Shown: piece by piece, positions 1 through 64,000 of the stretch
How positions within the stretch are numbered: the stretch's first letter is position 1
Layout: each line of letters starts with the position of its first letter
Source: an uncultured Bacilli bacterium
GTDB taxonomy: Bacteria > Bacillota_I > Bacilli_A > RF39 > UBA660
Assembly (NCBI GenBank): GCA_947629135.1
Contig: CANRCN010000001.1
Span: 411 to 64,410 of the forward strand
Length of the DNA stretch: 64,000 nucleotides
Direction of reading: 5' to 3'
Notes under the pieces: generated by a model
Database searches by the model: none
What the model was told of the DNA's origin: nothing
Seen by the model: the letters and a program-made list of their open reading frames with translations, nothing else
Position numbers and translations under genes: made by a program

Positions 1-457
1 AATTGCTATTTTATTGATGGCTGTTGGTTATTCTTCTTTTACATCAGAACTTACGATAAATGGAAATGCCACTGTAACTGGAGAATGGGGAGTAAAAATT
101 ACTAAAGTTGATATAGATTTTGTAAGTGAAGGTTGTGATCCAGGTTATCCGACATTCACGAATACAACAGTAAATTTTGATGCTAAACTAGAAAAACCAG
201 GTGATAAAATTAACTACTTAATTACAATCGAAAATACTGGTACAATCGATGCAACATTAGTTAGTATGGCTTTTATTCCTGATGATATGAATGGTTCATC
301 AGCTATCCAATATGAAATAATAGGACCTGATAAAGAACTTCCTGGAGGTGCTACTACAACATTAGAAGTTGCTGCTACCTATTTAAAAGATGTAACTGAA
401 GTTCCTGAAATAAAATCTAAAACTATTATGGGCATAATCGAATATGAACAAAAGTAA
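1..457 (+). CDS. TasA/camelysin-family secreted matrix protein, 5' end outside window
   Basis: Frame is open from base 2 and a hydrophobic signal-peptide H-region runs off the left edge; block 'EKPGDKINYLITIENTG' resembles the conserved TasA/CalY 'LKPGDK..F.NNG' region; a SipW-type signal peptidase gene follows directly. Confidence 0.55.
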   Translation, partial: IAILLMAVGYSSFTSELTINGNATVTGEWGVKITKVDIDFVSEGCDPGYPTFTNTTVNFDAKLEKPGDKINYLITIENTGTIDATLVSMAFIPDDMNGSSAIQYEIIGPDKELPGGATTTLEVAATYLKDVTEVPEIKSKTIMGIIEYEQK

Positions 458-1640
458 AAAAATAAGTGGAGATAAAATGATTATCAAGAACAAATATTTC
501 TTTAGTATTTTAATAATCTATTTAATATTAACAATTACTTTAAATATTATTAATAATAATTTATATATAAATATAATCAATCCTATTTTTTGGACATTTA
601 TGTTAATTATAACTACTATTTACTTAAAAAAGAATTATATTAGAATAAATACTAATAAAAAATACTTACTAAATTTAATTACTATAACAATTATTTTCTT
701 ATTACTATATTTTTATCTAGGTTTTATAATAGGTTTTACTAATAATTCTTATAATCATAATTTAATAACAATTTATATAAATATAGTTCCCATTATTTCA
801 ATTGAAATATTAAAAGGAATATTAATAAAAAATCATAAAAAAAGTAAACTTATAGTAGCTTTGATAACAATTCTCTTTATCTTATTAGAAATAGATTATC
901 ATAGTATTACTAAGTTATACTTTACAAAAGAATTATTATTTAAATATGATTTCAGTAAACTTATATCTTTAATAGTATTTAGTCTTATCTCTTCTTTCTT
1001 TTCCTTAAATTATTCTTATAAATTATCACTCTTTTTTCGAACTATCTTAAGGTTGACTTATATACTATTACCAATCTTACCATCATTAAATTGGTATATG
1101 ATGGGAAGTATTAGTTTAATAGGTGTTACTATAATTTATCTTATTTTTAAATATAAGCTTAGAAGGGATTTTAAAATAAAAAAAATTAATTCTTTTGCAT
1201 TAATAAGTTATGCATTTACCCTTGTTTTTGCCACTTTTCTAATAACTTTTATGTCTGGATTTTTAAAATATGAACCAATTGCTATCCTTTCCAATAGTAT
1301 GGTACCAACTTTATCTAAAGGAGACATTTTAGTATATAAAAAATTAAATAGTCAAGAATTAACTAGCCTAAAAATAGGTGATATAATTGTTTATAAAAAA
1401 GCTGATATTTATATAGCTCATCGTATTTATAAAGTAATCAAACAAGATAATAAAACATTCTATTTAACAAAAGGTGATAATAATAAATCAGTTGATAATT
1501 TAGAAGTAGAACCTAATGATATTAAAGGTTTAGTTAAACTGAAAATTAAATACTTTGGATATCCATCTGTTTATTTACATGAATATTTTAATAAATATGA
1601 AAAAGATAATTTTGTATATAACTTTAATGCTTGGAATTAG
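444..1640 (+). CDS. sipW: SipW-type (ER/archaeal-type) signal peptidase I with a long N-terminal polytopic membrane extension
   Basis: C-terminal ~130 aa carry S26 boxes 'SNSMVPTL', 'GDIIVYKK', 'IAHRIYK' (His of the Ser/His dyad, no Lys) and 'KGDNN'; the first ~270 aa are 7-8 predicted TM helices. Confidence 0.7.
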   Translation: MNKSKKISGDKMIIKNKYFFSILIIYLILTITLNIINNNLYINIINPIFWTFMLIITTIYLKKNYIRINTNKKYLLNLITITIIFLLLYFYLGFIIGFTNNSYNHNLITIYINIVPIISIEILKGILIKNHKKSKLIVALITILFILLEIDYHSITKLYFTKELLFKYDFSKLISLIVFSLISSFFSLNYSYKLSLFFRTILRLTYILLPILPSLNWYMMGSISLIGVTIIYLIFKYKLRRDFKIKKINSFALISYAFTLVFATFLITFMSGFLKYEPIAILSNSMVPTLSKGDILVYKKLNSQELTSLKIGDIIVYKKADIYIAHRIYKVIKQDNKTFYLTKGDNNKSVDNLEVEPNDIKGLVKLKIKYFGYPSVYLHEYFNKYEKDNFVYNFNAWN

Positions 1641-2490
1641 TATAATTATTTTAAATTATGCTATTATAAATAAACCTAGTTATTCTTATAAAATAGATAG
1701 AAATAGTAGTTATTTAATTAATTTAAAATCTAATCTTTATTATTTAGATAAATCTGTTAATAATGAATTAATACCAGCTAATTTAATAAATAATTTAAAA
1801 GTAAACTATAGTTATAAATATTTAACTACTAAAAAAAATAATCTTAATTATCATTATAAAGTAGAATTATTTATTATAAGCTATAATAAAGATAATATTG
1901 AAGTATGGAAAAAGAACTATTTATTAAAAGAAAAAAATTTAAATAAATTTAGTGATTCTTTTAATATAAATGAAAGTATTGATATAGATTATAATTATTA
2001 TAATAACTTAGCAAAATCTTTTATAAGAGAATTTAATTTAAATTTAAATACTATTTTAAAAATAAGATTAAGTGTTGATATAAAAAATAATAATATTAGT
2101 CTTAATGATTATTTAGAATATAATATTAGTTTAACTAATAATTTAACTAGTATAAATAAGTATTTTAATGATATAGACACTAATAAAGATATTTATTTAA
2201 AATATAATAATATATATTATATAATAGGTAGCATTTTTATAATTCTAAGTATTAGTTTATTAATTTATGATAAATATAATAAAATGGATAAATTGTTGAA
2301 TAATTATCAAGATATAATAGTTAATATTAATAAAGATATTGATACTGATTTAGATATTATATATTTAAAAAATATAGAAGATTTAATAAATATTGCTGAA
2401 GTTAATAATACTAATATATTATTATATAAGAATAAATTTTATGTAATACTTAATAATTATATTTATCTTTATGTTAAAAAAAGTGAATAA
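1597..2490 (+). CDS. hypothetical Asn/Ile-rich membrane protein (TM at N-terminus and near aa 225)
   Basis: ORF with ATG at 1597 (MKKIILYITLMLGISIIIL TM helix) overlapping the sipW 3' end; no recognisable catalytic motif. Confidence 0.35.
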   Translation: MKKIILYITLMLGISIIILNYAIINKPSYSYKIDRNSSYLINLKSNLYYLDKSVNNELIPANLINNLKVNYSYKYLTTKKNNLNYHYKVELFIISYNKDNIEVWKKNYLLKEKNLNKFSDSFNINESIDIDYNYYNNLAKSFIREFNLNLNTILKIRLSVDIKNNNISLNDYLEYNISLTNNLTSINKYFNDIDTNKDIYLKYNNIYYIIGSIFIILSISLLIYDKYNKMDKLLNNYQDIIVNINKDIDTDLDIIYLKNIEDLINIAEVNNTNILLYKNKFYVILNNYIYLYVKKSE

Positions 2491-2596
2491 GATAATTTAT
2501 ATTTTAATCAAAGAAAAAAATTAATTTTATTTAAAAAAAGTAATGACAAATTATATTAAAAAGAAGTATAATAGTTTTGATAAAAAAATTAGGAGT

Positions 2597-4006
2597 ATGG
2601 TAGTAGTGAAATGGTTAAAAAAGAATAAAATAAAAATTATTACAATTGGTTTAATTCTAGTTATAGTTGTTTCTTTAGGTTTAGTTATTTTCTTAACTTT
2701 ACCTAAAATTGAATTAAATGGGGAAGATAATGTAGTTATTAATGTTGATAGCAAATATAAAGAGTTAGGAGCAACAGCTTTTTATCTAGGTGAAGATGTA
2801 TCTGATTCTGTTAAGATAGAAGGAAATGTTGATGTTCATAAATTAGGTACTTATAAGTTAACATATGTTCTTAATAAAGGATTAGCTAAGAAAAAAGTAT
2901 CTAGAACTGTAGTTGTTAAAGATATTGAGGCTCCAGTTATTACTTTAGAAGGAGAAGAGGAAGTTAATGTTTGCCCTAATACAAAATTTAAAGAATTAGG
3001 TTTTAAAGCTCTTGATAATGTAGATGGAGATTTAACTGATAAAGTTGAAACTGAAGAAAAAGAAGATGCTATTATATATAAAGTTAAAGATAAAGAGGGA
3101 AATGAGAGTAAAATAGAAAGAAAAATAGTTTATAAAGATATTGAAAACCCTAAAATAGAGTTATCAGGAGGAGCTGATTATACAACTTATTTAGGTGGTA
3201 AATACATTGAACCTGGTTATAATGTTACAGATAATTGTAGTCAAGAATTAAAAGCTAAAGTAAAAGTTACTAATAATGTTAATATGAATCAGGCTGGAAC
3301 TTATACGGTTACTTATGAAGTTTCAGATGAAGCAGGAAATACAGCTAGTATTAAAAGAACAGTTAGAGTAGTATCAAGACCTAAAGGAGGAACAATTTAT
3401 TTAACTTTTGATGATGGACCTCAAGAGGGAACTACTAATAAAATTCTAGATATTTTAAAAGAAGAAGGAGTTAAAGCAACGTTTTTTGTAACTTCAAATG
3501 GACCTGATTATTTAATCAAGAGAGAAGCAGATGAGGGACATACAGTTGCTCTTCATACTGCGACTCATAATTATGCTAAAGTATATTCATCAGTTGATAA
3601 TTATTTTAATGATTTAAAAATAGTTCATGATAGAGTACAAAGAATAACAGGTCAAGATGCAAGAATTATTAGATTTCCAGGAGGAAGTAGTAACACAATA
3701 AGTAGGAATTACTCAAGAGGTATTATGTCTACTTTAACAAAGGAAGTAATTAATCGTGGCTATCGTTATCATGATTGGAATGTTGATTCTAATGATGCAG
3801 GAGGAGCAAACTATTCATCAGCTGTTTACAATAATGTTATAAGAGGATTATCATCATCAAGTACTAACATGGTCTTAATGCATGATATAAAACCTCAAAC
3901 AAGAGATGCTTTAAGAGATATAATTAGATATGCTAAAAACAATGGATTTACTTTTGCACCTATTACTATGTCAACTCCTATGGTAAGGCATGGAGTAAAT
4001 AATTAA
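2597..4006 (+). CDS. membrane-anchored polysaccharide deacetylase (NodB/CE4 domain) with Ig-like DUF5011-type repeats
   Basis: AGGAG RBS 5 nt before ATG 2597; N-terminal TM; repeated Ig-like modules; C-terminal NodB signature 'YLTFDDGP' ... 'HTATH' ... 'RFPGG'. Confidence 0.75.
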   Translation: MVVVKWLKKNKIKIITIGLILVIVVSLGLVIFLTLPKIELNGEDNVVINVDSKYKELGATAFYLGEDVSDSVKIEGNVDVHKLGTYKLTYVLNKGLAKKKVSRTVVVKDIEAPVITLEGEEEVNVCPNTKFKELGFKALDNVDGDLTDKVETEEKEDAIIYKVKDKEGNESKIERKIVYKDIENPKIELSGGADYTTYLGGKYIEPGYNVTDNCSQELKAKVKVTNNVNMNQAGTYTVTYEVSDEAGNTASIKRTVRVVSRPKGGTIYLTFDDGPQEGTTNKILDILKEEGVKATFFVTSNGPDYLIKREADEGHTVALHTATHNYAKVYSSVDNYFNDLKIVHDRVQRITGQDARIIRFPGGSSNTISRNYSRGIMSTLTKEVINRGYRYHDWNVDSNDAGGANYSSAVYNNVIRGLSSSSTNMVLMHDIKPQTRDALRDIIRYAKNNGFTFAPITMSTPMVRHGVNN

Positions 4007-4079
4007 AAGTTAATAAAAATTTAAAAAAATACTTGATTTTTTTGAGTAAATATATTATTCTTATTATGAGGTATAGATA

Positions 4080-4175
4080 ATGAATAAAAAAATGGAAATG
4101 AAAAAAACTGAATTTAAAAAAATTGAAATTATTCATGAAATGGATGTTCTTTTTCAATTTTCATTTTTTAGATAG
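4080..4175 (+). promoter_or_regulatory. 31-codon leader peptide ORF (MNKKMEMKKTEFKKIEIIHEMDVLFQFSFFR) whose stop codon sits inside the 5' arm of the downstream terminator: putative translation-coupled attenuator
   Basis: GAGG RBS 8 nt upstream of ATG 4080; TAG at 4173-4175 overlaps stem start at 4174. Confidence 0.35.
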
Positions 4176-4210
4176 AAGATACTTAGTTATATAGGTATCT
4201 TCTTTTTTTT
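4174..4210 (+). terminator. Rho-independent terminator/attenuator hairpin upstream of the permease gene
   Basis: 9-bp stem 'agaagatac'/'gtatcttct' (4174-4182 / 4195-4203), 12-nt loop, followed by T8. Confidence 0.55.
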
Positions 4211-4236
4211 AATCAATACCTAGAATGGAGGATTTG

Positions 4237-5547
4237 ATGAAAAATCAAAAAATGACAATTGACATCAATGAGAAACCACCAGTTGCCAAATGGATTGTTT
4301 TGGCATTTCAACATGTATTTGCTATGTTTGGAGCAACGATACTTGTTCCGATTTTAGTAAATGCAGCCGCAGGAAAGGAGGTTTTAACAATACCAGTTGC
4401 TTTAGTTACTTCAGGTATTGGTACTTTGATTTACATTTTATGTACAAAAGGAAAATCTCCAGTTTATTTAGGATCTTCATTTGCTTTTATTACTCCTATT
4501 GCAGCTGCTTACTTAAAGGGAGGAGTAGGTGGAGCTATGACAGGGATTATGGCTGTTGGTTTAATCTATGTTATAGTTGCAATTATTATTAAGTTTGTTG
4601 GAACTAATTGGCTTAATAAGTTATTACCACCTGTTATTATAGGACCTATGATTATGGTAATAGGACTAGGACTTGCTCCAAATGCTATTAGTCAGATTGG
4701 GCTTGCAAGTGGAACCCCACTTGACTATAAAGTAATTGTTGTTGCTTTAGTTTCATTTTTAGTAACAGCTCTTGTTATGACAAGATGTAAAGGATTTTTA
4801 AAAATTATACCTTTTTTAGTAGGAATTATTGCTGGTTATATTATGGCAGTTATCTTCGGAATGATTGATTTCAAACCAGTTGTTGATGCAGCTTTCTTCA
4901 GTATGCCTCATTTCTTAATCCCATTTGCATCATACAAACCAACCTTTAGTGCTATTCTAACAATTGCTCCAATTGCTCTTGTTACAATGTGTGAACATAT
5001 TGGAGATCATACGTCACTTAGTAATATAATAGGACGTGATTTAATAAAAGATCCAGGACTTGACAGAACTTTACTTGGTGATGGTATTGCAACTTTTGTA
5101 GCTGGTGCTTTAGGAGGACCTGCTAATACTACATATGGTGAAAATACTTCAGTTGTTGGACTTACAAAAGTAGCATCAGTTTGGGTAATTGGCCTTGCGG
5201 CTATTATTGCAATCATAATTGGCTTCTTAGGTAAATTTACAGCTTTAGTATCTACTATTCCTGATGCTGTACTTGGAGGTGTATCTTTACTTCTTTATGG
5301 ATTTATAGCAGTTAATGGATTAAAAGTTTTAATAAAAAATCAAATAGATTTTGAAAAACCTAAAAATGTTGTAGTAGCATCATCTATGTTAGTACTTGGA
5401 TTAGGAGGAGCTGCTGTTGCTATTGTAAGTGGAGATTTATCAATTACAATCTCTGGTATGAGTTTAGCAGCTATTGTAGGTATTATTTTAAATCTAATAT
5501 TACCAGATGAAAAAGAATCTAAAGAAAGTAAATCAAAAAGAAAATAA
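4237..5547 (+). CDS. pyrP: uracil permease, NCS2 family
   Basis: 'VAKWIVLAFQHVFAMFGATILVPILV' matches the UraA/PyrP N-terminal signature 'LQHLFAMFGATVLVP'; 12-14 TM helices; GGAGG RBS 5 nt before ATG 4237 (ORF track start 4225 lacks an RBS). Confidence 0.85.
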   Translation: MKNQKMTIDINEKPPVAKWIVLAFQHVFAMFGATILVPILVNAAAGKEVLTIPVALVTSGIGTLIYILCTKGKSPVYLGSSFAFITPIAAAYLKGGVGGAMTGIMAVGLIYVIVAIIIKFVGTNWLNKLLPPVIIGPMIMVIGLGLAPNAISQIGLASGTPLDYKVIVVALVSFLVTALVMTRCKGFLKIIPFLVGIIAGYIMAVIFGMIDFKPVVDAAFFSMPHFLIPFASYKPTFSAILTIAPIALVTMCEHIGDHTSLSNIIGRDLIKDPGLDRTLLGDGIATFVAGALGGPANTTYGENTSVVGLTKVASVWVIGLAAIIAIIIGFLGKFTALVSTIPDAVLGGVSLLLYGFIAVNGLKVLIKNQIDFEKPKNVVVASSMLVLGLGGAAVAIVSGDLSITISGMSLAAIVGIILNLILPDEKESKESKSKRK

Positions 5548-5582
5548 ATTTATATTATTCATATTAAAAAGTATAAAAAAAG

Positions 5583-5606
5583 GATAGTTTATGTACTATC
5601 TTTTTT
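5583..5606. terminator. bidirectional Rho-independent terminator between convergent pyrP (+) and lipoprotein operon (-)
   Basis: stem 'gatagt'/'actatc' with 6-nt loop, A7 upstream and T6 downstream. Confidence 0.5.
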
Positions 5607-5681
5607 CGACATTTAAAGTAACAATTATAGTTATTTTAAATTGATTTAATAATAAAATAATTTTAAAAAAGAGATAAGTAT

Positions 5682-6152
5682 CTATTCAATATCAATATAG
5701 TATTCAATACTAGAAATTGTATCTCCAACAACGATAAATTCAAGATGTGTATTATCTAGAGTATAGGTATAAGCATTATCTCTTTTTTCATAGTCATTAC
5801 CATAGGTTTTAGTTAAATTTTCTAAACTATCTCCAATTTTAATACCTTCAGTAGTTTTAACAGAATCATCAGTTAAATAAATAGTATATATTTTATCTTT
5901 ATCACCATCAGGAGTAGTTGTTATTTCATAATGATCATATGTATAAGTTTTATCAACACCTTGTCCTGCACAACTAGGAACTTCTGCATACCGAACTTCT
6001 TTACCATATTTAGAAGTTGAAAATTCTTCTCCTAAAATAAAATTCTTATCATTATAAGTAAAACTATAGACTTTATTTTCTTCTTTTTTTACTTCACTAC
6101 ATCCTGTAATTAATATACCTATTAGTAATAGAATAATTAATTTTTTCATCAT
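5682..6152 (-). CDS. lipoprotein (lipobox LITGC), last gene of the minus-strand acylation operon
   Basis: Signal peptide MMKKLIILLLIGILITGC with lipobox Cys; AGGAGA RBS; start overlaps the upstream gene stop (ATGA). Confidence 0.6.
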   Translation of the reverse strand: MMKKLIILLLIGILITGCSEVKKEENKVYSFTYNDKNFILGEEFSTSKYGKEVRYAEVPSCAGQGVDKTYTYDHYEITTTPDGDKDKIYTIYLTDDSVKTTEGIKIGDSLENLTKTYGNDYEKRDNAYTYTLDNTHLEFIVVGDTISSIEYYIDIE

Positions 6153-7159
6153 TCATCTCCTTTATTTTTATTATACACGGATAATTTCTGATTGTAAATA
6201 TTACTTATATGATTATCTAATCTATAATCAGTTAAATTATAATTATTTTTCAAAATATCCCCAAAATATGTGGATAATTTTTCAGCACCATATAAATTTA
6301 AATGTAAACCACCATCATAGGTATCATGATTATAATCTATACCTATTTCTTGAGCTTTTTCTAGAAGATTATAATAATCAAGATTATATGTATTAGCATA
6401 TTCAATTACTTGATCATTATATTCAGAATACCAATAAGGATAAACACTTGGAGCTTTTATTAAAACTAGTTTAATATGATTATTTTCACAAAGTTGTCTT
6501 ATTTTATCTAAGTATGATATAACATTATCTTTAAAAGTATAACTTCCTAATATCTTTTTAGTTGGTAAATTAGTAACTGGTTTTATATTTTTATTCATTA
6601 AATATCCATTATAAGTAACATTATTATCTGTAAATAAATTTTTAAAATCTTCACTAGTTAAAGAAGAAAATCTTGAATGATATCTAACAATTGGAAATAT
6701 ATAATCAAATATCGATTCTTCTTCTAACATAGAATTGTTTATCATTTCTATTTTTTCTTGAGACCATTTCATTTTATCAAGTGTTAAATGATTATAAGCT
6801 TCACTTACAGGTTCATTATATCTTAAAGCATTAACATTTAAGACTACTACCTTAGGAATTTCATATTTTAAAGTTTCTTTTAAAATTCCATAAGATTGCC
6901 AAATTAATTGTTGACTAGTTCCTCTAACATATGATGTTATTCCATAATTCTTATACATTATAAGAGGAGAGAAATTAGCATAAACTTCACAATCTCCAAT
7001 AAATATTACTTCATGATTTTTTTCTTCTTTATAATACTCTTTTATCATATGTCCTTCAATTAAATTTGTTTGGTATTTTGGAGAGACTAATTTATTTAAG
7101 AAAATAAAACATAGTATAAAAACAATTATAATTATTAATATTTTAAAATATTTTTTCAT
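6149..7159 (-). CDS. membrane-anchored DltD/AlgX-like SGNH-fold protein, partner of the adjacent MBOAT
   Basis: N-terminal TM anchor, 'IFIGDCE' GDS-like block, C-terminal 'DGGLHLNLYG' block shared with the paralogues at 37641 and 43171; sits immediately downstream of an MBOAT gene. Confidence 0.5.
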   Translation of the reverse strand: MKKYFKILIIIIVFILCFIFLNKLVSPKYQTNLIEGHMIKEYYKEEKNHEVIFIGDCEVYANFSPLIMYKNYGITSYVRGTSQQLIWQSYGILKETLKYEIPKVVVLNVNALRYNEPVSEAYNHLTLDKMKWSQEKIEMINNSMLEEESIFDYIFPIVRYHSRFSSLTSEDFKNLFTDNNVTYNGYLMNKNIKPVTNLPTKKILGSYTFKDNVISYLDKIRQLCENNHIKLVLIKAPSVYPYWYSEYNDQVIEYANTYNLDYYNLLEKAQEIGIDYNHDTYDGGLHLNLYGAEKLSTYFGDILKNNYNLTDYRLDNHISNIYNQKLSVYNKNKGDE

Positions 7160-7167
7160 AATCCCTC

Positions 7168-8448
7168 CTAAAACTTACTATAGATAAAATCTTGAACATT
7201 AAAACCTAATCCATATACTCCAAATAGTAAGATTAAAAGTATCATACTTCCTAAAAAAATTAGTTTAACTTCATCAGATTTATTATAAAGATAAGTTTTT
7301 ATTTTTTCATGTTTAATATCAACAATAATTAAAATTATTAAGGTTATAATAAGAACGATTATATTTACTAAATCAAGACCTAACTTTAAAATATTATTAA
7401 ATAAATTTAAATAATTTAAATTAGTAAATATACTTCCTAACATTTTAAAGGATGTTAAAGTATCTGGATAAATAAAGAAAATCCAAAGTAAAGAAACTAT
7501 TACAAAGTTTAAAATAATTTTTAGAGTTTTATATTTATCATTAGGTTTTCCTTGAAAAGCAACGATTATTCCATGAAATAATCCCCAGAAAAAGTAATTA
7601 ATTCCATGCCAAAGTCCTGAGATAATAAAAGTTATAATAATATTTATTTTAGCTCTAATTTTACTACAATGATTTCCTCCAAGAGGGATATAAAGATAAT
7701 CTCTAAACCATGAAGAAAGACTTATATGCCATCTTCTCCAAAATTCTTTTAAATTACGTGATAGGTAAGGACTATCAAAGTTTTCAGCAAGTTCGATTCC
7801 AATCATTTTACTAAAACCAATTACAATATCAATTCCACCTGAAAAATCAGCATATAACTGGAAAGAGTAGAGTAGTAGTGCTAGTAATACGTAAGCTCCT
7901 TGATAATTTAAATTAGAAGTAATTGTCGTAACAATTAAAGCAATTCTTGATGCTATTACATATTTTTTAAATAATCCCCAAGATATTCTAATTAATCCGT
8001 TAAAAAGATTATCTTTTTTGAGTTTCTTCTTTTTATATAAAGTTTTACTTAAATCATTATATCTATTGATAGGGCCTATTATTAAATAAGGAAAATAGAA
8101 AACAAAAAGTAAATAATTTAAAAGATTTTTTTCGGGTTTAATTTTTCCTCTATAAACATCTATTAAATAGGCCAATACTTGAAATGTATAATAAGATATT
8201 CCTAAAGGAATTAAAATATTTTTATTATTAACTAAGTTAAAAAAATTATTAAAAGTTACAACCTTAAAAAAAACTAAGATAGAAACATTTAAAATAATAG
8301 TTCCTATAAATATTAGTTTTTTATGCTTATTTTTGTGATTAATAGCAGCTAAATATGTTGTTAAAGCTGATATTAAAATATAAATTAGATTAGAAAGTCC
8401 AAAAGAAGCAATTAAGATAATACTAAAAATTAAAATAATTATATTCAT
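7168..8448 (-). CDS. MBOAT-family membrane O-acyltransferase (DltB/AlgI/PatA-like)
   Basis: Polytopic protein with MBOAT His motif 'WRRWHISLSSWFRDYLYIPLGGN'; translationally coupled to the upstream gene. Confidence 0.85.
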   Translation of the reverse strand: MNIIILIFSIILIASFGLSNLIYILISALTTYLAAINHKNKHKKLIFIGTIILNVSILVFFKVVTFNNFFNLVNNKNILIPLGISYYTFQVLAYLIDVYRGKIKPEKNLLNYLLFVFYFPYLIIGPINRYNDLSKTLYKKKKLKKDNLFNGLIRISWGLFKKYVIASRIALIVTTITSNLNYQGAYVLLALLLYSFQLYADFSGGIDIVIGFSKMIGIELAENFDSPYLSRNLKEFWRRWHISLSSWFRDYLYIPLGGNHCSKIRAKINIIITFIISGLWHGINYFFWGLFHGIIVAFQGKPNDKYKTLKIILNFVIVSLLWIFFIYPDTLTSFKMLGSIFTNLNYLNLFNNILKLGLDLVNIIVLIITLIILIIVDIKHEKIKTYLYNKSDEVKLIFLGSMILLILLFGVYGLGFNVQDFIYSKF

Positions 8449-10265
8449 TAGTTAGCCTCCGGCCATTTTGAATGATCCCAATCACGTCCTTGTAAATGAG
8501 CAAGTCTTTCAGCATCAGTTGCAGCACTGATCATATTATGTAAGTTAGTAGGAGTTGCATCACTATGTCTCCATTTACCATTAATTTTTACTAAACACCA
8601 ATAATGAGATCTATTAGTTGTATAAATAATTTGAACTTCATAACCAGCTTTTTGAAGTAAAGCTTTGTATATTTCAGCATGAACCATACAATTTCCTCGC
8701 CAGTTTGTAAGACCAAACCAGATCTTATCGCTTCCTCCATCTTCATGGGTGTATCGAATATTTTTCATAATCCATTGTCTAATAGATTCATAGTTTGAAC
8801 CAGTTTTAGCAAAGGCAGAGTTTAATTTAGCATTTCTATCTGAAGCATCATATCTTACATAAATTTGTCTTTTGGAAGTTACTTTGTTACCAGATTTGTC
8901 AACCGCTGTATAATAAGCATAGTAAGTACCAGTAGCATTAGTATTAACTTTGCTTGAATCAACACTAAATTGAACATTACCATCTTTTGCATCATAAGCT
9001 GATACTCCATAAGTATAATTAATCTTTGAATATTTATTAACACTCATATAAGATAATCCTCTAAATACAGGTGGTTTTTTATCTTCAATTATTGATAAAG
9101 TAGCTTTTTTTTCTATTTTATTTCCATATTTATCTACGGCTTCAATAGTTATTTCTTGATTCCCTAATTTCTTATAAGTAATTTTTGTTTTTAAAGTTGT
9201 AGTAAATTCTGATGCATCTTTACAACTTTTAATAAACTTATCCTTAGAAACACTAGTTTGATCATTATAAATTGTAACATTTTGAAGCTCTAATTCTGGA
9301 GCTTTAGTATCTTGAACTTTAATCTTTGTTTTAAATTCTAAATCATTATTTTTAATAATTATTTCATATTCTCCAACACCTTGTTTATTTATATTGTCTA
9401 TTTCTTCTTGATTTAAAAATTCTCCTGTTTCTTTAACATTGAATAAGATATCTTCTTTGGTTAAAGGACTTCCAAGTTCTTTAATAACTTCTTGCTTTGA
9501 CATAGCTATTCTTAAAGTTTTAGTAGTTTCTGTTATATTGTTATATTTATCTTTTACTTGTATTTTAACTTTATAATCACCATATTTAGTTATATTAGGT
9601 TTAGTAAGAGATGTAACTTTTGTTTCTGATATGTCTTCAATACTCTCAATAAAGTCTTCAGGATTAAATTCATAATCAATATTAGCATAGTAATCTTTAA
9701 ATTTAACTTTAGGCTTAGTTGTATCAACTAATTTAAGCTTAATTGTTTTGGTTTGGTTAAAAACTTTAAGTTTGATATCATAACTTCCTACTTTAGTTAA
9801 ATCTATCTTTTTAATGTCAGTTATGAAGCTTGTTTTGTAGACAACTTTACCACGTTTATAAAAATCGCTTACATCTATTTTTTTAACTCCAGCTTCTAAA
9901 GTAACACTTGGCTTTAATCCGAATAATATAATAAATAAAATTGTAGAAATACAAAGTAATGAACAAATAGAACTTAGTATTATCAAGACAATCTTTTTTT
10001 TAGATTTTCTTTTAGGTTCATCTTTTTTAGAATTAATATCTATTTTTATTTCCTTTACAGCTTCTTTAGTTTTTTTCTTTTCTTTAATATTAGTAGTTTC
10101 CTTTTTTTCGACTTTTTCTACTTCATTTTTAGGAGTTTTATTTTGAGTCTTTTTTTCAGAATTAGTTATTTTAGAAGTATTTTTAGAGGTTACTTTTTTT
10201 GAATTATTCTTTTTTTTAGTTTGTGAATTTTTATTTTTTACATTTTTTTCTTTTTTTGCACTCAT
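8448..10265 (-). CDS. membrane-anchored surface protein: Lys-rich N-terminus, TM, Ig-like repeats, C-terminal transglutaminase-like Cys/His/Asp domain
   Basis: C-terminus 'GNCMVHAEIY...SHYWCLVK...RHSD' fits a transglutaminase-like cysteine-protease core; AAGGTGG RBS 8 nt before ATG at 10265 (GTG at 10277 is the alternative start). Confidence 0.5.
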   Translation of the reverse strand: MSAKKEKNVKNKNSQTKKKNNSKKVTSKNTSKITNSEKKTQNKTPKNEVEKVEKKETTNIKEKKKTKEAVKEIKIDINSKKDEPKRKSKKKIVLIILSSICSLLCISTILFIILFGLKPSVTLEAGVKKIDVSDFYKRGKVVYKTSFITDIKKIDLTKVGSYDIKLKVFNQTKTIKLKLVDTTKPKVKFKDYYANIDYEFNPEDFIESIEDISETKVTSLTKPNITKYGDYKVKIQVKDKYNNITETTKTLRIAMSKQEVIKELGSPLTKEDILFNVKETGEFLNQEEIDNINKQGVGEYEIIIKNNDLEFKTKIKVQDTKAPELELQNVTIYNDQTSVSKDKFIKSCKDASEFTTTLKTKITYKKLGNQEITIEAVDKYGNKIEKKATLSIIEDKKPPVFRGLSYMSVNKYSKINYTYGVSAYDAKDGNVQFSVDSSKVNTNATGTYYAYYTAVDKSGNKVTSKRQIYVRYDASDRNAKLNSAFAKTGSNYESIRQWIMKNIRYTHEDGGSDKIWFGLTNWRGNCMVHAEIYKALLQKAGYEVQIIYTTNRSHYWCLVKINGKWRHSDATPTNLHNMISAATDAERLAHLQGRDWDHSKWPEAN

Positions 10266-10299
10266 ATTATTAACCACCTTACATTAATTTCTTGAGAAA

Positions 10300-10328
10300 A
10301 TTATATCACTTTATTTTTAGAAAGTAAA
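10300..10328 (-). promoter_or_regulatory. sigma-A type promoter for the minus-strand operon 10265..5682
   Basis: On the minus strand: TTTACT -17 nt- TGaTATAAT (extended -10), about 25 nt upstream of the RBS. Confidence 0.5.
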
Positions 10329-10514
10329 CTAATATAATAGTAAGTATATTCATGTTTATTGTATTTGTGATAGTTAAATAGTGTTTCTTTTGATTATTTA
10401 ATATAAATAATTAAAGTATAGAATTTAATGATTGCTTATTTTGACAATTTATGATATTATAAAGCACTGAATTGAACTTTTTCTAAGCATATGTAGTTAA
10501 TAAAGCGATAGGAT

Positions 10515-11411
10515 GTGAGATGTATGTACAATTACAAAAAAATAAAAAAAGAGATTGAAAAAATAAGAACAGAAAAATTTGATTATGAAATTAAGGAAAT
10601 ATTACCTGGAATAGAATTAATTATTTCACCATTATTAAGAAAAGTTTTGCTATTATATAATGATATTAATTATTCTTATAAAGATGGTGAAAAAATTGAA
10701 TTACTTGAAATTTTGGATGAGATAATGAAAAATAAATTTTTAGAAATTAATCCTAATCTTAATGATATAGTATTAAATCAATTTCTTGCGGTTCTAAAAA
10801 GAAATTCTTGCATATATCCTTTAGATTTTTATGTTATATCAAATGCTGTTATTTTTAAAGAAATGATTTTAGATGATGATAATCCATCTTTTATAAGAAC
10901 TAGTATGCTTAGTAATAATGGTAAGTATTTTAATGTTTTAGATAATATATATTTTACACTTAAACCATGTTTTGATAGTGATGAAGAAGAAAAAAAATAT
11001 TTAGAAGAAGAAAAGAAGATTTTAAGTTTTGTTGTTGAAAATATAAATAATTTATTAAATTTTCTATATAAAGATATTAGAATTAATCAATCATTCAAAT
11101 TTGATAAACCACATTTAGAATTAAATAAAAATGCTGAAAACTTAAATATTTATTTGAATAAATGCTTATATGAATTAATTTTTGGCTTAATCTTGAATCA
11201 AGAGTTAGATATAGAATTGATAATTCAAAATGGTGATAATATAACTTTATATAAAATTGTACAGAAAAAATGCATGAACGAACTTAATTGGATTATTTTG
11301 AACAGTAATAATGATGTTTGGACATTATCAAAATCAACTATTGAATATGAAAAAGAAAGTAAAGAAGAAAATGATAGTAAAGCAAAATTAAGAAAATTAA
11401 ATAAATATTAG
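10515..11411 (+). CDS. hypothetical cytoplasmic protein (no recognisable motif)
   Basis: 298-aa ORF, GTG 10515 or ATG 10524 with AGGA RBS; divergent from the acylation operon. Confidence 0.3.
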   Translation: MRCMYNYKKIKKEIEKIRTEKFDYEIKEILPGIELIISPLLRKVLLLYNDINYSYKDGEKIELLEILDEIMKNKFLEINPNLNDIVLNQFLAVLKRNSCIYPLDFYVISNAVIFKEMILDDDNPSFIRTSMLSNNGKYFNVLDNIYFTLKPCFDSDEEEKKYLEEEKKILSFVVENINNLLNFLYKDIRINQSFKFDKPHLELNKNAENLNIYLNKCLYELIFGLILNQELDIELIIQNGDNITLYKIVQKKCMNELNWIILNSNNDVWTLSKSTIEYEKESKEENDSKAKLRKLNKY

Positions 11412-11564
11412 TTTGTCAAATTTTGTTAATATTTTGCGACAAATTAAAAATAAGTCTTTTCAAAATGTTGTTTTTAGTTTATAATGGAAATGTTAAGTAG
11501 TTTAATTTGAAAAATAAAAACTTTATGTTTTCTTATCTAAATTAGGAAATTCAATAAAAAAACT

Positions 11565-11595
11565 TGACAATTTTATAATTTATGGTATTATAATG
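11565..11595 (+). promoter_or_regulatory. capsule locus promoter
   Basis: TTGACA (11565-11570) -16 nt- TGgTATTAT extended -10; 30 nt upstream of the cpsC-like start. Confidence 0.55.
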
Positions 11596-11621
11596 AGGCC
11601 TATGAAAAGGGGAGATGATCT

Positions 11622-12287
11622 GTGAAAGAAATTAATTTAGAAGAATTGTGGCATTATTTTATATCGAAAATTCATTTATTATTTATTATTACAGCTGTGA
11701 TATTATTATTTGGAAACATTTACCTGGTATTTTTGAAAACCCCACTTTATAACAGTTATACGACATTATCATTAATTAATGATCAAAATGTTAATTCAGG
11801 AAGTATTTCTTTAATTAATAGTATGGTACCAACTTATAGAGAACTTATTAAAAGTCGTAATTTATTATCAAAAGTAGTAAAAAATTTAGACTTGAATGTA
11901 AGTGTTGAAAGCTTGAGCAGTCAAATTGATGTTGTATCAATTGAGAGTACTTTGATGATTAAAATATCTGTTAATAATCAAAGTGCAAGTGCAGCTAAAA
12001 AAATTGCTGATGAAGTAGGAGAAATTTTTGCAGAAGAGGCTAAGGAAAAATATGCACTTAATAATATAATGGTAATTGATGCAGCTAAAGAAGCAACAAC
12101 ACCTTATAATATTAATATTGTAAGACAAAATATGATCTATCTTATGGTAAGCTTAATACTTGGATTTGGAACAATATTTATAATGTTCTATTTCGATACG
12201 TCTGTTAAGGATACAGAAATTATTGAAGATAAATTTAATTTGACTGTACTTGGTACAGTTCCTAGGGTAGGTGATAAAAATGACTAA
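11622..12287 (+). CDS. cpsC: Wzz/CpsC-family polysaccharide chain-length determinant (BY-kinase membrane activator)
   Basis: Two TM helices flanking a periplasmic Wzz-type domain; precedes the BY-kinase gene as in cps/cap loci. Confidence 0.8.
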   Translation: MKEINLEELWHYFISKIHLLFIITAVILLFGNIYLVFLKTPLYNSYTTLSLINDQNVNSGSISLINSMVPTYRELIKSRNLLSKVVKNLDLNVSVESLSSQIDVVSIESTLMIKISVNNQSASAAKKIADEVGEIFAEEAKEKYALNNIMVIDAAKEATTPYNINIVRQNMIYLMVSLILGFGTIFIMFYFDTSVKDTEIIEDKFNLTVLGTVPRVGDKND

Positions 12288-13011
12288 GAAAAACACAGAA
12301 GTTCAAACATCAAGCTTATTAATAAATGATAGTCCAAAATCATCTTTTAGTGAAGCTATTAAAGGAATTAGAACTAATTTACAATTTGCAGCTATTGATA
12401 AAGATACTAAAGTAATTCTTGTAACATCTCCAAATCCTGGAGATGGAAAAAGTTTAGTATCTTCTAATTTAGCAGGTGCATATGCTCAAGAAAACAAAAA
12501 AGTTTTAATAATTGATTGTGATTTAAGAAAAGGAAGACAAGCAGAGATTTTTGGAATAAAGAAGACTCAAACAACTGGCTATACTAATTTAATTTTGAAT
12601 TATACAAATGCTTCTTTAGGAATAATTCAAACAGAAAAAATTGAATTAAAAGATTATATATGTAAAACAGGAACAAAAAATGTTCATTTAATTCCAAATG
12701 GACCAATTCCTCCTAATCCTATTGAATTATTAGGTGCAACTAAAAATAAAGAATTAATTGAGGCTTTAAAGAAAATATATGACGTAGTTATTTTAGATTG
12801 TCCTCCAGTTTTAGGATTAAGTGATACTTTAGTTATGACTCGTTATAGTGATATTAATATTGTAGTAGTTTCCTATGGAAAAACCAAAGTTGATGATTTA
12901 GGTGAAGTTAAGAAGTCTTTTGAAAAGGCTAATGCTAAAATAACAGGTGTTATTTTAAATAAAGTTAAGAAATCAAATAATTCTTATTATTATGGATATT
13001 ATGGTGACTAG
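12271..13011 (+). CDS. cpsD: bacterial tyrosine kinase CpsD/CapB (Walker ATPase, C-terminal Tyr cluster)
   Basis: Walker A 'TSPNPGDGKS', Walker A' and B boxes, C-terminal 'YYYGYYGD' tyrosine-rich tail. Confidence 0.85.
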   Translation: MIKMTKKNTEVQTSSLLINDSPKSSFSEAIKGIRTNLQFAAIDKDTKVILVTSPNPGDGKSLVSSNLAGAYAQENKKVLIIDCDLRKGRQAEIFGIKKTQTTGYTNLILNYTNASLGIIQTEKIELKDYICKTGTKNVHLIPNGPIPPNPIELLGATKNKELIEALKKIYDVVILDCPPVLGLSDTLVMTRYSDINIVVVSYGKTKVDDLGEVKKSFEKANAKITGVILNKVKKSNNSYYYGYYGD

Positions 13012-13737
13012 GTGAAAGATTTACATTCACATATCCTAATGGGAATTGATGATGGTAGTAAATCACTTGAAGAAAGTATTGCAATATTAAAAAAAGCTCA
13101 AAAAGAAGGAGTTACTGATATTATGTTAACTCCACATTATATTAAAAATAGTAAATTTGCTTGTAACAATAAGAAAAAAGAAGAGTTATTAGAGAGCCTT
13201 AAAACAAAAATGAAAAAAGAAAAGATCAAGATAACTCTTTATTTAGGTAATGAAGTTTATATAGATTCAGATATAATTTCTTTAATTGAAGAAAATGAAA
13301 TAAAAACACTTAATAATTCCAAGTATATCTTAATTGAACTTCCAATGACAGTAGAGTTTAATGCTGCATCTAAAATTTTTTTGAAGCTAATAAAGAAAGG
13401 TTATTATCCAATTCTTGCACATCCTGAGCGATATACATATGTTCAAGATGATATTAGTAAGCTTGATGAATTTATTGATATGGGAGTTTTGCTACAAGGA
13501 AATTATATGAGTTTATATGGTAAATATGGTAGTGATGCTAAAGAGGTTTTAAAAGAACTATTAAAAAAAGGCTTGATTCATTTTTTAGCAAGTGATATTC
13601 ATCATGAAAAAAGTGAATTTCATTTAAAAAAAATTGAAAAAGATCTTTTGAAAATAGTAAAAAATCAAGAAATTGTTAAAGATTTATTAGAAAGAAATTT
13701 TGATAAGGTAGTAAATAATATAAAATTAGAAAAATAA
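13012..13737 (+). CDS. cpsB: PHP-family protein-tyrosine phosphatase CpsB/YwqE
   Basis: N-terminal 'DLHSHILMGIDDGS' metal-binding motif typical of CpsB; GTG start abutting the cpsD stop. Confidence 0.85.
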   Translation: MKDLHSHILMGIDDGSKSLEESIAILKKAQKEGVTDIMLTPHYIKNSKFACNNKKKEELLESLKTKMKKEKIKITLYLGNEVYIDSDIISLIEENEIKTLNNSKYILIELPMTVEFNAASKIFLKLIKKGYYPILAHPERYTYVQDDISKLDEFIDMGVLLQGNYMSLYGKYGSDAKEVLKELLKKGLIHFLASDIHHEKSEFHLKKIEKDLLKIVKNQEIVKDLLERNFDKVVNNIKLEK

Positions 13738-13777
13738 TACAAAAGATATATTAGGGGAAAAGATGGGAGTATAAATA

Positions 13778-15637
13778 ATGAAAAAAAAACTTACTAAAAA
13801 AAGAAATAGAATTATATTTTTTATTGTGCTAGATATTTTAACTTTAGCATTTTGCTCATATTTTGCTTTAGCACTTCGATTTGATTTCTTTGGAATAAGC
13901 GAAGTTTTTTTGCGTAATGTATATAATTATATTCCGCTTGATATAATTGCATTTTTACTTCTTTTCTTATTTTTTAAGTTATATGCTAGTATGTGGAGTT
14001 ATGCTTCGATTATTGAATTATTAAATATAGGCTTTGCTTGTACTAGCTATGAATTATTTGAATTATTTTATAAAACTCTATTAGATATTAATATGCCTAG
14101 AAGTTATTATCCACTTAAATGGCTATTATTGTTATTTTTTGTTGCATTCTTTAGATATTCTTACAGAATTGTAAGAACTATAAGAGAAAATGCAAGAAAT
14201 AAACATGCTGATGTAAATACAATGATAGTTGGAGCAGGAGAAGCTGGAAGGCTATTGATTAATGAGATTCACATTAATCAATCGCAATTTTCTAATAGAG
14301 TTTTATGTGTTATTGATGATGATGCAAATAAAATTAAATCATACATTATGGGAATTCCAATTGTAGGTGGTAGAACTTCTATTAAAGAAGAATGTAAAAA
14401 AAGAGATATTAAGGAAATAATAATAGCTATTCCTTCAGCTTCAAAAGAAGAAATTGCTAAAATTGTCGAAGAATGTCAAAAAACTGATTGTAAGATAAAA
14501 ACATTACCAAATGTTTACGAGATGATTGATCAACCTACAATGAAAAGTTTAAGACCATTATCTTATGAAGACTTTTTAGGTCGTGGTGAGATTGTTATTG
14601 ATACTGAGGATATTTCTTATAGTATTAAAGATAAAGTTGTCTTAGTAACAGGTGGAGGAGGTTCCATCGGAAGTGAGTTATGTCGTCAAATTGCTAAATT
14701 CGAGCCTACCCAATTGATTATCTTTGATATATATGAAAACAATGCTTATGATATTCAACAAGAATTAATTAGAAATTATCCTGAATTAAATTTAGAAACA
14801 ATTATTGGTTCCGTTCGAGATTATGATAGAATGGAAGTAGTCTTCAAAAAGTATAAGCCAGAGCTTGTATTTCATGCTGCTGCACACAAACATGTTCCTT
14901 TAATGGAAGATAGTCCTAACGAAGCAATTAAAAATAATTGCTTTGGAACACTTAATGTTGTAAAACTTGCAGACTTATATCAAGTTAAAAAATTCGTTCT
15001 TATTTCATCAGATAAAGCTGTTCGTCCTACAAACATTATGGGGGCAACAAAAAGAATATGTGAAATGATAGTTCAAACTTATAATAAAAAATCTAAAACT
15101 GACTTTGTAGCCGTTAGATTTGGAAATGTATTAGGTTCAAATGGCTCAGTTATTCCACTATTCTTAAAACAAATAGATGCAGGTGGTCCTGTTACCGTAA
15201 CTGATAAAAATATAACAAGATTCTTTATGACAATCCCAGAAGCCGTTTCATTGATACTTCAAGCAGAGACTTATGCAGAGGGTGGTGAAATATTTGTTCT
15301 TGATATGGGACAACCTGTTAAGATATATGAACTTGCTAAAAAGATTATTAGATTTAAAGGGTATGAACCTAATGTTGATATGAAAATTAAGATTACAGGT
15401 TTAAGACCAGGAGAAAAACTATATGAAGAATTATTAATGGAAGAAGAGGGGTTAAAAGATACACCAAATAAATTAATTCATATAGGACATCCAATTCAAT
15501 TTGATGAAGAGAAATTTCTAAGTAAACTAGAAAAATTAATTGAAGATTCTTATAAAAATCAAGATGATATTAAAGATAAAGTTTTAAGTATAGTTGATAA
15601 TTATACAATAGATAGGAGAGAAAAAAATGAGAAGTAA
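13778..15637 (+). CDS. membrane-bound UDP-GlcNAc 4,6-dehydratase (CapD/PglF/WbpM family)
   Basis: 4 N-terminal TM helices, then SDR Rossmann 'VLVTGGGGSIGSEL' and catalytic 'ATK' region; 619 aa as for CapD/PglF. Confidence 0.85.
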   Translation: MKKKLTKKRNRIIFFIVLDILTLAFCSYFALALRFDFFGISEVFLRNVYNYIPLDIIAFLLLFLFFKLYASMWSYASIIELLNIGFACTSYELFELFYKTLLDINMPRSYYPLKWLLLLFFVAFFRYSYRIVRTIRENARNKHADVNTMIVGAGEAGRLLINEIHINQSQFSNRVLCVIDDDANKIKSYIMGIPIVGGRTSIKEECKKRDIKEIIIAIPSASKEEIAKIVEECQKTDCKIKTLPNVYEMIDQPTMKSLRPLSYEDFLGRGEIVIDTEDISYSIKDKVVLVTGGGGSIGSELCRQIAKFEPTQLIIFDIYENNAYDIQQELIRNYPELNLETIIGSVRDYDRMEVVFKKYKPELVFHAAAHKHVPLMEDSPNEAIKNNCFGTLNVVKLADLYQVKKFVLISSDKAVRPTNIMGATKRICEMIVQTYNKKSKTDFVAVRFGNVLGSNGSVIPLFLKQIDAGGPVTVTDKNITRFFMTIPEAVSLILQAETYAEGGEIFVLDMGQPVKIYELAKKIIRFKGYEPNVDMKIKITGLRPGEKLYEELLMEEEGLKDTPNKLIHIGHPIQFDEEKFLSKLEKLIEDSYKNQDDIKDKVLSIVDNYTIDRREKNEK

Positions 15638-16748
15638 AAAAATATTTTTAGCTTCCCCTCATATGATGGGTAAAGAATTAGATTATGTAAAGGAAGCTTT
15701 TGAAACTAATTGGGTAGCACCACTTGGACCATTTGTTAATAAATTAGAAGATTTATTCAAAGAATATATGGGTGTTGATGGAGCTTGTGCCCTTGCAAGT
15801 GGAACAGCGGCTTTACATCTTGCTATGAAACTTGCAGGAGTCAAAAAAGGGGATTATGTATTTTGCTCAGATTTAACGTTCTCAGCAAGTTGTAATCCAA
15901 TTATATATGAAGGGGCAACTCCTGTATTCATTGATAGTGAACCTGGAAGTTATAATATGAGTCCTGTTGCTTTAGAAAAGGCATTCCTGAAATATACACC
16001 TAAGGCAGTTGTAATAGTATCTTTATATGGAATGCCTGCAACAATGGATAAATTAGTTGAAATTTGTAAAAAACATAATGTTCCAGTTATCGAAGATTCA
16101 GCTGAATCTTTAGGATCAACATATAAAGGTCAAAAACTTGGGACATTTGGAGAATACAATGTTATTAGTTTTAATGGTAATAAAATTATTACTACATCAG
16201 GTGGTGGAATGTTATTAACTAAGAGAGCAGAGGATGCTAAGAAAGCTTTATTTTGGGCAACTCAATCAAGAGAACCAGAAAGACATTATGAACATAAAGA
16301 AATTGGTTATAACTATCGTTTATCAAATGTATGTGCTGCAATTGGATGTGGTCAATTCGAACATTTAGATGAACTAATTAAGATTAAACAAGATATTTTT
16401 AATCGCTATGTAGAAGGATTTAAAGATATTCCTGAAATAGAAATGCTAAAGGAAGATAATGATAGAGTATCAACTCATTGGTTAAGTATTATGAGACTTA
16501 ATAATAGTAAAGTTAAACCTTTAGAAATAATTGAAGAGTTAGAAAAAAATAATATTGAATCTCGTCCAATTTGGAAGCCAATGCACATGCAACCAATTTT
16601 TAAAGAATATCCATTCTTTAATCATAATGAAAGTGGATTATCAGTTGGAGAAGAATTATTCCAAAATGGTTTATGTTTACCAAGTGATACCAATATGACC
16701 AAGGAAGAACAGGAAGAAGTAATTGGAGTAATTAAAAGTTTATTTTAA
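15627..16748 (+). CDS. DegT/DnrJ/EryC1-family PLP aminotransferase (UDP-4-keto-6-deoxy-HexNAc 4-aminotransferase, PglE/WbpE-like)
   Basis: Fold-type I sugar aminotransferase signature incl. 'SFNGNKIITTSGGGML' (PLP-Lys region); located between the dehydratase and the initiating transferase. Confidence 0.85.
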   Translation: MRSKKIFLASPHMMGKELDYVKEAFETNWVAPLGPFVNKLEDLFKEYMGVDGACALASGTAALHLAMKLAGVKKGDYVFCSDLTFSASCNPIIYEGATPVFIDSEPGSYNMSPVALEKAFLKYTPKAVVIVSLYGMPATMDKLVEICKKHNVPVIEDSAESLGSTYKGQKLGTFGEYNVISFNGNKIITTSGGGMLLTKRAEDAKKALFWATQSREPERHYEHKEIGYNYRLSNVCAAIGCGQFEHLDELIKIKQDIFNRYVEGFKDIPEIEMLKEDNDRVSTHWLSIMRLNNSKVKPLEIIEELEKNNIESRPIWKPMHMQPIFKEYPFFNHNESGLSVGEELFQNGLCLPSDTNMTKEEQEEVIGVIKSLF

Positions 16749-16764
16749 AAAGGGGGAAAGTAAT

Positions 16765-17379
16765 ATGTATCAAAAATACATAAAACGATTATTGGATATT
16801 ATATTGTCATTACTTGCCATTATCATTCTTTCTCCTATTTATATTATATTAGGTATTCTTGTTTTAATATTTCTAGGATATCCAATCATATTTAAGCAAG
16901 AGCGGCCTGGTAAAAATGAAAAAATATTTACTTTGTATAAATTTAGAACGATGACCGATAAAAAAGATAAGAAAGGTAACTTATTATCAGATGAAGAAAG
17001 ACTTACCAAATTCGGTAAATTTTTAAGAAGTACAAGTTTAGATGAATTACCAGAGTTGTTTAATATTTTAAATGGTGATATGTCAATTATCGGCCCTAGG
17101 CCTTTACTTATCAAATATCTACCTTATTATACGAAAGAAGAACATCATAGGCATGATATAAGACCTGGATTAACAGGACTTGCTCAAGTTAATGGTAGAA
17201 ATACTGTTGACTGGGATAGTAGATTTAAAATAGATTTAGAGTATGTAAATAATATCAGTTTTAAACAAGATATTAAAATTATATTTTTAACAATAAAAAA
17301 AGTAATAAAAAGAGATGATATTTTAGTTGGTAAAGATCAAATAATGGATTTAGATGTAGAAAGGAAGAACAAGAAATAA
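16765..17379 (+). CDS. bacterial sugar transferase, PglC/WbaP C-terminal type (undecaprenyl-phosphate amino-sugar-1-phosphate transferase)
   Basis: Single N-terminal TM and conserved 'RPGLTGLAQVNGRN' block of the PglC-like polyprenyl-phosphate transferases. Confidence 0.85.
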   Translation: MYQKYIKRLLDIILSLLAIIILSPIYIILGILVLIFLGYPIIFKQERPGKNEKIFTLYKFRTMTDKKDKKGNLLSDEERLTKFGKFLRSTSLDELPELFNILNGDMSIIGPRPLLIKYLPYYTKEEHHRHDIRPGLTGLAQVNGRNTVDWDSRFKIDLEYVNNISFKQDIKIIFLTIKKVIKRDDILVGKDQIMDLDVERKNKK

Positions 17380-18086
17380 TGAAAAAAATTTGTTATATGG
17401 GATTTAATGAGGATATAATATTAGAATTACTTGATAGTAAAGATTTTGAATTATGTTATGTTATAACTCAAAAGGATAGACTTTCAAAAACTATGTTAAA
17501 ACTTCTTAAAATATCAAAAATACCTTATTATATTGTTGAAAATAAAAATGATTTATTAAAGTATGAAGAAATGTATGATAATGTAGATTTTATACTTTCA
17601 TATTGTTTTGGAATAATTATACCAACTTCAATAGTTGAAAAACATAAATGTTTTAATATACATCCAGGAGATTTAAAAACTAATAGAGGTCCATATCCAT
17701 TAGTAAGAAATATTCTAAATAATGATAAAGAAGCGATGATAACGTTACATAAAATCGGCAAAGAAATAGATACAGGAACAATAATTGGATATTATAAAGT
17801 TTTAATAGAAAATGATGATGATAATGTTACTTTACTTACTAAATTAAATGAGGGACTTGCTAATTTATTAAATGAATTAGCAAATTACAGTGATGAAAAA
17901 GAATATCCAATAATTGAAAATGGAACATATTATAAGATGGTTAATCAAGAACAGATTTTAATAAATGAAAATGATAATTATCAAGAAATAAATAAAAAAA
18001 TAAGAGCTCAAAAGTCATATGGTGGCGCATTATATAGGTATAAAGATTATCTTGTAAGGATATCTAAAATTGAAAGCATTGAATGA
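17379..18086 (+). CDS. sugar N-formyltransferase (formyl_trans_N fold)
   Basis: 'NIHPGDLKTNRG' matches the N-x-H-x-S/G-L-L-P-x-x-R-G formyltransferase motif and 'EIDTGTIIG' matches the catalytic Asp loop (D-x-G-x-I); no tRNA-binding C-terminal domain, so not an Fmt. Confidence 0.6.
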   Translation: MKKICYMGFNEDIILELLDSKDFELCYVITQKDRLSKTMLKLLKISKIPYYIVENKNDLLKYEEMYDNVDFILSYCFGIIIPTSIVEKHKCFNIHPGDLKTNRGPYPLVRNILNNDKEAMITLHKIGKEIDTGTIIGYYKVLIENDDDNVTLLTKLNEGLANLLNELANYSDEKEYPIIENGTYYKMVNQEQILINENDNYQEINKKIRAQKSYGGALYRYKDYLVRISKIESIE

Positions 18087-18103
18087 AAGGATAATTTAAG
18101 ATT

Positions 18104-19162
18104 ATGGAATTTGAAGTAATAGATTTTTTGAGTAAGGATAAATGGCATGATATAGTTAAAGATAAGGAAGTATATTACCAATGGGAATATATTGATGCTT
18201 TTTATCAAAATAAAGAGGGCGAACCATTTTTAGCTTATGCAAAATACAATAACGATTATGTATTCAATGTATATTTTAAAAGAGACATTGCTGATGACAA
18301 ATTATTCAAAAATAAAATAGAAGCAAATAAGCATTTTGATTTAATAACTCCTTATGGCTATGGAGGAATAGACATAATAGGAAATGAAAACCAGGAATTA
18401 TTAGAATTTTATTTTAAGGAATTCGAAAATTATTGTATAGAAAACAATATAGTATCAGAATTTGTGAGATTGAATCCATTAAGTGATAATTATCGTTTTT
18501 ATTCTAATACAGATTATGAACTAATTCAATTTTCTAAAACAATATATATGAGATTAGATAATGAAGAACAAATATGGAACGATATGGAAAGTAGTTGTAG
18601 AAATAAAATTAGAAAAGCTCAAAAAAATGGATTAACTATTAAAACTGGATTTGATAAAGAAATGTTTGAGGAGTTTATCAAAATATATAAAGAAACTATG
18701 AGGAGAGATAATGCAATAGATTATTATTATTTTGGAAACAATTTTTTTGATAGCATATTTGAAAATATGAAAGATTATTCTACAATATATACAGTTTATT
18801 TTGAAAATCAACCAATAAATTCTGTAATGGTAATTTATAACAATGAAAATTGTCATTATCATTTAAGTGGGACTTTATCAGAATATATGAAGTTAGGTTC
18901 TAATAACCTATCTTTATATGAAATTGCCAAAGATTGTTGTAAAAAAGGATATAAAAGGTTTCATTTAGGTGGTGGTTATGGTGGAGATGAGAGTCCATTA
19001 TTAAATTTTAAAAAATCATTTAATAAAAATGGTGAATTAGATTTTTATCTTGCTAAAAAAATCTTCAATAAAGAAATTTATGATAAATTAGTTCTTATAA
19101 GGGAGAAAGAAGAAAATTTTGATAAAAATTCAAATTACTTTCCATTATATAGAAGTATCTAA
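18104..19162 (+). CDS. FemAB-like/GNAT-fold (Acetyltransf_6-type) transferase, putative aminoacyl or acyl transfer to a sugar amine
   Basis: ~350-aa soluble protein with the two-lobed Fem/GNAT-like pattern ('ITPYGYGGI', 'FHLGGGYGG'); located next to the aminotransferase and formyltransferase. Confidence 0.4.
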   Translation: MEFEVIDFLSKDKWHDIVKDKEVYYQWEYIDAFYQNKEGEPFLAYAKYNNDYVFNVYFKRDIADDKLFKNKIEANKHFDLITPYGYGGIDIIGNENQELLEFYFKEFENYCIENNIVSEFVRLNPLSDNYRFYSNTDYELIQFSKTIYMRLDNEEQIWNDMESSCRNKIRKAQKNGLTIKTGFDKEMFEEFIKIYKETMRRDNAIDYYYFGNNFFDSIFENMKDYSTIYTVYFENQPINSVMVIYNNENCHYHLSGTLSEYMKLGSNNLSLYEIAKDCCKKGYKRFHLGGGYGGDESPLLNFKKSFNKNGELDFYLAKKIFNKEIYDKLVLIREKEENFDKNSNYFPLYRSI

Positions 19163-19187
19163 ATAGTAGGAGGTTGAGATTAATATT

Positions 19188-20285
19188 ATGAAAAAAATAT
19201 TAATTATATGTAATTCAACAACAGGATTAATAAATTTTAGAAAAGAATTATTAATTAAATTAATAGAAGATAATAAAGTTTATATAATAGCACCAGATAC
19301 CAGTTATAAAAAAGATATTTCTAGTTTAGGATGTAGTTTTATAAATATTCAATTTGATAGACGAGGAGTTAATATTGTTAATGATTTGAAATTAATAAAT
19401 AATTTAAAGAAAAAAATAAAGGAAATTAAACCAGATGTAGTATTAACTTATACTATTAAACCAAATGTTTATGGTGGCTATATATGTAAGAAGCTAAAGA
19501 TTCCATATATTGTAAATATCACAGGTTTAGGAAGTGCTGTTGAAAATCCAGGATTACTTCAAAAATTAACTTTATTTTTGTACAAAATAGGATTAAAAAA
19601 AGCAAAATGTGTATTTTTTCAAAATAAAGAAAATCTAGATTTTATGATATCTAAGAAAATAGTTAAAGATAATTATAAATTAATTCCTGGTTCAGGTGTT
19701 AATTTAGAATATCATAAGTTGTTACCTTATCCAAATAATAAAAAAATAGTATTTCTATTTATATCAAGAATTTTATATGAAAAAGGAATTGAGGAGTATT
19801 TAAATACAGCAAATGAAATTAAAAAGAAATATCCAAATACTGAATTCCATATTTTAGGTTCTTGTGATGATAATAAATATTTGCCAAAAATTAAAGAGTT
19901 AGAGAAGAAAAAAATAGTTATTTATCATGGTGAGGTAAAAGATATTAGAGAATATCAAAAAATATCTAATTGTACAATTCATCCATCTTTTTATCCAGAA
20001 GGAATGAGTAATGTTTTACTTGAAAGTTGTGCAGCGGGGAGACCTATTATAACTACTAATCGACCTGGTTGTAAAGAAATAGTTGATGATGAAGTAAATG
20101 GCTATTTAATTAATATTAAAGATACTGATATGTTAATAGAAAAAGTAGAAAAATTTATTAATTTGCCTTATGAAGAAAAAAAACAGATGGGATTAAATGG
20201 TAGAAAGAAAGTTGAAAAAGAATTTGATAGAAATATTGTAATAGAAGCTTATATGAAAGAGATAATGGAGGTTGAAAATGTTTAG
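19188..20285 (+). CDS. GT4-family glycosyltransferase
   Basis: GT-B retaining GT4 EX7E region 'YPEGMSNVLLESCAAGRPIITTN'; AGGAGG RBS. Confidence 0.8.
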   Translation: MKKILIICNSTTGLINFRKELLIKLIEDNKVYIIAPDTSYKKDISSLGCSFINIQFDRRGVNIVNDLKLINNLKKKIKEIKPDVVLTYTIKPNVYGGYICKKLKIPYIVNITGLGSAVENPGLLQKLTLFLYKIGLKKAKCVFFQNKENLDFMISKKIVKDNYKLIPGSGVNLEYHKLLPYPNNKKIVFLFISRILYEKGIEEYLNTANEIKKKYPNTEFHILGSCDDNKYLPKIKELEKKKIVIYHGEVKDIREYQKISNCTIHPSFYPEGMSNVLLESCAAGRPIITTNRPGCKEIVDDEVNGYLINIKDTDMLIEKVEKFINLPYEEKKQMGLNGRKKVEKEFDRNIVIEAYMKEIMEVENV

Positions 20286-20865
20286 ACTAGCAATAGAAGG
20301 TTTTAACTGTGTTATTATCAATAATATAAAATTTTTCTTTATTAAATTATTTCATTTTAAGCATTTTATTTATGATATTTCAAATTTAATTTCGCCTTTC
20401 ACAACAATTGATATTAGAGATAAAGGAACAATCAATTTAGGAAGGAAAGTTAGAATAACAAAAGGTACTTTATTGAGGGTTAGACAAAATGGAAAGTTAA
20501 ACATTGGTAATAAAGTTTATATGAATAAAAATTGTCATATAGTATGTTACGATGAAATAAAAATTGGAGATAATACTGGTTTTGGGCCAAATGTCATGAT
20601 TTTTGATCATGATCATATATATCCTGTTAATGAATTAAATCATAAAAAATATAAAACAAGTAAAATAGAAATTGGAAAAAATGTTTGGATTGGTGCTGGG
20701 ACAATAATATTAAGAGGAACTAAAATAGGAGATAATTCTGTAATAGGTGCAGGCTCTGTGATTAAAGGAATTATTCCTAGTAATTCGATTATTATTCAAA
20801 AAAGAGAAAATACTATAGTTACAATCAAAGAAGAGGTAAAAGATGAAAAGCAAAAGTCAGATTAG
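20272..20865 (+). CDS. hexapeptide-repeat (LbH) O/N-acetyltransferase
   Basis: Left-handed beta-helix repeats 'IGKNVWIGAGTIILRGTKIGDNSVIGAGSVI'. Confidence 0.75.
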   Translation: MKMFRLAIEGFNCVIINNIKFFFIKLFHFKHFIYDISNLISPFTTIDIRDKGTINLGRKVRITKGTLLRVRQNGKLNIGNKVYMNKNCHIVCYDEIKIGDNTGFGPNVMIFDHDHIYPVNELNHKKYKTSKIEIGKNVWIGAGTIILRGTKIGDNSVIGAGSVIKGIIPSNSIIIQKRENTIVTIKEEVKDEKQKSD

Positions 20866-21961
20866 AATATTACATTATATAGGAAGTTTAAATATTGGTG
20901 GCTCACAAACTATGATTATGGAATTATATAGACATATTGATAAGAGTAAAATTCAATTTGATTTTATTGTTGATCGAAAAGATGATTTATTTTATAAAGA
21001 GGAAATTGAAAATTTAGGTGGAAAAGTTTATATTTTTGAAAATTTTAAAGGATACAATTATATAAAATATATTAAACAATTAAAAACTTTTTTTAAAGAG
21101 CATCCAGAATATAAAATTATACATGGTCATGTTAGAAGTGTTGCTTCTATTTATTTAAAAATTGCTAAAAAATACGGTTTAGTTACAATATCTCATAGTC
21201 ATAGTACATCAAATGGTAATGGGGTTGCATCTTTAGTAAAAAAAATATTACAATATAAAATTAGATATATTGCGGATTATTTTATTGGTTGCTCAAAAAT
21301 TTCGGCAGTATGGTTATTTGGAAAAAAAATAGCAAATTCCAAAAGATGTTTTATTCTTAATAATGCTATAGATACTAAAAAATTTTGTTTTAATGAAAAA
21401 ATTAGAGAAAAAATTCGTAAAGAATATAATTGGGATAATAAATTAGTTATTTGTCAAGTTGGTAGATTTGTTGATGTTAAAAATCATGAATTCACTTTGG
21501 AATTATTTGAAAAATATTTTAAAACAAATAATAATGCACTTTTATTACTTATTGGTAATGGACCTCTTGAAGAAAACATAAAAAATAAAATAAAAAAATT
21601 AAATATTGAATCTAATGTAATTATTTTAAAAAATAGAAATGATATTTATGATTTATTGCAAGGAGCTGATATATTTTTGATGCCATCGTTATATGAAGGG
21701 TTACCTCTTACTTTAGTAGAAGCTCAAGCATCATCTCTGCCTTGTGTAATTTCAAATAAAATTTTGGCTGGTTTTTTAATAGATGAATTAATAAATAAAG
21801 TTGATTTAAATTCTTCTTATGAAGAATGGATTAATGTTATTAATGAAAATAAAAATAATATTAGAAAAAATCGTCAAAAAGAAATTATTGAATCAGGATT
21901 TGATATAGAAAAAAATGTTGAATGGTTGGAAAAATTTTACTTAAATGTATTAGATAAGTAG
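20843..21961 (+). CDS. GT4-family glycosyltransferase
   Basis: 'MPSLYEGLPLTLVEAQASSLPCVISN' GT4 EX7E region. Confidence 0.8.
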   Translation: MKSKSQIRILHYIGSLNIGGSQTMIMELYRHIDKSKIQFDFIVDRKDDLFYKEEIENLGGKVYIFENFKGYNYIKYIKQLKTFFKEHPEYKIIHGHVRSVASIYLKIAKKYGLVTISHSHSTSNGNGVASLVKKILQYKIRYIADYFIGCSKISAVWLFGKKIANSKRCFILNNAIDTKKFCFNEKIREKIRKEYNWDNKLVICQVGRFVDVKNHEFTLELFEKYFKTNNNALLLLIGNGPLEENIKNKIKKLNIESNVIILKNRNDIYDLLQGADIFLMPSLYEGLPLTLVEAQASSLPCVISNKILAGFLIDELINKVDLNSSYEEWINVINENKNNIRKNRQKEIIESGFDIEKNVEWLEKFYLNVLDK

Positions 21962-21969
21962 GTGATATT

Positions 21970-23049
21970 GTGAAATTAATGTTTTGCTGTGGTTCGATGA
22001 GAAAAGGTGGAGCAGAAAGAGTCATTGCATCTTTAAGCAATGAATTTATAAAAAAAAATGATGTTTCAATAGTTACTACTATAGTTTGTGAATATGCATA
22101 TGATATTGATTCTAAAATAAATAAATATAGTTTAGATGATAACAAAACTAGTAAAAATTTTATTTCAAAAAATATTTTTAGAATAAAAAAATTAATAAAT
22201 ATTATAAAAAAAGAAAGCCCTGATATTATTATTTCATTTTTACCAGAGCCAAGTTATAGGGTTTTATTTGCTAATATATTTTTAAAAAAGAAAGTTATTG
22301 TTTCAGTTAGAAATGATCCAAATAGAGAATATAATAGTTTTTTTAAAAAATTACTAGTTAAAATTTTATATAAAAAAGCAAATGGTTTTGTTTTTCAAAC
22401 TGAAGATGCAAAAAATTGGTTTTCTAAGGATATTCAAGATAAATCAATTGTTATACCTAATCCAATTAATTCAGAATTTGTATGTAAACCTTTTGCTGGA
22501 GAAAGAGAAAAATCTATTGTAACAGTAGGAAGATTAAATTCTCAAAAGAATCAAAAATTATTGATTTCGGCATTTTCCAAAATAAGTTCAGAATATCCAG
22601 AATATATATTAAAAATATATGGGGATGGAAATTTAAAAGAAGAGTTAGTTTCATATACTAAAGAATTAAATATATCTGATAAGGTAAAATTTATGGGTAA
22701 TTCTAATAATATTAAAAATGATATATATAAAACAAGTTTATTTGTATTATCTAGTGATTATGAAGGAATGCCTAATGCTTTAATGGAAGCAATGAGTTTA
22801 GGACTTCCATGTATATCAACCGATTGTCCTTGTGGTGGGCCTAAAATGCTTATAGAAAATGAAGTTAACGGAATTTTAGTTAAAGTTAATGATATTGAAG
22901 ATATGGAAAATGCAATAAAAAAAGTCCTAAAAGATAAAAAATATGCTAAAATATTAGGAGATAATGCTAATAAAATTAATCAAAAATATGATATATTAAC
23001 TATTAGTAATATTTGGGAAAAATATATTAAAAATATTTTAAATAAATAA
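21970..23049 (+). CDS. GT4-family glycosyltransferase
   Basis: 'SSDYEGMPNALMEAMSLGLPCISTD' GT4 EX7E region. Confidence 0.8.
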   Translation: MKLMFCCGSMRKGGAERVIASLSNEFIKKNDVSIVTTIVCEYAYDIDSKINKYSLDDNKTSKNFISKNIFRIKKLINIIKKESPDIIISFLPEPSYRVLFANIFLKKKVIVSVRNDPNREYNSFFKKLLVKILYKKANGFVFQTEDAKNWFSKDIQDKSIVIPNPINSEFVCKPFAGEREKSIVTVGRLNSQKNQKLLISAFSKISSEYPEYILKIYGDGNLKEELVSYTKELNISDKVKFMGNSNNIKNDIYKTSLFVLSSDYEGMPNALMEAMSLGLPCISTDCPCGGPKMLIENEVNGILVKVNDIEDMENAIKKVLKDKKYAKILGDNANKINQKYDILTISNIWEKYIKNILNK

Positions 23050-23099
23050 TTGTGAATTGAAAATTATATAAATAAATTTATTTAAAAGGAGGAAAAGAA

Positions 23100-24329
23100 A
23101 TGAAAATTACTTTTAAAAAATATGTACCAATTTTTTATGTAATGTCAGCATTAATTATTTTATTGGCTCCTTATGCTGGTGATAGCACTTTAGGTACTGA
23201 TGGAATGAGAAAGATTTTAAAATTTTTACTTTATTTTTTTGCTATCTTTAATTTAGTAATTGTTCTTATTTCGTTTTTTACTAAGAAGAAAATCACTTTA
23301 TCTCAAATAATGTTTTTATTGTCATTTGCTGTTTATTTTATTATAAATTCTTTTCATATATATGATTATAGTATGCAGATACAAAAAATATTAACTTTGC
23401 TTTTATGTATAGGATTTGGATTAGCAGATGATGAAAGTCAATTAGAAGCTTTTACGTTGTTTAGAAAAATATGGATTATAATATCAACAATATCTGTTAT
23501 ATGTTATCTATCTTATATGTTTAAATTACCTATTCCATATACCGAGGTTAGTTATTATAATCATAGTGCTGTTCAATCGTATATAAGTTATGGATTAGTT
23601 TATATATATAAAGTAGGTGCTTCTTTAAGATTATGTGGCATTTGTAATGAACCAGGTTATTTTGGAACAGTAACAGCTTTTGTTTTATGTGCTGATAGGC
23701 TAAATTTAAAAAAATTAAGTAATATTATAATGTTAATAGCAGGTTTATGTTCCTTTTCCTTAGCTTATGTATTAATAATATTTATTTATCTAATAATTAA
23801 AAGTTTTAAAAATATTAAGATTTTATCCTTTCTTTTAGTTTTAATAGGAATTTACATATTTATATTGCCAAATATTCAGTTTGAAAATAAAAATATAAAT
23901 CTACTTATTGATAGGCTATCCTTTATTTATGATGGAAGTATTAAAACAGCTAGAGGTAATAGTGTATTAGAGGATGCTTTTAAAGAAGCAGTTGATAAAC
24001 ATCCTATCTTTGGCTTTGGAGAATATTATACTAGTACTTTGGAATTAAATGGCTCAGCAAACTATAAAATAAACGTTGTTAATTGGGGAATAGGTGGCTG
24101 TTTATTGATATGGGGATCGTTATTATTAAGTGCATTATTTAAAAGAAAAATAAGCATAAATTCGATAGCATTTCTAGTTGCATTTTTAGCTAGTATATAT
24201 CAACGTTCGGGAATTATGACTATAGTGTATATTCTTTTGTTAATAGGTGGTATTCAATTTATTGCTAATAATGATAAAGAAGCAGAAAAAGAAAGTAAAA
24301 AGATTCAAGAAGCAAAGTTAAGTAACTAA
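23100..24329 (+). CDS. wzy: Wzy-type O-antigen/capsule repeat-unit polymerase (O-antigen ligase-like polytopic membrane protein)
   Basis: ~10-12 TM helices with a large external loop, no catalytic soluble domain, located between GTs and Wzx. Confidence 0.55.
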   Translation: MKITFKKYVPIFYVMSALIILLAPYAGDSTLGTDGMRKILKFLLYFFAIFNLVIVLISFFTKKKITLSQIMFLLSFAVYFIINSFHIYDYSMQIQKILTLLLCIGFGLADDESQLEAFTLFRKIWIIISTISVICYLSYMFKLPIPYTEVSYYNHSAVQSYISYGLVYIYKVGASLRLCGICNEPGYFGTVTAFVLCADRLNLKKLSNIIMLIAGLCSFSLAYVLIIFIYLIIKSFKNIKILSFLLVLIGIYIFILPNIQFENKNINLLIDRLSFIYDGSIKTARGNSVLEDAFKEAVDKHPIFGFGEYYTSTLELNGSANYKINVVNWGIGGCLLIWGSLLLSALFKRKISINSIAFLVAFLASIYQRSGIMTIVYILLLIGGIQFIANNDKEAEKESKKIQEAKLSN

Positions 24330-24363
24330 TAAATTAGAAAAAATACAGAAAGGAAGGATAAAA

Positions 24364-25449
24364 ATGTCAAAAAAAATAGGAATACTAACTTTTCATACTA
24401 CAACAAATTATGGAGCTATTTTACAAGCATTTGCATTAGAAAAGAAAATAATTGAACTCGGATATGATTGTGAGATAATAAACTATCATGGATATATAGA
24501 ATATAAAGAGTTTTTTAAGTTTCCAAAGTTTGAAAAAAATATTATAAATTATCTTAAGAATATTAGATATTATTTTATATTTTTAAATAAGAGGAAGCCA
24601 CTTCGAAAATTTATAAATCAAAATATTATTTTATCTGAAAAAGATTATGATAAAAAAAATATTAGTTTATCTAATAATGTATATGATAAGATAATAGTTG
24701 GTAGTGATATGGTATTTAATTTAGTTGTCACTAAATATGATACTACATATCTTTTGGATTTTGCAAACAATTCTAAAAAATTTTCTTATGCTGCCAGTTT
24801 GGGTATTAATAAAATTGATGATAAAGATTTAGATTTATATAAAAATAACTTAAATAGTTTTAGATATCTATCAGTTAGAGAAATACAAACACAAGAATAT
24901 TTAAATACTATTTTGGAAAATGATGTTAATATTGACATAGATCCTACCTTGTTGTATGATAGCACTTTTTGGGAAAAGTTTGAAGAAAAACCTTCTCAAT
25001 TGCTTAATAAAAAATATATTGTATTATATTTTATAGATCCTGAAGGAGTTGAATTAGAAACAGCATTAAAAATTGCAGAAGAAAAAGATTATCAAATTAT
25101 TATTTTAGGAAATTTAAAGAAAAATGGTGAACGTTTTACTTGTATATCTAATGCTTCAATAGGTGAGTTTTTATATTATATACACTATGCTGAATTAGTA
25201 ATTACAGCTTCATATCATGGAATGCTTTTTTCGATGAATTATAATACTAATTTTATGTATTATAATAAATCTAATTCTCCTAGACTTGAAAGTATTGCAA
25301 AACTAACTGATACAATGGATAGAAGATTAACAAAAACTTATATTCCTGAAATAGAATTTGATTTTAACAATACAAATAAATTAATTTCTGATTTACGTAA
25401 TAAATCAATAAAGAATTTAAAAAAAATTTTAGAATCTAATGATAAATAG
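24364..25449 (+). CDS. polysaccharide pyruvyl transferase (CsaB/WcaK family)
   Basis: N-terminus 'KKIGILTFHTTTNYGAILQAFAL' is the hallmark start of PS pyruvyl transferases. Confidence 0.75.
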   Translation: MSKKIGILTFHTTTNYGAILQAFALEKKIIELGYDCEIINYHGYIEYKEFFKFPKFEKNIINYLKNIRYYFIFLNKRKPLRKFINQNIILSEKDYDKKNISLSNNVYDKIIVGSDMVFNLVVTKYDTTYLLDFANNSKKFSYAASLGINKIDDKDLDLYKNNLNSFRYLSVREIQTQEYLNTILENDVNIDIDPTLLYDSTFWEKFEEKPSQLLNKKYIVLYFIDPEGVELETALKIAEEKDYQIIILGNLKKNGERFTCISNASIGEFLYYIHYAELVITASYHGMLFSMNYNTNFMYYNKSNSPRLESIAKLTDTMDRRLTKTYIPEIEFDFNNTNKLISDLRNKSIKNLKKILESNDK

Positions 25450-25480
25450 ACTATTTTAGATTAGAAAGGAATTATACTAT

Positions 25481-27013
25481 ATGAAAAAAGACTCTAGAAC
25501 AAATAATGTAATAAAAAATACAACCATAACAACATTATGTTATATTATGTATTTAATAGTTTCTTTTGTATGTAGAACAATATTTACTAAAAAGTTAGGT
25601 GCTGAATATTTAGGAATAAGTGGTTTATTTTCTAATATATTAACTATACTATCTTTTGCTGAGTTAGGTCTTGGTAGTAGTTTAGTTTATCACTTATATA
25701 AACCATTAGCCGAAGATGATCATAATAAAGTAAATTTGTATATTAGATTATATAAAAAAATTTATAATGTTATAATTTTAGTTATATTAGTTTTAGGTAT
25801 TGGTGTAATTCCTTTTTTGAAATATTTAGTAGAAGCTCCAAATGTTAAAGAAAGCTTGATATTGTTGTATGTATTATATTTAATTCAAACATTAACTTCT
25901 TATTTATTTGTTTATAAAAAAACATTGCTTACAGCTGATCAAAAAGATTATGTTGTAAGTTTGTTTACAGAAATAACTAACTTATTCATGAATATATTTC
26001 AATGTATAATATTAATTGTTTTTGAAAATTTTGTATTTTATTTTTTGTTATCAATAATATTTGGAATTTTAAATAATGTTATTTGTTCTATTTATGTTTC
26101 AAGAAAATATAAATATTTGAATGATAAAGTAAAAGGTAATCTTACAAAAAAAGAAATTCAAGATTTAAAATCCGATACTAAAGGATTAGTAATGACAAAG
26201 GTTGCAAGTGTTGCTTTTGGTGGTACTGACAATATATTTATATCATCGTTTATAGGAATAAGGTATGTTGGAATATTATCAAATTATTCTTTGATTGTTA
26301 CCATGGTAAATTCATTGATGAATAAAATATTTGCATCTATAACTGCTTCAATTGGGAATCTTGGGGTTTCTAAAGATAGTTCTTCAAAAACTGAGAGTGT
26401 GTTATTTAAAATGTTTTTTATTAATGCTACTATATATACATATATTTGTGTTGGAATGATAATTCTATTACAAGAATTTGTAACAGTTTTTTGGCTTAGT
26501 AATGAATATTTTTTAAGTAATTCTGTAATTATGATATTAATAATTGAATTATATATAAGATCATTGCATTTTCCTTTACATACAACAAGGTCTGCTTTAG
26601 GGTTATTTTCTCAATATAAGATATTTTTTGTGTTTGCTGCTATTTTAAATATTGTTTTAGATTTTCTATTAGTTAAACCTTTCGGAATCGCTGGACTTTT
26701 GTTTGCAACTATTTTATGTCGTGGATGGACTTATGTTGTAGATATATATTCTGTTTATAAATTTGGATTCAAAAGTTCTTCTATAAAATATTATAAATTA
26801 TTATTTAAATGGTTTTTCTTTTTCATTATCTGTTATGCTATATCAATTTTAATAATTCAAAAAATAGTTGCAGTTAGTATATTAAATTTCATAATTAAAA
26901 TATTAATAATATCAATAGTATATTTAATTTTATTTATAGTATTTTTTGGCAAAACAGAAGAGATGAATTACTTTATACAGCTATTCAAAACTAAATTAAT
27001 AAAAAAGAAATAA
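25481..27013 (+). CDS. wzx: Wzx-type flippase (MOP/PST family polysaccharide biosynthesis protein)
   Basis: 510 aa, ~14 TM helices, PST-family pattern. Confidence 0.75.
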   Translation: MKKDSRTNNVIKNTTITTLCYIMYLIVSFVCRTIFTKKLGAEYLGISGLFSNILTILSFAELGLGSSLVYHLYKPLAEDDHNKVNLYIRLYKKIYNVIILVILVLGIGVIPFLKYLVEAPNVKESLILLYVLYLIQTLTSYLFVYKKTLLTADQKDYVVSLFTEITNLFMNIFQCIILIVFENFVFYFLLSIIFGILNNVICSIYVSRKYKYLNDKVKGNLTKKEIQDLKSDTKGLVMTKVASVAFGGTDNIFISSFIGIRYVGILSNYSLIVTMVNSLMNKIFASITASIGNLGVSKDSSSKTESVLFKMFFINATIYTYICVGMIILLQEFVTVFWLSNEYFLSNSVIMILIIELYIRSLHFPLHTTRSALGLFSQYKIFFVFAAILNIVLDFLLVKPFGIAGLLFATILCRGWTYVVDIYSVYKFGFKSSSIKYYKLLFKWFFFFIICYAISILIIQKIVAVSILNFIIKILIISIVYLILFIVFFGKTEEMNYFIQLFKTKLIKKK

Positions 27014-27056
27014 GAAATAATCTTAAATTTAATTTATGAAATTTGTTTTAATTTAA

Positions 27057-27085
27057 TTGTTTTATATAGGCAATTATGATATAAT
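27057..27085 (+). promoter_or_regulatory. internal sigma-A promoter
   Basis: TTGTTT -17 nt- TGaTATAAT extended -10 just upstream of the GT4 gene at 27108. Confidence 0.45.
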
Positions 27086-27107
27086 ATTTTCAAATTGGTG
27101 GTGCATT

Positions 27108-28271
27108 ATGAAAAAAAAGATATGTTTTTTAACTAGTTCAATATTTACAATAGGTGGAATTCAAAGAGCAGTTACTGTTGTTGCAAATGCTTTGTATCTA
27201 AAAGAATATGATGTTCATGTTATTTGCATTACTAATAACCATAAAAGAGATAATTCTTTATATGGATTAAATGAGAATATAAAAGTTAAATTTATTTCAC
27301 CAGGTATACTTGATAAAATATTGTTTTTTTGGGCTTATCTTATAAAAAAGATAATTATAAAAAATAAAAATTTACATAAAAAAAATAAGTTAGTATCTTT
27401 TTGCTTTTTTAAAGTTAGAGTTTTTCAAAATAGAAAAATAATAAAGTATATTAATGAAAACAAAATAGATGATGTTGTTGGAGTAGCTTCTTTTTATACT
27501 ATGTTAGTATGTGTATTAAAGGATAAAATTTCATCGAAAATAATTGGATGGCAACACAGTACTTGTGAATCATATTTTGAAATAGCTTTAAATTGTAGAT
27601 GTTTAAAATATTTATTTAAAGAAAAAATAAATTTGTTATCTAGTTATGTAGTTCTAAATAACAATGATGCTAAATGGATAAAAGAAAACTTTAATTATAA
27701 AGCTACTTGTATATATAATCCTAAAAGTTTTACTTCAAAAGAAAAATCAAATTTAAAATCTAAAAATTTTATTGCAGTAGGACGATTTGTTAAAGAAAAG
27801 GGGTTTGATAGATTAATAGATTCTTTTAATATATTTAGTAAAAGTAATAAGGATTGGAATTTAATGATAATAGGAGAAGGTAGTTTAAAAGAACAATTGG
27901 AAAATAAAATCAAAAATTTAGCTTTAGAAAATAGAATAAAATTATTACCAAGAACTAATGAAATTCAAAAATTTTATTTAAAATCATCGATTTATCTTCT
28001 TCCTTCTTATTTTGAAGGATTGGGGATAGTGTTAGTAGAAGCCTGTGAATGTGGACTTCCAATTATTTCGTATGATTTACCAAGCTCAAAAGAGCAATTT
28101 AATACTTGTTCAATATTAGTTAAAAATAATGATATTGAAGGATATGCCAAAGCAATGTTAGACTTAGTTAATGATAAAAAAACTTTGGAAAGTTTAGCTA
28201 AGAAAGCCATTCAAAATGCTGATAATTATTCTATTGAAAAAATTGTTGCAGAGTGGGAAAAAGTATTATAA
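27108..28271 (+). CDS. GT4-family glycosyltransferase
   Basis: 'LPSYFEGLGIVLVEACECGLPIISYD' GT4 region; ATG 27108 (MKKKICFLTSS) preferred over the track start. Confidence 0.8.
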   Translation: MKKKICFLTSSIFTIGGIQRAVTVVANALYLKEYDVHVICITNNHKRDNSLYGLNENIKVKFISPGILDKILFFWAYLIKKIIIKNKNLHKKNKLVSFCFFKVRVFQNRKIIKYINENKIDDVVGVASFYTMLVCVLKDKISSKIIGWQHSTCESYFEIALNCRCLKYLFKEKINLLSSYVVLNNNDAKWIKENFNYKATCIYNPKSFTSKEKSNLKSKNFIAVGRFVKEKGFDRLIDSFNIFSKSNKDWNLMIIGEGSLKEQLENKIKNLALENRIKLLPRTNEIQKFYLKSSIYLLPSYFEGLGIVLVEACECGLPIISYDLPSSKEQFNTCSILVKNNDIEGYAKAMLDLVNDKKTLESLAKKAIQNADNYSIEKIVAEWEKVL

Positions 28272-28291
28272 TTATTTAAGAGGTATTAATT

Positions 28292-29419
28292 ATGATAAAA
28301 AAAATATTTAAAAATAAAATAATAGATTGTTGTATTATTTTATTGGATTTGGTTATAATTGCTTTAGTATGTTATTTTAGTCATAATAAAATATTTGGTA
28401 TTTCATTAATAATAATTATTCATTTATTCTTGTTAATAATTTTTTTCTTGTTTGTATTAAAATTACCAATAATTAATTATCAAAAAATTCGTACTAAAAA
28501 AATAATAAATGAGAAAAGAAAGCAACTTAAAAATGGTGAGATTTATTCTAAAGAATTAGATATTAAGACTTTTGATGGTTCAGGTTCATTAACACATCCA
28601 TCTGTATTATATTTTGAAAATGGCTTTAATGGTTATAAATTTTGGATGGCTTTTACACCTTACGATAATGAAGATGTAGAATTAGAAAATCCATGTATAG
28701 TTGTTTCAAATGATGGTATTAATTGGAAGATACCAGATAAAATTAAAAATCCGTTATTAAAAATAATAAAAATACGAACACCTCTTAGTTATTATAATGA
28801 TCCATTTCTAATGTATACTGATAGATTAGAATTATGGTATAGATATACAATAGAAGATAAAAAAGTTAAAAACTATATTTATCGTATCTGTTCAAATGAT
28901 GGAATTAATTGGTCTAAACCAGAACTTATGATTAATGATAATAAATCTTATTATATGAGTTTAAGTATAGTTAAGAAAAATAATCAATATTATATGTATT
29001 ATTTTGATATTGATTCCACTTTAAATGTTAGAACTAGTAATGATTTAATTAGTTGGAAAAAAGAATCTAAAATAAATGTAGAAGGTTTTAATGGTAAGTT
29101 TTGGCATGGAGAAGTTAGATTAGTAGAAGATTATTTTGAATTATTGCTTATGGATAGAAGTAATAATTTATATTTTGCCAAATCAAAAGATGGTGAAAAG
29201 TTTAAAAATTTAACAAATTTAAATCTTTATTATACACCTAGAGAATATTTATATAAAAATCAACATTTATATAAATCAAGTTTTGTATATATAGAAAATA
29301 AGATTTATTTATATGTACCATATGTTATAACTAAATTAAATTATTCTATAAAAAGAGTATTTCATAAAAAATGGAGATTAACTATTTCTATATTTTCAAA
29401 AGAAAGAGTTATGAAATAA
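28292..29419 (+). CDS. membrane-anchored BNR/Asp-box repeat beta-propeller protein (possible extracytoplasmic glycoside hydrolase/transglycosylase)
   Basis: Two N-terminal TM helices; four Asp-box-like repeats S-x-D-G-x-x-W ('SNDGINWKIP', 'SNDGINWSKP', 'SNDLISWKKE', 'SKDGEKFKNL'). Confidence 0.4.
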   Translation: MIKKIFKNKIIDCCIILLDLVIIALVCYFSHNKIFGISLIIIIHLFLLIIFFLFVLKLPIINYQKIRTKKIINEKRKQLKNGEIYSKELDIKTFDGSGSLTHPSVLYFENGFNGYKFWMAFTPYDNEDVELENPCIVVSNDGINWKIPDKIKNPLLKIIKIRTPLSYYNDPFLMYTDRLELWYRYTIEDKKVKNYIYRICSNDGINWSKPELMINDNKSYYMSLSIVKKNNQYYMYYFDIDSTLNVRTSNDLISWKKESKINVEGFNGKFWHGEVRLVEDYFELLLMDRSNNLYFAKSKDGEKFKNLTNLNLYYTPREYLYKNQHLYKSSFVYIENKIYLYVPYVITKLNYSIKRVFHKKWRLTISIFSKERVMK

Positions 29420-29443
29420 TGAAGAAAGGGAGGTAAATTAATT

Positions 29444-30409
29444 ATGAAAACGTATTTTATAACAGGAGGAGCTGGTTTTATTGGCTCTACATTAACTGAA
29501 AGGTTATTGAAAGAAGGAAATAAAGTAGTTACAATAGATAACTTTTGTAATTTTTATGATCCTAAAATAAAGGAAGGAAATATTAAAGAGTTTTTAAACA
29601 ATCCTAATTATAGGTTATATCGAGGAGATATTAGAAATAGGGAAGATGTAAAGAAAGTCTTTGATGAAAATAAAATAGATGTAGTTATGCATCTTGCAGC
29701 AATGGCAGGTGTTAGACCTTCAATTGAAGATCCACTTTTATATCAAAATGTAAATGGAGTAGGGACAGGCAATATTTTAGAAGAAGCAAAACTTCATGGA
29801 GTAAAGAATCTAGTTATGGCATCATCTAGTAGTGTTTATGGAAATACGAAAGAAGTACCATTCAGAGAAGATATGATAGTTGATTTTGCAATTAGTCCAT
29901 ATGCAGCAACCAAAAAGGCTAATGAAGTAATGGCTCATGTTTATCATAAACTAAATAATATGAATATTATTATGTTAAGATTCTTTACAGTATATGGGCC
30001 AAAGCAAAGACCAGATTTAGCTATTAATAAATTTACAAGATTAATGTTAAATAATGAAGAAATTCCAATGTTTGGAGATGGCACAACCTCAAGAGATTAT
30101 ACTTATGTTGATGATATAGTAGATGGTATTTGTAAATCATGTAATTATGTTATGAATCATGATGATGTATATGAAATAATTAATCTTGGAAGCAATAATC
30201 CAATTAGTTTAAAGGAAATGATTAATATTATAGGTAAAACTTTAGAAGTTGAACCTAAAATTAAACAACTAGGAATGCAACCAGGTGATGTTGATAGAAC
30301 ATATGCTGATATAAGTAAAGCAAAAGAATTATTAGGATATAAACCAAGTATTACTTTTGAAGAAGGTATTAAGAAGTTTATTGACTGGTATAAAGAAAAG
30401 GAGCAGTAA
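29444..30409 (+). CDS. NAD-dependent nucleotide-sugar epimerase/dehydratase (UDP-hexose/HexNAc 4-epimerase-like SDR)
   Basis: 'ITGGAGFIGSTL' Rossmann motif, 'YAATK' catalytic motif. Confidence 0.8.
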   Translation: MKTYFITGGAGFIGSTLTERLLKEGNKVVTIDNFCNFYDPKIKEGNIKEFLNNPNYRLYRGDIRNREDVKKVFDENKIDVVMHLAAMAGVRPSIEDPLLYQNVNGVGTGNILEEAKLHGVKNLVMASSSSVYGNTKEVPFREDMIVDFAISPYAATKKANEVMAHVYHKLNNMNIIMLRFFTVYGPKQRPDLAINKFTRLMLNNEEIPMFGDGTTSRDYTYVDDIVDGICKSCNYVMNHDDVYEIINLGSNNPISLKEMINIIGKTLEVEPKIKQLGMQPGDVDRTYADISKAKELLGYKPSITFEEGIKKFIDWYKEKEQ

Positions 30410-30412
30410 AAG

Positions 30413-31375
30413 ATGAAAAAGACTTCTAAAGTATCTAAAATTAAGATTTTTTTAAAAGAGCCTTCAAAGATAATAAAATATTTAATGAATAAAAATTGTT
30501 TCTGGTTTTTAAGTGATAAAACTTATGTAAAAATGTTGTATAGACTAGAAATGGGGAAAAAGTTAGATTTAACTAGTCCTCGAACATTTAATGAAAAGTT
30601 GCAGTGGTTAAAGTTATATAATAGAAAACCTGAATATACGAATATGGTTGATAAATATGAGGTAAAGAAATATATAGAAAAAGTTATTGGAAAAGAATAT
30701 ATTATTCCAACACTTGGAATATATGATAAATTTGATGATATAGATTTTTCTAAATTACCTAATCAATTTGTAATTAAATGTACTCATGATGGTGGTAGTA
30801 TTTTTATCTGTAAGAATAAAAAAGATTTTGATATTGAATCAGCAAGAAAAAAAATCAATAAAAAATTGAAAATGAATTATTATTATCATGAGAGAGAATG
30901 GCCATATAAAAATGTAAAGCCTAGAATAATAATTGAAAAATATATGGAAGATAAAAATGACAAAGAGTTAAGGGATTATAAATTTTATTGTTTTGATGGA
31001 TATGTAAAAGCTCTATTGGTTGCAACTAATAGACAAAGTGAAACTGAAGAACTTGCTTTTGATTATTTTGATAATAAATATAATCATTTAAAATTAACAA
31101 ATCATTGGCATCCTAATGCAAAGACAATTCCTCATAAACCTAAACAATTTGAAAAAATGGTTGAATTAGCAAGTAAATTATCAAAAGGTTTTCCACATAT
31201 TAGAGTTGATTTCTATGAAGTTAATGGAGAAATTTATTTTGGTGAATTAACGTTCTTTGATATGGGAGGAACGTTAAAAATACATCCAGATGATTGGGAA
31301 TTAGAATGGGGAAATCTAATAAAATTACCAGATAAAAAAATAAATGGAAAGGAAGTTAAATTAAAAAATCTATAA
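30413..31375 (+). CDS. TupA-like ATP-grasp enzyme (teichuronopeptide-type amino acid ligase)
   Basis: Characteristic N-terminal block 'PRTFNEKLQWLKLYNRKPEYTNMVDKYEVKKYI' of the ATPgrasp_TupA family. Confidence 0.7.
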   Translation: MKKTSKVSKIKIFLKEPSKIIKYLMNKNCFWFLSDKTYVKMLYRLEMGKKLDLTSPRTFNEKLQWLKLYNRKPEYTNMVDKYEVKKYIEKVIGKEYIIPTLGIYDKFDDIDFSKLPNQFVIKCTHDGGSIFICKNKKDFDIESARKKINKKLKMNYYYHEREWPYKNVKPRIIIEKYMEDKNDKELRDYKFYCFDGYVKALLVATNRQSETEELAFDYFDNKYNHLKLTNHWHPNAKTIPHKPKQFEKMVELASKLSKGFPHIRVDFYEVNGEIYFGELTFFDMGGTLKIHPDDWELEWGNLIKLPDKKINGKEVKLKNL

Positions 31376-31466
31376 CAAGTATGTTTTTTATTAACAGATG
31401 ATTAGGTGAAACCGAAGAATTAAATAAAAGAATTGTGGATGGTTATGTATAAAAAATAATTATAAC

Positions 31467-31495
31467 TTGACAAAATTGTGATTAATTTTTATAAT
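31467..31495 (+). promoter_or_regulatory. consensus sigma-A promoter inside the capsule locus
   Basis: TTGACA (31467-31472) -17 nt- TATAAT (31490-31495), 35 nt upstream of GTG 31531. Confidence 0.6.
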
Positions 31496-31530
31496 ATAGT
31501 AAATTTTTAATTTAGGATGGAGGAATTATT

Positions 31531-32649
31531 GTGAATAAAATATTTTTATTTATGAATAAAATTTATAAATATCTTTTTGAAAAGTATTTGTTTTATAGTC
31601 GTATTCATGCAGAAAAGAAGAATATAAAAAAGAAGAAAAATTTAATTAATAAAGTAAATTTAACTGATGAACAGGTGTTAGAAGTTGATAAGTTATGGTT
31701 AGAAAATTATGGTAAAAAAATTCCAAAAGATTGGCATAGATTATATACTTCTTATACAGGAAAGTTTGATAAAAACTATTTTCCAGAAATATTATTTACT
31801 GCAAATATACTAAATAAATTAAATCCGAGAGATATAAAGAGGTTTTTTTCCGATAAAACATTAGCTCAATATTTTTATAGTTCACTTGATGAAAAAAAAT
31901 ATAAGGTTGTAAAAAATTATGTGTATAATTGTAATGGCTTTTATTATGATGAAACAGGAGTTATTACTTATGAAAAAACTATTGAAATTTTACAAAATAT
32001 TGGCGAAGTAATTATAAAGCCTACTCTTGATACATGTTCTGGAATTGGAGTAGCATTATTGAATATAAAAGATGGTATAGACATTATTTCAGGAAAAAAT
32101 ATAAAGCAAATTTTTGAAGAATATAATAAAAACTTTGCGATTCAAGAAAAAATAATACAGCATGAAGATTTTGCTAAATTGAATCCTAGTTCTGTTAATA
32201 CGATTAGATTACATACTTATATATGTGATGGTAAGGTGTATTCTACACCATTGTTATTGAGAGTTGGTAGAGCAAATAGTGTTGTTGATAATTTTCATGC
32301 AGGTGGTATTGGTGTAGGGATTACAAAAGATGGCTATTTAATGAGAGAAGGGTTTAAAGAGTATGGTGAAAGTTTTTTAAAACATCCAGATACAGGAATT
32401 GTCTTTGAAAAATATCATTTACCAAAAATACCTGAAATGATTGATTTTACTATTAAATATCATTATAGAATTCCCCATATAGGTGTAATCGCTTGGGATT
32501 TAACAGTTGATAATGATAATCGAATAGTTATAATTGAGACAAATATTTCTTGTCCTGGAATTTGGTTACCACAAATGATAACTGGAGAGTCATTTTTTGG
32601 TGAAAATACTAAAAAAATGATTAGAATGTTAAATGAAAATAAAAAGTAA
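31531..32649 (+). CDS. sugar-transfer-associated ATP-grasp protein (ATPgrasp_ST type)
   Basis: GTG start with GGATGGAGG RBS; ATP-grasp-like core 'GRANSVVDNFHAGGIGVGI'; second ATP-grasp next to the TupA-like gene. Confidence 0.5.
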   Translation: MNKIFLFMNKIYKYLFEKYLFYSRIHAEKKNIKKKKNLINKVNLTDEQVLEVDKLWLENYGKKIPKDWHRLYTSYTGKFDKNYFPEILFTANILNKLNPRDIKRFFSDKTLAQYFYSSLDEKKYKVVKNYVYNCNGFYYDETGVITYEKTIEILQNIGEVIIKPTLDTCSGIGVALLNIKDGIDIISGKNIKQIFEEYNKNFAIQEKIIQHEDFAKLNPSSVNTIRLHTYICDGKVYSTPLLLRVGRANSVVDNFHAGGIGVGITKDGYLMREGFKEYGESFLKHPDTGIVFEKYHLPKIPEMIDFTIKYHYRIPHIGVIAWDLTVDNDNRIVIIETNISCPGIWLPQMITGESFFGENTKKMIRMLNENKK

Positions 32650-32678
32650 TATTCATATAGAAAGAAGGTGTTTATAAT

Positions 32679-33710
32679 ATGATGAATAATAAAAATAAAG
32701 AAATAAAAAATGATGAAATAATATTTATAAGGAAAAATAAATATTATGATAGTGCAAAGCCATTAGTTTCGCTATATACTCCTAATTATAATGGAAGAGA
32801 TACTATTCAAAGAACATTTGACTCAGTAAAAAATCAAGTGTTTAAAAATTTTGAATATATAATAATCGATGATGGTTCTACTGATGGTGTTGAAAAAATA
32901 ATAAATAAATTTATGGATAATGTGGATATACCAGTAATATTTATAAAGAAAAAAAATGGTGGTTTACATACAGTAAGAAATTTAGGTGTTAAATATGCAA
33001 GAGGGAAATATTGTACTTGTGTAGATAGTGATGATGAATTATTACCTGAGGCTTTATCTACATGTGTTGCTGCTTGGGATAGCATACCTAAAAATAAAGT
33101 TCATAGATATCGAGAAGTTGTAGCATTATGTGAAGATGAGAATCACAATATTGTTGGAAGTTATTTTCCAGACAATATAAATTCTGTCGATATGAAAACT
33201 GCACGAAAATTATGTAGAGCTACCAAAGGAGAGCATTTTGGGATGGATATTACAAAGGTAAGAAAAGAAAATTTATTACCTGAGCCTAAAGGTGTTAAAT
33301 ATGTTGTAGAAGATATTGTTTGGCGTAAGCTAGATTTAGAATATGATTCATATTATATTAATAAAGTGCTTAGAGTTTATCATTTAGAAGGCGAAAATCG
33401 TATGAGTAAGAATAAAAACAAAAATATTCAAAATGTTATAAATATGTTATATAATTCACACTACTATTTAAATAATGATAAATTATATATTGATTCTTTT
33501 AAACAAAAAATAGTTATAATTATTAGATATCAAGTTGCTAAAAATATTGTAAATCGTGCAAAAATAAAAGTAGAGTTTGATAATACCATAAAACATATTA
33601 AAAATAAGTTTTTAATATGTATATTATATATTCCATGTTTCTTTTATACGTATATTTACATTAATAAAAATAAGCCAATACGTGAAATTTTAAAACATAA
33701 AAAAGATTAA
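32679..33710 (+). CDS. GT2-family glycosyltransferase
   Basis: 'SLYTPNYNGRDTIQRTFDSVKNQVFKNFEYIIIDDGSTDG' GT-A N-terminal signature with DxD. Confidence 0.75.
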   Translation: MMNNKNKEIKNDEIIFIRKNKYYDSAKPLVSLYTPNYNGRDTIQRTFDSVKNQVFKNFEYIIIDDGSTDGVEKIINKFMDNVDIPVIFIKKKNGGLHTVRNLGVKYARGKYCTCVDSDDELLPEALSTCVAAWDSIPKNKVHRYREVVALCEDENHNIVGSYFPDNINSVDMKTARKLCRATKGEHFGMDITKVRKENLLPEPKGVKYVVEDIVWRKLDLEYDSYYINKVLRVYHLEGENRMSKNKNKNIQNVINMLYNSHYYLNNDKLYIDSFKQKIVIIIRYQVAKNIVNRAKIKVEFDNTIKHIKNKFLICILYIPCFFYTYIYINKNKPIREILKHKKD

Positions 33711-33799
33711 TAAAAATAATATAATATTTTTTACAGAAATATTATCGTATGATTATCAACTAATGAGTTCAAAACTAAAAATGAAAGGAGAATTTTTGT

Positions 33800-34966
33800 A
33801 TGAAAATAGCAGTAGCGGGAACTGGATATGTTGGATTATCAATGGCAACATTATTAAGTGGAAAGAATGAAGTAGTTGCACTTGATATAGTTCCTGAAAA
33901 AGTTGAAATGATTAATAAAAGAATTTCACCAATTAAAGATGAATATATAGAAAGATATTTTAAAGAGAAAAATCTTAATTTAAGAGCAACTTTAGATTAT
34001 AAAGATGCTTTTAATGGTGCAGATTTTATTATAATTAGTACACCAACTAATTATGATGATGAAAAGAATTTCTTTGATACTTCAAGTGTTGAAGATATTA
34101 TAAAAAAAGTAAAAGATATGGGAATTAATGCAACAATGGTTGTAAAATCAACAATACCTGTTGGTTTTATTGAAGATGTGAAGAAAAGGTATGATATAGA
34201 TAATATTATGTTTTCACCAGAGTTTTTAAGAGAAGGACATGCTTTATATGATAATCTATATCCATCTAGAATAATTGTAGGTGAAAAAAGCGATAGGGCT
34301 AAAGTATTTGCTGATTTATTGAAAGATAGTGCTTTAAAATCTGATATAGAGATTAGATTCATGAATCCTACTGAAGCTGAAGCTGTTAAATTATTTGCAA
34401 ATACTTATTTAGCACTTAGAGTATCTTATTTTAATGAATTAGATACTTATGCTGAATTAAAAGGATTAAATACAAAAGATATAATAGAAGGAGTATGTTT
34501 AGATCCAAGAATAGGAGATCATTATAACAATCCATCATTTGGATATGGAGGATATTGTTTACCTAAGGATACTAAACAATTACTTGCTAATTATGATAAT
34601 ATTCCTCAAAATCTTATTTGGGCAATAGTTGAGTCTAATAATACTAGAAAACAACATATTACTAATATGATTATGAAGAGAAAACCTAAAGTTGTTGGAA
34701 TATATAGATTAACTATGAAAACAAATTCTGACAACTTTAGAGCAAGTGCTATTCAAACTATAATAGAGAATTTAAAAGAGCATAATGTCGAAATAGTTAT
34801 ATACGAACCAACAATTGATAAAAAAGAATTTGCTGATTGTAAAGTAGTCAAGGATTTAGATAAGTTTAAAAGTATTAGTGATGTTATAGTAGCTAATAGA
34901 ATTGATGCTAATCTTGAAAATATAAGAGATAAAGTATATACAAGAGATTTATATAGTAGGGATTAA
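33800..34966 (+). CDS. ugd: UDP-glucose 6-dehydrogenase
   Basis: 'MKIAVAGTGYVGLS' NAD-binding start, catalytic Cys region 'GGYCLPKDT'. Confidence 0.9.
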   Translation: MKIAVAGTGYVGLSMATLLSGKNEVVALDIVPEKVEMINKRISPIKDEYIERYFKEKNLNLRATLDYKDAFNGADFIIISTPTNYDDEKNFFDTSSVEDIIKKVKDMGINATMVVKSTIPVGFIEDVKKRYDIDNIMFSPEFLREGHALYDNLYPSRIIVGEKSDRAKVFADLLKDSALKSDIEIRFMNPTEAEAVKLFANTYLALRVSYFNELDTYAELKGLNTKDIIEGVCLDPRIGDHYNNPSFGYGGYCLPKDTKQLLANYDNIPQNLIWAIVESNNTRKQHITNMIMKRKPKVVGIYRLTMKTNSDNFRASAIQTIIENLKEHNVEIVIYEPTIDKKEFADCKVVKDLDKFKSISDVIVANRIDANLENIRDKVYTRDLYSRD

Positions 34967-35130
34967 AGAAAATGTAAAAGAGAAAATTTGAATGTAATTA
35001 TCTTTTAATGTATACCAAAAGATAAAATATATGAATACCCTTGATAGTGAAGGAGAGTAAAATATATTTCAGAAAATATTATATGATGAAGATTATATAG
35101 ATAAAAGCAAAAAGAGGAGGTGACTTTAAA

Positions 35131-36373
<1,243 letters not shown>

Positions 36374-36469
36374 AGATAATAATAAAATTTAATTTAATCA
36401 CGTGAATAATATTAATAATTACTTATTTAATTATTATAAAATTTAGTTTATATATTAAATAAGGAAAGG

Positions 36470-37474
36470 GTGATTAAATTGAAAACTAAATTAAAAGAAA
36501 GATTAAAAAAGTATGCAATAGTTAAAAAAATAATAAAGATTAGAGAAAAACGTCGTATAAGAAAAGAATTTCTAAAAGAGTATAAATATTTTTATGAATA
36601 TTATAATATGCCAAATCCAACTAATTTAAAAAAGCAATATAAAATGTTACTTAATATCCATGCTTTAGAAAAGGGAATGTTGAATAAAAAAATGCGACCT
36701 TTTGGAGTAGAGAAAGTAAATCAATTAATTGAGTTATTTAATGAAGTTGATGATAAAGACTCATATGCTTGTACTTTAACAATAGGAATATTAAAAGCAT
36801 ATGTTGATGTTTATGAAAAAAATGGATGGTCTTCAAATGAAGAATATATTAAAGTAAAGAATTTTCTAGATGAGCATATAAGTAATGACTTTAAAAAAGC
36901 AGGAACATATAATTTAAGTAAAAAAGAAATAATGAAAGATTCGGAAATTAATTATTTAGCCTTTTTATCAGGTAGACATTCTGTAAGAAGTTTTAAAAAT
37001 ATACCTTTAAAAGAGGAAGATATCAAAAATGCAGTAAATATGGCTATTATGTCACCTTCCGCTTGTAATAGACAGATGTGCAAAATTTGGCATATTATTG
37101 ATGATAATAAAATAGATGTGTTGAAAAAACATTTATCTGGTTTAGGTAATTTTAATTTAGATAATAAAATAAGTTTCTTTATTATTACGTTTGATATGAA
37201 TAATTGCTTATTTCTTAGTGATAGACATGATGGAAGGTTTAATGCTGGTTTGATGGCAATGAATTTTGTAAATGGTTTACATTCACTTGGAATAGGTTCA
37301 TGTTTTCTTCAATTTGGAAATACTATAGATGATGAAATAGAAGTTAAAAAAGTACTTGGAATACCAAATAATGATCGTATTGCAATAGTAATTGCAGCTG
37401 GTTATTATGAAGATGAGGTTAAAGTAACATATAGTGTTAGAAAAGATATAAATGATATTTTTTTTGAAAAATAG
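36470..37474 (+). CDS. nitroreductase-family flavoprotein with ~150-aa N-terminal extension
   Basis: 'LSGRHSVRSFKNIPL' nitroreductase FMN-binding signature; GTG 36470 or TTG 36479 start with AGGAAAGGG RBS. Confidence 0.65.
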   Translation: MIKLKTKLKERLKKYAIVKKIIKIREKRRIRKEFLKEYKYFYEYYNMPNPTNLKKQYKMLLNIHALEKGMLNKKMRPFGVEKVNQLIELFNEVDDKDSYACTLTIGILKAYVDVYEKNGWSSNEEYIKVKNFLDEHISNDFKKAGTYNLSKKEIMKDSEINYLAFLSGRHSVRSFKNIPLKEEDIKNAVNMAIMSPSACNRQMCKIWHIIDDNKIDVLKKHLSGLGNFNLDNKISFFIITFDMNNCLFLSDRHDGRFNAGLMAMNFVNGLHSLGIGSCFLQFGNTIDDEIEVKKVLGIPNNDRIAIVIAAGYYEDEVKVTYSVRKDINDIFFEK

Positions 37475-37521
37475 GAAGGAAAATTAGGCAGTAAAATTTG
37501 CTGTTTTGAAAGGTGTTATTT

Positions 37522-38600
37522 ATGAATAAAAAGTTAACTAATTGTAAACACGGGGGGGGGGTTATTCCACAGAAAAGTTCACTTCTAAAAAATATAAAAA
37601 TTATTGCTTTAAAATTTTAATATCTGGTATTTTTGCTTTTTTGATATTAAATGTTATTTTTAGTTTTTATTTTAATCCTCCAACTTCTGATAAGGAATAT
37701 GAAAAATCTTCTTTTTTAGTAACTCCCTTTAAATATGAACCAATGGAAAGGTTTACATATGCTCTTGAAGGACATGGTCATGGAAGAGTTAATAATGATG
37801 GATATATAAATGTAGAGGATTATGATTCTAATAAAGAAGTTAATATATTAATGGTAGGGTCATCACAGTTTGAAGCTTTTCAAGTTGATATTAAAAATTC
37901 TGTTACCTATAGATTAAATGAACTGTTGAAAAATAAGTTTGTTTATAATATAGGAGTATCAGGTAATGCATTTCCAGAAAGTATAACTAATATAGCCCCT
38001 GCTATTATTAAATATAAACCTACTGATTACATAATTTTAGAAATGTCAGATGTTAAATATTCAGATCAAGAACTTAGCAAAGTTCTCGAAGAAGAAGATA
38101 ATAAAAAAGATTCTGAAAGTTCTTCAGGTTCAAAATCAGTTAAAAATAACAATGTTATTAGAAAATTTTATAGAAATAGTTCATTTTTAAGATTGTTATG
38201 GAGAAAATTAGAAGAGTTAACCGATAATCGAGAGGCAAATTTACCTGAAGCAAAAGAAGAATTTAATGAAAAACTTACAGGAGAAGTTTTAAATAAAATA
38301 CGTACTATAGTTGAAAATAAAGTTAAAGTAATAATTGTATACCATCCTTCTGTTTCTTTAGAATCTGATGGTAATTTGATACTTTTAAATAATGAAAATG
38401 TAGAAAAATTTTCAAAGTTATGTACAGAAAATGGAATATATTTTCTTGATATGAGTGATAGATTTAGTGCAGAATATAAAAAAAATAATATTTTACCATA
38501 TGGATTTAGTAATACATCAGTAGGAAAAGGACATTTAAATAAATACGGACATGAAATGATAGCTGAAGAATTATATAAATTAATCAAGGAGGAAAAGTAG
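37522..38600 (+). pseudogene. DltD/AlgX-like SGNH-fold membrane protein (MBOAT partner) with a poly-G tract between the predicted start codon and the TM anchor; out of frame in this sequence (phase-OFF)
   Basis: ATG 37522 reads MNKKLTNCKHGGG into G10 and stops at 37620; the long ORF (37548 onward, track 37641..38600) is in the +2 frame and encodes the K-rich/TM anchor, 'MVGSSQ' and C-terminal 'GKGHLNKYGHEM' blocks; G11 or G8 would fuse them. Confidence 0.5.
37552..37561. repeat. poly-G homopolymer (G10)
   Basis: direct read; exceptional in ~25% GC DNA. Confidence 0.95.
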
Positions 38601-38601
38601 T

Positions 38602-39993
38602 ATGTCGTTTGCATCAATAGATTTTTTAATATTTTTTATAGTTGTAATATTGGGAACATTAATTATTCAAAAATTTTTCTCTAAAAGAGTGAAAGAAGTA
38701 TTCTTACTTATTGCAAGTTACTTTTTTTATGGATATTGGGATTGGAGATTTTGTTTCCTATTATTATTTGTAACCTTATCTTCGTATTTTACAGCAAAAT
38801 ATAAAGATAAAAAAGGAATATATATAATAGGAATAGTTATACCATTAATTGTACTAGGATTCTTTAAATATTTTAATTTCTTTTTGGAATCAGTATCAAG
38901 TATAATAGGTCATGATTTAGGAATATTAAATATAATTTTACCAGTTGGAATATCATTTTATACATTTCAAGCTTTAAGTTATGTAATTGATGTAAAAAGA
39001 GAAAAGATAGAAGTTGAAGATGACTTTATAAGATTAGCTTTATATTTAAGTTTCTTTCCACAACTTGTTGCGGGACCAATTGTAAGGGCAGCTGATTTCT
39101 TACCTCAATTAAAAGAAGAAAGAAAAGTAAGTTCAGAAAATTTTAAATATGGTATTCAGCTAATGGCATTTGGATTATTCAAGAAGATTGTAATAGCTGA
39201 TCATTTATCAGTTTTTGTAGATGATGTATTTAAAGTACCAGTAGCATTCCATTGGGCAACGATAGTTCTAGCCGTAATTGCTTATTCAATTCAAATATAT
39301 TTTGATTTTTCAGGATATTCTGATATAGCAATTGGATGTGCTAAATGTTTAGGATATGATTTTAATTCTAACTTTAATTTACCATATATTTCTCAAAATG
39401 TAACAGAATTTTGGAGAAGGTGGCATATAAGTCTATCAACATGGTTAAAAGAATATTTATATATTCCTCTAGGAGGAAATAGAAAAGGTAAAGTTAGACA
39501 ATATATCAATTTATTTATAACTATGTTACTTGGTGGATTATGGCATGGAGCAAGTTGGACATTTGTATTTTGGGGTGGTTTAAATGGATTAGCTTTGTGT
39601 ATAGATAAAATGATACCTAAGAAAAAAGAAAAGAATTTATTTGATAAGGTTATTGGTGTAATATTAACTTATACATTTATATGTTTTACATGGATATTCT
39701 TCAGGGCAGATAACTTTACAAATGCATGGGATATAATAAAAGGAATATTTACTTTACAAAAAGGGATAAGTCAACCTTTTGTATGGGCTTTTGTTGCAAT
39801 TATATTATTAGTTATATTTACAATAGGAGCAATTATAAAATCTCATAAGAATAAAGATAAATATGTAGATGGGTATTATCCAATAGTTAATTTAAATACT
39901 GTATTTGGATTAACAATATTCTTTGTTGTAATAGGATTAATTTTTTGTTTAGCTTTTACAGGCGAACAACCATTTGTATATTTTCAATTTTAA
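38602..39993 (+). CDS. MBOAT-family membrane O-acyltransferase (second copy)
   Basis: 'WRRWHISLSTWLKEYLYIPLGGN' MBOAT His motif; start 1 nt after the DltD-like stop. Confidence 0.85.
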   Translation: MSFASIDFLIFFIVVILGTLIIQKFFSKRVKEVFLLIASYFFYGYWDWRFCFLLLFVTLSSYFTAKYKDKKGIYIIGIVIPLIVLGFFKYFNFFLESVSSIIGHDLGILNIILPVGISFYTFQALSYVIDVKREKIEVEDDFIRLALYLSFFPQLVAGPIVRAADFLPQLKEERKVSSENFKYGIQLMAFGLFKKIVIADHLSVFVDDVFKVPVAFHWATIVLAVIAYSIQIYFDFSGYSDIAIGCAKCLGYDFNSNFNLPYISQNVTEFWRRWHISLSTWLKEYLYIPLGGNRKGKVRQYINLFITMLLGGLWHGASWTFVFWGGLNGLALCIDKMIPKKKEKNLFDKVIGVILTYTFICFTWIFFRADNFTNAWDIIKGIFTLQKGISQPFVWAFVAIILLVIFTIGAIIKSHKNKDKYVDGYYPIVNLNTVFGLTIFFVVIGLIFCLAFTGEQPFVYFQF

Positions 39994-40082
39994 ATATATG
40001 AAAAATATTTTAAATTATTATTAGAATTTAATTAGAAAAAATATAAATGAAATTTATTAAAAAATAGAAAGGTATTTAAAAT

Positions 40083-41099
40083 ATGAAAAAAAAGTTAACA
40101 ATTAGTCAATCTAGGGGGGGGCATAGTAAAAAAGAGTATAAAGGTATTGATATAACAAAATTTATTATGGCAATTCTAGTAATTGCTTGTCATGCAAATT
40201 TATATACCAATTATGATGGAACAATAGGAACAATCTATCTTTTGGTACTTAGTTGTGTTGTTCCATATTTCTTTATAACTAATGGTTTCTTTATGTATAA
40301 AGATGAAGAAACCTTTGAAAATAAACTTTGGGATAATCTAAAAAAAATTATTAAATTATATATAATTTGGAATATAATTTATTTACCTATTAGTATTTAT
40401 GATTATGCTGTAAATGGGTATTCTGTTATAAAAGCAATAATTCTTTATATTCGAGATTTTCTGTTTATAGGTGATCACTTTTTTTCTTGGCCACTTTGGT
40501 ATTTACTAGGATTTATATATGCCTTGATAGCATTAATTATATTAAAAAAATTAAAATTAAATGATAAAAAAATATTTATAATTACGATGTTAACCTATAT
40601 ATTTGCAAATGTAATGGAATATTTAACATCTATTGGTTCTAATAATATTGTTGTAAAATTATTTAGTTATGTCTTTGGTGATGGAAGAGTATTTACTGGA
40701 ATATTTTTAGTTACACTTGGAATACTTATAAAAAAATACAATGATAAAATTAAGATATCTAAAAAAATATTATTATTGCTAATTATAGTGTGCTTTGCAA
40801 TATCAGTTATAATTCCAAATAAGATAAGCGAAGTTGGATTATATATATTTCTATTTTTATTAGTCAAAGAACTTAATAATATTAAATTTAATACAATTAA
40901 CTTTAGAAGGTGTAGTACAATATTTTATTTTGTACACATGATTAATTTATTTATATATATGTTAATTGTTGGGATAGATAATACTTATGGTGTTTATGGG
41001 TTTCTAATAACAATAGTTGCTTGTATGGTAGAATCTATTATTATAATATTTATTCAAAATAAGTGGAATCCAAAAATTTTAAAGGAATTGTTTAATTAA
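40083..41099 (+). CDS. acyltransferase-3 (OatA/WecH-like) family membrane O-acyltransferase with in-frame poly-G (G8) at codons 11-13
   Basis: 'KGIDITKFIMAILVIACHA' acyl_transf_3 N-terminal motif, ~10 TM; G8 at 40114-40121 encodes Arg-Gly-Gly in frame (phase-ON). Confidence 0.6.
   Translation: MKKKLTISQSRGGHSKKEYKGIDITKFIMAILVIACHANLYTNYDGTIGTIYLLVLSCVVPYFFITNGFFMYKDEETFENKLWDNLKKIIKLYIIWNIIYLPISIYDYAVNGYSVIKAIILYIRDFLFIGDHFFSWPLWYLLGFIYALIALIILKKLKLNDKKIFIITMLTYIFANVMEYLTSIGSNNIVVKLFSYVFGDGRVFTGIFLVTLGILIKKYNDKIKISKKILLLLIIVCFAISVIIPNKISEVGLYIFLFLLVKELNNIKFNTINFRRCSTIFYFVHMINLFIYMLIVGIDNTYGVYGFLITIVACMVESIIIIFIQNKWNPKILKELFN
40114..40121. repeat. poly-G homopolymer (G8) within coding sequence
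   Basis: direct read. Confidence 0.95.
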
Positions 41100-41118
41100 G
41101 TTTTGTGTATAAGAAGGA

Positions 41119-42300
41119 GTGATAGAAATGATATATATATATGAAGCAAAAAGAAGTCCAATAGGGAAGTTTAAAAAAGGTTTTATAAATACTGATTGCA
41201 GTATGCTTGGAATGCAAGTTGCTAAAAGTATTATTGAAAATACGAAAATTGATGTAAACAAAATTGATAAAGTTATATTAGGAAATGTTTTATCGGCTGG
41301 TTTAGGACAAAATATTGCAAGACAAATATTAATAAATAGTGGAATACCTGATGATAAAACAGCTTATTCTATTAATATGGTTTGTGGAAGTGGAATGAAA
41401 GCTGTTCATGATGCTTTTAATGATATAAAATTAGGAAATGCTCATTGCATTTTAGCAGGTGGAGTTGAAAATATGAGTATGGCTCCATTATTAAAAGATA
41501 AGTACGATGATAATAAAGAGTTAAAGGATAGTATGTTATATGATGCTTTAACGGATGTATTTTCAAATGAGCATATGGGGATAACGGCTGAGAATGTTGC
41601 AGAAAAATATAATGTAACTAGAGAAGATCAAGATAAATTTGCATATGATTCACAACATAAAGTACAAACGGCAATTGAAAATAAAAAGTTTGATGATGAG
41701 ATAGTTCCAATAAAGACTTTTGAAGGAGAAGTAATAAGTTTAGATGAATTTCCAAGATTTAATACTGAAATGGAAAAACTATCAGCTTTAAAACCAGCTT
41801 TTAAAGAAAATGGAACAGTAACTGCTGGAAATGCTTCTGGAATTAATGATGGCTGTGCTTTGTTATTAATTGGAGATGAAACAATTAGTTTAAAACCTAA
41901 AGCTGAAATTATAGATTTTGCTGAAGCTGGATGTGATCCTAATTATATGGGAATGGGACCATTATATGCAATATCTAAATTATTAGAAAAAAATAATTTA
42001 AATATTAATGATATTGATTTATTTGAAATAAACGAAGCCTTTGCTTCTCAAAGTATAGCAGTTATAAGAGAATTATCTAAAAAATACAATATTAATTTAG
42101 AAGAATTTAACTCTAAAATTAATGTCAATGGTGGAGCAATTGCTTTAGGACACCCAGTTGGTGCATCAGGTGCAAGAATTATAACTACTTTAGTTCATGA
42201 AATGAAAAGAAGAAATTCAAAATATGGTGTAGCTTCACTTTGTATAGGTGGTGGTATGGGAATAGCTGTATTATTAAAAAATATGTGTGAGGAGGATTAA
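41119..42300 (+). CDS. acetyl-CoA C-acetyltransferase (thiolase II, PhaA/ThlA-like)
   Basis: Thiolase signatures: N-terminal 'EAKRSPIGKF', catalytic Cys 'NMVCGSGMKAV', C-terminal 'NVNGGAIALGHPVGASGARI' and 'SLCIGGGMG'. Confidence 0.85.
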   Translation: MIEMIYIYEAKRSPIGKFKKGFINTDCSMLGMQVAKSIIENTKIDVNKIDKVILGNVLSAGLGQNIARQILINSGIPDDKTAYSINMVCGSGMKAVHDAFNDIKLGNAHCILAGGVENMSMAPLLKDKYDDNKELKDSMLYDALTDVFSNEHMGITAENVAEKYNVTREDQDKFAYDSQHKVQTAIENKKFDDEIVPIKTFEGEVISLDEFPRFNTEMEKLSALKPAFKENGTVTAGNASGINDGCALLLIGDETISLKPKAEIIDFAEAGCDPNYMGMGPLYAISKLLEKNNLNINDIDLFEINEAFASQSIAVIRELSKKYNINLEEFNSKINVNGGAIALGHPVGASGARIITTLVHEMKRRNSKYGVASLCIGGGMGIAVLLKNMCEED

Positions 42301-42301
42301 T

Positions 42302-43015
42302 ATGTTAGAAGGAAAAATTGCAATAGTAACTGGAGCATCTCGTGGTATCGGATTAGAAATAGCAAAGTTGTTTACAAAAGAGGGAGCAAAAGTTATTGGT
42401 ACATATAATCATAATAAAACAGATATAGATGGTGTAGATTTTTATAAATTAGATGTTTCTAACAGAGAAGAAGTTAAAACATTTGTAGATACTATTATTA
42501 ACAAGTATAATAAAATAGATATTCTTGTTAATAATGCTGGAATAACAGCTGATGCATTAACTAAAAAAATGTCTGATGAAATGTTTGATAAGGTAATAAA
42601 TACTAATCTTACAGGAACCTATAATATAACTAAACTAATTGGTCCAATTATGCAAGATAATCATAGTGGTAGTATAATTAATATTACATCAATAGTTGGT
42701 ATATATGGAAATATTGGACAAGTAAATTATGCAGCTTCAAAAAGCGGTATTATAGGAATGACCCATACTTGGGCAAAAGAATTTGCTATGAAAGATGGAA
42801 ATGTTAGAGTTAATGCAATAGCACCAGGATATACAATGACAGAGATGCTTAAAACAGTTCCAGAAGAATTATTAGACAAGTTTAAAAGTATGACTTTATT
42901 GAAAAGATTAGCTGAACCTGAAGATATAGCTAATGCAGCATTATTTTTAGCAAGTGACATGGCTAGTTATATAACAGATGAAATATTAAATGTTAATGGT
43001 GGCATGAAATTATAA
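42302..43015 (+). CDS. SDR-family 3-oxoacyl reductase (FabG/PhaB-like acetoacetyl-CoA reductase)
   Basis: 'TGASRGIG' cofactor motif, 'NAG' and 'YAASK' catalytic motif; GAGGAGG RBS 6 nt before ATG 42302. Confidence 0.85.
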   Translation: MLEGKIAIVTGASRGIGLEIAKLFTKEGAKVIGTYNHNKTDIDGVDFYKLDVSNREEVKTFVDTIINKYNKIDILVNNAGITADALTKKMSDEMFDKVINTNLTGTYNITKLIGPIMQDNHSGSIINITSIVGIYGNIGQVNYAASKSGIIGMTHTWAKEFAMKDGNVRVNAIAPGYTMTEMLKTVPEELLDKFKSMTLLKRLAEPEDIANAALFLASDMASYITDEILNVNGGMKL

Positions 43016-43051
43016 AAATATATACTTGAAAAAAAGGAAAGTGATTATATT

Positions 43052-44094
43052 GTGAAAAAGAATATAGAAAAAGTTAACAATAAGTCACCTCGGGGGGGGG
43101 GGCTTATAAAAAATATATAATAATATTTAAATTAATATTATCTTGCTTTATTGCATTTATAATATTAAATTTGTTTTGTATTTTTTATTATAATATACCA
43201 GTACATTCTACTTCTAAAGATGGTGCAACTGATTACGTTTGGGAACCAAACAAGTTTTATTCACGTTGGACTGAAGGCTTTGGATATGGAAGAACGAACA
43301 ATGAAGGTTATTATGATTATAAAAAATATAAAAAGAGCGATAATGTTGATATATTAGTTATGGGATCTTCACATATGGAAGCAGCTCAAATACAACAAAA
43401 TAAATCTACATCAGGATTGCTTGATAATATGTTAAAAGATTATTATGTTTATAATATAGGAATATCGGGTCATACATTTATAACCTGTGTTAGTAATCTT
43501 GAAGCTGCTATTACTAAATATAATCCAAATAAATATATTATTATTGAAACTAACACAGTTACTTTTTCAGATAGTGATTTGAACAATGCATTGAACAATT
43601 CAGTTGAAGAAATTCCTTCTTATGATGGAGGTGTAATTGGTATACTACAGCAAAATCAACTTTTAAGATTATTATATCATCAAGCAGAGTCTTTTCTTAA
43701 TTTAGAAAATGAAGGAGATATAATTCCAAATAGTCAAACTAACTTTGATACTAATTTTAACTTATTAAATCAACTTTTTATAAAAATGCAAGAAAAAGCA
43801 GAAAAAAATAATATTAAAATAATAATAATGTATCATCCAAGTACAACTTTGAATAAAGATGGAAGTTTAAATTTGTCAAGTGAAAATGAAAATATAGAAG
43901 AATTTTCGAAATTATGTAAAGAAAATGGAATATATTTTCTTGATATGAGTGATAGATTTAGAGAAGAATATGAAAAGAATTATATTCTACCATATGGATT
44001 TAGTAATACATCAGTAGGCACAGGTCATTTAAATAAATATGGACATGAAATGATTGCTGAAGAATTATATAAATTAATCAAGGAGGAAAAGTAG
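43052..44094 (+). pseudogene. second DltD/AlgX-like SGNH-fold paralogue, again with a poly-G tract between the predicted start (GTG 43052) and the TM anchor, out of frame in this sequence
   Basis: GTG 43052 reads VKKNIEKVNNKSPRGGG into G11 and stops at 43120; the long ORF (open from 43084, track 43171..44094) is in the +2 frame; the C-terminal 60 aa are near-identical to the 37641 paralogue; G12 or G9 would fuse them. Confidence 0.45.
43092..43102. repeat. poly-G homopolymer (G11)
   Basis: direct read. Confidence 0.95.
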
Positions 44095-44275
44095 AGTATC
44101 GCTTTTATCAATAGACTTTTTAATATTTTTTATAGTTATAATACTAGGAACATTTATTATTTAAATATAGAAGTATTCTTACTTATTGCAAGTTACTTTT
44201 TTTTAATATTGGATTTAATATTTTGTTTTCTATTTCATATTTTACAGCAAAATATATGTATATTTCAAATTTTAA
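44095..44275 (+). pseudogene. degenerate 5' remnant of an MBOAT gene (partial duplicate of 38602-38800)
   Basis: Nucleotide-level similarity to the start of MBOAT 38602 ('atcaatagactttttaatattttttatagtt', 'gaagtattcttacttattgcaagttacttttttt', 'tattttacagcaaaatata') with internal deletions and stops. Confidence 0.55.
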
Positions 44276-44534
44276 TTTGTCTTGTATAAAATAAAAGTTA
44301 TTTTAAGTTAATATTATGATGATTTAGAATGATGTTAAAGGAATCTTAACTTATATTTCTTAGAAATTATTAGACGTTAATAACTATAAGGATTTATTAA
44401 AAAAACTTCCAAATGATAATAAATATGATTACAGAAGTATATATTTTTTAGGTACTAATTATTGCTTTATAATAGAAAAAAATATAAGTCTTTTATATGT
44501 TCGTTATAACTGAAAAATTATGTATGTTTTTCAG

Positions 44535-44563
44535 TTTACTTTTTTTATTAGACGTGTTAGAAT
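44535..44563 (+). promoter_or_regulatory. promoter, copy 1 of a duplicated promoter
   Basis: TTTACT -17 nt- TGtTAGAAT extended -10; same 'acgtgttagaatatt' core as at 50704-50725. Confidence 0.5.
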
Positions 44564-44588
44564 ATTGTTTGGAAGGTAAGTTTGGAGT

Positions 44589-46625
44589 ATGAAAACTATA
44601 TTAAAAAAAATTGATATCAAATTAGTTATTGCAGTTATTATACATTTTTTAATAACGTTTATTACAGATAGAAATATATTTATTTTTAAAGAAATAAATA
44701 TTACTAATTATATTTTGTGTAAAGTAGTATTGTTAGGATTATTAATATTATTATGGAAGTTTATATTTAAATTAATTCATAAAGATAAGAATGCTGTTGA
44801 TTATTTTAAAAAGTTTTTAATATACATAATTCCAATTTCTATTTTATTAGTTTTGTGTTGGCCAGGTAATTGGTTTGGACCAGATGTTGCTAATTTTTAT
44901 CAATTTGCAATTCGTGGCAATTTTGTATATTATCTTAATTACTTATCATCAGTTTTTTATATTATAGGTTTAATGTTCTTTCCAGTTCCAAGTGGTCCTA
45001 TTATTCTTTTAGCTATTTTATTTGGAATTGTATTTTCTTATTTAACTAAAAATCTATATGATATTTATAAAAGTAAACTTGTTTATTTAATGTTAATTCC
45101 ATTCTTTATGTTAAATACTTTATTTTATACTTTTTATGCTAATAGACCAATTATTTTTGGAATTATTTATTTATTATTAATTAGTATTATTTTACTTGAT
45201 AAAATTAAAAATAATAAATTAACTAATAAAAAAATTTTAGCTTTAATTATTTTAACAGGAGTCGCAGCCTATTGGAGAACTGAGAGTATTTATTTAATTC
45301 TTGCTATTCCTTTATTTATTTTTATAGTCTATAAATTAAAAGTAAATTTTAAAAACATTGCTAAGATCTTTGGTTTTACTATTTTAAGTTTTCTAGCTAT
45401 ATCATTACCTCAAAAAATATATGAATATAATTTTCATGATTATCCATTATCATCACGTAATGCAGCTATATATATTTTACCTTTATCTTATATGTTAACT
45501 AAAGATTTAAAGGGGAAAAATTTAGAAAGTAATTTAGCTAAAATTGATAAAGTTATAGGAATAGAAGAAATGAAAAAATATCCATCCTATAATGATACTT
45601 ATTGTATTTGGGAAAGTAATTGTAAAAAATTAGATTATACTAAAGAAGAATATAAAGAGTTTCAAAAAGCTTATTTTGATGTAATAATTAATAATTTTCC
45701 TGAATATTTAAAAACAAGAATGTTAACATTTGTAGGTGCAAGTGGTCTTTATAATAATACTTTTACAACTAAGAATTTATATAATGAAAATATAGAGACT
45801 TTATTTGAAAGAAAAGATACTAAACCATTTATTAATTATAAAATAAGGAAAGTTGTTTATTCAATTTTAGAAGGAAGAATTTCTGATAAAGGAAGATCTA
45901 TTCTTCCATATAATCTAACTAATAATTTAATAATACCTTTGTTATTTATTGGAATATTATTTATATATTCAATTGTAAAAAAGAAGTTATTTTACTTTTT
46001 GTTATCTGGGATGTTGATTGGTCATACTACGATAGTTTTCTTTACAGCTCCTGCTAACTATGCAATGTATTATTTTAATATTTATTTAACTGGATTAGTA
46101 GTTGGAGTTATGTTTATAATTGATTATATATATTATAAAAAGAATAAAAAATGTTATTTATTAGATATAAAGAAAAAAAATAAAAAGAAAGTAAAAAGGG
46201 AGGAATCAAAGATAAAAAAATTAATAGTTCAAGCTTTTAAGTTCTTTGGAATATCTGGAATAGGATGGTTAATTGATTTTACAACTTATACAGTTATGAC
46301 AAGTTTACTAAAAATAGATATCATGATTGCTAATATTATAAGTTCATTTTTAGGAATTACTTTTGTCTATTTAGTTTCAACGAGAAAATTATTTCAGAAT
46401 AATAGTAAATATAATTTAAAAGTAAAATATATTGCTTATATTTTATATCAAGTTGTTTTTGTATTATTAGTTTCTTATATAATGACATTTTTAAAAGAAT
46501 ACTTATTAGGATTTGATGTTAAATTAATAAGTGATTATGTCAATATAATAACTAAAATTGTAGTAACTCCATTTACAATGGTAATAAATTTTATAGTTAT
46601 GAAAAATTTAATAGAGAGGATTTAA
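44589..46625 (+). CDS. large polytopic GT-C-like membrane protein (GtrC/YfhO-like by context) fused to a C-terminal GtrA-family domain
   Basis: ~14 TM helices; first 520 aa paralogous to 50747..52330 (identical blocks 'WPGNWFGPDVANFY', 'PVPSGPIILLAILFGIVFSYLTKNLYDIYKSKLVYLMLIPFFMLNTLFYTFYANRPII'); last ~140 aa have 4 TM with GtrA-like pattern; a GT2 gene follows immediately. Confidence 0.5.
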   Translation: MKTILKKIDIKLVIAVIIHFLITFITDRNIFIFKEINITNYILCKVVLLGLLILLWKFIFKLIHKDKNAVDYFKKFLIYIIPISILLVLCWPGNWFGPDVANFYQFAIRGNFVYYLNYLSSVFYIIGLMFFPVPSGPIILLAILFGIVFSYLTKNLYDIYKSKLVYLMLIPFFMLNTLFYTFYANRPIIFGIIYLLLISIILLDKIKNNKLTNKKILALIILTGVAAYWRTESIYLILAIPLFIFIVYKLKVNFKNIAKIFGFTILSFLAISLPQKIYEYNFHDYPLSSRNAAIYILPLSYMLTKDLKGKNLESNLAKIDKVIGIEEMKKYPSYNDTYCIWESNCKKLDYTKEEYKEFQKAYFDVIINNFPEYLKTRMLTFVGASGLYNNTFTTKNLYNENIETLFERKDTKPFINYKIRKVVYSILEGRISDKGRSILPYNLTNNLIIPLLFIGILFIYSIVKKKLFYFLLSGMLIGHTTIVFFTAPANYAMYYFNIYLTGLVVGVMFIIDYIYYKKNKKCYLLDIKKKNKKKVKREESKIKKLIVQAFKFFGISGIGWLIDFTTYTVMTSLLKIDIMIANIISSFLGITFVYLVSTRKLFQNNSKYNLKVKYIAYILYQVVFVLLVSYIMTFLKEYLLGFDVKLISDYVNIITKIVVTPFTMVINFIVMKNLIERI

Positions 46626-46629
46626 TTGT

Positions 46630-47439
46630 ATGGAAAAGATAATGGTTTTTATACCAATGTATAATTGTGAAAAACAAATAGTTAGAGTTTTAAAGCAATT
46701 TGATAAAGAGGTTTTAAAATATATTGAAGAAATTGTAATTATTAATAATAGAAGTACTGATAATGGAGAAGAAGCAGTTATTAATTTTAGTAAAGAAAAT
46801 AAAATAGATAAGAAACTAACTTTACTTAGAAATGATGAAAATTATAATTTAGGTGGATCTCACAAAGTAGCTTTTGATTATGCAATTAAGAATAACTATG
46901 ATTATTTAATTGTTTTACATGGTGATGATCAAGGAAGTATTCATGATTTGTTACCATATCTTAAAAATAAAGAATATGAAAATTATGATTCTTTACTTGG
47001 TTCAAGATTTTTAAAAGAATCTAAACTAGAAGGATATTCTAAGTTTAGAACTTTTGGAAACATTGTTTATAATTTTGCTTTTTCCATATTACTTGGGAAT
47101 AAAGTAAAAGATTTAGGTGCAGGATTAAATATGTATAAAGTTGAATCTTTAAAAAATAAATATTATATTAAATATCCTGATAGATTAACTTTTAATTGTT
47201 ATATGTTACTTGCTATTAAATCTTATAAACAAAATGTAAAATATTTTCCAATAACATGGAGAGAAGATGATCAAGTTTCTAATGTTAAAATGGTATCACA
47301 AGCTTTTAAAACAATAATGATACCAATTAAATATTTTTTTAGAAGAAGTAAGTATTTAGAAAGTGAGCATAGAGATAAGATAATAGAAGATTATACTGCA
47401 AGTTGTATATATAGTATTGGAGGTAAAAATGGAAAATAA
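46630..47439 (+). CDS. GT2-family glycosyltransferase, GtrB/DPM1-like without C-terminal TM helices
   Basis: 'MVFIPMYNCEKQIVRVLKQF' GT-A start, 'LHGDDQGS' DxD-type motif. Confidence 0.65.
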   Translation: MEKIMVFIPMYNCEKQIVRVLKQFDKEVLKYIEEIVIINNRSTDNGEEAVINFSKENKIDKKLTLLRNDENYNLGGSHKVAFDYAIKNNYDYLIVLHGDDQGSIHDLLPYLKNKEYENYDSLLGSRFLKESKLEGYSKFRTFGNIVYNFAFSILLGNKVKDLGAGLNMYKVESLKNKYYIKYPDRLTFNCYMLLAIKSYKQNVKYFPITWREDDQVSNVKMVSQAFKTIMIPIKYFFRRSKYLESEHRDKIIEDYTASCIYSIGGKNGK

Positions 47440-48175
47440 GGTACATTTAATCATGCCTATGGGAGGAGCAGGCTCAAGATTCTTTAAAAATGGATATGTT
47501 ATGCCTAAACCATTAATTGAAATAAATGGTAAACCATTTTTATATTGGTCAACTATGTCAATTAAAAAATATATAGATTTAGAAGATATAACTTTTGTTA
47601 TTCTTCAAGAACATATTGATAATTTTGAAATTGATAAAGTTATTTTAAAATATTTTCCTGATGCAAAATTTGTAGTATTGAAGGAAATGTTTAAAGAAGG
47701 ACCTGTATTAACTTGTAAGGCAGGACTCGAGAATATTAATGATGATCTTCCAATTATTTTTAATGATTGTGATCATTATTTTAAGAGTAGTAGTTTTAAT
47801 GATTTTTGCAATAGTGAAGATAAAAGTTTGGTTGATGGAGCTTTAGTAACTTTTGAAGCTGATGATCCTAAGTTTAGCTATGTTGAATTAGACGAAAATG
47901 GAAATGCTAAACGAACTGTTGAAAAAGAAGTTATTAGTAATGATGCGATTTGTGGAGCATATTATGTTAAAAATAAAAAAATATTCTTAGATAGTGTTTC
48001 AGAGTACATGGATAATTGTAATTACAAAGAATTTTTTGTAAGTGGTATTTATAACATTATGATAAAAAATGGTTTAACTGTAAAAAACTTTAGAGTAGAT
48101 TTTCATATTCCATTTGGAACTCCTGAAGAATATGAACTTGCTAAAGAAAAAGTAGAATTTGAGGAAATAAAATGA
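47429..48175 (+). CDS. sugar-phosphate/alcohol-phosphate nucleotidyltransferase (NTP_transferase fold, LicC/RmlA-like)
   Basis: 'LIMPMGGAGSRF...MPKPLIEINGKPFL' nucleotidyltransferase G-rich loop; GGAGG RBS 5 nt before ATG 47429. Confidence 0.6.
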   Translation: MENKVHLIMPMGGAGSRFFKNGYVMPKPLIEINGKPFLYWSTMSIKKYIDLEDITFVILQEHIDNFEIDKVILKYFPDAKFVVLKEMFKEGPVLTCKAGLENINDDLPIIFNDCDHYFKSSSFNDFCNSEDKSLVDGALVTFEADDPKFSYVELDENGNAKRTVEKEVISNDAICGAYYVKNKKIFLDSVSEYMDNCNYKEFFVSGIYNIMIKNGLTVKNFRVDFHIPFGTPEEYELAKEKVEFEEIK

Positions 48176-50061
48176 TTTACTTCACATTAATTCTTGCAAT
48201 TATCTTCATGGTAATTGGTCATTATTTTAAAGTTTATAGGTTAAAACAATTTATAGAAATTTATGAAAAGCCAAATACTCCTAGATTACTTCAAGCTTTA
48301 TCTATAAGTTATGTTATCAATTTCTTTGTTCCGTTTAGATTAGGAGACATCTTTAGAGCTTGGTGGGCTGGAAGAAAGATGAAAAATGGAGTATCATTTT
48401 CTTTGACAACGGTTATTGTTGATAGAATTTTAGATGTTATAGTAGTTGCTTTAATCTTTTTTAGTTTTTATCTATTAGGCTTTAAAGAAAAAGTAATTGA
48501 AAGTTCTATTTATTTTTATATAATAGGTGGTTCAGTTTTATTAATATTATTATTTTTAGGAATGAAATTTAGTAAATATATAAAAATATCAATTATGAAA
48601 TTTGCTAGAATATTTAATACTAATATTGAACTTAGGATATTAAAATTTACTTGGTATATTATCACAGCCTTTAAAGACTTAATATCAAAACTTAAAAAAA
48701 GCGAATTGTTAATTAATACAATTGTTATGTGGTTCTTTTATTTAGGTTCATATTCTTTATTTGCTTTAACAATGCGATTTTCAGGAAGTAATACAAGTTT
48801 AGTTGATATATTTACTTTATTATTTTCAAAGAATAGTTTTGATCTTTCAACTGGTGCTTTTTCAATTAGTAATTATTATATGGTAATTTATTTATTAGTG
48901 CCATTAGTTATTTTGTTAATTTTATCTTTATTTAAGACTAAAGAAAAAGGTAAAAATTATGTAAAAAATAAATATTTAGAGTTATTACCTCAATTAAATT
49001 CTTCAGATAAATTAGTTTTTTTAGAAGGATATTTCAGTGCTCGTTCTAGAGAATATTTTAATAATTATGTTATGTTAAATCGAGATATTTCTATTATTCA
49101 AGATTTTTCAGCAGGTAGTAATGCTACAACTATGCTTTGTACTTATGATAATAAAATGTTTTTTAGAAAATATAGTTTTGGTAAAGATTCTTCTAAATTA
49201 TATGAACAAATTAAATGGTTAAAAGAACATCAAAAAGTTATACCTTTAACTAAGGTTTTAAATGTTAAAAGAGGCAATGAATATTGTTCTTATGATATGC
49301 CATATTTTAATAATGCTATTAGTTGCTTTAACTATGTTCATTCTACACCTATTAATAAATCATGGCCAGTTCTTGAAAAGGCTCTTAATACTATAGGTGA
49401 AAATTTACATACTAAAAATTTAGTAAATGCTGATATTAAAAAAATAGATGAATATATAGAAAGTAAAGTTATAAATAATTTAAAAAAAATTGAAAATGGT
49501 AATTATATTAAACCTTTACTTAAATATAATTATTTAATTATAAATGGTAAAAAGTATCATAATTTAAATTATTTTATGAAATATTTAACAAAAGAATACT
49601 TAGAAGAGTTGTTTAAAAATGATATGTATTCTGATATTCATGGGGATTTTACAATTGAAAATATTATTTGTTTTAATGATAAAGATGATTTTTATATAAT
49701 AGATCCAAATACTGGTAATGTTCATGATTCTCCAAATCTTGATTATGCTAAGTTATTACAATCTTTACATGGTGGATATGAATTTTTAATGAATACAAAA
49801 AGTGTTTCAGTTTCTGAAAATAATATTAATTATTTATTTACTAAATCAGCTGTATATGATGAATTGTATAATAAATATCATAAGTATTTATGTGATAAGT
49901 TTGATAGAATAAAAGTAAAAAGTATTTATTTTCATGAAATTATTCATTGGTTAAGGTTATTACCTTATAAAATAGAAAAAAATGGTGAAAGACAAGTATT
50001 ATTTTATGCAGGACTTATTATAGTATTAAATGATGTAATAGAAATGTTTGGTGATGATTAA
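48172..50061 (+). CDS. fusion protein: N-terminal flippase-like (LPG-synthase-TM/UPF0104) membrane domain + C-terminal choline/aminoglycoside-kinase-fold (APH/ChoK) kinase
   Basis: N-terminus 'RLGDIFRAWWAGRK' with ~8 TM; C-terminus 'DIHGDFTIENIICFNDKDDFYIIDPN' matches the H-G-D-x-x-x-x-N ... D-x-N catalytic/Mg loops of ChoK/APH kinases. Confidence 0.55.
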   Translation: MIYFTLILAIIFMVIGHYFKVYRLKQFIEIYEKPNTPRLLQALSISYVINFFVPFRLGDIFRAWWAGRKMKNGVSFSLTTVIVDRILDVIVVALIFFSFYLLGFKEKVIESSIYFYIIGGSVLLILLFLGMKFSKYIKISIMKFARIFNTNIELRILKFTWYIITAFKDLISKLKKSELLINTIVMWFFYLGSYSLFALTMRFSGSNTSLVDIFTLLFSKNSFDLSTGAFSISNYYMVIYLLVPLVILLILSLFKTKEKGKNYVKNKYLELLPQLNSSDKLVFLEGYFSARSREYFNNYVMLNRDISIIQDFSAGSNATTMLCTYDNKMFFRKYSFGKDSSKLYEQIKWLKEHQKVIPLTKVLNVKRGNEYCSYDMPYFNNAISCFNYVHSTPINKSWPVLEKALNTIGENLHTKNLVNADIKKIDEYIESKVINNLKKIENGNYIKPLLKYNYLIINGKKYHNLNYFMKYLTKEYLEELFKNDMYSDIHGDFTIENIICFNDKDDFYIIDPNTGNVHDSPNLDYAKLLQSLHGGYEFLMNTKSVSVSENNINYLFTKSAVYDELYNKYHKYLCDKFDRIKVKSIYFHEIIHWLRLLPYKIEKNGERQVLFYAGLIIVLNDVIEMFGDD

Positions 50062-50615
50062 TGAAAAAATTAGCAATGATTGATTTAGATGGAACTTTGT
50101 TTGATACTAACGAAGTAAATTATTATGCTTATAAAGAATCTTTAAATGAAAAAGGATTTGATCTTGAGTATGAACATTATAAAAATGAATGTAATGGTAG
50201 ATATTATAAAGTATTTTTACCTGATATAGTTAATAATGATGAAGAGGTTATGGAATATGTTCATAAAAGAAAAAAAGAATTATATGAAAAATATTTGGAT
50301 AAGGCTATTGTAAATGAACATTTATTTAATATTTTAGAAAGTATAAAAGATAAATACTATTTAGCTTTAGTTACAACAGCTTCTAAAAAGAATACTTATG
50401 ATATTTTAAAATATTTTAAAAAAGTTGAATTATTTGATTTAATTTTAACTCATGATGATATTGAAAAGCCAAAGCCAGATCCTGAAGGATTCAAAAAAGC
50501 TTTAGATTATTTTAAGATTGATGCTAAAGATGCAATCGTTTTTGAAGATTCTAATGTTGGAATAGAAGCAGCTAAGAAAGTTGGAGCTACAATTTTTAAA
50601 ATAGAAAATTTTTAG
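50061..50615 (+). CDS. HAD-IA hydrolase (beta-phosphoglucomutase/phosphatase-like)
   Basis: 'MIDLDGTLFDT' HAD motif I and 'FEDSNVGIEAAKKVG' motif IV. Confidence 0.7.
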   Translation: MKKLAMIDLDGTLFDTNEVNYYAYKESLNEKGFDLEYEHYKNECNGRYYKVFLPDIVNNDEEVMEYVHKRKKELYEKYLDKAIVNEHLFNILESIKDKYYLALVTTASKKNTYDILKYFKKVELFDLILTHDDIEKPKPDPEGFKKALDYFKIDAKDAIVFEDSNVGIEAAKKVGATIFKIENF

Positions 50616-50694
50616 AAATAGATATTAGAAAGATATAAAAATTAACAATGTTCTTTTTTAGAATTTGTTAATTTTTTTATTTAAAAAAGATTAG

Positions 50695-50723
50695 TTTACA
50701 ATTTCTTTTATACGTGTTAGAAT
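50695..50723 (+). promoter_or_regulatory. promoter, copy 2 of the duplicated promoter
   Basis: TTTACA -17 nt- TGtTAGAAT; identical core to the copy at 44558. Confidence 0.5.
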
Positions 50724-50746
50724 ATTACTAGAAGGGTAAGGTAGAA

Positions 50747-52330
50747 ATGAAAAAAAAATTAAAAAAAATTAATTTTAAATTGATAATTATTGTTTTAATA
50801 CATTTTGTAATAACATTTTTTACAGATAAAAATATATTTGTTTTTTCTGATATAAATATTATTAATTATATTTTTTGTAAAATTATATTTTTATTAGTTT
50901 TATATTTATTTTGGAAATTTATCTTTAAATTAATAGACAAAGATAAAGTAATGATTAGTTATTTTAAAAAGTTTTTAATATATATGATACCTATTAGTAT
51001 ATTATTAATTTTATGTTGGCCAGGTAATTGGTTTGGGCCAGATGTTGCTAATTTTTATGAATATGCAATTCATGGTAATTTCTTATATTATCTTAATTAT
51101 TTATCATCAGTTTTTTATATGATAGGTTTTATGTTTTTTCCAGTTCCAAGTGGACCTATTATTCTTTTAGCTATTTTATTTGGAATTGTATTTTCTTATT
51201 TAACTAAAAATCTATATGATATTTATAAAAGTAAACTTGTTTATTTAATGTTAATTCCATTCTTTATGTTAAATACCTTATTTTATACTTTTTATGCTAA
51301 TAGACCAATTATATATGGAGTTTTTTACTTGCTATTAATTAGTATTATTTTACTTGATAAAATTAGAAATAACAAATTAACAAATAAAAAATTTCTTGTA
51401 TTAATGATTTTAACAGGAATATCTTCCTATTTTAGAAGTGAAAGTATTTATTTAATTCTTGCTATTCCTTTATTTATTTTTATAGTTTATAAATTAAAAG
51501 TAAATGTTAAAAACATTGCTAAGATATTTGGATTTACAGTTTTAGCTTTTTTAATAGTTGCAATGCCTCAAAAGATATATGAATATAAAAATGTTGAAGA
51601 TCAATATACTCGTAATTTACCAATATATATTACACCTTTATCTTATATGTTAACTAAGGATTTAAAAGGTAAAAATTTAGAAAGTGATTTAGCTAAAATC
51701 GATAAAGTTATTGGAATAGAGGAGATGAAAGAATATCCATCTTATATAGATGCTTTTTGTGTTTGGAATAATGATTGTTTAAAGACAGGCTATACTAAGG
51801 AAGAATATAAGGAGTTTCAAAAAGCTTATTTTGATGTAATAAAAAATAATATACCAGAATTTATAATGACTAAAACTTTAACTTTTGCTAATGCAAGTGG
51901 GGTTTATGGAAGTACTTTTACAACTAAAAATTTATATAATGAAGATAATCAAATGTTATATAAGAGAAAAGATACTAAACCTTTTATAAATTATAAAGTA
52001 AGAAGATTTACATATTCACTTCTTGAAGGAAGATTAACTGATAAATGGCAACCTAATATTTTATATAGAATTTTTAATAATTTATTTGTATCATTCTTAA
52101 TCATTGGAATAATATTTATATATTCAATTATTAAAAAGAAATTATTTTACTTTTTATTATGTGGAATGTTAATTGGACATGCTGTTATAGTTTTCTTTAC
52201 AGCACCAGCTAGTTATTTTATGTATTATTTTAATGTTTATTTATGTGGGTTAGTTCTTGGAGTAATATTTGTAATAGATTATATATATTATAAAAAACAT
52301 AAAAAAAGTTATGTTTTAAAGAACAAGTAG
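50747..52330 (+). CDS. GT-C-like polytopic membrane protein, paralogue of 44589 without the GtrA fusion
   Basis: 527 aa, long identical blocks with the 44589 product. Confidence 0.5.
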   Translation: MKKKLKKINFKLIIIVLIHFVITFFTDKNIFVFSDINIINYIFCKIIFLLVLYLFWKFIFKLIDKDKVMISYFKKFLIYMIPISILLILCWPGNWFGPDVANFYEYAIHGNFLYYLNYLSSVFYMIGFMFFPVPSGPIILLAILFGIVFSYLTKNLYDIYKSKLVYLMLIPFFMLNTLFYTFYANRPIIYGVFYLLLISIILLDKIRNNKLTNKKFLVLMILTGISSYFRSESIYLILAIPLFIFIVYKLKVNVKNIAKIFGFTVLAFLIVAMPQKIYEYKNVEDQYTRNLPIYITPLSYMLTKDLKGKNLESDLAKIDKVIGIEEMKEYPSYIDAFCVWNNDCLKTGYTKEEYKEFQKAYFDVIKNNIPEFIMTKTLTFANASGVYGSTFTTKNLYNEDNQMLYKRKDTKPFINYKVRRFTYSLLEGRLTDKWQPNILYRIFNNLFVSFLIIGIIFIYSIIKKKLFYFLLCGMLIGHAVIVFFTAPASYFMYYFNVYLCGLVLGVIFVIDYIYYKKHKKSYVLKNK

Positions 52331-52357
52331 TTATAATTGAAGTTAAGGTGAGTTTGT

Positions 52358-53338
52358 ATGAAAGAAGTAAAAAAAGAATATAAAGGTATAGACATAATGA
52401 AATTTTTATTAGCTATAGTTATTATAATTTATCATACTCGTTTATATACTGGTAATAATCATACTTTAAAAACGATTTATGATCTTTTGTTAAGTTCTGC
52501 TGTTCCTTTATTTTTTATAACAAGTGGATTTTTTGTATATGATAAATATAAACAAGAAGAAAGGATAACTAAGTTATTAAAGAAAAATATTAAATTATAT
52601 CTCATTTGGAATCTTATTTATCTTCCAATTGCTATATATGGAGATGTTATTAATAATTATTCAGTTGGAAAATCAATTTTGTTATATATACGTGAATTTT
52701 TATTCTTAGGAGAACATTATTTTAGTTGTCAAATTTGGTATTTATTGTCATTTATATATTCTTTAATAATATTATTGGTGTTAAAAAAATTAAAATTAAA
52801 TGATATAAAAATATTTATAATAACTATTTTAATATATGTTTTTGCAACGGTGATGGTATATTTAACTTCTAATAATTTTGATTATAAATTTGTTAAATTA
52901 TTTAGTAGTATTTTTTCAACAGGAAAAGTATTTTTAGGACCAGCTATAGTTACACTTGGAATGTTTATTAATAAGTATAAAGATAAGATAAAAATATCTA
53001 AAATTGTATTATTATTAATGATTGTTTTATGTACTGTTGTATCAATTATATTTCCAAATAAAATAAGTAGAATAATGCTTTATATATTTGTATTCTTGTT
53101 AGTTATGAATTTGAATAATATTAAATTTAATACTGTTAATTTTAGAAAGTGTAGCATTATATTTTATTTTATTCATATGATTAATTTGTTTATTTATATG
53201 TTAATAGTTGGTATAAATAATACATATGGAATATATAGTTTTATATTTACACTTATTACTTGCATAATAGAATCAGTTATTATAATAGCAATTCAAAATA
53301 AATGGAATCCTAAAGTGTTAAAAGAAATATTTAGTTGA
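52358..53338 (+). CDS. acyltransferase-3 family membrane O-acyltransferase, paralogue of 40083 lacking the poly-G N-terminal extension
   Basis: 'KGIDIMKFLLAIVIIIYHT' motif; near-identical C-terminus ('NIKFNTVNFRKCSIIFYFIHMINLFIYMLIVGINNTYG'). Confidence 0.6.
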   Translation: MKEVKKEYKGIDIMKFLLAIVIIIYHTRLYTGNNHTLKTIYDLLLSSAVPLFFITSGFFVYDKYKQEERITKLLKKNIKLYLIWNLIYLPIAIYGDVINNYSVGKSILLYIREFLFLGEHYFSCQIWYLLSFIYSLIILLVLKKLKLNDIKIFIITILIYVFATVMVYLTSNNFDYKFVKLFSSIFSTGKVFLGPAIVTLGMFINKYKDKIKISKIVLLLMIVLCTVVSIIFPNKISRIMLYIFVFLLVMNLNNIKFNTVNFRKCSIIFYFIHMINLFIYMLIVGINNTYGIYSFIFTLITCIIESVIIIAIQNKWNPKVLKEIFS

Positions 53339-53359
53339 TACGTTAAGTATTAACTTTTT

Positions 53360-53866
53360 TTACCAATATTTACTGATATAATCTTTAATTAAATTATAAC
53401 GTTCAAATACTGATAATACTATTTTTTTATCACTTGTAATTGTTAAAAATTCTTTTTTAGTAACAAATTTAATATCTGAAACTTCTTGAGTTTGTAATTT
53501 TAATTTAGTAAGATCTACTTTGATATTGCTAATATAAATATCAACAAATTGGTGTTTATAAAGTGTAGTAGTTATTAGTTTAAAATCTTTATTAGTTAAA
53601 TTTAAACCAATTTCTTCTTGTATTTCTCGAATTAGAGTTTCTTGACTTTCTTCATTTGCTAATGAACATCCACCTGGAACTTCCCATTCTAAAGGATGAG
53701 ATTTATTTATACTTCTCTTAGTAATTAATAACTTATGATTATTAAATATCCAAATTTCAACTCCAACGTTATATTCTTCTTGAAGTAAAAGAGTATTTCT
53801 TTCTTTAGTATAGTTTAATTTTTCACGATTACTATTATAAACATCAAATAATTCCATTAAAATCAC
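53360..53866 (-). CDS. Nudix hydrolase
   Basis: Nudix box 'PGGCSLANEESQETLIREIQEEIGL' (G-x5-E-x7-R-E-x2-E-E-x-G). Confidence 0.7.
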   Translation of the reverse strand: MILMELFDVYNSNREKLNYTKERNTLLLQEEYNVGVEIWIFNNHKLLITKRSINKSHPLEWEVPGGCSLANEESQETLIREIQEEIGLNLTNKDFKLITTTLYKHQFVDIYISNIKVDLTKLKLQTQEVSDIKFVTKKEFLTITSDKKIVLSVFERYNLIKDYISKYW

Positions 53867-53929
53867 CTAAATATATCTTATCATAAATAGGAAAATATGA
53901 TAAGATAAATATGAAAGGAATTAATACTT

Positions 53930-54361
53930 ATGGATATAATTGTTAAAACTCGTGTTGGATCTTATGGAATTATTATTCACGAAGAGAAAATAGCTTTAGT
54001 AAAAAAAGCTAAAGGTGGTTATAAAGGAAAGCTTGATTTACCTGGTGGGGGAGTAGAGCATGATGAAAATTTAGTTGAAGCTTTAAAAAGAGAAATTAAG
54101 GAAGAAGCTGGAATAGATATTAGTAGTTATAAATTACTTGATGCTACCACTACTAATATTAAATGGAAAATGGCTGAAGAAGTAATGGAAGATTTACAAC
54201 AAATAGGAATTTTATATGTATGTGAGACTAAAGATTTTAATTTAAAAAGTGATGCTGATGGATTGGATTCAGAAGGTGCTAATTGGTATGTAATAAAAGA
54301 TTTAAATAAAGATAATTTAACCCCTTTTGCTAGATATGCTTTAGAGATGTTAGGATATTAA
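53930..54361 (+). CDS. Nudix hydrolase
   Basis: Nudix box 'PGGGVEHDENLVEALKREIKEEAGI'. Confidence 0.7.
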   Translation: MDIIVKTRVGSYGIIIHEEKIALVKKAKGGYKGKLDLPGGGVEHDENLVEALKREIKEEAGIDISSYKLLDATTTNIKWKMAEEVMEDLQQIGILYVCETKDFNLKSDADGLDSEGANWYVIKDLNKDNLTPFARYALEMLGY

Positions 54362-54362
54362 G

Positions 54363-54839
54363 ATGGATATAAAAATAGAAACTGAAGAATTTAATTTTAA
54401 ATTTAGAGTGTCTGGAGTAATTATAAATAACGATAAAGTTTTATTAGTTGATATGGATAAAAGTGGATTTCTTTGCTTTCCTGGGGGATATGTTGAATTA
54501 GGCGAAGAAAGTCAAAAAGCTATTGAAAGAGAAGTTTTAGAAGAAGTAAATATTAAAGTTAAAGTTTTGAAATATTTAGGTGTTATAGAGAACTATTTTA
54601 TTAATAAGTATCAAAGAAAAATTCATGAAATTTGTTTTTATTATTTATTAGAACCTGTTGATGAAATAGAAACTTTAAATTTTAGTTTAGTAGAAAAAGG
54701 TGAATATCGTGATACAATGCTAGATTTTAAGTGGATTAATATAGAAAATTTAGATAAATATGATATAAGGCCTAAAATTATGAAAGATATCTTAAAGGAA
54801 AATAAGATAGAGTTTAAACATTTAGTAGTAAAAGAATAA
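54363..54839 (+). CDS. Nudix hydrolase
   Basis: Nudix box 'PGGYVELGEESQKAIEREVLEEVNI'. Confidence 0.7.
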   Translation: MDIKIETEEFNFKFRVSGVIINNDKVLLVDMDKSGFLCFPGGYVELGEESQKAIEREVLEEVNIKVKVLKYLGVIENYFINKYQRKIHEICFYYLLEPVDEIETLNFSLVEKGEYRDTMLDFKWINIENLDKYDIRPKIMKDILKENKIEFKHLVVKE

Positions 54840-54866
54840 AGATTAAATAAGTTGTGGTGATGTTAT

Positions 54867-56510
54867 ATGCTTGAAATAAATATGAGCAAGGTTATAAAAA
54901 ATTATGGATTTAAAAATATTTTAAATGGATTTGATTTAGAAGTAACAACAGGAGAAAAAATAGGATTAATTGGACAGAATGGTTGTGGTAAAACCACATT
55001 ATTTAAATTAATCACAAAAGAGGAAAATATAGATGATGGTAATATAAGTGTTAGAAAAGGTGCTAATATACGATTACTTTCTCAAATGCCTCCAGTAGTT
55101 AATGATAGTTGCAGTGTTAAAGATATTTTAACGAGAGATTTTAAAATAATATTTGATATTGAAAAAACTATGAAAGAATTAGAAAAACAAATGTCTCTTG
55201 TAGATTCTAAAGAAATGGATAAAATTCTTGATAAATATGGAAAATTACAAATTAAATTTATGAATTTAGATGGTTATAATGTTGATGCTAAGATAAGTGA
55301 ATTATGTAATAAATTTCGAATAGATGAAGACATGTTAGAAAGAAAGTTTAATACATTATCAGGTGGAGAAAAGACTATTGTTAATTTAGCTTCGATTATG
55401 CTATCTAGTCCAGATATTTTACTTTTAGATGAACCTACTAATAATTTAGATATAGATACTTTAGAGTGGTTAGAATCTTTTTTAAAAAATTATCCTGGAA
55501 CGATTATCTTGTGTTCACATGACAGATATTTTTTAGATAAAATAGTTTCTAAAATTGTATTAATGGAAAGAGGAAAATCTGAAATATTTCATGGAAATTA
55601 TTCCTATTATTTAAAAGAAAATGAGAAAAGAATTTTAGCAGAATTTCAAGATTATAAAGATCAACAGAAAATGATAGAAGCAATGAAAAGAAAGATTAAA
55701 CAGTTACAAGAATTTGGTAAATTAGCATATCCTGGAGGAGAATCTTTCTTTAAAAGAGCTGCTAGTATTCAAAAAAGGCTAGATAAAATAGAATTATTGG
55801 ATAGACCTGAAATTAAAAAAGAAGTACCTTTAAATTTTCAAATGAATGATAGATCTGGAAAACAAGTGTTGTTAGTTAGAAATTTTGATTTAAATATTCA
55901 AGATAAAGAGTTATTAAAAAATATTTCTTTTGATATTACCTTTAAAGATAGAATTTGCCTAATGGGAAAAAATGGAAGTGGTAAATCAACTTTAATTAAA
56001 TATATAATGAATATTTATGAAAATAATATAGAAAATGAAAAAGTTAAAATTGGGAGTAATGTATTAATAGGATATATTCCTCAAACAATCACTTTTGAAA
56101 ATGATAATGCAACTATCTTGGAAATAGCAAGAAAATATTTTGATGGATCTGAAACTTATTTAAGAGCATCTTTAGCAAAGTTCATGTTTAATGGGGAAAA
56201 TGTATTCAAAAGAGTAGGAAAATTATCTGGTGGTGAGAAAGTTAGATTAAAATTATTTGAATTAATGCAAAAAAATGTTAATTTATTAATTATGGATGAA
56301 CCAACTAATCATATTGATATTACAACAAGGGAGGTTTTAGAAGATGCTTTGAAAGATTATCATGGTACAATTTTGTTTATTTCACATGATAGATATTTTA
56401 TAAATGAAATAGCTAAAAAGATATTTTATATTGAAGATAAAAAAATTAAAGAATATTTAGGAAATTATGATGATTATTATCAAAAAAATAAAAATAATTA
56501 TAATTTGTAG
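54867..56510 (+). CDS. ABC-F family ATPase (tandem ABC domains, no TM domain)
   Basis: Two Walker A motifs ('GQNGCGKTT', 'GKNGSGKST'), two ABC signatures ('LSGGEKT', 'LSGGEKV'), linker between them, no membrane domain. Confidence 0.8.
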   Translation: MLEINMSKVIKNYGFKNILNGFDLEVTTGEKIGLIGQNGCGKTTLFKLITKEENIDDGNISVRKGANIRLLSQMPPVVNDSCSVKDILTRDFKIIFDIEKTMKELEKQMSLVDSKEMDKILDKYGKLQIKFMNLDGYNVDAKISELCNKFRIDEDMLERKFNTLSGGEKTIVNLASIMLSSPDILLLDEPTNNLDIDTLEWLESFLKNYPGTIILCSHDRYFLDKIVSKIVLMERGKSEIFHGNYSYYLKENEKRILAEFQDYKDQQKMIEAMKRKIKQLQEFGKLAYPGGESFFKRAASIQKRLDKIELLDRPEIKKEVPLNFQMNDRSGKQVLLVRNFDLNIQDKELLKNISFDITFKDRICLMGKNGSGKSTLIKYIMNIYENNIENEKVKIGSNVLIGYIPQTITFENDNATILEIARKYFDGSETYLRASLAKFMFNGENVFKRVGKLSGGEKVRLKLFELMQKNVNLLIMDEPTNHIDITTREVLEDALKDYHGTILFISHDRYFINEIAKKIFYIEDKKIKEYLGNYDDYYQKNKNNYNL

Positions 56511-56522
56511 ATTGGAGTTATT

Positions 56523-57209
56523 ATGGAAAGAATAAAATTAGAAAATGTTAAGAATTTTAGAGATTTAGGTGGATATTTAACAATTGATAATAAAATAACT
56601 AATTTTAATAAAATTTATAGAAGTTCTTTACCAACTTATTTAACAGATAAGGAAATAGAATTTTTTAGAAGAAATAATTTAACAACAATTATAGATTTGA
56701 GAACTAAAGAAGAATTGTCTAAGAAAAAGAATATTTTTAGTACTTTAAAGGAATTTAATTATTATAATATTCCTTTAAGAGGAGGAGATTTTCCTAAAAA
56801 AGAAAAAGATATTCCTTATGGATATTTAGATATAATAGATGATTTAGATAGTGTAAATTTGGTGTTTAAAACTATAAGGGATAGTAAGGGAAGTATTTTA
56901 ATAAATTGTAATGCTGGTAAAGATAGAACTGGGGTTATTTGTATGTTAATTCTATTATTATGTAATGTTTTAGAAGATGAAATTTTAGTAGATTATCAAG
57001 TTTCATATACTTATTTAAGAGAGGTTATTAGAAAAATGCATCTTGATAATCCTAAAATGCCTAAGTATTTAGGAAATTCTAAAATGGAATATATGGAAGA
57101 TACATTAAAATTATTTAATTATAAATATGAATCTATTAATAAATATATGTCATTGCTTGGATTTAATAAAGATGATATGGATAAAATAGTTAAAAAATTA
57201 ATGGATTAA
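56523..57209 (+). CDS. protein tyrosine/dual-specificity phosphatase-like (Y_phosphatase3-type)
   Basis: CX5R P-loop 'CNAGKDRTG'. Confidence 0.6.
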   Translation: MERIKLENVKNFRDLGGYLTIDNKITNFNKIYRSSLPTYLTDKEIEFFRRNNLTTIIDLRTKEELSKKKNIFSTLKEFNYYNIPLRGGDFPKKEKDIPYGYLDIIDDLDSVNLVFKTIRDSKGSILINCNAGKDRTGVICMLILLLCNVLEDEILVDYQVSYTYLREVIRKMHLDNPKMPKYLGNSKMEYMEDTLKLFNYKYESINKYMSLLGFNKDDMDKIVKKLMD

Positions 57210-57235
57210 AAAAATATAAAGAGAGATGATTATTT

Positions 57236-57667
57236 ATGAATAGATTGATAGCTCATGGTTTAATAAAAATAAATGGTAAGTATTTATTGATTAAAAGAAC
57301 TAAAGAAAAAAGAGAAAAAGCTAATTTGTTACCTGATTATTGGGATATACCAGGTGGAATGGTAGAATTAGGGGAGTTACCAAGGGAGGCTGTTGTTAGA
57401 GAAACCAAAGAGGAAGTTAACTTGGATATTGAAGTTAAAGATATTTTGCATGAAGATAGTAATTATGATAAAGAAAAGGATATTGTATTTACTAGATTAG
57501 TATATTGGTGTGAATTATTGGATAGCGAAGATGCTTCTAATATTGTTTTACAAGAAGATGAGCATAGTGAATATAGACTTGTTAATGATTTAGAAGAAAT
57601 GAAAAATGAAAAAATAGTAGATTATTTAATTGATACTATTAGAAATTTAAATAAAAAATATAAGTAA
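57236..57667 (+). CDS. Nudix hydrolase
   Basis: Nudix box 'PGGMVELGELPREAVVRETKEEVNL'. Confidence 0.7.
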   Translation: MNRLIAHGLIKINGKYLLIKRTKEKREKANLLPDYWDIPGGMVELGELPREAVVRETKEEVNLDIEVKDILHEDSNYDKEKDIVFTRLVYWCELLDSEDASNIVLQEDEHSEYRLVNDLEEMKNEKIVDYLIDTIRNLNKKYK

Positions 57668-57710
57668 CCAAATTTGGGTAAATACATAGATTAAAGTAGG
57701 GTGAATATGA

Positions 57711-57992
57711 ATGAATAATAATGGATATCGTATAGTTGTAGATGCAGGACATGGAGGAAGCGATCCTGGTGCTGTATCAGGTGGCTTACGAGAAAAAGAT
57801 TTTACTTTACAAGCAGCTAATTATATGTATAATAGATTTAAAGAACTTGGTGTTCCTGTTGCAATTACAAGAGATGATGATACTACTTTAACTAGAGCTG
57901 AAAGATTATCTACTATGACAGATACTTTTGGAAATGATTCTAAAGTTATAGTTTTATCTAATCACATAAATGCAGGAGGTCGGGATGCATAA
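57711..57992 (+). pseudogene. 5' fragment (93 codons) of an N-acetylmuramoyl-L-alanine amidase (Amidase_3, CwlD-like); the rest of the gene is absent here
   Basis: 'IVVDAGHGGSDPGAVSG...EKDFTL' and 'LSNHINAGG' match the first two zinc-ligand regions of Amidase_3, which are normally followed by ~130 more residues; the ORF stops right after HINAGG and unrelated AT-rich DNA follows. Confidence 0.55.
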
Positions 57993-58078
57993 TATGTGAT
58001 TAAATTACTTTGATAAGCTCCTATTTTACTGTTCCATCTGGAAAAATTAATGTAAAAATGCTAAAATTTTAGTAGGAG

Positions 58079-58300
58079 TTGTTAACTATGAAAATCAAAT
58101 GTAAGAAGTGTAATGATATAATAGAAAATAAAGAATTCAATAAAGAAGCCTGGTGTTCTTGTAAAAATGTGGGATTATTTAATGACTACATTCTTTATGG
58201 AAAAAATAATAAGTTAAAAAAAGATAGTTATATTGATTTAACACCTAAAAAATCTATAGAAGAAGTAATTGAACAAATAAATAATTTAGAAAACAAATAA
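58079..58300 (+). CDS. small zinc-ribbon protein (CxxC...CxC)
   Basis: 73-aa ORF 'KCKKCNDII...WCSCKN'; followed by a terminator. Confidence 0.3.
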   Translation: MLTMKIKCKKCNDIIENKEFNKEAWCSCKNVGLFNDYILYGKNNKLKKDSYIDLTPKKSIEEVIEQINNLENK

Positions 58301-58303
58301 ACT

Positions 58304-58328
58304 GAATTGTGGAAACACAATTTTTTTA
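58304..58328 (+). terminator. Rho-independent terminator
   Basis: stem 'aattgtg'/'cacaatt', GAAA loop, T7. Confidence 0.45.
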
Positions 58329-58647
58329 TGCAAATGAAATGATAAAAATATGAAATAATAATATAAAAATAAAAATTACATTTTAATGAGGTGATTAACT
58401 TTTAAATGTAAAGGATTATTTAAAAGTAGAAGAAAAGAAAAAATAAGCTATCTTATAAATAAAGACTATTTAAGTAGTTTAGATTATATTTTACAAATTT
58501 AAAATAATTTAATAATAAAATACAAAATAGCGAAGATAAGTTATATAAAATTTAAAGAATTATTAATTAAATAATCGAGTTTTTTAGATAATTATGGTAT
58601 AATATGATAAAAATTAAATTAATTTTTAAAATTTTTGAGGTAGTTTT

Positions 58648-58856
58648 ATGAAAAATGAGATTAATATGACAAAAGATGAATTAATAAAAAAGATATTAAG
58701 ATATGATTTAACAGATGATGAAAAAAAAAGCTTTTGATAAAATTGTAGCATCATTTGATGAAATTTATGATTTAGATAGTGATGAATCTAAAACAAAGAT
58801 TTCTAGATCTATTGCTATATATATGATATATAAGGAAAAAGTGTATAAGTAGGTAT
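58648..58856 (+). pseudogene. ~69-codon small ORF interrupted by an A9 homopolymer (frameshift)
   Basis: TGgTATAAT extended -10 at 58595-58603, GAGG RBS, ATG 58648; frame stops at 58735-58737 after A9 (58721-58729); the -1 frame continues to TAG at 58854-58856. Confidence 0.25.
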
Positions 58857-59101
58857 GTGAAAATGTAAACATATATGAGTATTTAATACTTTAAAGTCGT
58901 TCTTGAGATAAAAAATAATGAATGATAAATTATTAGTTAGAATAGCAAAGAGTTAATTAATGAAAATTAAACTTTAAATATCTAAAAAATAGGAGATGCA
59001 ATTTGTTATAATTATTTTCTTGTAAAAATAGTTGAAGCTAGTGATAAATTTATAAGAAGTAAATTTAAAATATTAAAATAATTAGAAGGAGTGATGATAA
59101 A

Positions 59102-60835
59102 TTGGCTACAAAATTTGAAAGAATTTACAATGATATTAAAATCGAATTAAAAGAGATTAAGGATAATAACAAATATAATAATATTTCTCAAGCATATGGT
59201 CATTTTATTTTAAAAATGCTATTTGATTTAACTGATGAAGAAGCATACGATTGCTGCACGGATGGTTCTAATGATAATGGTATAGATGCAATATATATTG
59301 AGCCAGATAAAAGAGTACACTTTTTTCAATTTAAATTTCCAGAAACTGAGAAAAATATCTCGAAAGGTGTATCAGAAGATGAAATATTAAAATTGTGTCA
59401 TGGTGTTCAATCGTTTGTTTCACCAGAAGAAATTTTTAATGAAAATATTTGGAATGATTTATTGAAAGATAAAAGGCAGGAATTTTTAGCTGCTGATTTA
59501 TGTGATATAAAATTGTGGATAGTAAGGTATTCTAATCAGGAAATTAGTAATTCAGCGGAATCTATTATTAATAATTATATGATCGGATACAAAAGAGAGA
59601 CTGGTAATAAAATCGATAAAGAAATTTTTTTAGCAATGGAATGCTTGAATTTATATGAATCAAGAGCTAAAAACATTTGGCCTGATTTTACATTGCCTTA
59701 TGTAAAATCTTTGACTCCATTTAATGATGAAAAAACTAGTATTGCGAGTGCATATGTTTCTTTAAATAGCATATACAATACATTTAGTAAAATTCAAAAT
59801 ACAGTGTTTGAAGGAAATGTAAGATTTTTAAATCCAAATTCTAAAATAAACGATGGAATTAGGGAAACTATATTAAATGTACCTGAGAACTTCCATTTGT
59901 TAAATAATGGAATAACTATTGTATGTAATGAATGTTTAGATATAAATGCAAAATCATATTATAATGTTAAGTGTGGCTCAATTATTAATGGAGCCCAAAC
60001 TGTCGGAACTATAATAAATACTTTATCATCATTAACTGAAGAACAAAGATGTGTATATGAGAAATCTTTTGTATTTGTTAAAATTGTTTCTTTTAATAAA
60101 GATACTAAATTAATAAATGACATGGTATATACTTTAAATACCCAAAATCAAATGAAAAATTCTTATACTTTAGCTAATGATATGATAGTAAAAAATTTAC
60201 AAACAAAAATAAATAAGGAAACTCCTTATTTTCTTGAAGTTAAAAATAACGAATATAATTATTGTAAAAGTAGTTATAAATCGTTTGATAAACTATCTAA
60301 AAACAAAATTGATATTGAAACATTTATTCAAGTTTATACTACATTTTATAATATAAATGATATGGCAGCATTATCTAAAAATAATAAAGCAATTTTATTT
60401 ATGAATGAAAACATACAAAAAATTATTAATGAATTAAAATATGAAGAATCTTTATTATCCTATAAAGTATATGTGCAATTAATGAATATAATAAAAGAAT
60501 ATAGGGCTTATAGAAAAAAATCAGAGAAAATTGAAATATTAAATATTTTAGATATAGATGAAAATGATATAGATGAATATAGATATTTAAATACTGGCAA
60601 TTTTATCATATTATATGCTTTGGGAATAATTTATTGTGAAAAGGGATTAGATCCAGAAAAGAATATGATTCCTGTTATTAAAGCTTTAAGATTATTATTT
60701 AAAAAAGAAAAAAATATTTCTAATGCAACAAGAATAAAAGAAACCTTTGATAGAGTTGAACGTTTTGTTAAAAAATTTAAAATAGATAATGATATTATAG
60801 TTGTGCCAACAAAAGTGGTACTATCGAAATTATAG
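59102..60835 (+). CDS. AIPR-family abortive infection (phage resistance) protein
   Basis: 577 aa; AIPR hallmark 'SIINGAQTVGTIIN' (I-N-G-a-Q-T) mid-protein and N-terminal nuclease-like region with 'DGSNDNGIDAIYIE'. Confidence 0.6.
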   Translation: MATKFERIYNDIKIELKEIKDNNKYNNISQAYGHFILKMLFDLTDEEAYDCCTDGSNDNGIDAIYIEPDKRVHFFQFKFPETEKNISKGVSEDEILKLCHGVQSFVSPEEIFNENIWNDLLKDKRQEFLAADLCDIKLWIVRYSNQEISNSAESIINNYMIGYKRETGNKIDKEIFLAMECLNLYESRAKNIWPDFTLPYVKSLTPFNDEKTSIASAYVSLNSIYNTFSKIQNTVFEGNVRFLNPNSKINDGIRETILNVPENFHLLNNGITIVCNECLDINAKSYYNVKCGSIINGAQTVGTIINTLSSLTEEQRCVYEKSFVFVKIVSFNKDTKLINDMVYTLNTQNQMKNSYTLANDMIVKNLQTKINKETPYFLEVKNNEYNYCKSSYKSFDKLSKNKIDIETFIQVYTTFYNINDMAALSKNNKAILFMNENIQKIINELKYEESLLSYKVYVQLMNIIKEYRAYRKKSEKIEILNILDIDENDIDEYRYLNTGNFIILYALGIIYCEKGLDPEKNMIPVIKALRLLFKKEKNISNATRIKETFDRVERFVKKFKIDNDIIVVPTKVVLSKL

Positions 60836-60867
60836 TTTAGTAAAAAATTATAAATAAGTGTTTGAAA

Positions 60868-60890
60868 GGGAATAAAAATTCTCTTTTTTT
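60868..60890 (+). terminator. possible Rho-independent terminator after the AIPR gene
   Basis: stem 'gggaat'/'attctc' (one G-U), AAAA loop, T7. Confidence 0.35.
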
Positions 60891-61169
60891 ATACTTTTTA
60901 GAAAAAATTTAAACCATTAAGATAGTTTTTAAATGGTATTAGAGCTATTACCTAACAAGAAAATGAGTAGTCTTTTAATCAAATATAAACATAAAATTTA
61001 TGGAGGTGAATTTTAAAAAATGAATATAAAAGAAACTTTCGATAATGATAAAAATTTGGTTGATTTGATAGAAGAATATTTAAAAATAATGCTATTTAAA
61101 GAGAGAGACTCCTAGTTATGAATTATAGTGAATATACTTGTGAAGTTATGCATTTAAAAGGAGTTGTAA

Positions 61170-62756
61170 GTGTATAGCAATATAATACAATCGCCAAATT
61201 TTTATAGAGTAGGTTTATATATAAGATTATCAGAAAGTGATGAAGGTAAGTCTTATGAATCAGAAAGTGAAAGTATTATTAATCAAAGAAATTTATTAAT
61301 GAGTTTTGTAAAGCAAAATGAATTTACCTTTGTTGATGAGTATATTGATGATGGATTTACTGGTACTAATTTTGATAGACCTGGCTTTAAAAGATTACTT
61401 GAAGATATTGAAAACGGAAGAATAAATTGTGTCATAACAAAGGATTTATCTAGACTTGGTAGAAATTATGTTACTTGTGGTTATTATGTAGATGAATATT
61501 TTCTTCTAAAAAAAGTTAGATATATTGCTGTACTTGATCAAGTAGATACTTTTTTAAATAATGTTGGTAACGAAATGATACCTTTTAAATCAGTATTTAA
61601 TGATATGACAAGTAGAGATAATTCTAAAAAGATACGTTCTATTTTAAGAAATAAAAAAGAGGATGGAAAATTTATTGGAAGTGAACCTAGCTTTGGTTAT
61701 ATGCGAGATCCAGAAGATAAAGGACATTTATTACCAAATCCCGAAACTGCTTTTATTGTTAAAAAAATATTTGAAATGGCAAATAGTGGTATAAGTGTTA
61801 GTGATATTGCAAGTTATCTTAATGATTGTAAATATCCAACACCAAGTTTATACAAAAAGAAAGAAGGCTCAAAGCAAAAAATTAATCCAATATGGACTGT
61901 TTCATCAGTAAAAAAAATACTAAGAAATCAAATGTATACAGGTGATATGGTACAAAATGTCCAAACTAAAATATCATACAAATCTCAAAAGAAAGTTGCT
62001 CTTAATAAAGAAGCATGGATAATTGTTCCAGATACTCATGAACCATTAGTTAGTAAAGAAATATTTAATAAAGTTCAAAGTAATGTTAAAAGAAAGCAGA
62101 AAACACAAACTGATAGAGAAAAAAGATTATTTGAAAATCTTATTTATTGTCAGGAATGTGGTAATACTTTAACAGTTACTTACCGAAAAAATCATGATTA
62201 TTGGACTGTTAATTGTAATAGATATTCAAGAGATCCAAGAAGACATTTATGTTATCCTCATTTTATGCCTTATGATAAATTAGAAGAAGCACTATTAAGT
62301 ACTATTAAAAGTACTTGTAAGAAATATTTGGATGAGATTGATGTTAAATCGTTAGCACAGCTTATAAATGATAAAAACATTTCTAAAGAAAGTTCAACAG
62401 AAGAAATTAATTTTTTAAATAAAAAAATTAAAGAATACAATACTAAAATTGATATGCTATATGATGATAAATTTAAAGGTAATATTTCGGAAGATACTTA
62501 TAAAAGATTATCAAGAGAAACAGAAATATTATTAAATCAATCTAAATCTAGAATAGAAGAATTACAAAAAGTAGATAAAAAGAAAAAAGAATCTACAAAG
62601 GAAGTGCAAAACTATGAAGAAAAGATTAAGAAATTAATAAATCTTGATAATCCAAGTAGAGAATTATTACAATCCATTATTGACAAGATAGTAATTGATA
62701 AAGATAGAAACATTGAAATTTTATATAAATTTAGTTTATTAAATGACTTTGATTAA
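61170..62756 (+). CDS. large serine recombinase (resolvase/invertase catalytic domain + recombinase domain + zinc ribbon + coiled coil)
   Basis: N-terminal 'RVGLYIRLSESDEG' with the catalytic Ser, 'DLSRLGRN' motif, zinc-ribbon 'CQECGNT...C..C', long C-terminal coiled coil; AAAGGAG RBS 6 nt before GTG 61170. Confidence 0.85.
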   Translation: MYSNIIQSPNFYRVGLYIRLSESDEGKSYESESESIINQRNLLMSFVKQNEFTFVDEYIDDGFTGTNFDRPGFKRLLEDIENGRINCVITKDLSRLGRNYVTCGYYVDEYFLLKKVRYIAVLDQVDTFLNNVGNEMIPFKSVFNDMTSRDNSKKIRSILRNKKEDGKFIGSEPSFGYMRDPEDKGHLLPNPETAFIVKKIFEMANSGISVSDIASYLNDCKYPTPSLYKKKEGSKQKINPIWTVSSVKKILRNQMYTGDMVQNVQTKISYKSQKKVALNKEAWIIVPDTHEPLVSKEIFNKVQSNVKRKQKTQTDREKRLFENLIYCQECGNTLTVTYRKNHDYWTVNCNRYSRDPRRHLCYPHFMPYDKLEEALLSTIKSTCKKYLDEIDVKSLAQLINDKNISKESSTEEINFLNKKIKEYNTKIDMLYDDKFKGNISEDTYKRLSRETEILLNQSKSRIEELQKVDKKKKESTKEVQNYEEKIKKLINLDNPSRELLQSIIDKIVIDKDRNIEILYKFSLLNDFD

Positions 62757-62758
62757 TA

Positions 62759-63016
62759 GAAGTTAGTTTATACTAACTTCGTACATATAGAGGCGAAATA
62801 CAAAGAATTATGTGCAAAATTTTATAAATAACTTCTGTTCAACTTGGGGAGAAGTTAATATTAAAAAACATATTATTGTTATATTTAATTAAAGTTTAAC
62901 TTCGTGACAGGCTGGCACGAAGTTAAAAAAAATATATTTTAAAATTTAGTACATTATAATAATGGTGTAATAATTTTTAAAAATCAAAAGTTATTACGCT
63001 TAATCGTAATAACTTT
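62759..63016. repeat. cluster of four palindromes sharing AAGTT/AACTT outer arms immediately 3' of the recombinase gene
   Basis: IR1 62759-62780 'gaagttagt-ttat-actaacttc'; IR2 62841-62856 'aactt-ggggag-aagtt'; IR3 62886-62916 'ttaacttcgtg-acaggctgg-cacgaagttaa'; IR4 62987-63016 'aaagttattacg-cttaat-cgtaataacttt'. Confidence 0.5.
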
Positions 63017-63060
63017 ACAAAAATATGAAAATGATATATAATGTAATCAGAGGTGATTTA

Positions 63061-64000
63061 TATGCTTTTAAGAGAAGATTACTTATCTAAAATAAGAGGA
63101 TTTTATGATTCAGATTTAATTAAAATATTAGTAGGTATAAGAAGATGTGGAAAATCAGTTATTTTAAATCAAATAATAGAAGAATTAAAAGAAAAAAGGA
63201 AAATAGATGAAGAGCATATAATATTTATTAATTTTGAATTTATTGAATTTGAAGAATTATTAGATTATAAAAAATTAAATAAATATATAAAAGATAAAAT
63301 TAAAGATGATAAGATTTATTATTTGTTTTTGGATGAAATTCAGAATGTAGATAATTTTGAAAAAGTTGTTAATTCTTTGCGTGCTCAGATAAAAAATATA
63401 AGTATATTTTTGACTGGATCTAATAGTAAAATGTTATCAGATGAGTTATCATCAGTTTTATCTGGTAGATATGTTTTATTTAATATAAATCCTCTATCTT
63501 ATAAAGAATATGTGTCTTTAACCAAAAAAGATGGAAAGGACTTAAATACTTTTTGGGATTATGCTAAATGGGGAGGACTTCCAAATAGATGTGAATTTAC
63601 AAATGAAATAGATATTAAAAATTATCTTCATAGTGTATATGATTCTATTATTTTAAGAGATGTTGTAAAAAGATTAAATTTAAAGGATACTATTCTTTTT
63701 GATATTATTTTACAATATTTGATTGAAACCGCCGGTCGTGAATTTTCTGCTGATAATATTATAAAATATTTAGATAAAGAAAATAAGAAAATATCTAATG
63801 AAACACTTTACAATTATATAGATGCTTTGTGTAAGGCATTAATACTTAAAAAGGTGTATAGATATGATATTGCTGGTAAAAGTGTATTAAAAACATTAAA
63901 TAAGTATTATGCAACTGATTTAGGAATTGCTCAAATTAAAAATAATAATCCTGAATTTAAAAGTTATGTTGTTTTAGAAAATATTGTTTATAATGAATTA
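63061..64000 (+). CDS. AAA/DUF4143-type ATPase (P-loop NTPase), 3' end outside window
   Basis: Open frame from ATG 63061 to the window edge; Walker A 'GIRRCGKS', Walker B 'LFLDEIQ'; AGAGGTGA RBS; TATATAAT -10 upstream. Confidence 0.55.

Follow-up and report, generated by a model that had tools for sequence, protein, structure and literature searches.

A putative uronic acid amidation module with two ATP-grasp ligases in a Wzy-dependent Gram-positive capsule locus

The gene block and the surrounding capsule locus

The stretch of DNA analysed here (64 kb, in the following called the window) carries a capsule locus in which two genes for ATP-grasp ligases are enclosed by genes of sugar metabolism and sugar transfer. 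The features considered are:

11622..43015, + strand: Wzy-dependent Gram-positive capsule locus around the block (Pfam assignments)
29444..30409, + strand: UDP-glucuronate 4-epimerase-like SDR, which would convert UDP-GlcA to UDP-GalA (PF01370, PF16363)
30413..31375, + strand: TupA-like ATP-grasp amidoligase, putative, 320 aa (PF14305)
31467..31495, + strand: sigma-70-type promoter-like element (12/12 consensus, 17-nt spacer)
31531..32649, + strand: ATPgrasp_ST ("sugar-transfer associated") ATP-grasp ligase, putative, 372 aa, in the following ST (PF14397)
32679..33710, + strand: GT2 glycosyltransferase (PF00535, E = 5e-28)
33800..34966, + strand: UDP-glucose 6-dehydrogenase Ugd, the presumed source of UDP-GlcA (NF011631, TIGR03026)

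The two ligase genes, the GT2 gene and ugd had already been named in a first-pass annotation, and all four were recovered on the plus strand with the coordinates listed. The SDR gene immediately 5' of the TupA-like gene was missing there. These two genes are translationally coupled, since the ribosome binding site (GGAG) of the TupA-like gene lies within the 3' end of the SDR gene and the gap between them is 3 nt. The ST gene starts with GTG 7 nt after a GGAGG sequence and the GT2 gene follows 30 nt past its end.

The ligase genes are separated by a 155-nt gap that contains, 36 nt 5' of the GTG of ST, a perfect TTGACA-17-TATAAT element (31467–31495). It is the sole such element in the window (0.07 expected), and at least one perfect copy occurred in 7 of 100 shuffled sequences. 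The original annotation had assigned a consensus promoter of their own to the ligase genes. The exact consensus is indeed found at this position, but the general class of promoter-like sites shows no enrichment over the whole window (65 observed vs. 61 expected), and a conservation check of L018, a locus of the same general composition, did not find the element 5' of the orthologous gene. For these two reasons a putative internal promoter of the ST gene is considered plausible only.

Besides CpsC/D/B, PglF-, PglE- and PglC-like proteins, Wzy and Wzx, the locus encodes a pyruvyl transferase, acyltransferases, a thiolase and a reductase. There are five glycosyltransferases (four GT4 and one GT2) in addition to the PglC-like initiating transferase, and a 4-amino-trideoxyhexose pathway is present with PglF-like, DegT and PglC-like genes. 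No poly-γ-glutamate genes of the PGA_cap or CapB type were found among the Pfam domains of the locus. The initial suggestion of a glucuronan-type, teichuronopeptide-like polymer finds no support here, because a Wzy/Wzx locus with five glycosyltransferases and no poly-glutamate genes points to a heteropolysaccharide. In the unrelated locus L035 a PGA_cap gene adjoins a TupA-TupA-ST array. The relatives obtained in the genome scan are Clostridia MAGs from rabbit and human gut.

Predicted enzymes of uronic acid supply and transfer

The identity of Ugd was confirmed by an alignment over the complete NF011631 model (1–388 of 388, E = 8.5e-171) and by 326 bits to TIGR03026 (cut-off 190); its 568 bits to NF011631 remain under the equivalog cut-off of 757. 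All three UDPG_MGDP_dh domains (PF03721, PF00984, PF03720) and the catalytic cysteine motif GGYCLPKD are present. Among solved structures the SDR matches 5u4q (E = 1e-75), the family of 6zl6 (E = 3e-57), which we take to be the UDP-GlcA 4-epimerase of B. cereus (BcUGAepi), and MoeE5 (E = 5e-43); 5u4q and 6zl6 outscore the UDP-GlcNAc epimerases WbgU and WbpP (~1e-45). Conserved motifs of the SDR alignment are S-x(n)-YxxxK and FTVYGPxxRPD, with YAATK and FTVYGPKQRPD as the forms in the window. Hence the SDR is a putative UDP-GlcA 4-epimerase producing UDP-GalA, and its position beside the TupA-like gene suggests that GalA is no less likely than GlcA to be the target of the ligase. The GT2 protein is weakly similar at its N-terminus to TuaG, WcaA and PglI. 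The association of the ligase pair with uronic acid synthesis, first noticed for ugd, thus extends to pathway genes on both sides of the pair, and the same recurs near homologs in other loci.

The two ATP-grasp ligases

The TupA-like protein covers with residues 61–304 the full PF14305 profile (ATPgrasp_TupA, 1–241 of 241; E = 6.9e-72, 242 bits vs. a cut-off of 25), which corroborates its earlier classification, and the hallmark motif TFNEKLQWLKLY was located at residues 58–69. Invariant in an alignment of 35 homologs are E61, K62, W65 and K67 as well as K122, R161-E162, E175, D188-K190, R264, D266 and E278. BLASTP aligns query residues 52–300 with the glucuronate amidoligase Cj1438C at 30% identity (E = 4e-38), a match described as full-length. 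The AF2 model (pLDDT 91.3) has ATP-grasp ligases as top PDB fold matches. Judged by its sequence this protein is an intact ATP-grasp ligase and a full-length homolog of the proven amidoligase Cj1438C.

The second ATP-grasp protein likewise belongs to the family to which it had been assigned, i.e. PF14397 (ATPgrasp_ST; E = 1.7e-47, 162 bits vs. a cut-off of 31). Its invariant residues among 34 sequences are K163, Q205/E206, R226, D253-N254, G258-G259, D323, E336 and N338. The AF2 model (pLDDT 94.6) has its top PDB fold matches in ArgX, Ddl, PurK and L-amino-acid ligases, and the sole named sequence relative is the RimK-related glutamate-ligase model TIGR02291, at a weak E-value of 1e-5. Sequence and model together qualify ST as an intact, putative ATP-grasp ligase. 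At E ≤ 1e-30 to the family profile ATPgrasp_ST comprises about 1,900 clusters of 50% identity, and the only fusions observed are ST-ST tandems. Searches of the PDB found no solved structure of ATPgrasp_ST, and literature searches found neither a characterised member nor any paper on PF14397 or ATPgrasp_ST.

The alignments of both families sustain the ATP-grasp motifs, as the catalytic lysine and the Mg-binding Asp/Glu(/Asn) residues are invariant and present in the window proteins; the ATP-binding and Mg-binding roles are presumed here by analogy with Ddl and RimK. Neither ligase had a useful match in the PDB by sequence or profile search, and their placement relies on fold comparison, in which the top Foldseek-PDB matches of both models are all ATP-grasp ligases (probability 1.00, E ~1e-6, TM ~0.4). 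ST and TupA were also considered as paralogs and this was rejected, for no sequence similarity between them is detectable, which suggests chemically different substrates. The N-termini of both are helical in the models and bear a net charge of +10 across the first 45 residues; this is compatible with peripheral membrane binding.

Gene neighbourhoods of TupA and ST

Homolog loci were collected by a genome scan and a metagenome scan with a 12-sequence alignment as query, and the ST loci were dereplicated. In all loci examined the homologs of both ligase families lie inside polysaccharide loci. An NDP-sugar 6-dehydrogenase and/or a UDP-GlcA-epimerase-like gene occurs within 10 kb in 9/16 TupA-seeded genome loci, a descriptive count that has no baseline of random capsule loci. 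In the window, L002, L007 and L018 the epimerase gene is located directly 5' of a TupA-like gene. Loci with two or three TupA paralogs are common and each paralog often stands beside a glycosyltransferase of its own. Among the ST locus representatives uronic acid genes are present in 8/14 vs. amino-sugar genes (DegT/PglF) in 7/14, and several ST loci have DegT/PglF genes yet no dehydrogenase within 10 kb. L078 shows the gene order PGT – formyltransferase-like – DegT, directly followed by ST.

Here, we describe an asymmetric and often adjacent TupA→ST gene coupling. Of the 23 dereplicated ST loci 19 also have a TupA-like gene, which in 13 of them is the immediate neighbour of ST, and the four loci without TupA have short flanks. 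TupA is also present in all three further ST contexts (L095, L097, L098), and L067 even contains two TupA-ST pairs. Conversely, ST occurs in none of the 16 TupA-seeded loci. ST is absent from L002 and L003, whose TupAs are nearest to the window protein, and is thus dispensable for that clade. A clean clade of ST-adjacent TupAs was not obtained; an unsupported NJ tree shows a tendency only, with ST-less members interspersed. Because ST is seldom found without TupA and TupA commonly without ST, this gene coupling argues that ST is probably an accessory second-step ligase.

Proposed pathway and alternative explanations

Amide decoration of a hexuronic acid in the capsule is well supported by the conserved catalytic residues, the high-confidence ATP-grasp models and the homology to Cj1438C. 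The earlier claim of amidation by both ligases is supported for the TupA-like protein; for ST a uronic acid substrate is a possibility only. The claim had further specified an amino acid as the amine. A domain search of the locus ORFs and of the flanks detected neither a PLP decarboxylase nor a HAD phosphatase, the locus has no racemase, and the one aminotransferase of the locus is the DegT sugar aminotransferase beside the PglF-like gene. In the amidation claim the amide is retained on good grounds, while a common amino acid is weakly favoured as the most likely amine, the one argument being these missing amine-donor genes. Most likely, the ligase pair decorates an acidic sugar of the capsule with an amine, probably an amino acid; decorations of this kind are known. 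Amino acids could reach the polymer also by another route, considering the 4-amino-sugar pathway and a FemAB-like gene in the window.

In the pathway we propose, Ugd would supply UDP-GlcA, part of which the SDR, by homology, would turn into UDP-GalA. A glycosyltransferase, possibly the adjacent GT2, would add the hexuronic acid to the undecaprenyl-PP-linked repeat unit at the cytoplasmic face of the membrane. With ATP the TupA-like enzyme would convert the C6 carboxylate of the lipid-linked GalA or GlcA to an acyl-phosphate, and attack by a free amine would yield the uronamide. This mechanism is modelled on Cj1438C, whose substrate is GlcA already bound in a chain, as opposed to UDP-GlcA. On the basis of gene coupling ST may be an accessory enzyme that serves this decoration as well; most likely it would activate the carboxylate left free on the first amino acid and add a second amine or amino acid, resulting in a short peptide-like side chain. 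Wzx would then flip the decorated unit and Wzy would polymerise it. That the block epimerase – TupA-like – ST – GT2 – Ugd constitutes such a module for the acidic sugar in a Wzy-dependent capsule locus, with a TupA-like uronamide step and an accessory ST step, appears to us, taken as a whole, slightly better than an even guess. With clearly more reserve we raise the possibility that ATPgrasp_ST in general serves TupA-like uronate amidoligases as their dedicated partner for a second step, so that TupA would install the first amino acid and ST (in some cases as ST-ST fusions or in repeated TupA-ST pairs) would extend it, giving peptide side chains in many gut Firmicute capsules.

The same genes can be read in other ways. 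Two independent amidations are rather unlikely; here the TupA-like enzyme and ST would each use a different carboxylate (GalA and GlcA, or uronic acid and a pyruvate ketal) and an amine of its own, with no sequential peptide. The locus could indeed make both UDP-GlcA and UDP-GalA and it has a pyruvyl transferase; multiple TupA paralogs with separate glycosyltransferases fit as well, and the two ST loci L027 and L078, whose available flanks show no TupA, both carry an epimerase and a 6-dehydrogenase. However, this leaves unexplained why ST is so rarely found without TupA although TupA is commonly alone and why the two are so frequently in direct TupA→ST adjacency, even as two pairs in L067, and the missing similarity between ST and TupA suggests chemically different substrates. 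We regard it as quite unlikely that ST or both ligases carry out an N-acylation in which a carboxylic or amino acid is joined to the 4-amino group of the trideoxy-hexosamine derived from PglF/PglE. PglF-like, DegT and PglC-like genes are in the window, DegT/PglF genes accompany half of the ST locus representatives including L078 with its ST right after DegT, and a precedent exists in Pyl (Hwang et al. 2014, cited by PMC11257628 and PMC8987622). Nevertheless at least six ST loci (L018, L020, L023, L051/L095, L067, L098) have Ugd and an epimerase but no DegT within 10 kb, the ST of the window is 13 kb away from the amino-sugar genes and lies between TupA and GT2/Ugd, and for the amine there are already candidate acylating enzymes (formyltransferase-like, FemAB-like, hexapeptide transferase).

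Only a slim chance is given to Campylobacter-type chemistry, in which the amine would be ethanolamine phosphate or serinol phosphate that is dephosphorylated afterwards and not an amino acid. It is the sole activity demonstrated in the TupA-like family (PMC11800397), but equivalents of Cj1436/Cj1437 (PLP enzymes for donor synthesis) or Cj1435 (HAD phosphatase) are missing among the ORFs of the locus and its flanks and the identity to Cj1438C is just 30%. Finally, both ligases could be passengers in the locus and act outside the capsule, e.g. on a protein as proposed for CfmP, a TupA-like protein of Klebsiella that needs no surface polysaccharides for its activity (PMC13419641). We consider this very improbable, as both genes are co-directional within the operon, translational coupling links the TupA-like gene to that of the epimerase, and in all loci examined the homologs of both families are harboured by polysaccharide loci.

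Amidation of uronic acids removes or shifts negative charge and makes new epitopes, and it therefore affects serotype, recognition by phages and antibodies, and physical properties of the capsule. The enzymology rests on one Campylobacter enzyme, and a stand-alone Gram-positive ortholog with an epimerase would widen this view since its target may be GalA, its substrate lipid-linked and its amine probably an amino acid. For the approximately 1,900 clusters of the ATPgrasp_ST family the TupA→ST coupling offers a concrete and testable hypothesis. If the second-step reading were true, the acidic sugars of many gut Firmicute capsules, including this one, would bear short peptide side chains made independently of the ribosome.

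Comparison with known systems

The only characterised TupA-like member is Cj1438C from the HS:2 capsule of Campylobacter jejuni NCTC 11168, which uses serinol phosphate or ethanolamine phosphate as amine (PMC11800397). In vitro it catalyses the ATP-dependent amidation of the C6 carboxylate of a terminal GlcA, with UDP-GlcA being no substrate (PMC11800397, PMC11800379), and it is fused to a GT2 (PMC11800379). The window protein shares with it the motifs TFNEKL, LPNxFVxKxxHD, REWxYK, YKF and RVDxY...GELTF, and each is encoded by a capsule locus that also contains Ugd and a GT2. In contrast with Cj1438C the window protein is a stand-alone enzyme of 320 aa with the GT2 encoded two genes downstream, and its pathway is Wzy-dependent and Gram-positive instead of ABC-transporter/poly-Kdo dependent. 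The window locus is without enzymes for serinol phosphate or ethanolamine phosphate donors and without HAD phosphatase. Furthermore, its TupA-like gene is coupled to an epimerase (which may indicate GalA) and partnered with ST, whereas the published HS:2 descriptions considered here name no ST.

The founding member of PF14305 is TupA of Bacillus halodurans C-125, related to teichuronopeptide, a complex of polyglucuronate and poly-γ-glutamate. To our knowledge TupA itself has never been enzymatically characterised. Common to both systems are the Pfam family and the link to a GlcA-containing wall polymer bearing amino acids; unlike the teichuronopeptide system, the window locus lacks PGA genes and encodes a Wzy-polymerised heteropolysaccharide with multiple glycosyltransferases.

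Compared by their descriptions, amidated uronic acids of Vibrio and Proteus represent the chemistry predicted here. GalA is amidated with Ala/Ser in the EPS of Vibrio alginolyticus (PMC4663550) and a Vibrio TupA-family gene sits in a ugd-containing CPS cluster (PMC11382117), while GalA-Lys is found in Proteus O-antigens, for which WemR is cited as TupA-like in PMC13419641. These are other phyla with other assembly contexts, and the gene-to-structure link there is without biochemical proof; a literature search on ATP-grasp enzymes and uronic acid amides in O-antigens found no gene-level data.

Pyl is an ATP-grasp enzyme of the UDP-yelosamine pathway of Bacillus cereus that ligates 2-oxoglutarate to a UDP-4-amino sugar (according to PMC11257628 and PMC8987622). 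As described there, it is similarly encoded in a surface-glycan operon beside a PglF-like dehydratase, an aminotransferase and a small PGT and forms an amide on a sugar, but in the reverse direction: the sugar gives the amine, a small acid is activated and the substrate is a nucleotide sugar. Both ligases of the window are distant from RimK, LysX, ArgX and the D-Ala-D-Ala ligases (TM ~0.4, identity 10–16%), and unlike the classical pre-ATP-grasp domain their N-terminal domains are all-helical in the models. Nevertheless, these enzymes are the best fold matches of both models and follow the acyl-phosphate route by which an amino acid is joined to a carboxylate.

Capsule locus and its surroundings

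The DNA is very AT-rich (GC 0.20–0.30 across the window) and its nearest relatives are rabbit-gut MAGs named "uncultured Clostridia". Between about 11.6 and 43 kb it carries, on the plus strand throughout, a Gram-positive Wzy-dependent capsule locus of the classical type, whose flanks match sporulation-type deacetylase and SipW-like proteins. Taken with the nearest relatives, these matches point to a Clostridia-type Firmicute of the gut. Its genes (ligase block listed separately) are:

Front genes, +: CpsC-like Wzz, CpsD-like kinase, CpsB phosphatase
Amino-sugar genes, +: PglF-like dehydratase, DegT aminotransferase, small PglC-like phosphoglycosyl transferase
Candidate sugar-modifying genes, +: formyltransferase-like, FemAB-like, hexapeptide transferase
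Assembly genes, +: four GT4, Wzy-like membrane protein, pyruvyl transferase (24364-25449), Wzx
Remaining genes, +: FrhB-like, nitroreductase, MBOAT with partner, Acyl_transf_3, thiolase and SDR

A teichuronopeptide-like or glucuronan-type capsule had been proposed in the first-pass annotation; the genes present are instead those of a multi-sugar, Wzy-polymerised heteropolysaccharide, apparently with pyruvyl and acyl groups and a 4-amino-trideoxyhexose.

Several further genes deserve mention. The formyltransferase-like (17379-18086) and FemAB/Acetyltransf_6-like (18104-19162) genes come after the PglF/PglE/PglC-like genes, and this pair may aminoacylate the 4-amino sugar in a tRNA-dependent way, or acylate it. 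The FemAB-like route would be a second way for amino acids into the polymer and confounds tests based on composition only. A thiolase and an acetoacetyl-CoA-reductase-like SDR adjoin Acyl_transf_3 (40083-43015), and the locus may thus provide its own 3-hydroxybutyryl-CoA for capsule acylation; in the homologous locus L018 (16160-19072) the TupA-like gene and Ugd have this trio between them. Directly before the MBOAT (38602-39993) is a family-less protein of 319 aa, and the two (37641-39993) resemble O-acylation partners of the AlgJ/PatB/DltD type. Another MBOAT is located at 7168-8448 on the minus strand. The 375-aa product of 28292-29419 has a hydrophobic N-terminal segment and repeated Asp-box-like motifs (SNDGINW / SxDxxxW) and no match in Pfam or NCBIfam; it may be a beta-propeller protein, glycan-modifying or hydrolase-like, inside the capsule operon.

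The FrhB/FdhB-like family is a common partner of pyruvyl transferases. Its gene here (35131-36373) contains 17 AT dinucleotides in a row (35481-35514) that split it into the overlapping frames 35131-35526 and 35474-36373, and its L018 homolog is intact (403 aa). Phase variation, decay to a pseudogene or an assembly slip could explain the run.

A second glycan-related cluster (44589-53338) is found 3' of the capsule locus. Among its products are a GT2, a nucleotidyl transferase and a 678-aa protein whose C-terminal domain is GtrA-like; of two others, one carries an LPG_synthase_TM domain and one resembles the VanT membrane domain. At the window end (59102-62756) an AIPR-family protein (abortive-infection-like, weak MzaE match) and a large serine recombinase (CcrB/XisF-like) may belong to the border of a mobile element or of a defence island.

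The ligase block

The two ligase genes, GT2 and Ugd of the first-pass annotation are all found where it had placed them, and an epimerase-like gene that it did not list lies directly upstream:

29444-30409, +, epimerase-like SDR
30413-31375, +, TupA-like ATP-grasp, 320 aa (PF14305 end to end, E 6.9e-72)
31531-32649, +, ATPgrasp_ST (hereafter ST), 372 aa (PF14397, E 1.7e-47)
32679-33710, +, GT2
33800-34966, +, Ugd

Among solved proteins the SDR is closest to the Klebsiella epimerase 5u4q (E 1e-75), followed by the 6zl6 protein (E 3e-57), and its YxxxK and FTVYGPxxRPD motifs are kept. Only 3 nt separate its stop codon from the TupA-like start, and the ribosome-binding site of the TupA-like gene lies inside the 3' end of the SDR gene.

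The consensus promoter annotated at 31467-31495 is present as sequence (TTGACA-17-TATAAT); its function as a promoter is plausible only. It is the sole perfect match within 64 kb (0.07 expected) and sits in a gap of 155 nt, 36 nt before the GTG start of ST, which has GGAGG 7 nt upstream. Weaker promoter-like sites in the window show no excess over shuffled sequence, and in L018 the orthologous gene is not preceded by a conserved copy of the element.

Both proteins are, judged by alignment and predicted structure, real ATP-grasp ligases. The hallmark motif TFNEKLQWLKLY quoted for the TupA-like protein is genuine and falls within the family's most conserved N-terminal stretch. Alignment-based checks, named beforehand as a way to disprove the assignment, uphold it and reveal invariant residues in both families: K122, R161/E162, E175, D188/K190, R264/D266 and E278 among 35 TupA-like sequences, and K163, Q205, R226, D253/N254, G258/G259, D323, E336 and N338 among 34 ST sequences. 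AlphaFold2 models are confident (pLDDT 91.3 for TupA-like, 94.6 for ST), and their top Foldseek matches in the PDB are all ATP-grasp ligases (LysX/ArgX, D-Ala-D-Ala ligases, PsnB, PurK, L-amino-acid ligases) with probability 1.00, yet TM values of only ~0.4 and 10–16% identity. Sequence and profile searches detect no solved structure for either family, and the two proteins share no detectable similarity.

Probable reaction of the TupA-like enzyme

The only biochemically characterised member of the TupA-like family is Cj1438C, the C-terminal domain of Campylobacter jejuni Cj1438 (PMC11800397). With MgATP it joins (S)-serinol phosphate or ethanolamine phosphate in amide linkage to the C6 carboxylate of a chain-terminal GlcA; it does not accept UDP-GlcA, and decoration therefore follows glycosyl transfer (PMC11800397; PMC11800379). 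The window protein aligns with Cj1438C (sequence from the supplement of PMC11800397) over its full length with 30% identity (E 4e-38), all conserved blocks being in common.

The window TupA-like protein recovered 16 genome loci, nine of which have an NDP-sugar 6-dehydrogenase and/or UDP-GlcA-epimerase-like gene within 10 kb; several of the other seven are short contigs. This context agrees with uronate amidation and is supportive; a background rate of ugd among capsule loci would be needed to give it statistical weight. The epimerase–TupA order recurs in the homologous loci L002 (84% and 71% identity), L007 and L018, which points to GalA as a likely target.

In Campylobacter, PLP enzymes encoded in the cluster make the amine donors, and a HAD phosphatase then dephosphorylates the product. 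Neither such donor enzymes nor such a phosphatase are found in the window capsule locus or its flanks. This absence is a weak argument for an amine already at hand in metabolism, for instance an amino acid, which would fit the amino-acid uronamides of Vibrio and Proteus glycans (PMC4663550; PMC13419641) and the TupA-family gene in a Vibrio CPS cluster with ugd (PMC11382117).

The ST ligase and its coupling to TupA

PF14397 is large (1,923 clusters at 50% identity, E<=1e-30), and literature and structure searches found no paper, structure or characterised member. ST loci from a protein collection and a metagenome scan, annotated with HMMs built for this analysis, were dereplicated at 85% identity to 23 clusters. 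A TupA-like gene is present in the available flank of 19 of these, directly adjacent on the same strand in 13; each of the four others lacks sequence on at least one side. Three additional ST contexts (L095, L097, L098) all contain TupA, while ST is absent from all 16 TupA-seeded loci. Two consecutive TupA–ST pairs are found in L067 (8998-14136), three TupA genes with one ST in L098 (7002-13602), and every multidomain ST protein found is an ST-ST or ST-ST-ST tandem (P0286, P0336, P0390). In an NJ tree without support values one broad clade holds most ST-adjacent TupAs and the window TupA, with ST-less TupAs scattered among them.

A coupling this one-sided suggests that ST acts downstream of, or together with, TupA, and we prefer to read it as a second ligation, in which the first residue is extended. 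Alternatively ST could acylate a 4-amino sugar, as does Pyl, a Bacillus cereus ATP-grasp acting on a UDP-4-amino sugar (Hwang et al. 2014, as cited in PMC11257628 and PMC8987622). Only 11 of 18 ST locus representatives have an NDP-sugar 6-dehydrogenase within 10 kb, DegT/PglF genes occur in several ST loci without a nearby dehydrogenase, and L078 has its ST gene immediately after PGT, formyltransferase-like and DegT genes. However, at least six ST loci possess Ugd and epimerase with no aminotransferase nearby, and we consider acylation of an amino sugar improbable. The second ligation is compatible with, and by no means proven by, a faint match of ST to a RimK-related HMM.

Comparison with known systems

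In L035 (6866-11038), an abundant human-gut metagenome locus type (~40 near-identical contigs), the gene directly 5' of TupA-TupA-ST is a PGA_cap (CapA-like) one; three Acyl_transf_3 genes come before it, and no NDP-sugar dehydrogenase is found within 10 kb. The gene order hints at glutamyl chemistry there, and L035 may represent an oligo-glutamyl-type decoration system. In contrast, the window has no PGA_cap gene.

The initial observation is borne out and its interpretation holds in part: we retain a pair of ATP-grasp enzymes beside uronate genes, one of them (TupA-like) with uronate-amidoligase homology, but not the polymer type once attached to it. The TupA->ST module is modestly new here and turns the uncharacterised PF14397 family into a testable hypothesis. 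By its sequence the TupA-like protein probably adds a stand-alone Gram-positive member to the uronate amidoligases, an enzyme kind already known.

Follow-up and report, generated by a model that had tools for sequence, protein, structure and literature searches.

A candidate repeat-driven contingency locus for surface-polysaccharide decoration in an uncultured low-GC Firmicute

Do the repeat tracts at the distal end of a surface-polysaccharide locus switch its decoration genes, or do they mark genes in decay? The stretch of DNA that we analyzed (64 kb, hereafter the window) has a GC content of 23.7% and belongs to an uncultured low-GC (~23% GC) Firmicute from the gut. Its nearest relatives are uncultured rabbit-gut metagenome-assembled genomes (MAGs) labeled either "Bacilli" or "Clostridia", and an earlier description of the host as Clostridium-like was therefore loose. 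The proposal that the last ~16 kb of a capsule locus of more than 40 kb holds decoration genes only was borne out: the interval is the variable, decoration-only distal end of a Wzy-type surface-polysaccharide locus of ~42 kb. We consider it probable that this interval is a repeat-driven contingency locus for polysaccharide decoration, in which separate modification modules are combined with recombination. The repeat-bearing genes and their immediate neighbors are as follows.

35131 to 36373, + strand: FrhB/FdhB-like iron-sulfur protein gene (Fer4 and FrhB_FdhB_N in the first ORF, FrhB_FdhB_C in the second)
35481 to 35514, + strand: (AT)17 dinucleotide repeat, a hot spot
36470 to 37474, + strand: nitroreductase-family gene (Pfam)
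37522 to 38600, + strand: SGNH1, predicted membrane-anchored SGNH-fold acyltransferase partner (frame simulation, AF2 model, Foldseek)
37532 to 37561, + strand: leader motif AGTTAACTAATTGTAAACAC followed by G10 (repeat-family and motif comparison)
38602 to 39993, + strand: MBOAT (DltB/PatA-like), putative acyl-donor channel (Pfam MBOAT, PF03062, 6e-36, above cutoff)
40083 to 41099, + strand: AT3-1, acyltransferase-3, with leader motif and G8 at 40114 to 40121 (Pfam, frame simulation)
43052 to 44094, + strand: SGNH2, with a leader from GTG 43052, the same motif, G11 at 43092 to 43102 and a 329-codon body
44094 to ~44255, + strand: MBOAT remnant (5' part of a second copy; start codon gone, in-frame stop, deletions)

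Runs of at least seven G or C residues occur at only three places in the 64-kb window, namely G10 (37552 to 37561), G8 and G11, and overlapping matches to G7 number 11, as against 0.23 expected from shuffles. The three runs had been placed at gene 5' ends, and this is indeed where they lie: all are inside acyltransferase genes and only at the 5' end, 10 to 13 codons beyond a ribosome-binding site and start codon (ATG 37522, ATG 40083 and GTG 43052). A fourth repeat, (AT)17, falls outside the interval of the original prediction and splits the FrhB-like gene into ORFs of 131 and 299 aa.

SGNH1 consists of a leader ORF, G10 and a 345-codon body in another frame. According to a frame simulation, full-length products arise only at G8 or G11 for SGNH1 (358 to 359 aa), at G8 or G11 for AT3-1 (338 aa at G8), at G9 or G12 for SGNH2, and at (AT)15 or (AT)18 for the FrhB-like gene (412 to 414 aa); the remaining simulated lengths give products of just 13 to 134 aa. 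In this assembly AT3-1 is ON at G8, and SGNH1 (G10), SGNH2 (G11) and the FrhB-like gene ((AT)17) are OFF, so that three of the four repeat-bearing genes have a broken frame, which a change of exactly one repeat unit would restore in each. No alternative start codon was found between tract and membrane helix in the three tract-bearing acyltransferase genes. In these genes the start codon precedes the tract and the first membrane helix is encoded after it, so that a one-unit slip during replication would decide whether the full protein is made. The repeat of the FrhB-like gene is internal, ~117 codons in, and a slip there would decide whether the two halves are joined as one protein. With four genes so gated (SGNH1, AT3-1, SGNH2 and the FrhB-like gene), a population could hold up to 16 decoration states.

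Comparison with related genomes revealed repeats at the same gene positions, of other lengths and in other ON/OFF states. The SGNH leader tract is G10 and ON in locus L006, G8 and OFF in L019, and G6 and OFF in L010, and the leader tract of AT3 is G9 and OFF in L013 as against G8 and ON in the window. A tract 25 codons into a hexapeptide acetyltransferase gene is G10 in L006 and G7 in L010, and a five-lineage alignment of the FrhB-like hot spot shows (AT)17 in the window and (AT)~8, G10, G10 and G6 in relatives, with the genes split or intact. Some orthologues lack the tract or have a broken one: L011 reads ATAGGTGAGAC, and the leaders of P0002 and P0003 are interrupted. Gain and loss of tracts over time would be expected to give such a pattern. 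Tract lengths thus differ between lineages; within a strain they were the same. The G11 of SGNH2 recurs in L071, an independent assembly of the same strain, and among the L006-type loci read, all five share G10 at the FrhB-like and SGNH tracts, as do three of the five at the hexapeptide tract. These L006-type loci come from different samples, with the FrhB-like and hexapeptide tracts sampled without bias, and an MBOAT-anchored look-up for this type gave five contigs with the same neighboring genes (one read). No within-strain length polymorphism was seen in consensus assemblies (the window and L071; the L006-type loci), a small sample in which an assembly gives the majority length only and short-read homopolymer lengths may be off by one, so that this negative result weighs little.

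The same observations bear on a simpler explanation, that the distal end is a graveyard of accessory genes in which homopolymers are mutation hot spots and the OFF genes permanent pseudogenes. Some neighbors are truly decaying, and loss of genes, instead of switching, could thus account for some of the OFF state: a partial duplication has left an MBOAT remnant, as had been proposed, SGNH2 is left without an intact MBOAT of its own, the AT3 gene of L013 has a second break, and the MBOAT gene of L010 is in three pieces. The excess of OFF genes in the window and the constancy of tract lengths in repeat assemblies of the same strains are also what decay would produce. However, runs of G8 to G11 cannot arise or persist by chance at 23% GC, and several species-level MAGs have tracts at matching codons, both ON and OFF. 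Moreover, every OFF gene is a single unit away from ON, and the bodies of the OFF SGNH genes are intact frames of 329 to 345 codons after the tract, free of secondary stops, in DNA in which ~10% of random codons would by our own estimate be stops. We regard decay as an unlikely account of the interval as a whole.

A new feature to emerge from the analysis is a shared leader, AGTTAA-N5-WGTMAA, which precedes all three G tracts on unrelated gene families and is translated in two frames. The leader recurs in other low-GC metagenome contigs, where some copies are stand-alone mini-ORFs ahead of strong terminators. In L075, L077 and L078 the mini-ORF ends just past a G8 tract, a strong hairpin and U-run follow 47 to 95 nt downstream, before a separate surface-protein gene, and one additional G would extend translation into the hairpin. 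This arrangement, and a motif whose DNA sequence is maintained on unrelated genes in either of two frames, would suit a leader and tract that are mainly cis-regulatory (an operator or a translation-coupled attenuator), its activity being tuned by tract length and the effect on frame being secondary. In the window, however, each of the three copies is joined directly to a long ORF, with no terminator after it; no RNA structure common to the fused copies and no Rfam family match were found, and L006 and L010 have tracts without the motif. A mainly regulatory role is, in our judgment, quite improbable.

For a shared leader that carries a repeat tract, a parallel is offered by the vlp, vsa and vsp families of variable lipoproteins in Mycoplasma, which have a conserved 5' cassette with a repeat; these families consist of lipoprotein paralogues, in which a promoter position of the tract is common. 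In both cases, genes that differ further downstream have at the 5' end a conserved module bearing a hypermutable tract. Unlike the Mycoplasma cassettes, the window leader is found on unrelated enzyme families and within coding sequence.

It is highly improbable that the tracts or their exact lengths merely reflect short-read homopolymer or poly-G error in genes that are intact and constitutive, for although the data all come from MAGs assembled from short reads, with G10 as the exact length of many tracts in SPAdes contigs and coverage of only ~2x in some supporting contigs, the G11 is reproduced in an independent assembly and is therefore not an assembly error, the sequences on both sides of the tracts are collinear with homologous proteins, homologous sites have lengths of 6, 7, 8, 9, 10 and 11 across projects and assemblers, and some tracts are in frame and give Gly runs in called proteins (for example, "RGGG" in P0057).

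What, then, would a repeat-driven contingency locus of this kind vary? Pfam confirmed the predicted gene content as regards the thiolase, PhaB-like reductase, GT2, GtrA, nucleotidyltransferase, HAD, MBOAT and two acyltransferase-3 genes. The remaining features of the interval are as follows.

41119 to 42300, + strand: acetyl-CoA acetyltransferase (thiolase; Thiolase_N 1e-82, Thiolase_C 3e-50)
42287 to 43015, + strand: SDR ketoacyl reductase, PhaB/FabG-like (adh_short_C2 3e-61)
44533 to 44588, + strand: duplicated upstream region, TTTACT-17-TAGAAT with TG extension (promoter-like consensus match only)
44589 to 46625, + strand: GT-C-fold glycosyltransferase fused to a C-terminal GtrA flippase-like domain (GtrA 4.8e-9)
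46630 to 47439, + strand: GT2 glycosyltransferase, candidate polyprenyl-phosphate sugar synthase (Pfam and curated profiles)
47417 to 48175, + strand: sugar-phosphate nucleotidyltransferase-like gene (NTP-transferase Pfam; curated-profile matches all under cutoffs)
48172 to 50061, + strand: fusion protein, LPG_synthase_TM (flippase-like) domain plus C-terminal half (Pfam)
50061 to 50615, + strand: HAD-IA hydrolase, beta-phosphoglucomutase family (Pfam and curated profiles)
50693 to 50746, + strand: second copy of the promoter-like upstream region, TTTACA-17-TAGAAT with TG (consensus match)
50747 to 52330, + strand: GT-C-fold glycosyltransferase paralogue, without GtrA domain
52358 to 53338, + strand: AT3-2, acyltransferase-3 paralogue, last gene of the locus (Pfam)

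The two SGNH proteins have no significant Pfam match, and their sequence-level matches are sub-threshold. An AF2 model (pLDDT 89.9), in which residues 8 to 36 form an N-terminal helix, matched SGNH esterases and PatB in Foldseek (E 5e-7 to 1e-4, probability 1.0), in support of an SGNH fold. Among 55 homologues, neither a GSS block nor a GH(L)N block, candidates for the catalytic Ser and His, varies. The MBOAT gene has its own ribosome-binding site (AAGGAGG), and its product is 67 to 92% identical to more than 1300 database proteins and matches TIGR04091 at 1.6e-47, under the curated cutoff. The MBOAT protein and the adjoining, N-terminally anchored SGNH-fold protein are both present; as channel and externally anchored transferase, respectively, they would bring about O-acylation outside the membrane. 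SGNH2, whose own MBOAT has decayed, may share the remaining one.

The arrangement resembles that of the MBOAT-SGNH polymer acyltransferase pairs PatA/PatB, AlgI/AlgJ/AlgX and DltB/DltD (PMC12148441, PMC9487903), in which an MBOAT gene likewise adjoins one for an outward-facing SGNH-fold protein with an N-terminal helix anchor. It differs in that the SGNH partner here lacks a significant sequence-family match and has a hypervariable body, whereas the MBOAT is conserved across phyla. Our searches found no phase-variable PatB-like partner.

A second acylation module may be formed by the AT3, thiolase and ketoreductase genes. The two AT3 proteins match PF01757 at 5.6e-16 and 1.4e-17, above cutoff, over profile positions 2 to 322 of 326; AT3-2 has neither leader nor tract. 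L001 and L003 also have a thiolase, a reductase and an AT3 gene side by side, and the L002 contig shows reductase and AT3 only; L001 encodes a protein 86% identical to the SDR reductase of the window. Synthesis and attachment of a 3-hydroxybutyryl group may be the joint task of these enzymes: their families and the linkage of their genes suggest a PhaA/PhaB-type supply, in which acetoacetyl-CoA would be reduced and the product attached to the glycan. For the other acyl and sugar groups, too, the chemistry is a prediction from the enzyme families.

A third module would add a side-chain sugar outside the membrane through GT2, GtrA and GT-C components, which are all encoded together. The GT2 protein has weak similarity to AglJ, ArnC and dolichyl-phosphate hexose transferases, all under curated cutoffs. 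There is no Pfam model for the GT-C, whose family has 761 cluster representatives in a library search; the GT-C fold is supported, and the GT-C/GtrA protein is 75% identical to the modeled paralogue. Three-component transmembrane glycosylation systems of Gram-positive bacteria, such as CsbB/GtcA/YfhO, and Gtr systems (PMC8035078, PMC5836110) similarly combine a GT2, a small membrane domain of the GtrA family and a GT-C-fold transferase. Unlike these, the window has a GT-C of an unnamed family, a GtrA fused to it and a second GT-C without GtrA. In the neighboring trio of nucleotidyltransferase, flippase-like fusion protein and HAD hydrolase, the 629-aa fusion protein has LPG_synthase_TM at its N terminus and an HGDxxxxN motif in its C-terminal half. 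That half has no Pfam match, no PDB sequence match and a marginal match to Bud32 (E 0.008 over 30 residues), and the predicted kinase is thus without a significant kinase-family match.

Recombination is a second source of diversity, acting through module order, the SGNH body cassette and exchange of a GT-C patch. Module order differs between close relatives: in L011 it is NTP-transferase, fusion protein, HAD, SGNH, MBOAT, GT-C/GtrA and GT2, an order different from that of the window. In L006 and L010 a nitroreductase gene is directly upstream of the SGNH-MBOAT unit. The two SGNH genes are 92% identical over their last 210 nt versus ~55% in the body, a divergent cassette with conserved sequence on either side. 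The conserved 3' end is a block common to the whole clade, and conversion specifically between the two window copies was rejected as its source. In the GT-C pair, near identity is confined to an internal stretch (45007 to 45126), not the 3' end. The pair carries a patch of 96 to 99% identity, third codon positions included; over codons 121 to 210, third-position identity is 0.87 to 0.97 between the window copies versus 0.63 to 0.70 to the L011 orthologue. This points to a recent gene-conversion patch. The AT3 genes, with ~70% identity throughout and a maximum of 83%, are old, evenly divergent paralogues and show no recent exchange.

The original prediction had rightly recognized two paralogous pairs (GT-C-like, 44589/50747; acyltransferase-3, 40083/52358). 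Of the near-identical 3' ends it described, those of the SGNH pair stand and those of the AT3 and GT-C pairs do not; gene conversion fits the internal GT-C patch and neither the AT3 genes nor the SGNH 3' end. The duplicated 5' region of the GT-C pair is real (44533 to 44608 and 50693 to 50768 are 71% identical and contain ACGTGTTAGAAT), its status as a promoter being a consensus match. For the phase-variable, cassette-shuffled island as a whole, the tracts, the shuffling and the GT-C patch were upheld; length change within a strain, exchange between AT3 genes and novelty were not. The claim of novelty among Gram-positive bacteria was overstated, in that the capsule O-acetyltransferase gene wciZ of Streptococcus pneumoniae, whose (TA)n repeat underlies interconversion of serotypes 15B and 15C, is already known to be repeat-switched (PMC5028725).

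Indeed, wciZ also belongs to a Gram-positive, Wzy-type cps locus and is an O-acetyltransferase gene lost and restored by the length of an AT dinucleotide repeat. In pneumococcus one gene has a single repeat within its body; the window has four repeats, of which three are G tracts in 5' leaders, and the gated genes include SGNH genes that partner an MBOAT and an AT3 gene. The oafA gene of Haemophilus influenzae (reviewed in PMC9558356) encodes a phase-variable AT3 O-acetyltransferase and is likewise a surface-glycan acyltransferase gene switched by repeat-driven frameshift; unlike the window, it has a tetranucleotide repeat, an LOS target and a Gram-negative host. In Campylobacter jejuni, genes for MeOPN transferases and other capsule modifications have poly-G contingency tracts (PMC3417653, PMC8355987). 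Shared with the window are several intragenic G tracts of ~8 to 11 nt, non-essential capsule decoration genes, an AT-rich gut bacterium, combinatorial ON/OFF states and the probable benefit, which would most likely be escape from phage or host immunity. The genes are non-homologous (the window has no MeOPN transferases); the window has a Wzy-type locus in a Firmicute, as against an ABC-type locus in Campylobacter, and its tracts share a conserved leader; switching has been demonstrated experimentally in Campylobacter, and we infer it here.

Finally, we note that poly-G tracts in or beside SGNH-MBOAT genes are also present in Lachnospiraceae, Dorea and Acetatifactor MAGs.

Every ORF between positions 11622 and 53338 of the window lies on the + strand. 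Profile searches identified among their inferred products homologues of Wzz, CpsD and CpsB, a CapD-like dehydratase, an aminotransferase, an initiating sugar transferase, several GT4 enzymes, a pyruvyl transferase, a Wzx flippase, ATP-grasp enzymes and a UDP-glucose dehydrogenase. As judged by this gene content, the region is a Wzy-type surface-polysaccharide locus of about 42 kb. It ends at a convergent NUDIX gene, and the interval under study (37500-53340) makes up its distal third. The window has a GC content of 23.7%, with a strong excess of G over C on the + strand. Three NUDIX hydrolase genes follow one another at the end of the locus (53360-54839), one of them convergent and two co-directional. 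The genes of the locus that concern us here are the following.

35131-36373, + strand, gene for an FrhB-like iron-sulfur protein, with (AT)17 at 35481-35514
37522-38600, + strand, first SGNH gene, with G10 at 37552-37561
38602-39993, + strand, MBOAT gene
40083-41099, + strand, first acyltransferase-3 (AT3) gene, with G8 at 40114-40121
43052-44094, + strand, second SGNH gene, with G11 at 43092-43102
44589-46625, + strand, first GT-C paralogue, with GtrA
48172-50061, + strand, gene for a fusion protein
50747-52330, + strand, second GT-C paralogue
52358-53338, + strand, second AT3 gene

The original prediction placed poly-G tracts at the 5' ends of three genes, and indeed G10, G8 and G11 each lie 10-13 codons past a ribosome-binding site and start codon, directly ahead of the stretch that encodes the protein's first membrane helix. 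They are the only runs of seven or more G or C in the 64 kb, in which overlapping G7 matches number 11 as against 0.23 expected. A fourth repeat, (AT)17, lies just beyond the limits of the interval and splits the FrhB-like gene. We simulated the reading frames at each tract length and scored a gene as ON when its full-length frame was intact and OFF when it was broken. The first SGNH gene yielded a product of 358-359 aa at G8 or G11 and one of 21-33 aa at other lengths; the first AT3 gene was full length at G8 or G11, the second SGNH gene at G9 or G12, and the FrhB-like gene was intact at (AT)15 or (AT)18. Thus, as assembled, the three G-tract genes are, in order, OFF, ON and OFF and the FrhB-like gene is OFF, with each OFF gene exactly one repeat unit away from ON. 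In the two SGNH genes that are OFF, the body remains an open frame for 345 and 329 codons past the tract. Gene callers truncate the tract-bearing proteins, and annotation pipelines would therefore miss the system.

The closest loci come from rabbit-gut ("Lapin") MAGs of about 23% GC that are labeled uncultured Bacilli or Clostridia, for which "Clostridium-like," as the host was originally described, is a loose term. Polysaccharide loci across this clade carry coding-strand G tracts at matching positions in their genes (L numbers denote loci from other assemblies or metagenome contigs, and P numbers denote proteins). The SGNH leader is ON at G10 in L006 and OFF at G8 in L019 and at G6 in L010. 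The AT3 leader is OFF at G9 in L013, in a close orthologue of the ON gene of the window (75-84% identity over two aligned fragments), and a hexapeptide acetyltransferase gene has a tract 25 codons in, G10 in L006 and G7 in L010. In the FrhB-like gene, a single linker site carries (AT)17, (AT)~8, G10, G10 and G6 in five lineages, the window included, the gene being split in three of the five and intact in two; by this comparison the linker site is a hot spot at which the type of repeat varies. In some orthologues (L011, P0002 and P0003) the tract is missing or interrupted. MAGs of Lachnospiraceae, Dorea and Acetatifactor (37-55% GC) have G8-G11 in or beside SGNH-MBOAT genes, and an internal SGNH tract site common to L028 and L053 differs in state between the two, one being ON and the other OFF.

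G8-G11 tracts at SGNH-MBOAT genes (locus, positions)
L059: 2457, 4541, 11329
L035: 1981, 11201
L028: 10800, 12802
L053: 4979

Tracts that occupy the same site and differ in length and state are, at the level of sequence comparison, the signature of contingency genes, and this pattern speaks against chance as well as against assembly error. Every tract in the SPAdes assemblies of L001, L002, L006-L009 and L012 was exactly G10, and those in the window, L010, L013, L015 and L019 ranged from G6 to G11; the uniform G10 may represent a natural modal length or a length bias of short reads.

The variation in tract length within a strain that the original prediction anticipated was not seen. An independent low-coverage assembly of the strain of the window (L071) has the identical G11, and in the L006-type strain the FrhB-like and SGNH tracts were the same G10 in five loci from different samples and the hexapeptide tract the same G10 in three of the five, the comparison being a weak test among consensus assemblies possibly from one animal cohort. 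An unbiased look-up anchored on MBOAT returned five contigs; one was read and had the same neighbors, the remaining four being flagged as similar places. We consider it reasonably probable that the interval is a repeat-driven contingency locus for polysaccharide decoration, and our confidence is not higher mainly because the tracts showed no polymorphism in same-strain assemblies.

Most of the decoration genes originally listed were upheld by Pfam and NCBIfam, which confirmed the MBOAT, the two AT3 genes, the thiolase, an SDR reductase, the GT2, the nucleotidyltransferase (NTP-transferase) and the HAD hydrolase and showed that the first large membrane protein carries a fused GtrA domain. The supposed kinase was not verified: this 629-aa protein has an LPG_synthase_TM domain and a C-terminal half that received no family assignment. 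The SGNH proteins gave sub-threshold sequence-family matches only, and their identity is borne out by a confident structure model (pLDDT 89.9), which predicts an SGNH domain preceded by an N-terminal helix; in structure comparison the domain matches TesA, an acetyl-xylan esterase and the peptidoglycan O-acetyltransferase PatB. The thiolase, reductase and AT3 genes are neighbors in L001 and L003, and the reductase gene adjoins AT3 in L002. Because of this linkage, and because the chemistry of PhaA and PhaB is established, we infer that the three enzymes would make and attach a 3-hydroxybutyryl group.

The MBOAT encoded at 38602-39993 is unusually conserved, with 1349 database proteins matching at E <= 1e-100 and 67-92% identity among the best 120 of the 1349; the named matches, few among those listed, were from Clostridia, Ruminococcaceae/Oscillospiraceae and Fretibacterium (Synergistota). 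Its SGNH partner falls to 35-45% identity, and these values suggest that the MBOAT-SGNH pair spread horizontally while the SGNH partner diversified. A third MBOAT (DltB-like, 1e-52) and an adjoining 336-aa protein with a weak GDSL/SGNH match are encoded as a pair at 6149-8448, outside the polysaccharide locus and on the opposite (-) strand, and the pair is without a repeat tract.

The proposal that cassettes are shuffled gained support from the order of the modules. L011 encodes proteins about 90% identical to the NTP-transferase, fusion protein, HAD, MBOAT and GT2 of the window, and SGNH and GT-C proteins 71-76% identical, in the order NTP-transferase, fusion protein, HAD, SGNH, MBOAT, then GT-C/GtrA and GT2, which differs from that of the window; further relatives carry differing subsets of modules. 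The predicted MBOAT remnant is present as well, from 44094 to about 44255. Some genes in the relatives are fragmented (an MBOAT in three pieces at 10909-12220 of L010, and an AT3 at 13412-14413 of L013 that is broken once more in addition to its leader tract); either the genes are truly decaying or the Logan and SPAdes contigs may contain assembly errors.

Identity between the GT-C paralogues is mosaic. Over codons 121-210 the two copies of this genome agree at 96-99%, and third-position identity there is 0.87-0.97 between the copies versus 0.63-0.70 for either copy against the L011 orthologue; outside these codons the second copy is closer to L011. As judged by the third positions, codons 121-210 are a recent conversion patch within this genome. 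Conversion had originally been proposed from near-identical 3' ends of paralogues. The near identity holds for the SGNH pair (92% over the last 210 nt and about 55% in the body), but conversion specifically between these two copies does not, as the same contrast is seen against five other SGNH alleles of the low-GC clade (third-position identity of 0.72-0.88 over the last 70 codons and about 0.5 in the body), marking a clade-wide conserved block. The SGNH gene is better read, from these alleles, as a hypervariable body between conserved flanks. For the AT3 pair neither part holds, an even identity of about 70% ruling out conversion. The "duplicated promoter" of the GT-C pair stands as a consensus match only, a promoter and terminator scan of this AT-rich window being uninformative (176 sites versus 184 expected).

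The analysis also uncovered a leader that was not part of the original prediction. The window contains three copies of the exact 11-mer AAAAAGTTAAC (0.36 expected), each 24-25 nt ahead of a G tract. A wider motif, AGTTAA-N5-WGTMAA, is likewise found ahead of the tracts in the SGNH gene of L019 and the AT3 gene of L013; of its seven occurrences in the window and L001-L019, five abut a tract. What is conserved is the DNA sequence of the motif, since the motif is found on unrelated gene families and translated in two frames (KLT... or KVN...). A pattern scan of metagenome contigs yielded eight further copies, seven of them in contigs of 25-35% GC, and a start codon could be identified 20-50 nt upstream of the tract in at least six of those seven. 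An RNA-structure explanation for the five fused leaders was dropped, as folding them gave no shared structure (only w3 reached a z of -3.9, its tract pairing with CCUC). Rfam at gathering thresholds gave no match in the window and nothing credible in six stand-alone-leader contigs. As an opposite-strand promoter the motif offers a TTGACA-like resemblance with a poor -10 match, and as an OmpR/WalR-type direct-repeat operator it offers nothing beyond resemblance. There was no sign of a phage origin, the pattern scan finding none in viral contigs.

Several of the copies are stand-alone leaders with G8.

L075, 8740-8900: stand-alone leader with G8
L077, 2112-2260: stand-alone leader with G8
L078, 727-870: stand-alone leader with G8
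L073, L074, L076 and L080: also stand-alone leader with G8

The leaders of L075, L077 and L078 are unfused: each has a mini-ORF (18-21 aa) that stops 5-8 nt past the G8 and is followed 47-95 nt downstream by a strong, terminator-like hairpin with a U-run (z of -6.5, -5.0 and -1.2, respectively), beyond which a separate gene encodes a surface protein with an N-terminal anchor. With one G added, translation would continue into or through the hairpin in each of the three, suggesting, purely as a working hypothesis, that the stand-alone leader could be a tract-length-dependent attenuator.

It is conceivable, and in our judgment rather unlikely, that the leader (ribosome-binding site, start codon, AGTTAA-N5-WGTMAA and G8-11) is a portable switch for surface variation in low-GC gut Firmicutes that works in two ways; conservation of the motif across frames and gene families would then mean that the module has been copied between genes or is recognized by a dedicated factor. 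Fused to a gene, as in the three window copies, L013 and L019, it would be a frameshift gate; standing alone upstream, it would be an attenuator coupled to translation and dependent on tract length. In the latter arrangement, only in one length class (G9 in L075, L077 and L078) would the ribosome run into the strong terminator hairpin and open it, so that transcription would carry on into the downstream surface-protein gene.

Repeat-driven phase variation is known for glycan-modifying capsule genes of Campylobacter (PMC3417653, PMC8355987), for the AT3 gene oafA of Haemophilus (PMC9558356) and, in a Gram-positive, for the (TA)n of pneumococcal wciZ (PMC5028725), and the mechanism proposed for the window matches these classical cases. 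Its acyltransferase module likewise matches MBOAT-SGNH acyltransferase pairs (PMC12148441), and its glycosylation module the three-component glycosylation systems of Gram-positives (PMC8035078). The window differs from these systems in host lineage, in the number of gated genes in one locus, in the gating of the SGNH partner, in the alternative repeat types at one site and in the common leader motif. The principle is already established, and switching here is a proposal. In the open-access literature searched, poly-G phase variation was not described for gut Clostridia or Lachnospiraceae, and the rabbit MAG set was not the subject of any paper.

What is known of reversible surface variation in gut commensals comes mostly from Bacteroides, in which promoters invert, and from a few pathogens, in which simple repeats are used. 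If the proposal is correct, uncultured low-GC Firmicutes would vary the O-acylation and side-chain decoration of their surface polysaccharide through poly-G and (AT)n tracts, and the tracts in other MAGs indicate that some Lachnospiraceae may do likewise. This would bear on phage-host dynamics in the gut, on immune recognition of commensals and on how "frameshifted pseudogenes" in MAGs are read. The leader module merits further study, as does its apparent spread among gut Firmicutes, the common motif being both a searchable signature for further switches and the basis of a testable hypothesis of repeat-controlled attenuation.

Finally, we note two other regions of the window. Downstream of the locus, 59102-62756 encodes an AIPR-family (abortive-infection-like) protein and a large serine recombinase (CcrB/XisF-like) and is possibly a mobile or defense island. 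At 444-2490, a SipW-like signal peptidase domain lies within a longer fused protein, next to a DUF5305 protein and with a polysaccharide deacetylase downstream; these genes could specify a TasA-type fiber or a surface-protein processing system.

Follow-up and report, generated by a model that had tools for sequence, protein, structure and literature searches.

The G10 tract of SGNH gene 1, which lies in a surface-polysaccharide locus of an uncultured gut bacterium, is probably the switch of a simple-sequence-repeat (SSR) contingency gene, in which slipped-strand mispairing would toggle translation. The window, that is, the whole stretch of DNA analysed, is 64,000 nucleotides long. The initial annotation had placed the tract between the start codon of the gene and its membrane anchor; this is borne out, and the catalytic body lies beyond the tract as well.

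Reading frames at the G10 tract

Direct reading of the sequence places a ribosome binding site (RBS; GAAAGG, 37508–37513) and an ATG start codon at 37522 (together 37508–37524, + strand) ahead of the tract, an arrangement that also precedes the AT3 gene of the same locus and recurs in orthologues. The ATG frame begins with MNKKLTNCKH, runs into the ten G residues at 37552–37561 (+ strand) and ends at 37620, just as had been described, so that the OFF-phase product of the G10 allele is a 32-aa peptide, MNKKLTNCKHGGGVIPQKSSLLKNIKIIALKF, followed by the stop codon at 37618–37620 (37522–37620, + strand). The body of the gene, 345 codons and a stop (37563–38600, + strand), is in the −1 frame, which is open from 37548 to the stop codon at 38598–38600 and includes …YSTEKFTSKKYKNYCFKILISGIFAFLILNVIFSFYF…. 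Its translation comprises YSTEKFTSKKYKNY, a hydrophobic helix of 23 residues (CFKILISGIFAFLILNVIFSFYF) and a domain of 300 residues, which correspond to a Lys-rich cytoplasmic stub, a transmembrane (TM) anchor (about 37605–37673) and an extracytoplasmic SGNH-fold domain. The Lys-rich stretch and the TM helix are thus in a frame other than that of the start codon, in agreement with the initial annotation.

Rebuilding the gene with different tract lengths gave continuous proteins of 358, 359 and 360 aa at G8, G11 and G14, the lengths at which the proposed switch is ON, and peptides of 21–33 aa at all other lengths; the prediction that G11 or G8 would yield a single membrane-anchored protein therefore held. 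A single-unit change in length toggles expression by frame, and the assembled gene is one G short of ON. A downstream start that leaves the anchor intact, which by the initial annotation would have refuted its own proposal, does not exist: the body frame contains no ATG, GTG or TTG before TTG 37641, which falls midway through the TM helix, and hence no tract-independent start delivers the full anchor. No other lesion is present in the 345-codon body, which retains 24 of the 24 residues that are invariant in a 62-member family alignment; judged by its sequence, SGNH gene 1 is not decayed. The term OFF denotes here the state of the consensus assembly, and slippage by −1 on the G run may allow some leaky expression.

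The window has a G+C content of 23.7%, and G makes up 14.9% of this strand. Runs of 1 to 5 G occur 6424, 1296, 122, 29 and 4 times, runs of 6 or 7 are absent, and beyond these there is one run each of 8, 10 and 11 G and nothing else. Only about 0.001 runs of at least 10 G are expected per window, which bears out the earlier remark that such a run is not a chance product in DNA this AT-rich, and because GGG accounts for only 6.5% of the Gly codons in the window, coding need does not explain the G10 run either. A chance origin of the G10 tract is excluded. The G8, G10 and G11 runs are clustered inside 5.6 kb, each with G on the coding strand and 30–40 nt past a start codon, and all of them sit in acylation genes of a Wzx/Wzy-type polysaccharide locus. 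The G10 of SGNH gene 1 reaches the length of a hypermutable repeat, for which the empirical cut-off of variable poly-G/C tracts is at least 7–8, and coding-strand G lengths of 8–11 match the experimentally variable tracts of Campylobacter (PMC6321876).

Companion tracts, orthologues and a flanking motif

Four putative repeat switches, three poly-G tracts and one (AT)17 repeat, are found in the surface-polysaccharide locus of the window. The Acyl_transf_3 (AT3) gene (40083–41099, + strand, 338 aa) has a G8 tract at 40114–40121 that is in phase (ON). SGNH paralogue 2 (43052–44094, + strand) starts with GTG 43052 and carries G11 at 43092–43102 ahead of a body at 43105–44094; it is OFF at G11 and would be ON at G9 or G12. 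The Fer4/FrhB-like gene (35131–36373, + strand) is split by (AT)17 at 35481–35514 and is OFF, with ON phases at 15 or 18 units; its orthologue in the related locus L001 is interrupted at the corresponding position by a G10 tract that is OFF and one G too long, and that in L004 is intact (405 aa). Behind SGNH paralogue 2, repeat families D1 and D4 together with translation identify the remnant of a second MBOAT gene (44096–44203, + strand), comprising the 5′ end only and lacking a start codon; either SGNH paralogue 2 now borrows the other MBOAT or it is decaying. It has lost its own MBOAT, and some OFF genes in this locus may be decaying.

The closest relatives come from rabbit-gut MAGs labelled 'uncultured Bacilli bacterium' with 22–25% G+C, and are SPAdes-style metagenome contigs. 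The orthologue that is 70% identical to SGNH gene 1 (P0002, L005) has no tract (…AATAATAGGTGAG…) and keeps a Lys-rich leader of the same length and the anchor, which places the true N-terminus upstream of the tract. At the leader site, the orthologue of 66% identity (P0003, L001) has G10 in frame (MHKNSNFRGGGTYRNN…, 355 aa, ON), that of 61% identity (P0004, L004) has G6 and is OFF (ON at 7), and that of 42% identity (P0044, L018) has G8 and is OFF (ON at 9). The position of the tract is conserved among orthologues, and both phases are present between species. The description of SGNH gene 1 as phase-OFF is thus sustained in that G10 is the OFF length and orthologues show ON and OFF, although reversible switching was not seen. 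Tracts occur also in a hexapeptide acetyltransferase gene of L001 (G10, ON) and in the AT3 gene of L010 (G9, OFF, with an apparent second lesion), and the L004 locus combines its short G6 tract and OFF SGNH gene with a fragmented MBOAT. Homologues from genomes above 40% G+C had no tracts, and truncated homologues from high-G+C genomes (L058–L060) were rejected as candidates, having GTG or TTG starts instead and no repeat. Because the orthologues are at least 30% divergent in protein, synonymous sites are saturated.

Across the window and the related loci, 4 of 10 repeats are ON, which is close to the one-third expected under drifting phases, as reported for Campylobacter draft genomes (PMC6321876). 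In five of the six OFF poly-G tracts, the addition of exactly one G would restore the ON phase, a pattern that could be caused by deletion bias, by under-calling of tracts or by expression through −1 slippage. Within single lineages, no variation in tract length was found among the consensus assemblies compared. Five L001-type contigs (L001/2/3/9/54), which were found via MBOAT and are therefore unbiased for SGNH phase, all have G10/G10/G10, two L018-type samples (L055/56) both have G8, and an independent ENA contig from a second sample (L043) has the same G11 in SGNH paralogue 2 as the window, in a copy of only about 2x coverage. The ON allele of SGNH gene 1 is absent from a database of 5.8 billion proteins, which holds stubs only, of 319 and 307 aa. 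Exact-protein look-ups of the window MBOAT, the nitroreductase and the 319-aa stub gave no match, and the window lineage was therefore compared in one other sample, for SGNH paralogue 2 only (L043). As the compared sequences are consensus assemblies from few samples, possibly of one rabbit cohort, in which minority lengths are invisible, the within-lineage test of length is weak; that tract length changes at high frequency is what we infer.

An 18-nt motif, AGTTAAC-N5-GTAAAC, is located 2 nt upstream of G10 (37532–37549, + strand), and in the form AGTTAAC-N5-GTMAMY it stands 2–3 nt before all three window tracts (37532–37549, 40093–40110 and 43072–43089). Written out as AGTTAAC-N5-GT[CA]A[AC][CT], it has three copies in the window, every one before a G tract, and a repeat finder independently recovered it as a three-copy family (D3). 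The corresponding statistic for the window (3 found, 0 expected) is circular, because the pattern was derived from the same three copies. Out of sample, the motif again precedes the tracts of L018 (SGNH) and L010 (AT3), and among independently fetched loci totalling 486 kb the 18-mer was found only before G8–G11 tracts. Translation of the motif gives K-L-T in SGNH gene 1 and in the AT3 gene of the window, K-V-N in L018 and in SGNH paralogue 2, and [K/I]-V-N in the L010 AT3 orthologue; being read in differing frames, it is conserved at the nucleic-acid level and not as a peptide.

Restriction avoidance for GTTAAC was rejected as an account of the motif, as the window has 13 copies of the hexamer against 16–18 expected, which is no depletion, and so was an RNA hairpin, as the two hexamers always pair with a central mismatch and ViennaRNA folds are inconsistent. 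Rfam, at permissive E-values, gave no match at tracts or motif in the 33–48 kb part of the window and seven motif-bearing loci. The idea that the tract is a promoter spacer separating −35 and −10 elements was rejected by hand on the + strand, where the spacers are 21–25 nt, and on the − strand, where no −10 fits; a generic promoter scan was uninformative in such AT-rich DNA (91 hits versus 84 expected). A trans-acting protein could act at the motif, or else the motif could be an element that sets the rate or direction of slippage; it looks like a pair of GTYAAC half-sites spaced 11 bp apart, and that such a pair would match a DNA-binding protein of dimeric or tandem type is conjecture.

A scan of viral contigs for the motif plus a tract gave 0 hits, and a metagenome scan for the motif plus G7 returned 10 contigs, 8 of which are low in G+C and belong, by sequence, to three groups. 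In L046, L048, L049 and L050, a short leader ORF is followed by a strong terminator hairpin and then by a gene for a signal-anchored protein, which in L048 has no Pfam match; L045, L052 and L053 end at or barely past the tract, and L044 is a near-copy of L046. In each of the former four, exactly one of the three tract phases takes the leader ORF into the terminator, and in the observed phase the ORF stops short of the terminator, 51 nt past the tract in L048 and immediately past it in the other three. This arrangement, with a chance probability estimated at 1–3%, is only suggestive of phase-variable, translation-coupled antitermination. It is conceivable, if doubtful, that the poly-G tract belongs to a portable switch cassette, composed of an RBS, a start codon, a few codons, AGTTAAC-N5-GTMAMY, 2–3 nt and the G run. 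The cassette appears to have two modes, being fused to the N-termini of membrane enzymes in the window and elsewhere placed as a leader ORF with an intrinsic terminator before a surface-protein gene.

Other readings of the G10 allele

Were SGNH gene 1 a fixed frameshift pseudogene, its tract would once have been in frame and then lost a G, leaving the gene permanently dead and decaying. The tract lengths, which are identical in every independent assembly of each lineage, are consistent with this, as are SGNH paralogue 2 without its partner MBOAT, the L004 locus with G6, a fragmented MBOAT and an OFF SGNH gene, and the L010 AT3 gene with its apparent second lesion. Nevertheless, the body of gene 1 is free of a second lesion and has kept all family-invariant residues, and its MBOAT partner is intact. 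Moreover, a neutral origin leaves unexplained both the three start-proximal G8–G11 runs in 24% G+C DNA and the conservation of tract position, with both phases, over orthologues of 42–66% identity. We therefore hold decay of gene 1 to be unlikely.

The one-G deficit in five of the six OFF poly-G tracts would also arise if the length had been miscalled, the real tract being G11 and the gene ON, with a G dropped in assembly or a minority path picked in a mixed population; the relatives are SPAdes-style metagenome contigs, and the second copy of SGNH paralogue 2 has about 2x coverage. However, short, easily sequenced tracts are OFF too (G6 in L004; G8 in L018, in two samples), the same assemblies call G10 in frame (SGNH and hexapeptide genes of L001), and the FrhB-like tract of L001 is one G too long. 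There is thus no uniform undercall, and a miscall at gene 1 seems to us quite improbable. The same deficit, together with a body in the −1 frame relative to the ATG, agrees with programmed recoding, whereby the G10 allele would yield the full protein at a defined level, either because ribosomes shift to the −1 frame as Gly-tRNA re-pairs on G GGG GGG or because RNA polymerase stutters and inserts an extra G, and the tract would tune expression and not switch it. The G run is SD-like, and the conserved motif 2–3 nt upstream could act as a stimulatory element. Orthologues and neighbouring genes that share this motif are nevertheless in frame (the window AT3 gene at G8 and the L001 SGNH gene at G10), and the L001 FrhB-like gene needs one G fewer, from which it follows that there is no fixed recoding geometry; furthermore, no consistent RNA structure is predicted around or past the tract, and Rfam finds nothing there. 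Recoding we accordingly regard as very improbable, and a slipped-strand switch is our preferred reading of the tract.

An MBOAT-SGNH pair under a proposed switch

SGNH gene 1 has no Pfam model above threshold, and both SGNH paralogues give weak SGNH/GDSL signals in Pfam. Among 62 family members, matches were to Lipase_GDSL_2 (44), DUF1574 (13), the AT3-fused SGNH domain (13) and DUF459 (7), with DltD at 0. A confident AlphaFold model from the family alignment (pLDDT 90, pTM 0.88) has a long N-terminal helix and then an SGNH fold. In the 62 aligned sequences, GSS…E, YNxGxS and GH…GH are invariant, and these may include the catalytic Ser (block I) and His (block V). A sequence-profile search of the PDB found no solved relative. 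The partner MBOAT acyltransferase (38602–39993, + strand; Pfam MBOAT, E 6e-36) has its own strong RBS (AAGGAGG) and a C-terminus reading …PFVYFQF, the last six residues of which, FVYFQF (39973–39990), fit the FXYXXF acyl-shuttle motif that marks acyl-CoA-dependent MBOAT-SGNH pairs such as PatA/PatB (Anderson et al., PMC12148441). In the Dlt system, the acyl-shuttle motif is placed on a separate microprotein, DltX (PMC12148441). Since the MBOAT has an FXYXXF motif of its own, the pair resembles PatA/PatB rather than Dlt.

An MBOAT with an FXYXXF tail and an adjoining membrane-tethered SGNH-fold partner, the features of an MBOAT-SGNH pair, are both present. Such pairs act on peptidoglycan (PatA/PatB), alginate (AlgI/AlgJ/AlgX) and cellulose (WssH/WssI), and PatA1/PatB1 is the pair for the Bacillus secondary cell wall polysaccharide (PMC12148441); as in these, an FVYFQF-tailed MBOAT here adjoins a membrane-tethered extracytoplasmic SGNH-fold protein. 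The initial annotation had called SGNH gene 1 'DltD-like'. Its logic, that of a membrane-tethered SGNH partner of an MBOAT, stands, and DltB/DltD of teichoic-acid D-alanylation likewise consist of an MBOAT adjoining an N-terminally anchored SGNH-type protein. Membership of the DltD family is rejected, as none of the 62 members matches DltD and they are closer to generic SGNH proteins; a Dlt operon context, with DltA, DltC and DltX and an MBOAT devoid of a shuttle motif, is rejected too, as the neighbours are nitroreductase, AT3, thiolase, SDR and glycosyltransferase genes and the MBOAT carries FVYFQF. The label holds only by analogy.

The locus from 11.6 to 50 kb contains genes for Wzz, a tyrosine-kinase-like ATPase, CapD, DegT, and GT1 and GT2 glycosyltransferases, and also for a Wzx-type flippase, ATP-grasp enzymes and UDP-glucose dehydrogenase. 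The acceptor of the acyl group is, by this context, likely a capsular or wall polysaccharide. A thiolase gene (41119–42300) and an SDR gene (42287–43015) lie between the AT3 gene and SGNH paralogue 2, and these neighbours raise the possibility that the acyl group may be 3-hydroxybutyryl rather than acetyl.

We propose that the product of SGNH gene 1 would be a type-II membrane-anchored extracytoplasmic SGNH-fold acyltransferase that works with the downstream MBOAT. By analogy with PatA/PatB, acyl-CoA would supply an acyl group that the MBOAT attaches to the Tyr in its own C-terminal FXYXXF tail; outside the membrane, the serine of the SGNH enzyme would receive the group from this tail, and the enzyme would then esterify the surface polysaccharide made by the surrounding Wzx/Wzy locus. 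Slipped-strand mispairing, by the gain or loss of one G, would decide between the 32-aa dead-end peptide and the full enzyme, which would carry a variable Gly3–5 stretch from the tract; because the tract is within a dispensable cytoplasmic leader, ON alleles would differ only in the number of glycines before the anchor. The MBOAT, having its own AAGGAGG RBS, would still be made when both SGNH partners are OFF, leaving it without an acceptor-side transferase, and this MBOAT acylation route would consequently be silent, while the AT3 enzyme is ON. Independent switching of the AT3 gene (ON), SGNH paralogue 2 (OFF) and the (AT)17 gene (OFF) would make acylation of the polysaccharide combinatorially heterogeneous across the population. 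We infer the acyl donor and, likewise, the selective agent, be it phage, antibody or host lectins.

That surface-glycan modification genes vary in phase through SSRs is already well established, by poly-G in Campylobacter and (TA)n in wciZ (PMC6321876, PMC5028725). The poly-G genes of Campylobacter jejuni, which function in capsule, LOS and flagellar-glycan modification, likewise lie in an AT-rich genome, with coding-strand G8–11 runs inside ORFs in great excess over chance, a concentration of tracts in surface-glycan modification genes, mixed ON/OFF states, and non-variable homologues in which the tract is absent or interrupted (PMC6321876). Unlike Campylobacter, the host here is an uncultured gut 'Bacilli' of ~23% G+C and Gram-positive type (a related locus contains LytR-CpsA-Psr), every tract lies within the first 14 codons and is accompanied by the 18-nt flanking motif, and switching is a proposal from assembled sequence. 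In literature searches, we found no description of a flanking motif beside Campylobacter tracts, nor of a frame-independent flanking motif and a leader/terminator mode. The Streptococcus pneumoniae gene wciZ (serotype 15B/15C) encodes a capsule O-acetyltransferase switched by a (TA)n repeat, and it too is an acyl-modification gene of a Gram-positive capsule locus that is inactivated by a change in repeat length, which alters the antigenicity of the sugar coat (PMC5028725); the window locus also has an (AT)17 switch. In wciZ, the dinucleotide repeat is mid-gene in a single AT3-type enzyme, whereas the main proposed switch here is a poly-G run, which occupies the N-terminal leader of the SGNH partner in an MBOAT-SGNH system of two proteins, and parallel switching of several genes is proposed.

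Stochastic surface variation counters recognition by phage, antibody and lectins in Campylobacter, Neisseria, Haemophilus and pneumococcus. Because gene callers truncate or split genes with tracts, MAG-based functional profiles misread them. Should the frame-independent motif prove functional, it and its recurrence in leader/terminator units would add a new feature to homopolymer switches. If the tracts switch, an uncultured gut commensal would stochastically diversify the acyl decoration of its surface polysaccharide, with four independent switches giving up to 16 surface states, and SSR contingency loci would be extended to very AT-rich uncultured gut Bacilli and to MBOAT-SGNH polymer acyltransferases.

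A motif shared by poly-G tracts of unrelated genes

Just 5′ of each poly-G tract, at a spacing of 2-3 nt, stands a motif of 18 nt, AGTTAAC-N5-GTMAMY. Copies occur at 37532-37549, 40093-40110 and 43072-43089 in the window and, in related loci fetched for comparison, at 5980-5997 of L018 and 9406-9423 of L010. The motif is common to non-homologous genes, among which its reading frame varies, and no copy without an adjoining tract was found in 486 kb of related loci. The Acyl_transf_3 gene (40083-41099) carries a G8 tract at 40114-40121, 31 nt past its ATG, which leaves the gene in phase to encode 338 aa; G11 would be a further ON length, and its orthologue in L010 is OFF with G9.

A second SGNH gene, the SGNH paralogue 2 (43052-44203, including an MBOAT remnant), is OFF with a G11 tract at 43092-43102. 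Over its final ~210 nt this paralogue is 90% identical to SGNH gene 1, the G10-bearing gene directly upstream of the intact MBOAT acyltransferase gene, and 3′ of it, at ~44096-44203, are the remains of the 5′ end of an MBOAT gene, now lacking its start codon. This arrangement resembles a duplicate of an SGNH-MBOAT pair in which the MBOAT has since been lost.

Leader ORFs, terminators and other variable sites

In four low-G+C metagenome contigs, the same motif together with G8-G9 makes up a leader ORF of 18-30 aa, followed by a strong intrinsic terminator and then by a gene for a signal-anchored protein (L046, ~8730-8900; L048, ~6560-6760, minus strand; L049, ~2100-2260; L050, ~725-870). Of the three possible tract phases, just one takes the leader ORF into the terminator stem in each contig, and these units may represent phase-variable attenuation. 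Separately, L046 and the near-identical contig L044 differ in the poly-A run that separates the motif from the leader ATG, which is A7 in L046 and A8 in L044, the extra A shifting the L044 leader ORF out of frame; no other length difference was seen between near-identical contigs.

The Fer4/FrhB-like gene (35131-36373) is split by an (AT)17 dinucleotide repeat at 35481-35514 and would be ON at 15 or 18 units. Among its orthologues in rabbit-gut MAGs, that of L004 is intact and that of L001 is split by G10 at the identical point; therefore, two repeat types arose at one site.

Two samples of one lineage differ 3′ of MBOAT (L055, 6518-8226; L056, 2891-4522): IspD-like and epimerase genes are separate in L055, whereas L056 has a single 543-aa fusion. 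Because the two diverge past base 692 of the first gene, a structural variant is indicated.

Acyl supply and unequal conservation of the enzyme pair

Embedded between the predicted phase-variable acyltransferase genes of this polysaccharide locus are genes for a thiolase and a FabG-like SDR (41119-43015), a putative source that could supply 3-hydroxybutyryl-CoA as acyl donor. MBOAT (38602-39993) is unusually conserved, with homologues of 67-92% identity in many gut Clostridia, Bacilli and Synergistota, and its SGNH partner shows just 35-70% identity. Judged by these identities, the predicted acceptor-side enzyme (SGNH) is evolving much faster than the donor-side one (MBOAT).

Follow-up and report, generated by a model that had tools for sequence, protein, structure and literature searches.

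Gene content of the capsule locus

The window, by which is meant the whole 64-kb stretch of DNA analysed here, holds on the evidence of its gene content a capsule (cps) locus of the Gram-positive, Wzy-dependent type. Wzz/CpsC, the CpsD kinase and the CpsB phosphatase are encoded here along with a CapD-like dehydratase, an aminotransferase and the initiating sugar transferase, as are several GT1/GT2 enzymes, a pyruvyl transferase, a flippase, ATP-grasp enzymes and UDP-glucose dehydrogenase. The nucleotide tracts with which this work is concerned sit at the 3' 'decoration' end of the locus, where the genes follow one another in the order gene A, MBOAT, AT3 (gene B), thiolase, SDR and gene C, all on the + strand.

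Gene A (37522-38600, with an ATG at 37522) encodes an SGNH/GDSL-like protein with a transmembrane anchor (the NCBIfam SGNH/GDSL match is weak) and carries a run of ten G residues (G10, 37552-37561) that leaves it phase OFF, the ON lengths being G8 and G11 (358-359 aa). The MBOAT gene (38602-39993), which starts 2 nt past gene A, encodes an AlgI/DltB-like membrane O-acyltransferase (PF03062, 125 bits, with a DltB-like match in addition). It is followed by the AT3 (Acyl_transf_3) membrane acyltransferase gene (40083-41099) and, at 41119-43015, by an acetyl-CoA C-acetyltransferase (thiolase) and a 3-oxoacyl/acetoacetyl-CoA reductase (SDR), both assigned from family matches. Gene C (43052-44094, with a GTG at 43052), a paralogue of gene A at 45% identity, is likewise SGNH/GDSL-like and phase OFF; its tract is G11 (43092-43102) and it would be ON at G9 or G12 (346-347 aa). 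In both genes A and C the leader gives the sole start codon 5' of the membrane anchor, and the existing annotation, which places both starts at internal TTG codons, thereby deprives the gene C product (NCBI, P0057) of its anchor.

These two poly-G tracts were overlooked in a first-pass annotation of the same DNA, as was a dinucleotide repeat, (AT)17-19, at 35477-35514 (+ strand) inside an FrhB/FdhB-like Fe-S gene (35131-36373) that is split into two frames. The orthologue of this gene on a related contig (L002) is intact and contains, at the homologous codon, a G10 tract (L002 1498-1507), that is, the same site with a different repeat unit. The (AT)n repeat is thus a candidate for a fourth switch in the locus.

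The thiolase and reductase genes stay next to AT3 even where the gene order differs, being arranged as AT3-thiolase-SDR in the window versus thiolase-SDR-AT3 in the related contigs L002-L004, L009 and L021 (L002 6096-7980; L021 43-1927). Because of this adjacency, the acyltransferase may transfer a 3-hydroxybutyryl rather than an acetyl group. Elsewhere in the window, and outside the cps locus, another MBOAT gene, neighboured by a weak GDSL-like gene (6149-8448, - strand), has no repeat tract, and at the 3' end of the window lie an AIPR-family (abortive-infection-like) gene and a large serine recombinase (59102-62756) that may represent a mobile or defence element.

The G8 tract and N-terminal leader of AT3

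From position 40083 the AT3 gene reads ATG AAA AAA AAG TTA ACA ATT AGT CAA TCT AGG GGG GGG CAT AGT AAA AAA GAG TAT AAA GGT, and includes a G8 tract (40114-40121) that lies, as the first-pass annotation had it, in codons 11-13 (AGG GGG GGG, Arg-Gly-Gly). At this length the gene is in phase, the claim that it is currently ON being borne out by an open reading frame of 338 aa that matches PF01757 almost from end to end (59 bits against a cut-off of 31, profile positions 2-322 of 326). A histidine in the first transmembrane segment (H37, ..IACHAN..) aligns with a column of invariant histidine across 13 homologues, and is presumably the catalytic TM1 histidine of the AT3 family. A PDB sequence search with the AT3 protein detected no solved structure.

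The tract is situated within an N-terminal leader, MKKKLTISQSRGGHSK (40083-40130), that precedes the conserved KKEYKGIDI sequence and provides the sole usable start codon. A Shine-Dalgarno-like GAAAGG (40067-40072) is located 10 nt 5' of the ATG at 40083, and the same element, as AGAAAGG, is also found 5' of the other leaders. The first-pass annotation had proposed that use of a downstream start, with a dispensable extension, would speak against a switch, and no usable in-frame start was found: the next in-frame ATG (M29, 40167) lies within TM1 and has no Shine-Dalgarno sequence, the nearest similar sequence being 21 nt upstream, and it was rejected as a rescue start on these grounds. Genetic code 4, considered for these AT-rich contigs, was also rejected, since the reading frames read through under table 11. 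When tract length was varied in simulation, full-length AT3 was obtained at G5, G8 and G11, a product of 14 aa at G9 and one of 23 aa at G7; the earlier figure of about 15 residues after a one-base slip is consequently right for a +1 slip and wrong for a -1 slip.

Exact-product look-ups for other assemblies of the window species, made with the full AT3, the MBOAT, the SDR with two alternative starts and an 'OFF' AT3 starting at M29, matched none, and an exact look-up of the AT3 paralogue described below (P0004) gave only contigs of 1.3-2.6 kb, none of which reaches the tract. A run of eight A residues (A8, 40086-40093) immediately follows the ATG of the leader; A8 runs are common, with 26 in the window.

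Long G runs in the window

The window has a GC content of 23.7% and a G content of 14.9%, from which the number of G runs of at least 8 nt expected in 64 kb is between 0.013 (mononucleotide model) and 0.04 (first-order Markov model), against the three that are observed, namely the G10, G8 and G11 tracts of genes A, B and C. G runs of 6 or 7 are absent from the 64-kb window, as are C runs of 5 or more. All three tracts, furthermore, belong to acyl-modification genes, lie on the coding strand no later than codon 14, and fall in a span of approximately 5.6-6 kb. A chance origin of the three runs is ruled out, and repeats selected as contingency loci typically show the bimodal lengths and 5' placement seen here.

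Tract length in related contigs

The relatives available for comparison are MAGs and assemblies apparently derived from one gut study. A scan of GTDB genomes gave a single relative (L001, 78% amino acid identity), and a protein-based scan of JGI metagenomes for AT3 relatives found none. Most of the relatives have a tract at the leader position, and its state varies among the orthologues. The gene is OFF at G9 in L001, at G11 in L005 and at G10 in L006, and ON at G9 in L020 (339 aa, P0181) and at G10 in L021 (P0177). An interrupted tract (G6AG3) in L009 and a decayed one, AGGGTTAG, in L002-L004 lock the gene ON, although L002 and L004 are 99% identical to L021 with its G10. L022 has two tandem copies of AT3, one with G8, which is ON, and one with G9, which is shifted relative to the frame of the first copy (the contig ends here).

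The most direct comparison is that of L020 with L005, which come from different samples and align over 6,794 nt with no mismatches and one gap, this gap being the tract itself (G9, ON, versus G11, OFF). The tract is G10 in L006, which matches without a difference over about 1 kb and whose contig breaks 3 nt upstream of the tract; these G9, G10 and G11 contigs are short-read assemblies with about 6x coverage, and homopolymer miscalls could contribute to the differences. The proposal of the first-pass annotation that the leader is switchable and that a one-base slip truncates the protein thus has strong, if indirect, support, in that orthologous tracts vary in length, contigs identical but for the tract differ in ON/OFF state and there is no usable downstream start.

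In L001 (6001-6987) the gene is OFF not only on account of its G9 but also through an in-frame TAA (GIF*VT), and its upstream flank consists of about 850 nt of degenerate sequence, which suggests that this orthologue is undergoing pseudogenisation; some of the copies with a tract are thus in plain decay. Related cps loci also contain mid-gene G10 tracts (L002 4463-4472; L005 3927-3936 and 1759-1768; L003 3846-3855), carried by genes for TupA-like ATP-grasp, hexapeptide acetyltransferase and SGNH-like proteins, and in the TupA-like genes of L002 and L005 the tract is at the same position. Poly-G tracts seem to be in wide use in the capsule loci of this lineage.

A DNA module shared by the three leaders

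Directly 5' of the Gn tract, the leaders of genes A, B and C have the sequence AAAGTTAAC-N5-GTMA-N4-5 in common, although gene B has no homology to the other two. In AT3 this module takes the form AAAGTTAAC-N5-GTCAAT (40091-40110, + strand) and ends 3 nt before the tract, and its counterparts are at 37530-37549 and 43070-43089. With at most one mismatch allowed, the window contains three matches only, all of them at the tracts. The module, which can be written out as AAAGTT(A/G)AC-N5-GT(C/T/A)(A/G)AC, is also found in L001 (5986-6014) and twice in L022 (approximately 513-542 and 1550-1580). It is read as K-L-T in genes A and B and as K-V-N in gene C and L001; these differing frames indicate that it is conserved at the level of DNA. 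An Rfam search gave no family at any of the leaders, and an explanation in terms of a known riboswitch or small RNA was dropped.

The paralogue at 52358 and the origin of the leader

A second AT3 gene in the window (52358-53338, + strand) begins MKEVKKEYKGIDI and is 63% identical to the first from KKEYKGIDI on; it lacks the tract, as had been noted in the first-pass annotation, and is constitutively in frame. It starts 4 residues 5' of the conserved core, the range for the paralogue and more distant homologues being 1-8 residues before the K-K-x-Y-x-x-I-D motif. Because the paralogue works from a start so close to the core, the leader has no evident enzymatic role and looks dispensable for catalysis.

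How AT3 came by its leader is a separate matter, on which it had been suggested that a switchable leader was grafted onto one of the two copies. On this account leader and tract would have been copied recently onto the gene at 40083 from a neighbouring gene rather than inherited, an account that has some points in its favour. The occurrence of one DNA module, in different reading frames, in AT3 and in the non-homologous genes A and C implies that the module moved between genes at some time; a leader of this kind is missing from more distant AT3 and SGNH family members; and L021 and L004, which are 99.1% identical overall, differ mainly in the leader, where their differences are concentrated. 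Against a recent graft, a tract is found at the same position in orthologues from at least five related lineages, and in a neighbour-joining tree of AT3 cores the window paralogue groups with all other tract-bearing genes to the exclusion of L022, which itself has the tract (bootstrap values of 80% and 85% at the two relevant nodes). Furthermore, both of the tandem copies in L022 have the leader, and upstream of the ATG of the paralogue there is a possible leader remnant, AAGTTAAG (52340-52347, + strand), which retains 7 of 8 positions of the module and overlaps the Shine-Dalgarno sequence of the paralogue. The tree position of L022, its tandem leaders and the possible remnant make loss from the paralogue more parsimonious than a graft, and we consider that the leader with its tract is probably ancestral and was lost by the paralogue, a recent graft being rather unlikely. 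The notion of the leader as an add-on thus stands, given its absence from distant family members and the module common to two non-homologous neighbours, and it is the proposed polarity that is probably wrong.

A proposed phase-variation switch in AT3

Taken together, the observations on tract frequency, placement and length argue with good confidence that the G8 tract serves as a functional slipped-strand phase-variation (contingency) switch of AT3. In the proposed mechanism, slipped-strand mispairing during replication would add G residues to the tract or remove them and, as the sole usable start (the ATG at 40083, served by the GAAAGG ribosome-binding site) is upstream of the tract, tract length would set the reading frame. 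Ribosomes would enter the acyltransferase frame at G8 or G11 (ON) and would otherwise stop after 14 or 23 codons (OFF), with the 15-residue leader acting as the carrier of the switch. The two SGNH-like genes (G10 and G11, both OFF) and the (AT)n-containing Fe-S gene would be switched likewise. If genes A, B and C vary independently, perhaps along with the (AT)n gene, a population could contain up to 8-16 combinations of decorations, and a clonal population could display several of these acyl patterns (acetyl, or 3-hydroxybutyryl) on its surface polysaccharide. That the G8 tract of the window switches at a useful rate is inferred, as are the group that is transferred, the molecule that receives it and the role of phage or host immunity in selection.

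An improbable alternative is that the tract is fixed or neutral and the gene effectively always ON, G8 being too short or too well repaired for meaningful switching. G8 is indeed at the low end of the lengths regarded as phase variable and, as the shortest of the tracts seen here, should be the least mutable; the G6AG3 of L009 and the G3 of L002 show, moreover, that lineages can lock the gene ON. A fixed tract is difficult to reconcile with three long G runs where 0.04 would be expected and with the lack of G6 and G7 runs, with the out-of-frame state of two of the three tracts, and with an orthologue that differs between samples in tract length only.

Still less probable is a tuning role, in which slippage by RNA polymerase or ribosomal frameshifting would partly restore the frame and the 'OFF' state would be leaky. 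Long homopolymers can cause transcriptional slippage, although mostly where they consist of A or T, and two of the three genes have tracts of OFF length and yet retain intact downstream reading frames. However, intact OFF-phase frames are exactly what reversible switching at the DNA level predicts, differences of length in the DNA are directly observed, and neither a frameshift-stimulating structure nor an Rfam match was found. That the tract or its length is an artefact of sequencing or assembly, as might be feared of an error-prone homopolymer in a metagenome assembly, is scarcely credible given the clean flanks, the reading frame that is exactly in phase and the fact that independent assemblies, representing at least eight samples and three assemblers or sources, show tracts in this position.

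Comparison with known phase-variable systems

Poly-G contingency loci are textbook biology in Campylobacter, Neisseria and Haemophilus, and to our knowledge they are hardly documented in uncultured low-GC gut Firmicutes or Bacilli. With the slipped-strand reading of the G8 tract, the decoration end of this cps locus would hold at least four independent proposed switches, and among public metagenome assemblies one and the same strain is already represented by an ON and an OFF allele. The annotation of MAGs in this lineage will accordingly miscall phase-OFF genes as truncated genes or pseudogenes. Within a population of these commensals the capsule is probably not uniformly acylated, a point of relevance to escape from phage and from immunity.

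Standalone AT3 O-acetyltransferases of surface polysaccharides (Oac-type) resemble the window AT3 in being multi-pass proteins of about 330 aa that consist of PF01757 only and are encoded in a polysaccharide locus; unlike these, the window AT3 is linked to a thiolase and a reductase, the arrangement that suggests the possible 3-hydroxybutyryl donor.

The closest likeness in the tracts themselves is with the capsule poly-G/C genes of Campylobacter jejuni (the MeOPN transferase genes cj1421c and cj1422c and the methyltransferase gene cj1426c), where, as in the window, G tracts of about 8-11 nt occur inside genes against a very AT-rich genomic background (PMC8355987). Indel rates measured for such poly-G capsule-modification genes of C. 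jejuni are 1e-4 to 1.6e-3 per division (PMC8355987). In both cases the tracts cluster in non-essential capsule-modification genes, whose independent ON/OFF frameshifts generate combinatorial 'phasotypes' (PMC8355987), switching in the window being deduced from sequence. Unlike C. jejuni, the window belongs to an uncultured low-GC Bacilli MAG whose CpsBCD/Wzy locus is of the Gram-positive type and whose enzymes are AT3 and SGNH-like, and its tracts lie in a dedicated N-terminal leader with a conserved upstream DNA module. A further parallel is oafA of Haemophilus influenzae, described in PMC2651432 (citing Fox et al. 2005) as a phase-variable LPS O-acetylase. Going by that description, oafA and the window AT3 are both membrane acyltransferases that act on a surface glycan and have the repeat inside the open reading frame; oafA differs in having a tetranucleotide GCAA repeat in mid-gene and LPS as its target, as opposed to the 5' homopolymer and capsule of the window (PMC2651432).

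The module upstream of terminators

When metagenome contigs were scanned for the pattern of the module, seven matches were found in AT-rich contigs (25-35% GC; L010, L012, L013, L015, L016, L017 and L019). Three matches in high-GC contigs (L011, L014 and L018) were discarded as probably due to chance; chance was set aside as an explanation of the seven AT-rich matches, which share a Shine-Dalgarno/ATG context and a downstream architecture beyond anything in the search pattern. Rather than being joined to a gene, the leader in these AT-rich loci forms a short upstream reading frame (uORF), followed 45-95 nt further on by a strong hairpin with a T-run (z = -3.2 to -8.3), and 3' of the hairpin by a separately initiated, large surface protein with a transmembrane anchor. 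The surface proteins of L015 and L017 share 44% identity over 287 aa, and neither gave a match in Pfam or NCBIfam. The leader peptide of L015, MRTKQLTKCKFGGG, is similar to that of gene A, MNKKLTNCKHGGG. In four of the loci (L013 8740-8900; L015 6500-6750, - strand; L016 2112-2300; L017 727-900), exactly one of the three tract phases takes the uORF into or through the hairpin, while in the other two phases it stops well upstream.

These four loci, and only these, are reminiscent of pil1 of Streptococcus gallolyticus, which is controlled by leader-peptide/terminator attenuation with a GCAGA repeat in a short leader reading frame (PMC3894217); in both, the repeat sets the length of the leader, and only the long form reaches the terminator hairpin before the surface-protein gene (PMC3894217). 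They differ from pil1 in that poly-G takes the place of GCAGA. Attenuation of this kind plays no part at the window genes, where leader and enzyme form one continuous reading frame and no terminator lies between. Scans for consensus promoters and terminators did no better than chance on DNA so rich in AT, and their results were set aside.

These matches permit a broader reading of the leader, which we put forward tentatively and hold to be doubtful, as a portable phase-variation cassette consisting of a Shine-Dalgarno sequence, a start codon, about 10 arbitrary codons, AAAGTTAAC-N5-GTYRAC-N3-5 and poly-G. Such a cassette would be conserved across AT-rich gut Bacilli as DNA and not as peptide, and its GTTAAC/GTCAAC repeat would have a function of its own. 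It would operate in two modes, an assignment that is equally speculative, being fused to enzyme reading frames in genes A, B and C, L001 and L022, and forming a uORF that runs into a terminator in L013, L015, L016 and L017. If this cassette reading is true, the GTTAAC/GTCAAC direct repeat could promote slippage, recombinational spread or homogenisation of the switches. What could prove new in these results is the conserved, portable leader module, which also provides a simple sequence handle by which more switches might be found in metagenomes. In the run equivalent to the A8 of the AT3 leader, L010 has A8 and L013 has A7, a difference that shifts the frame of the leader.
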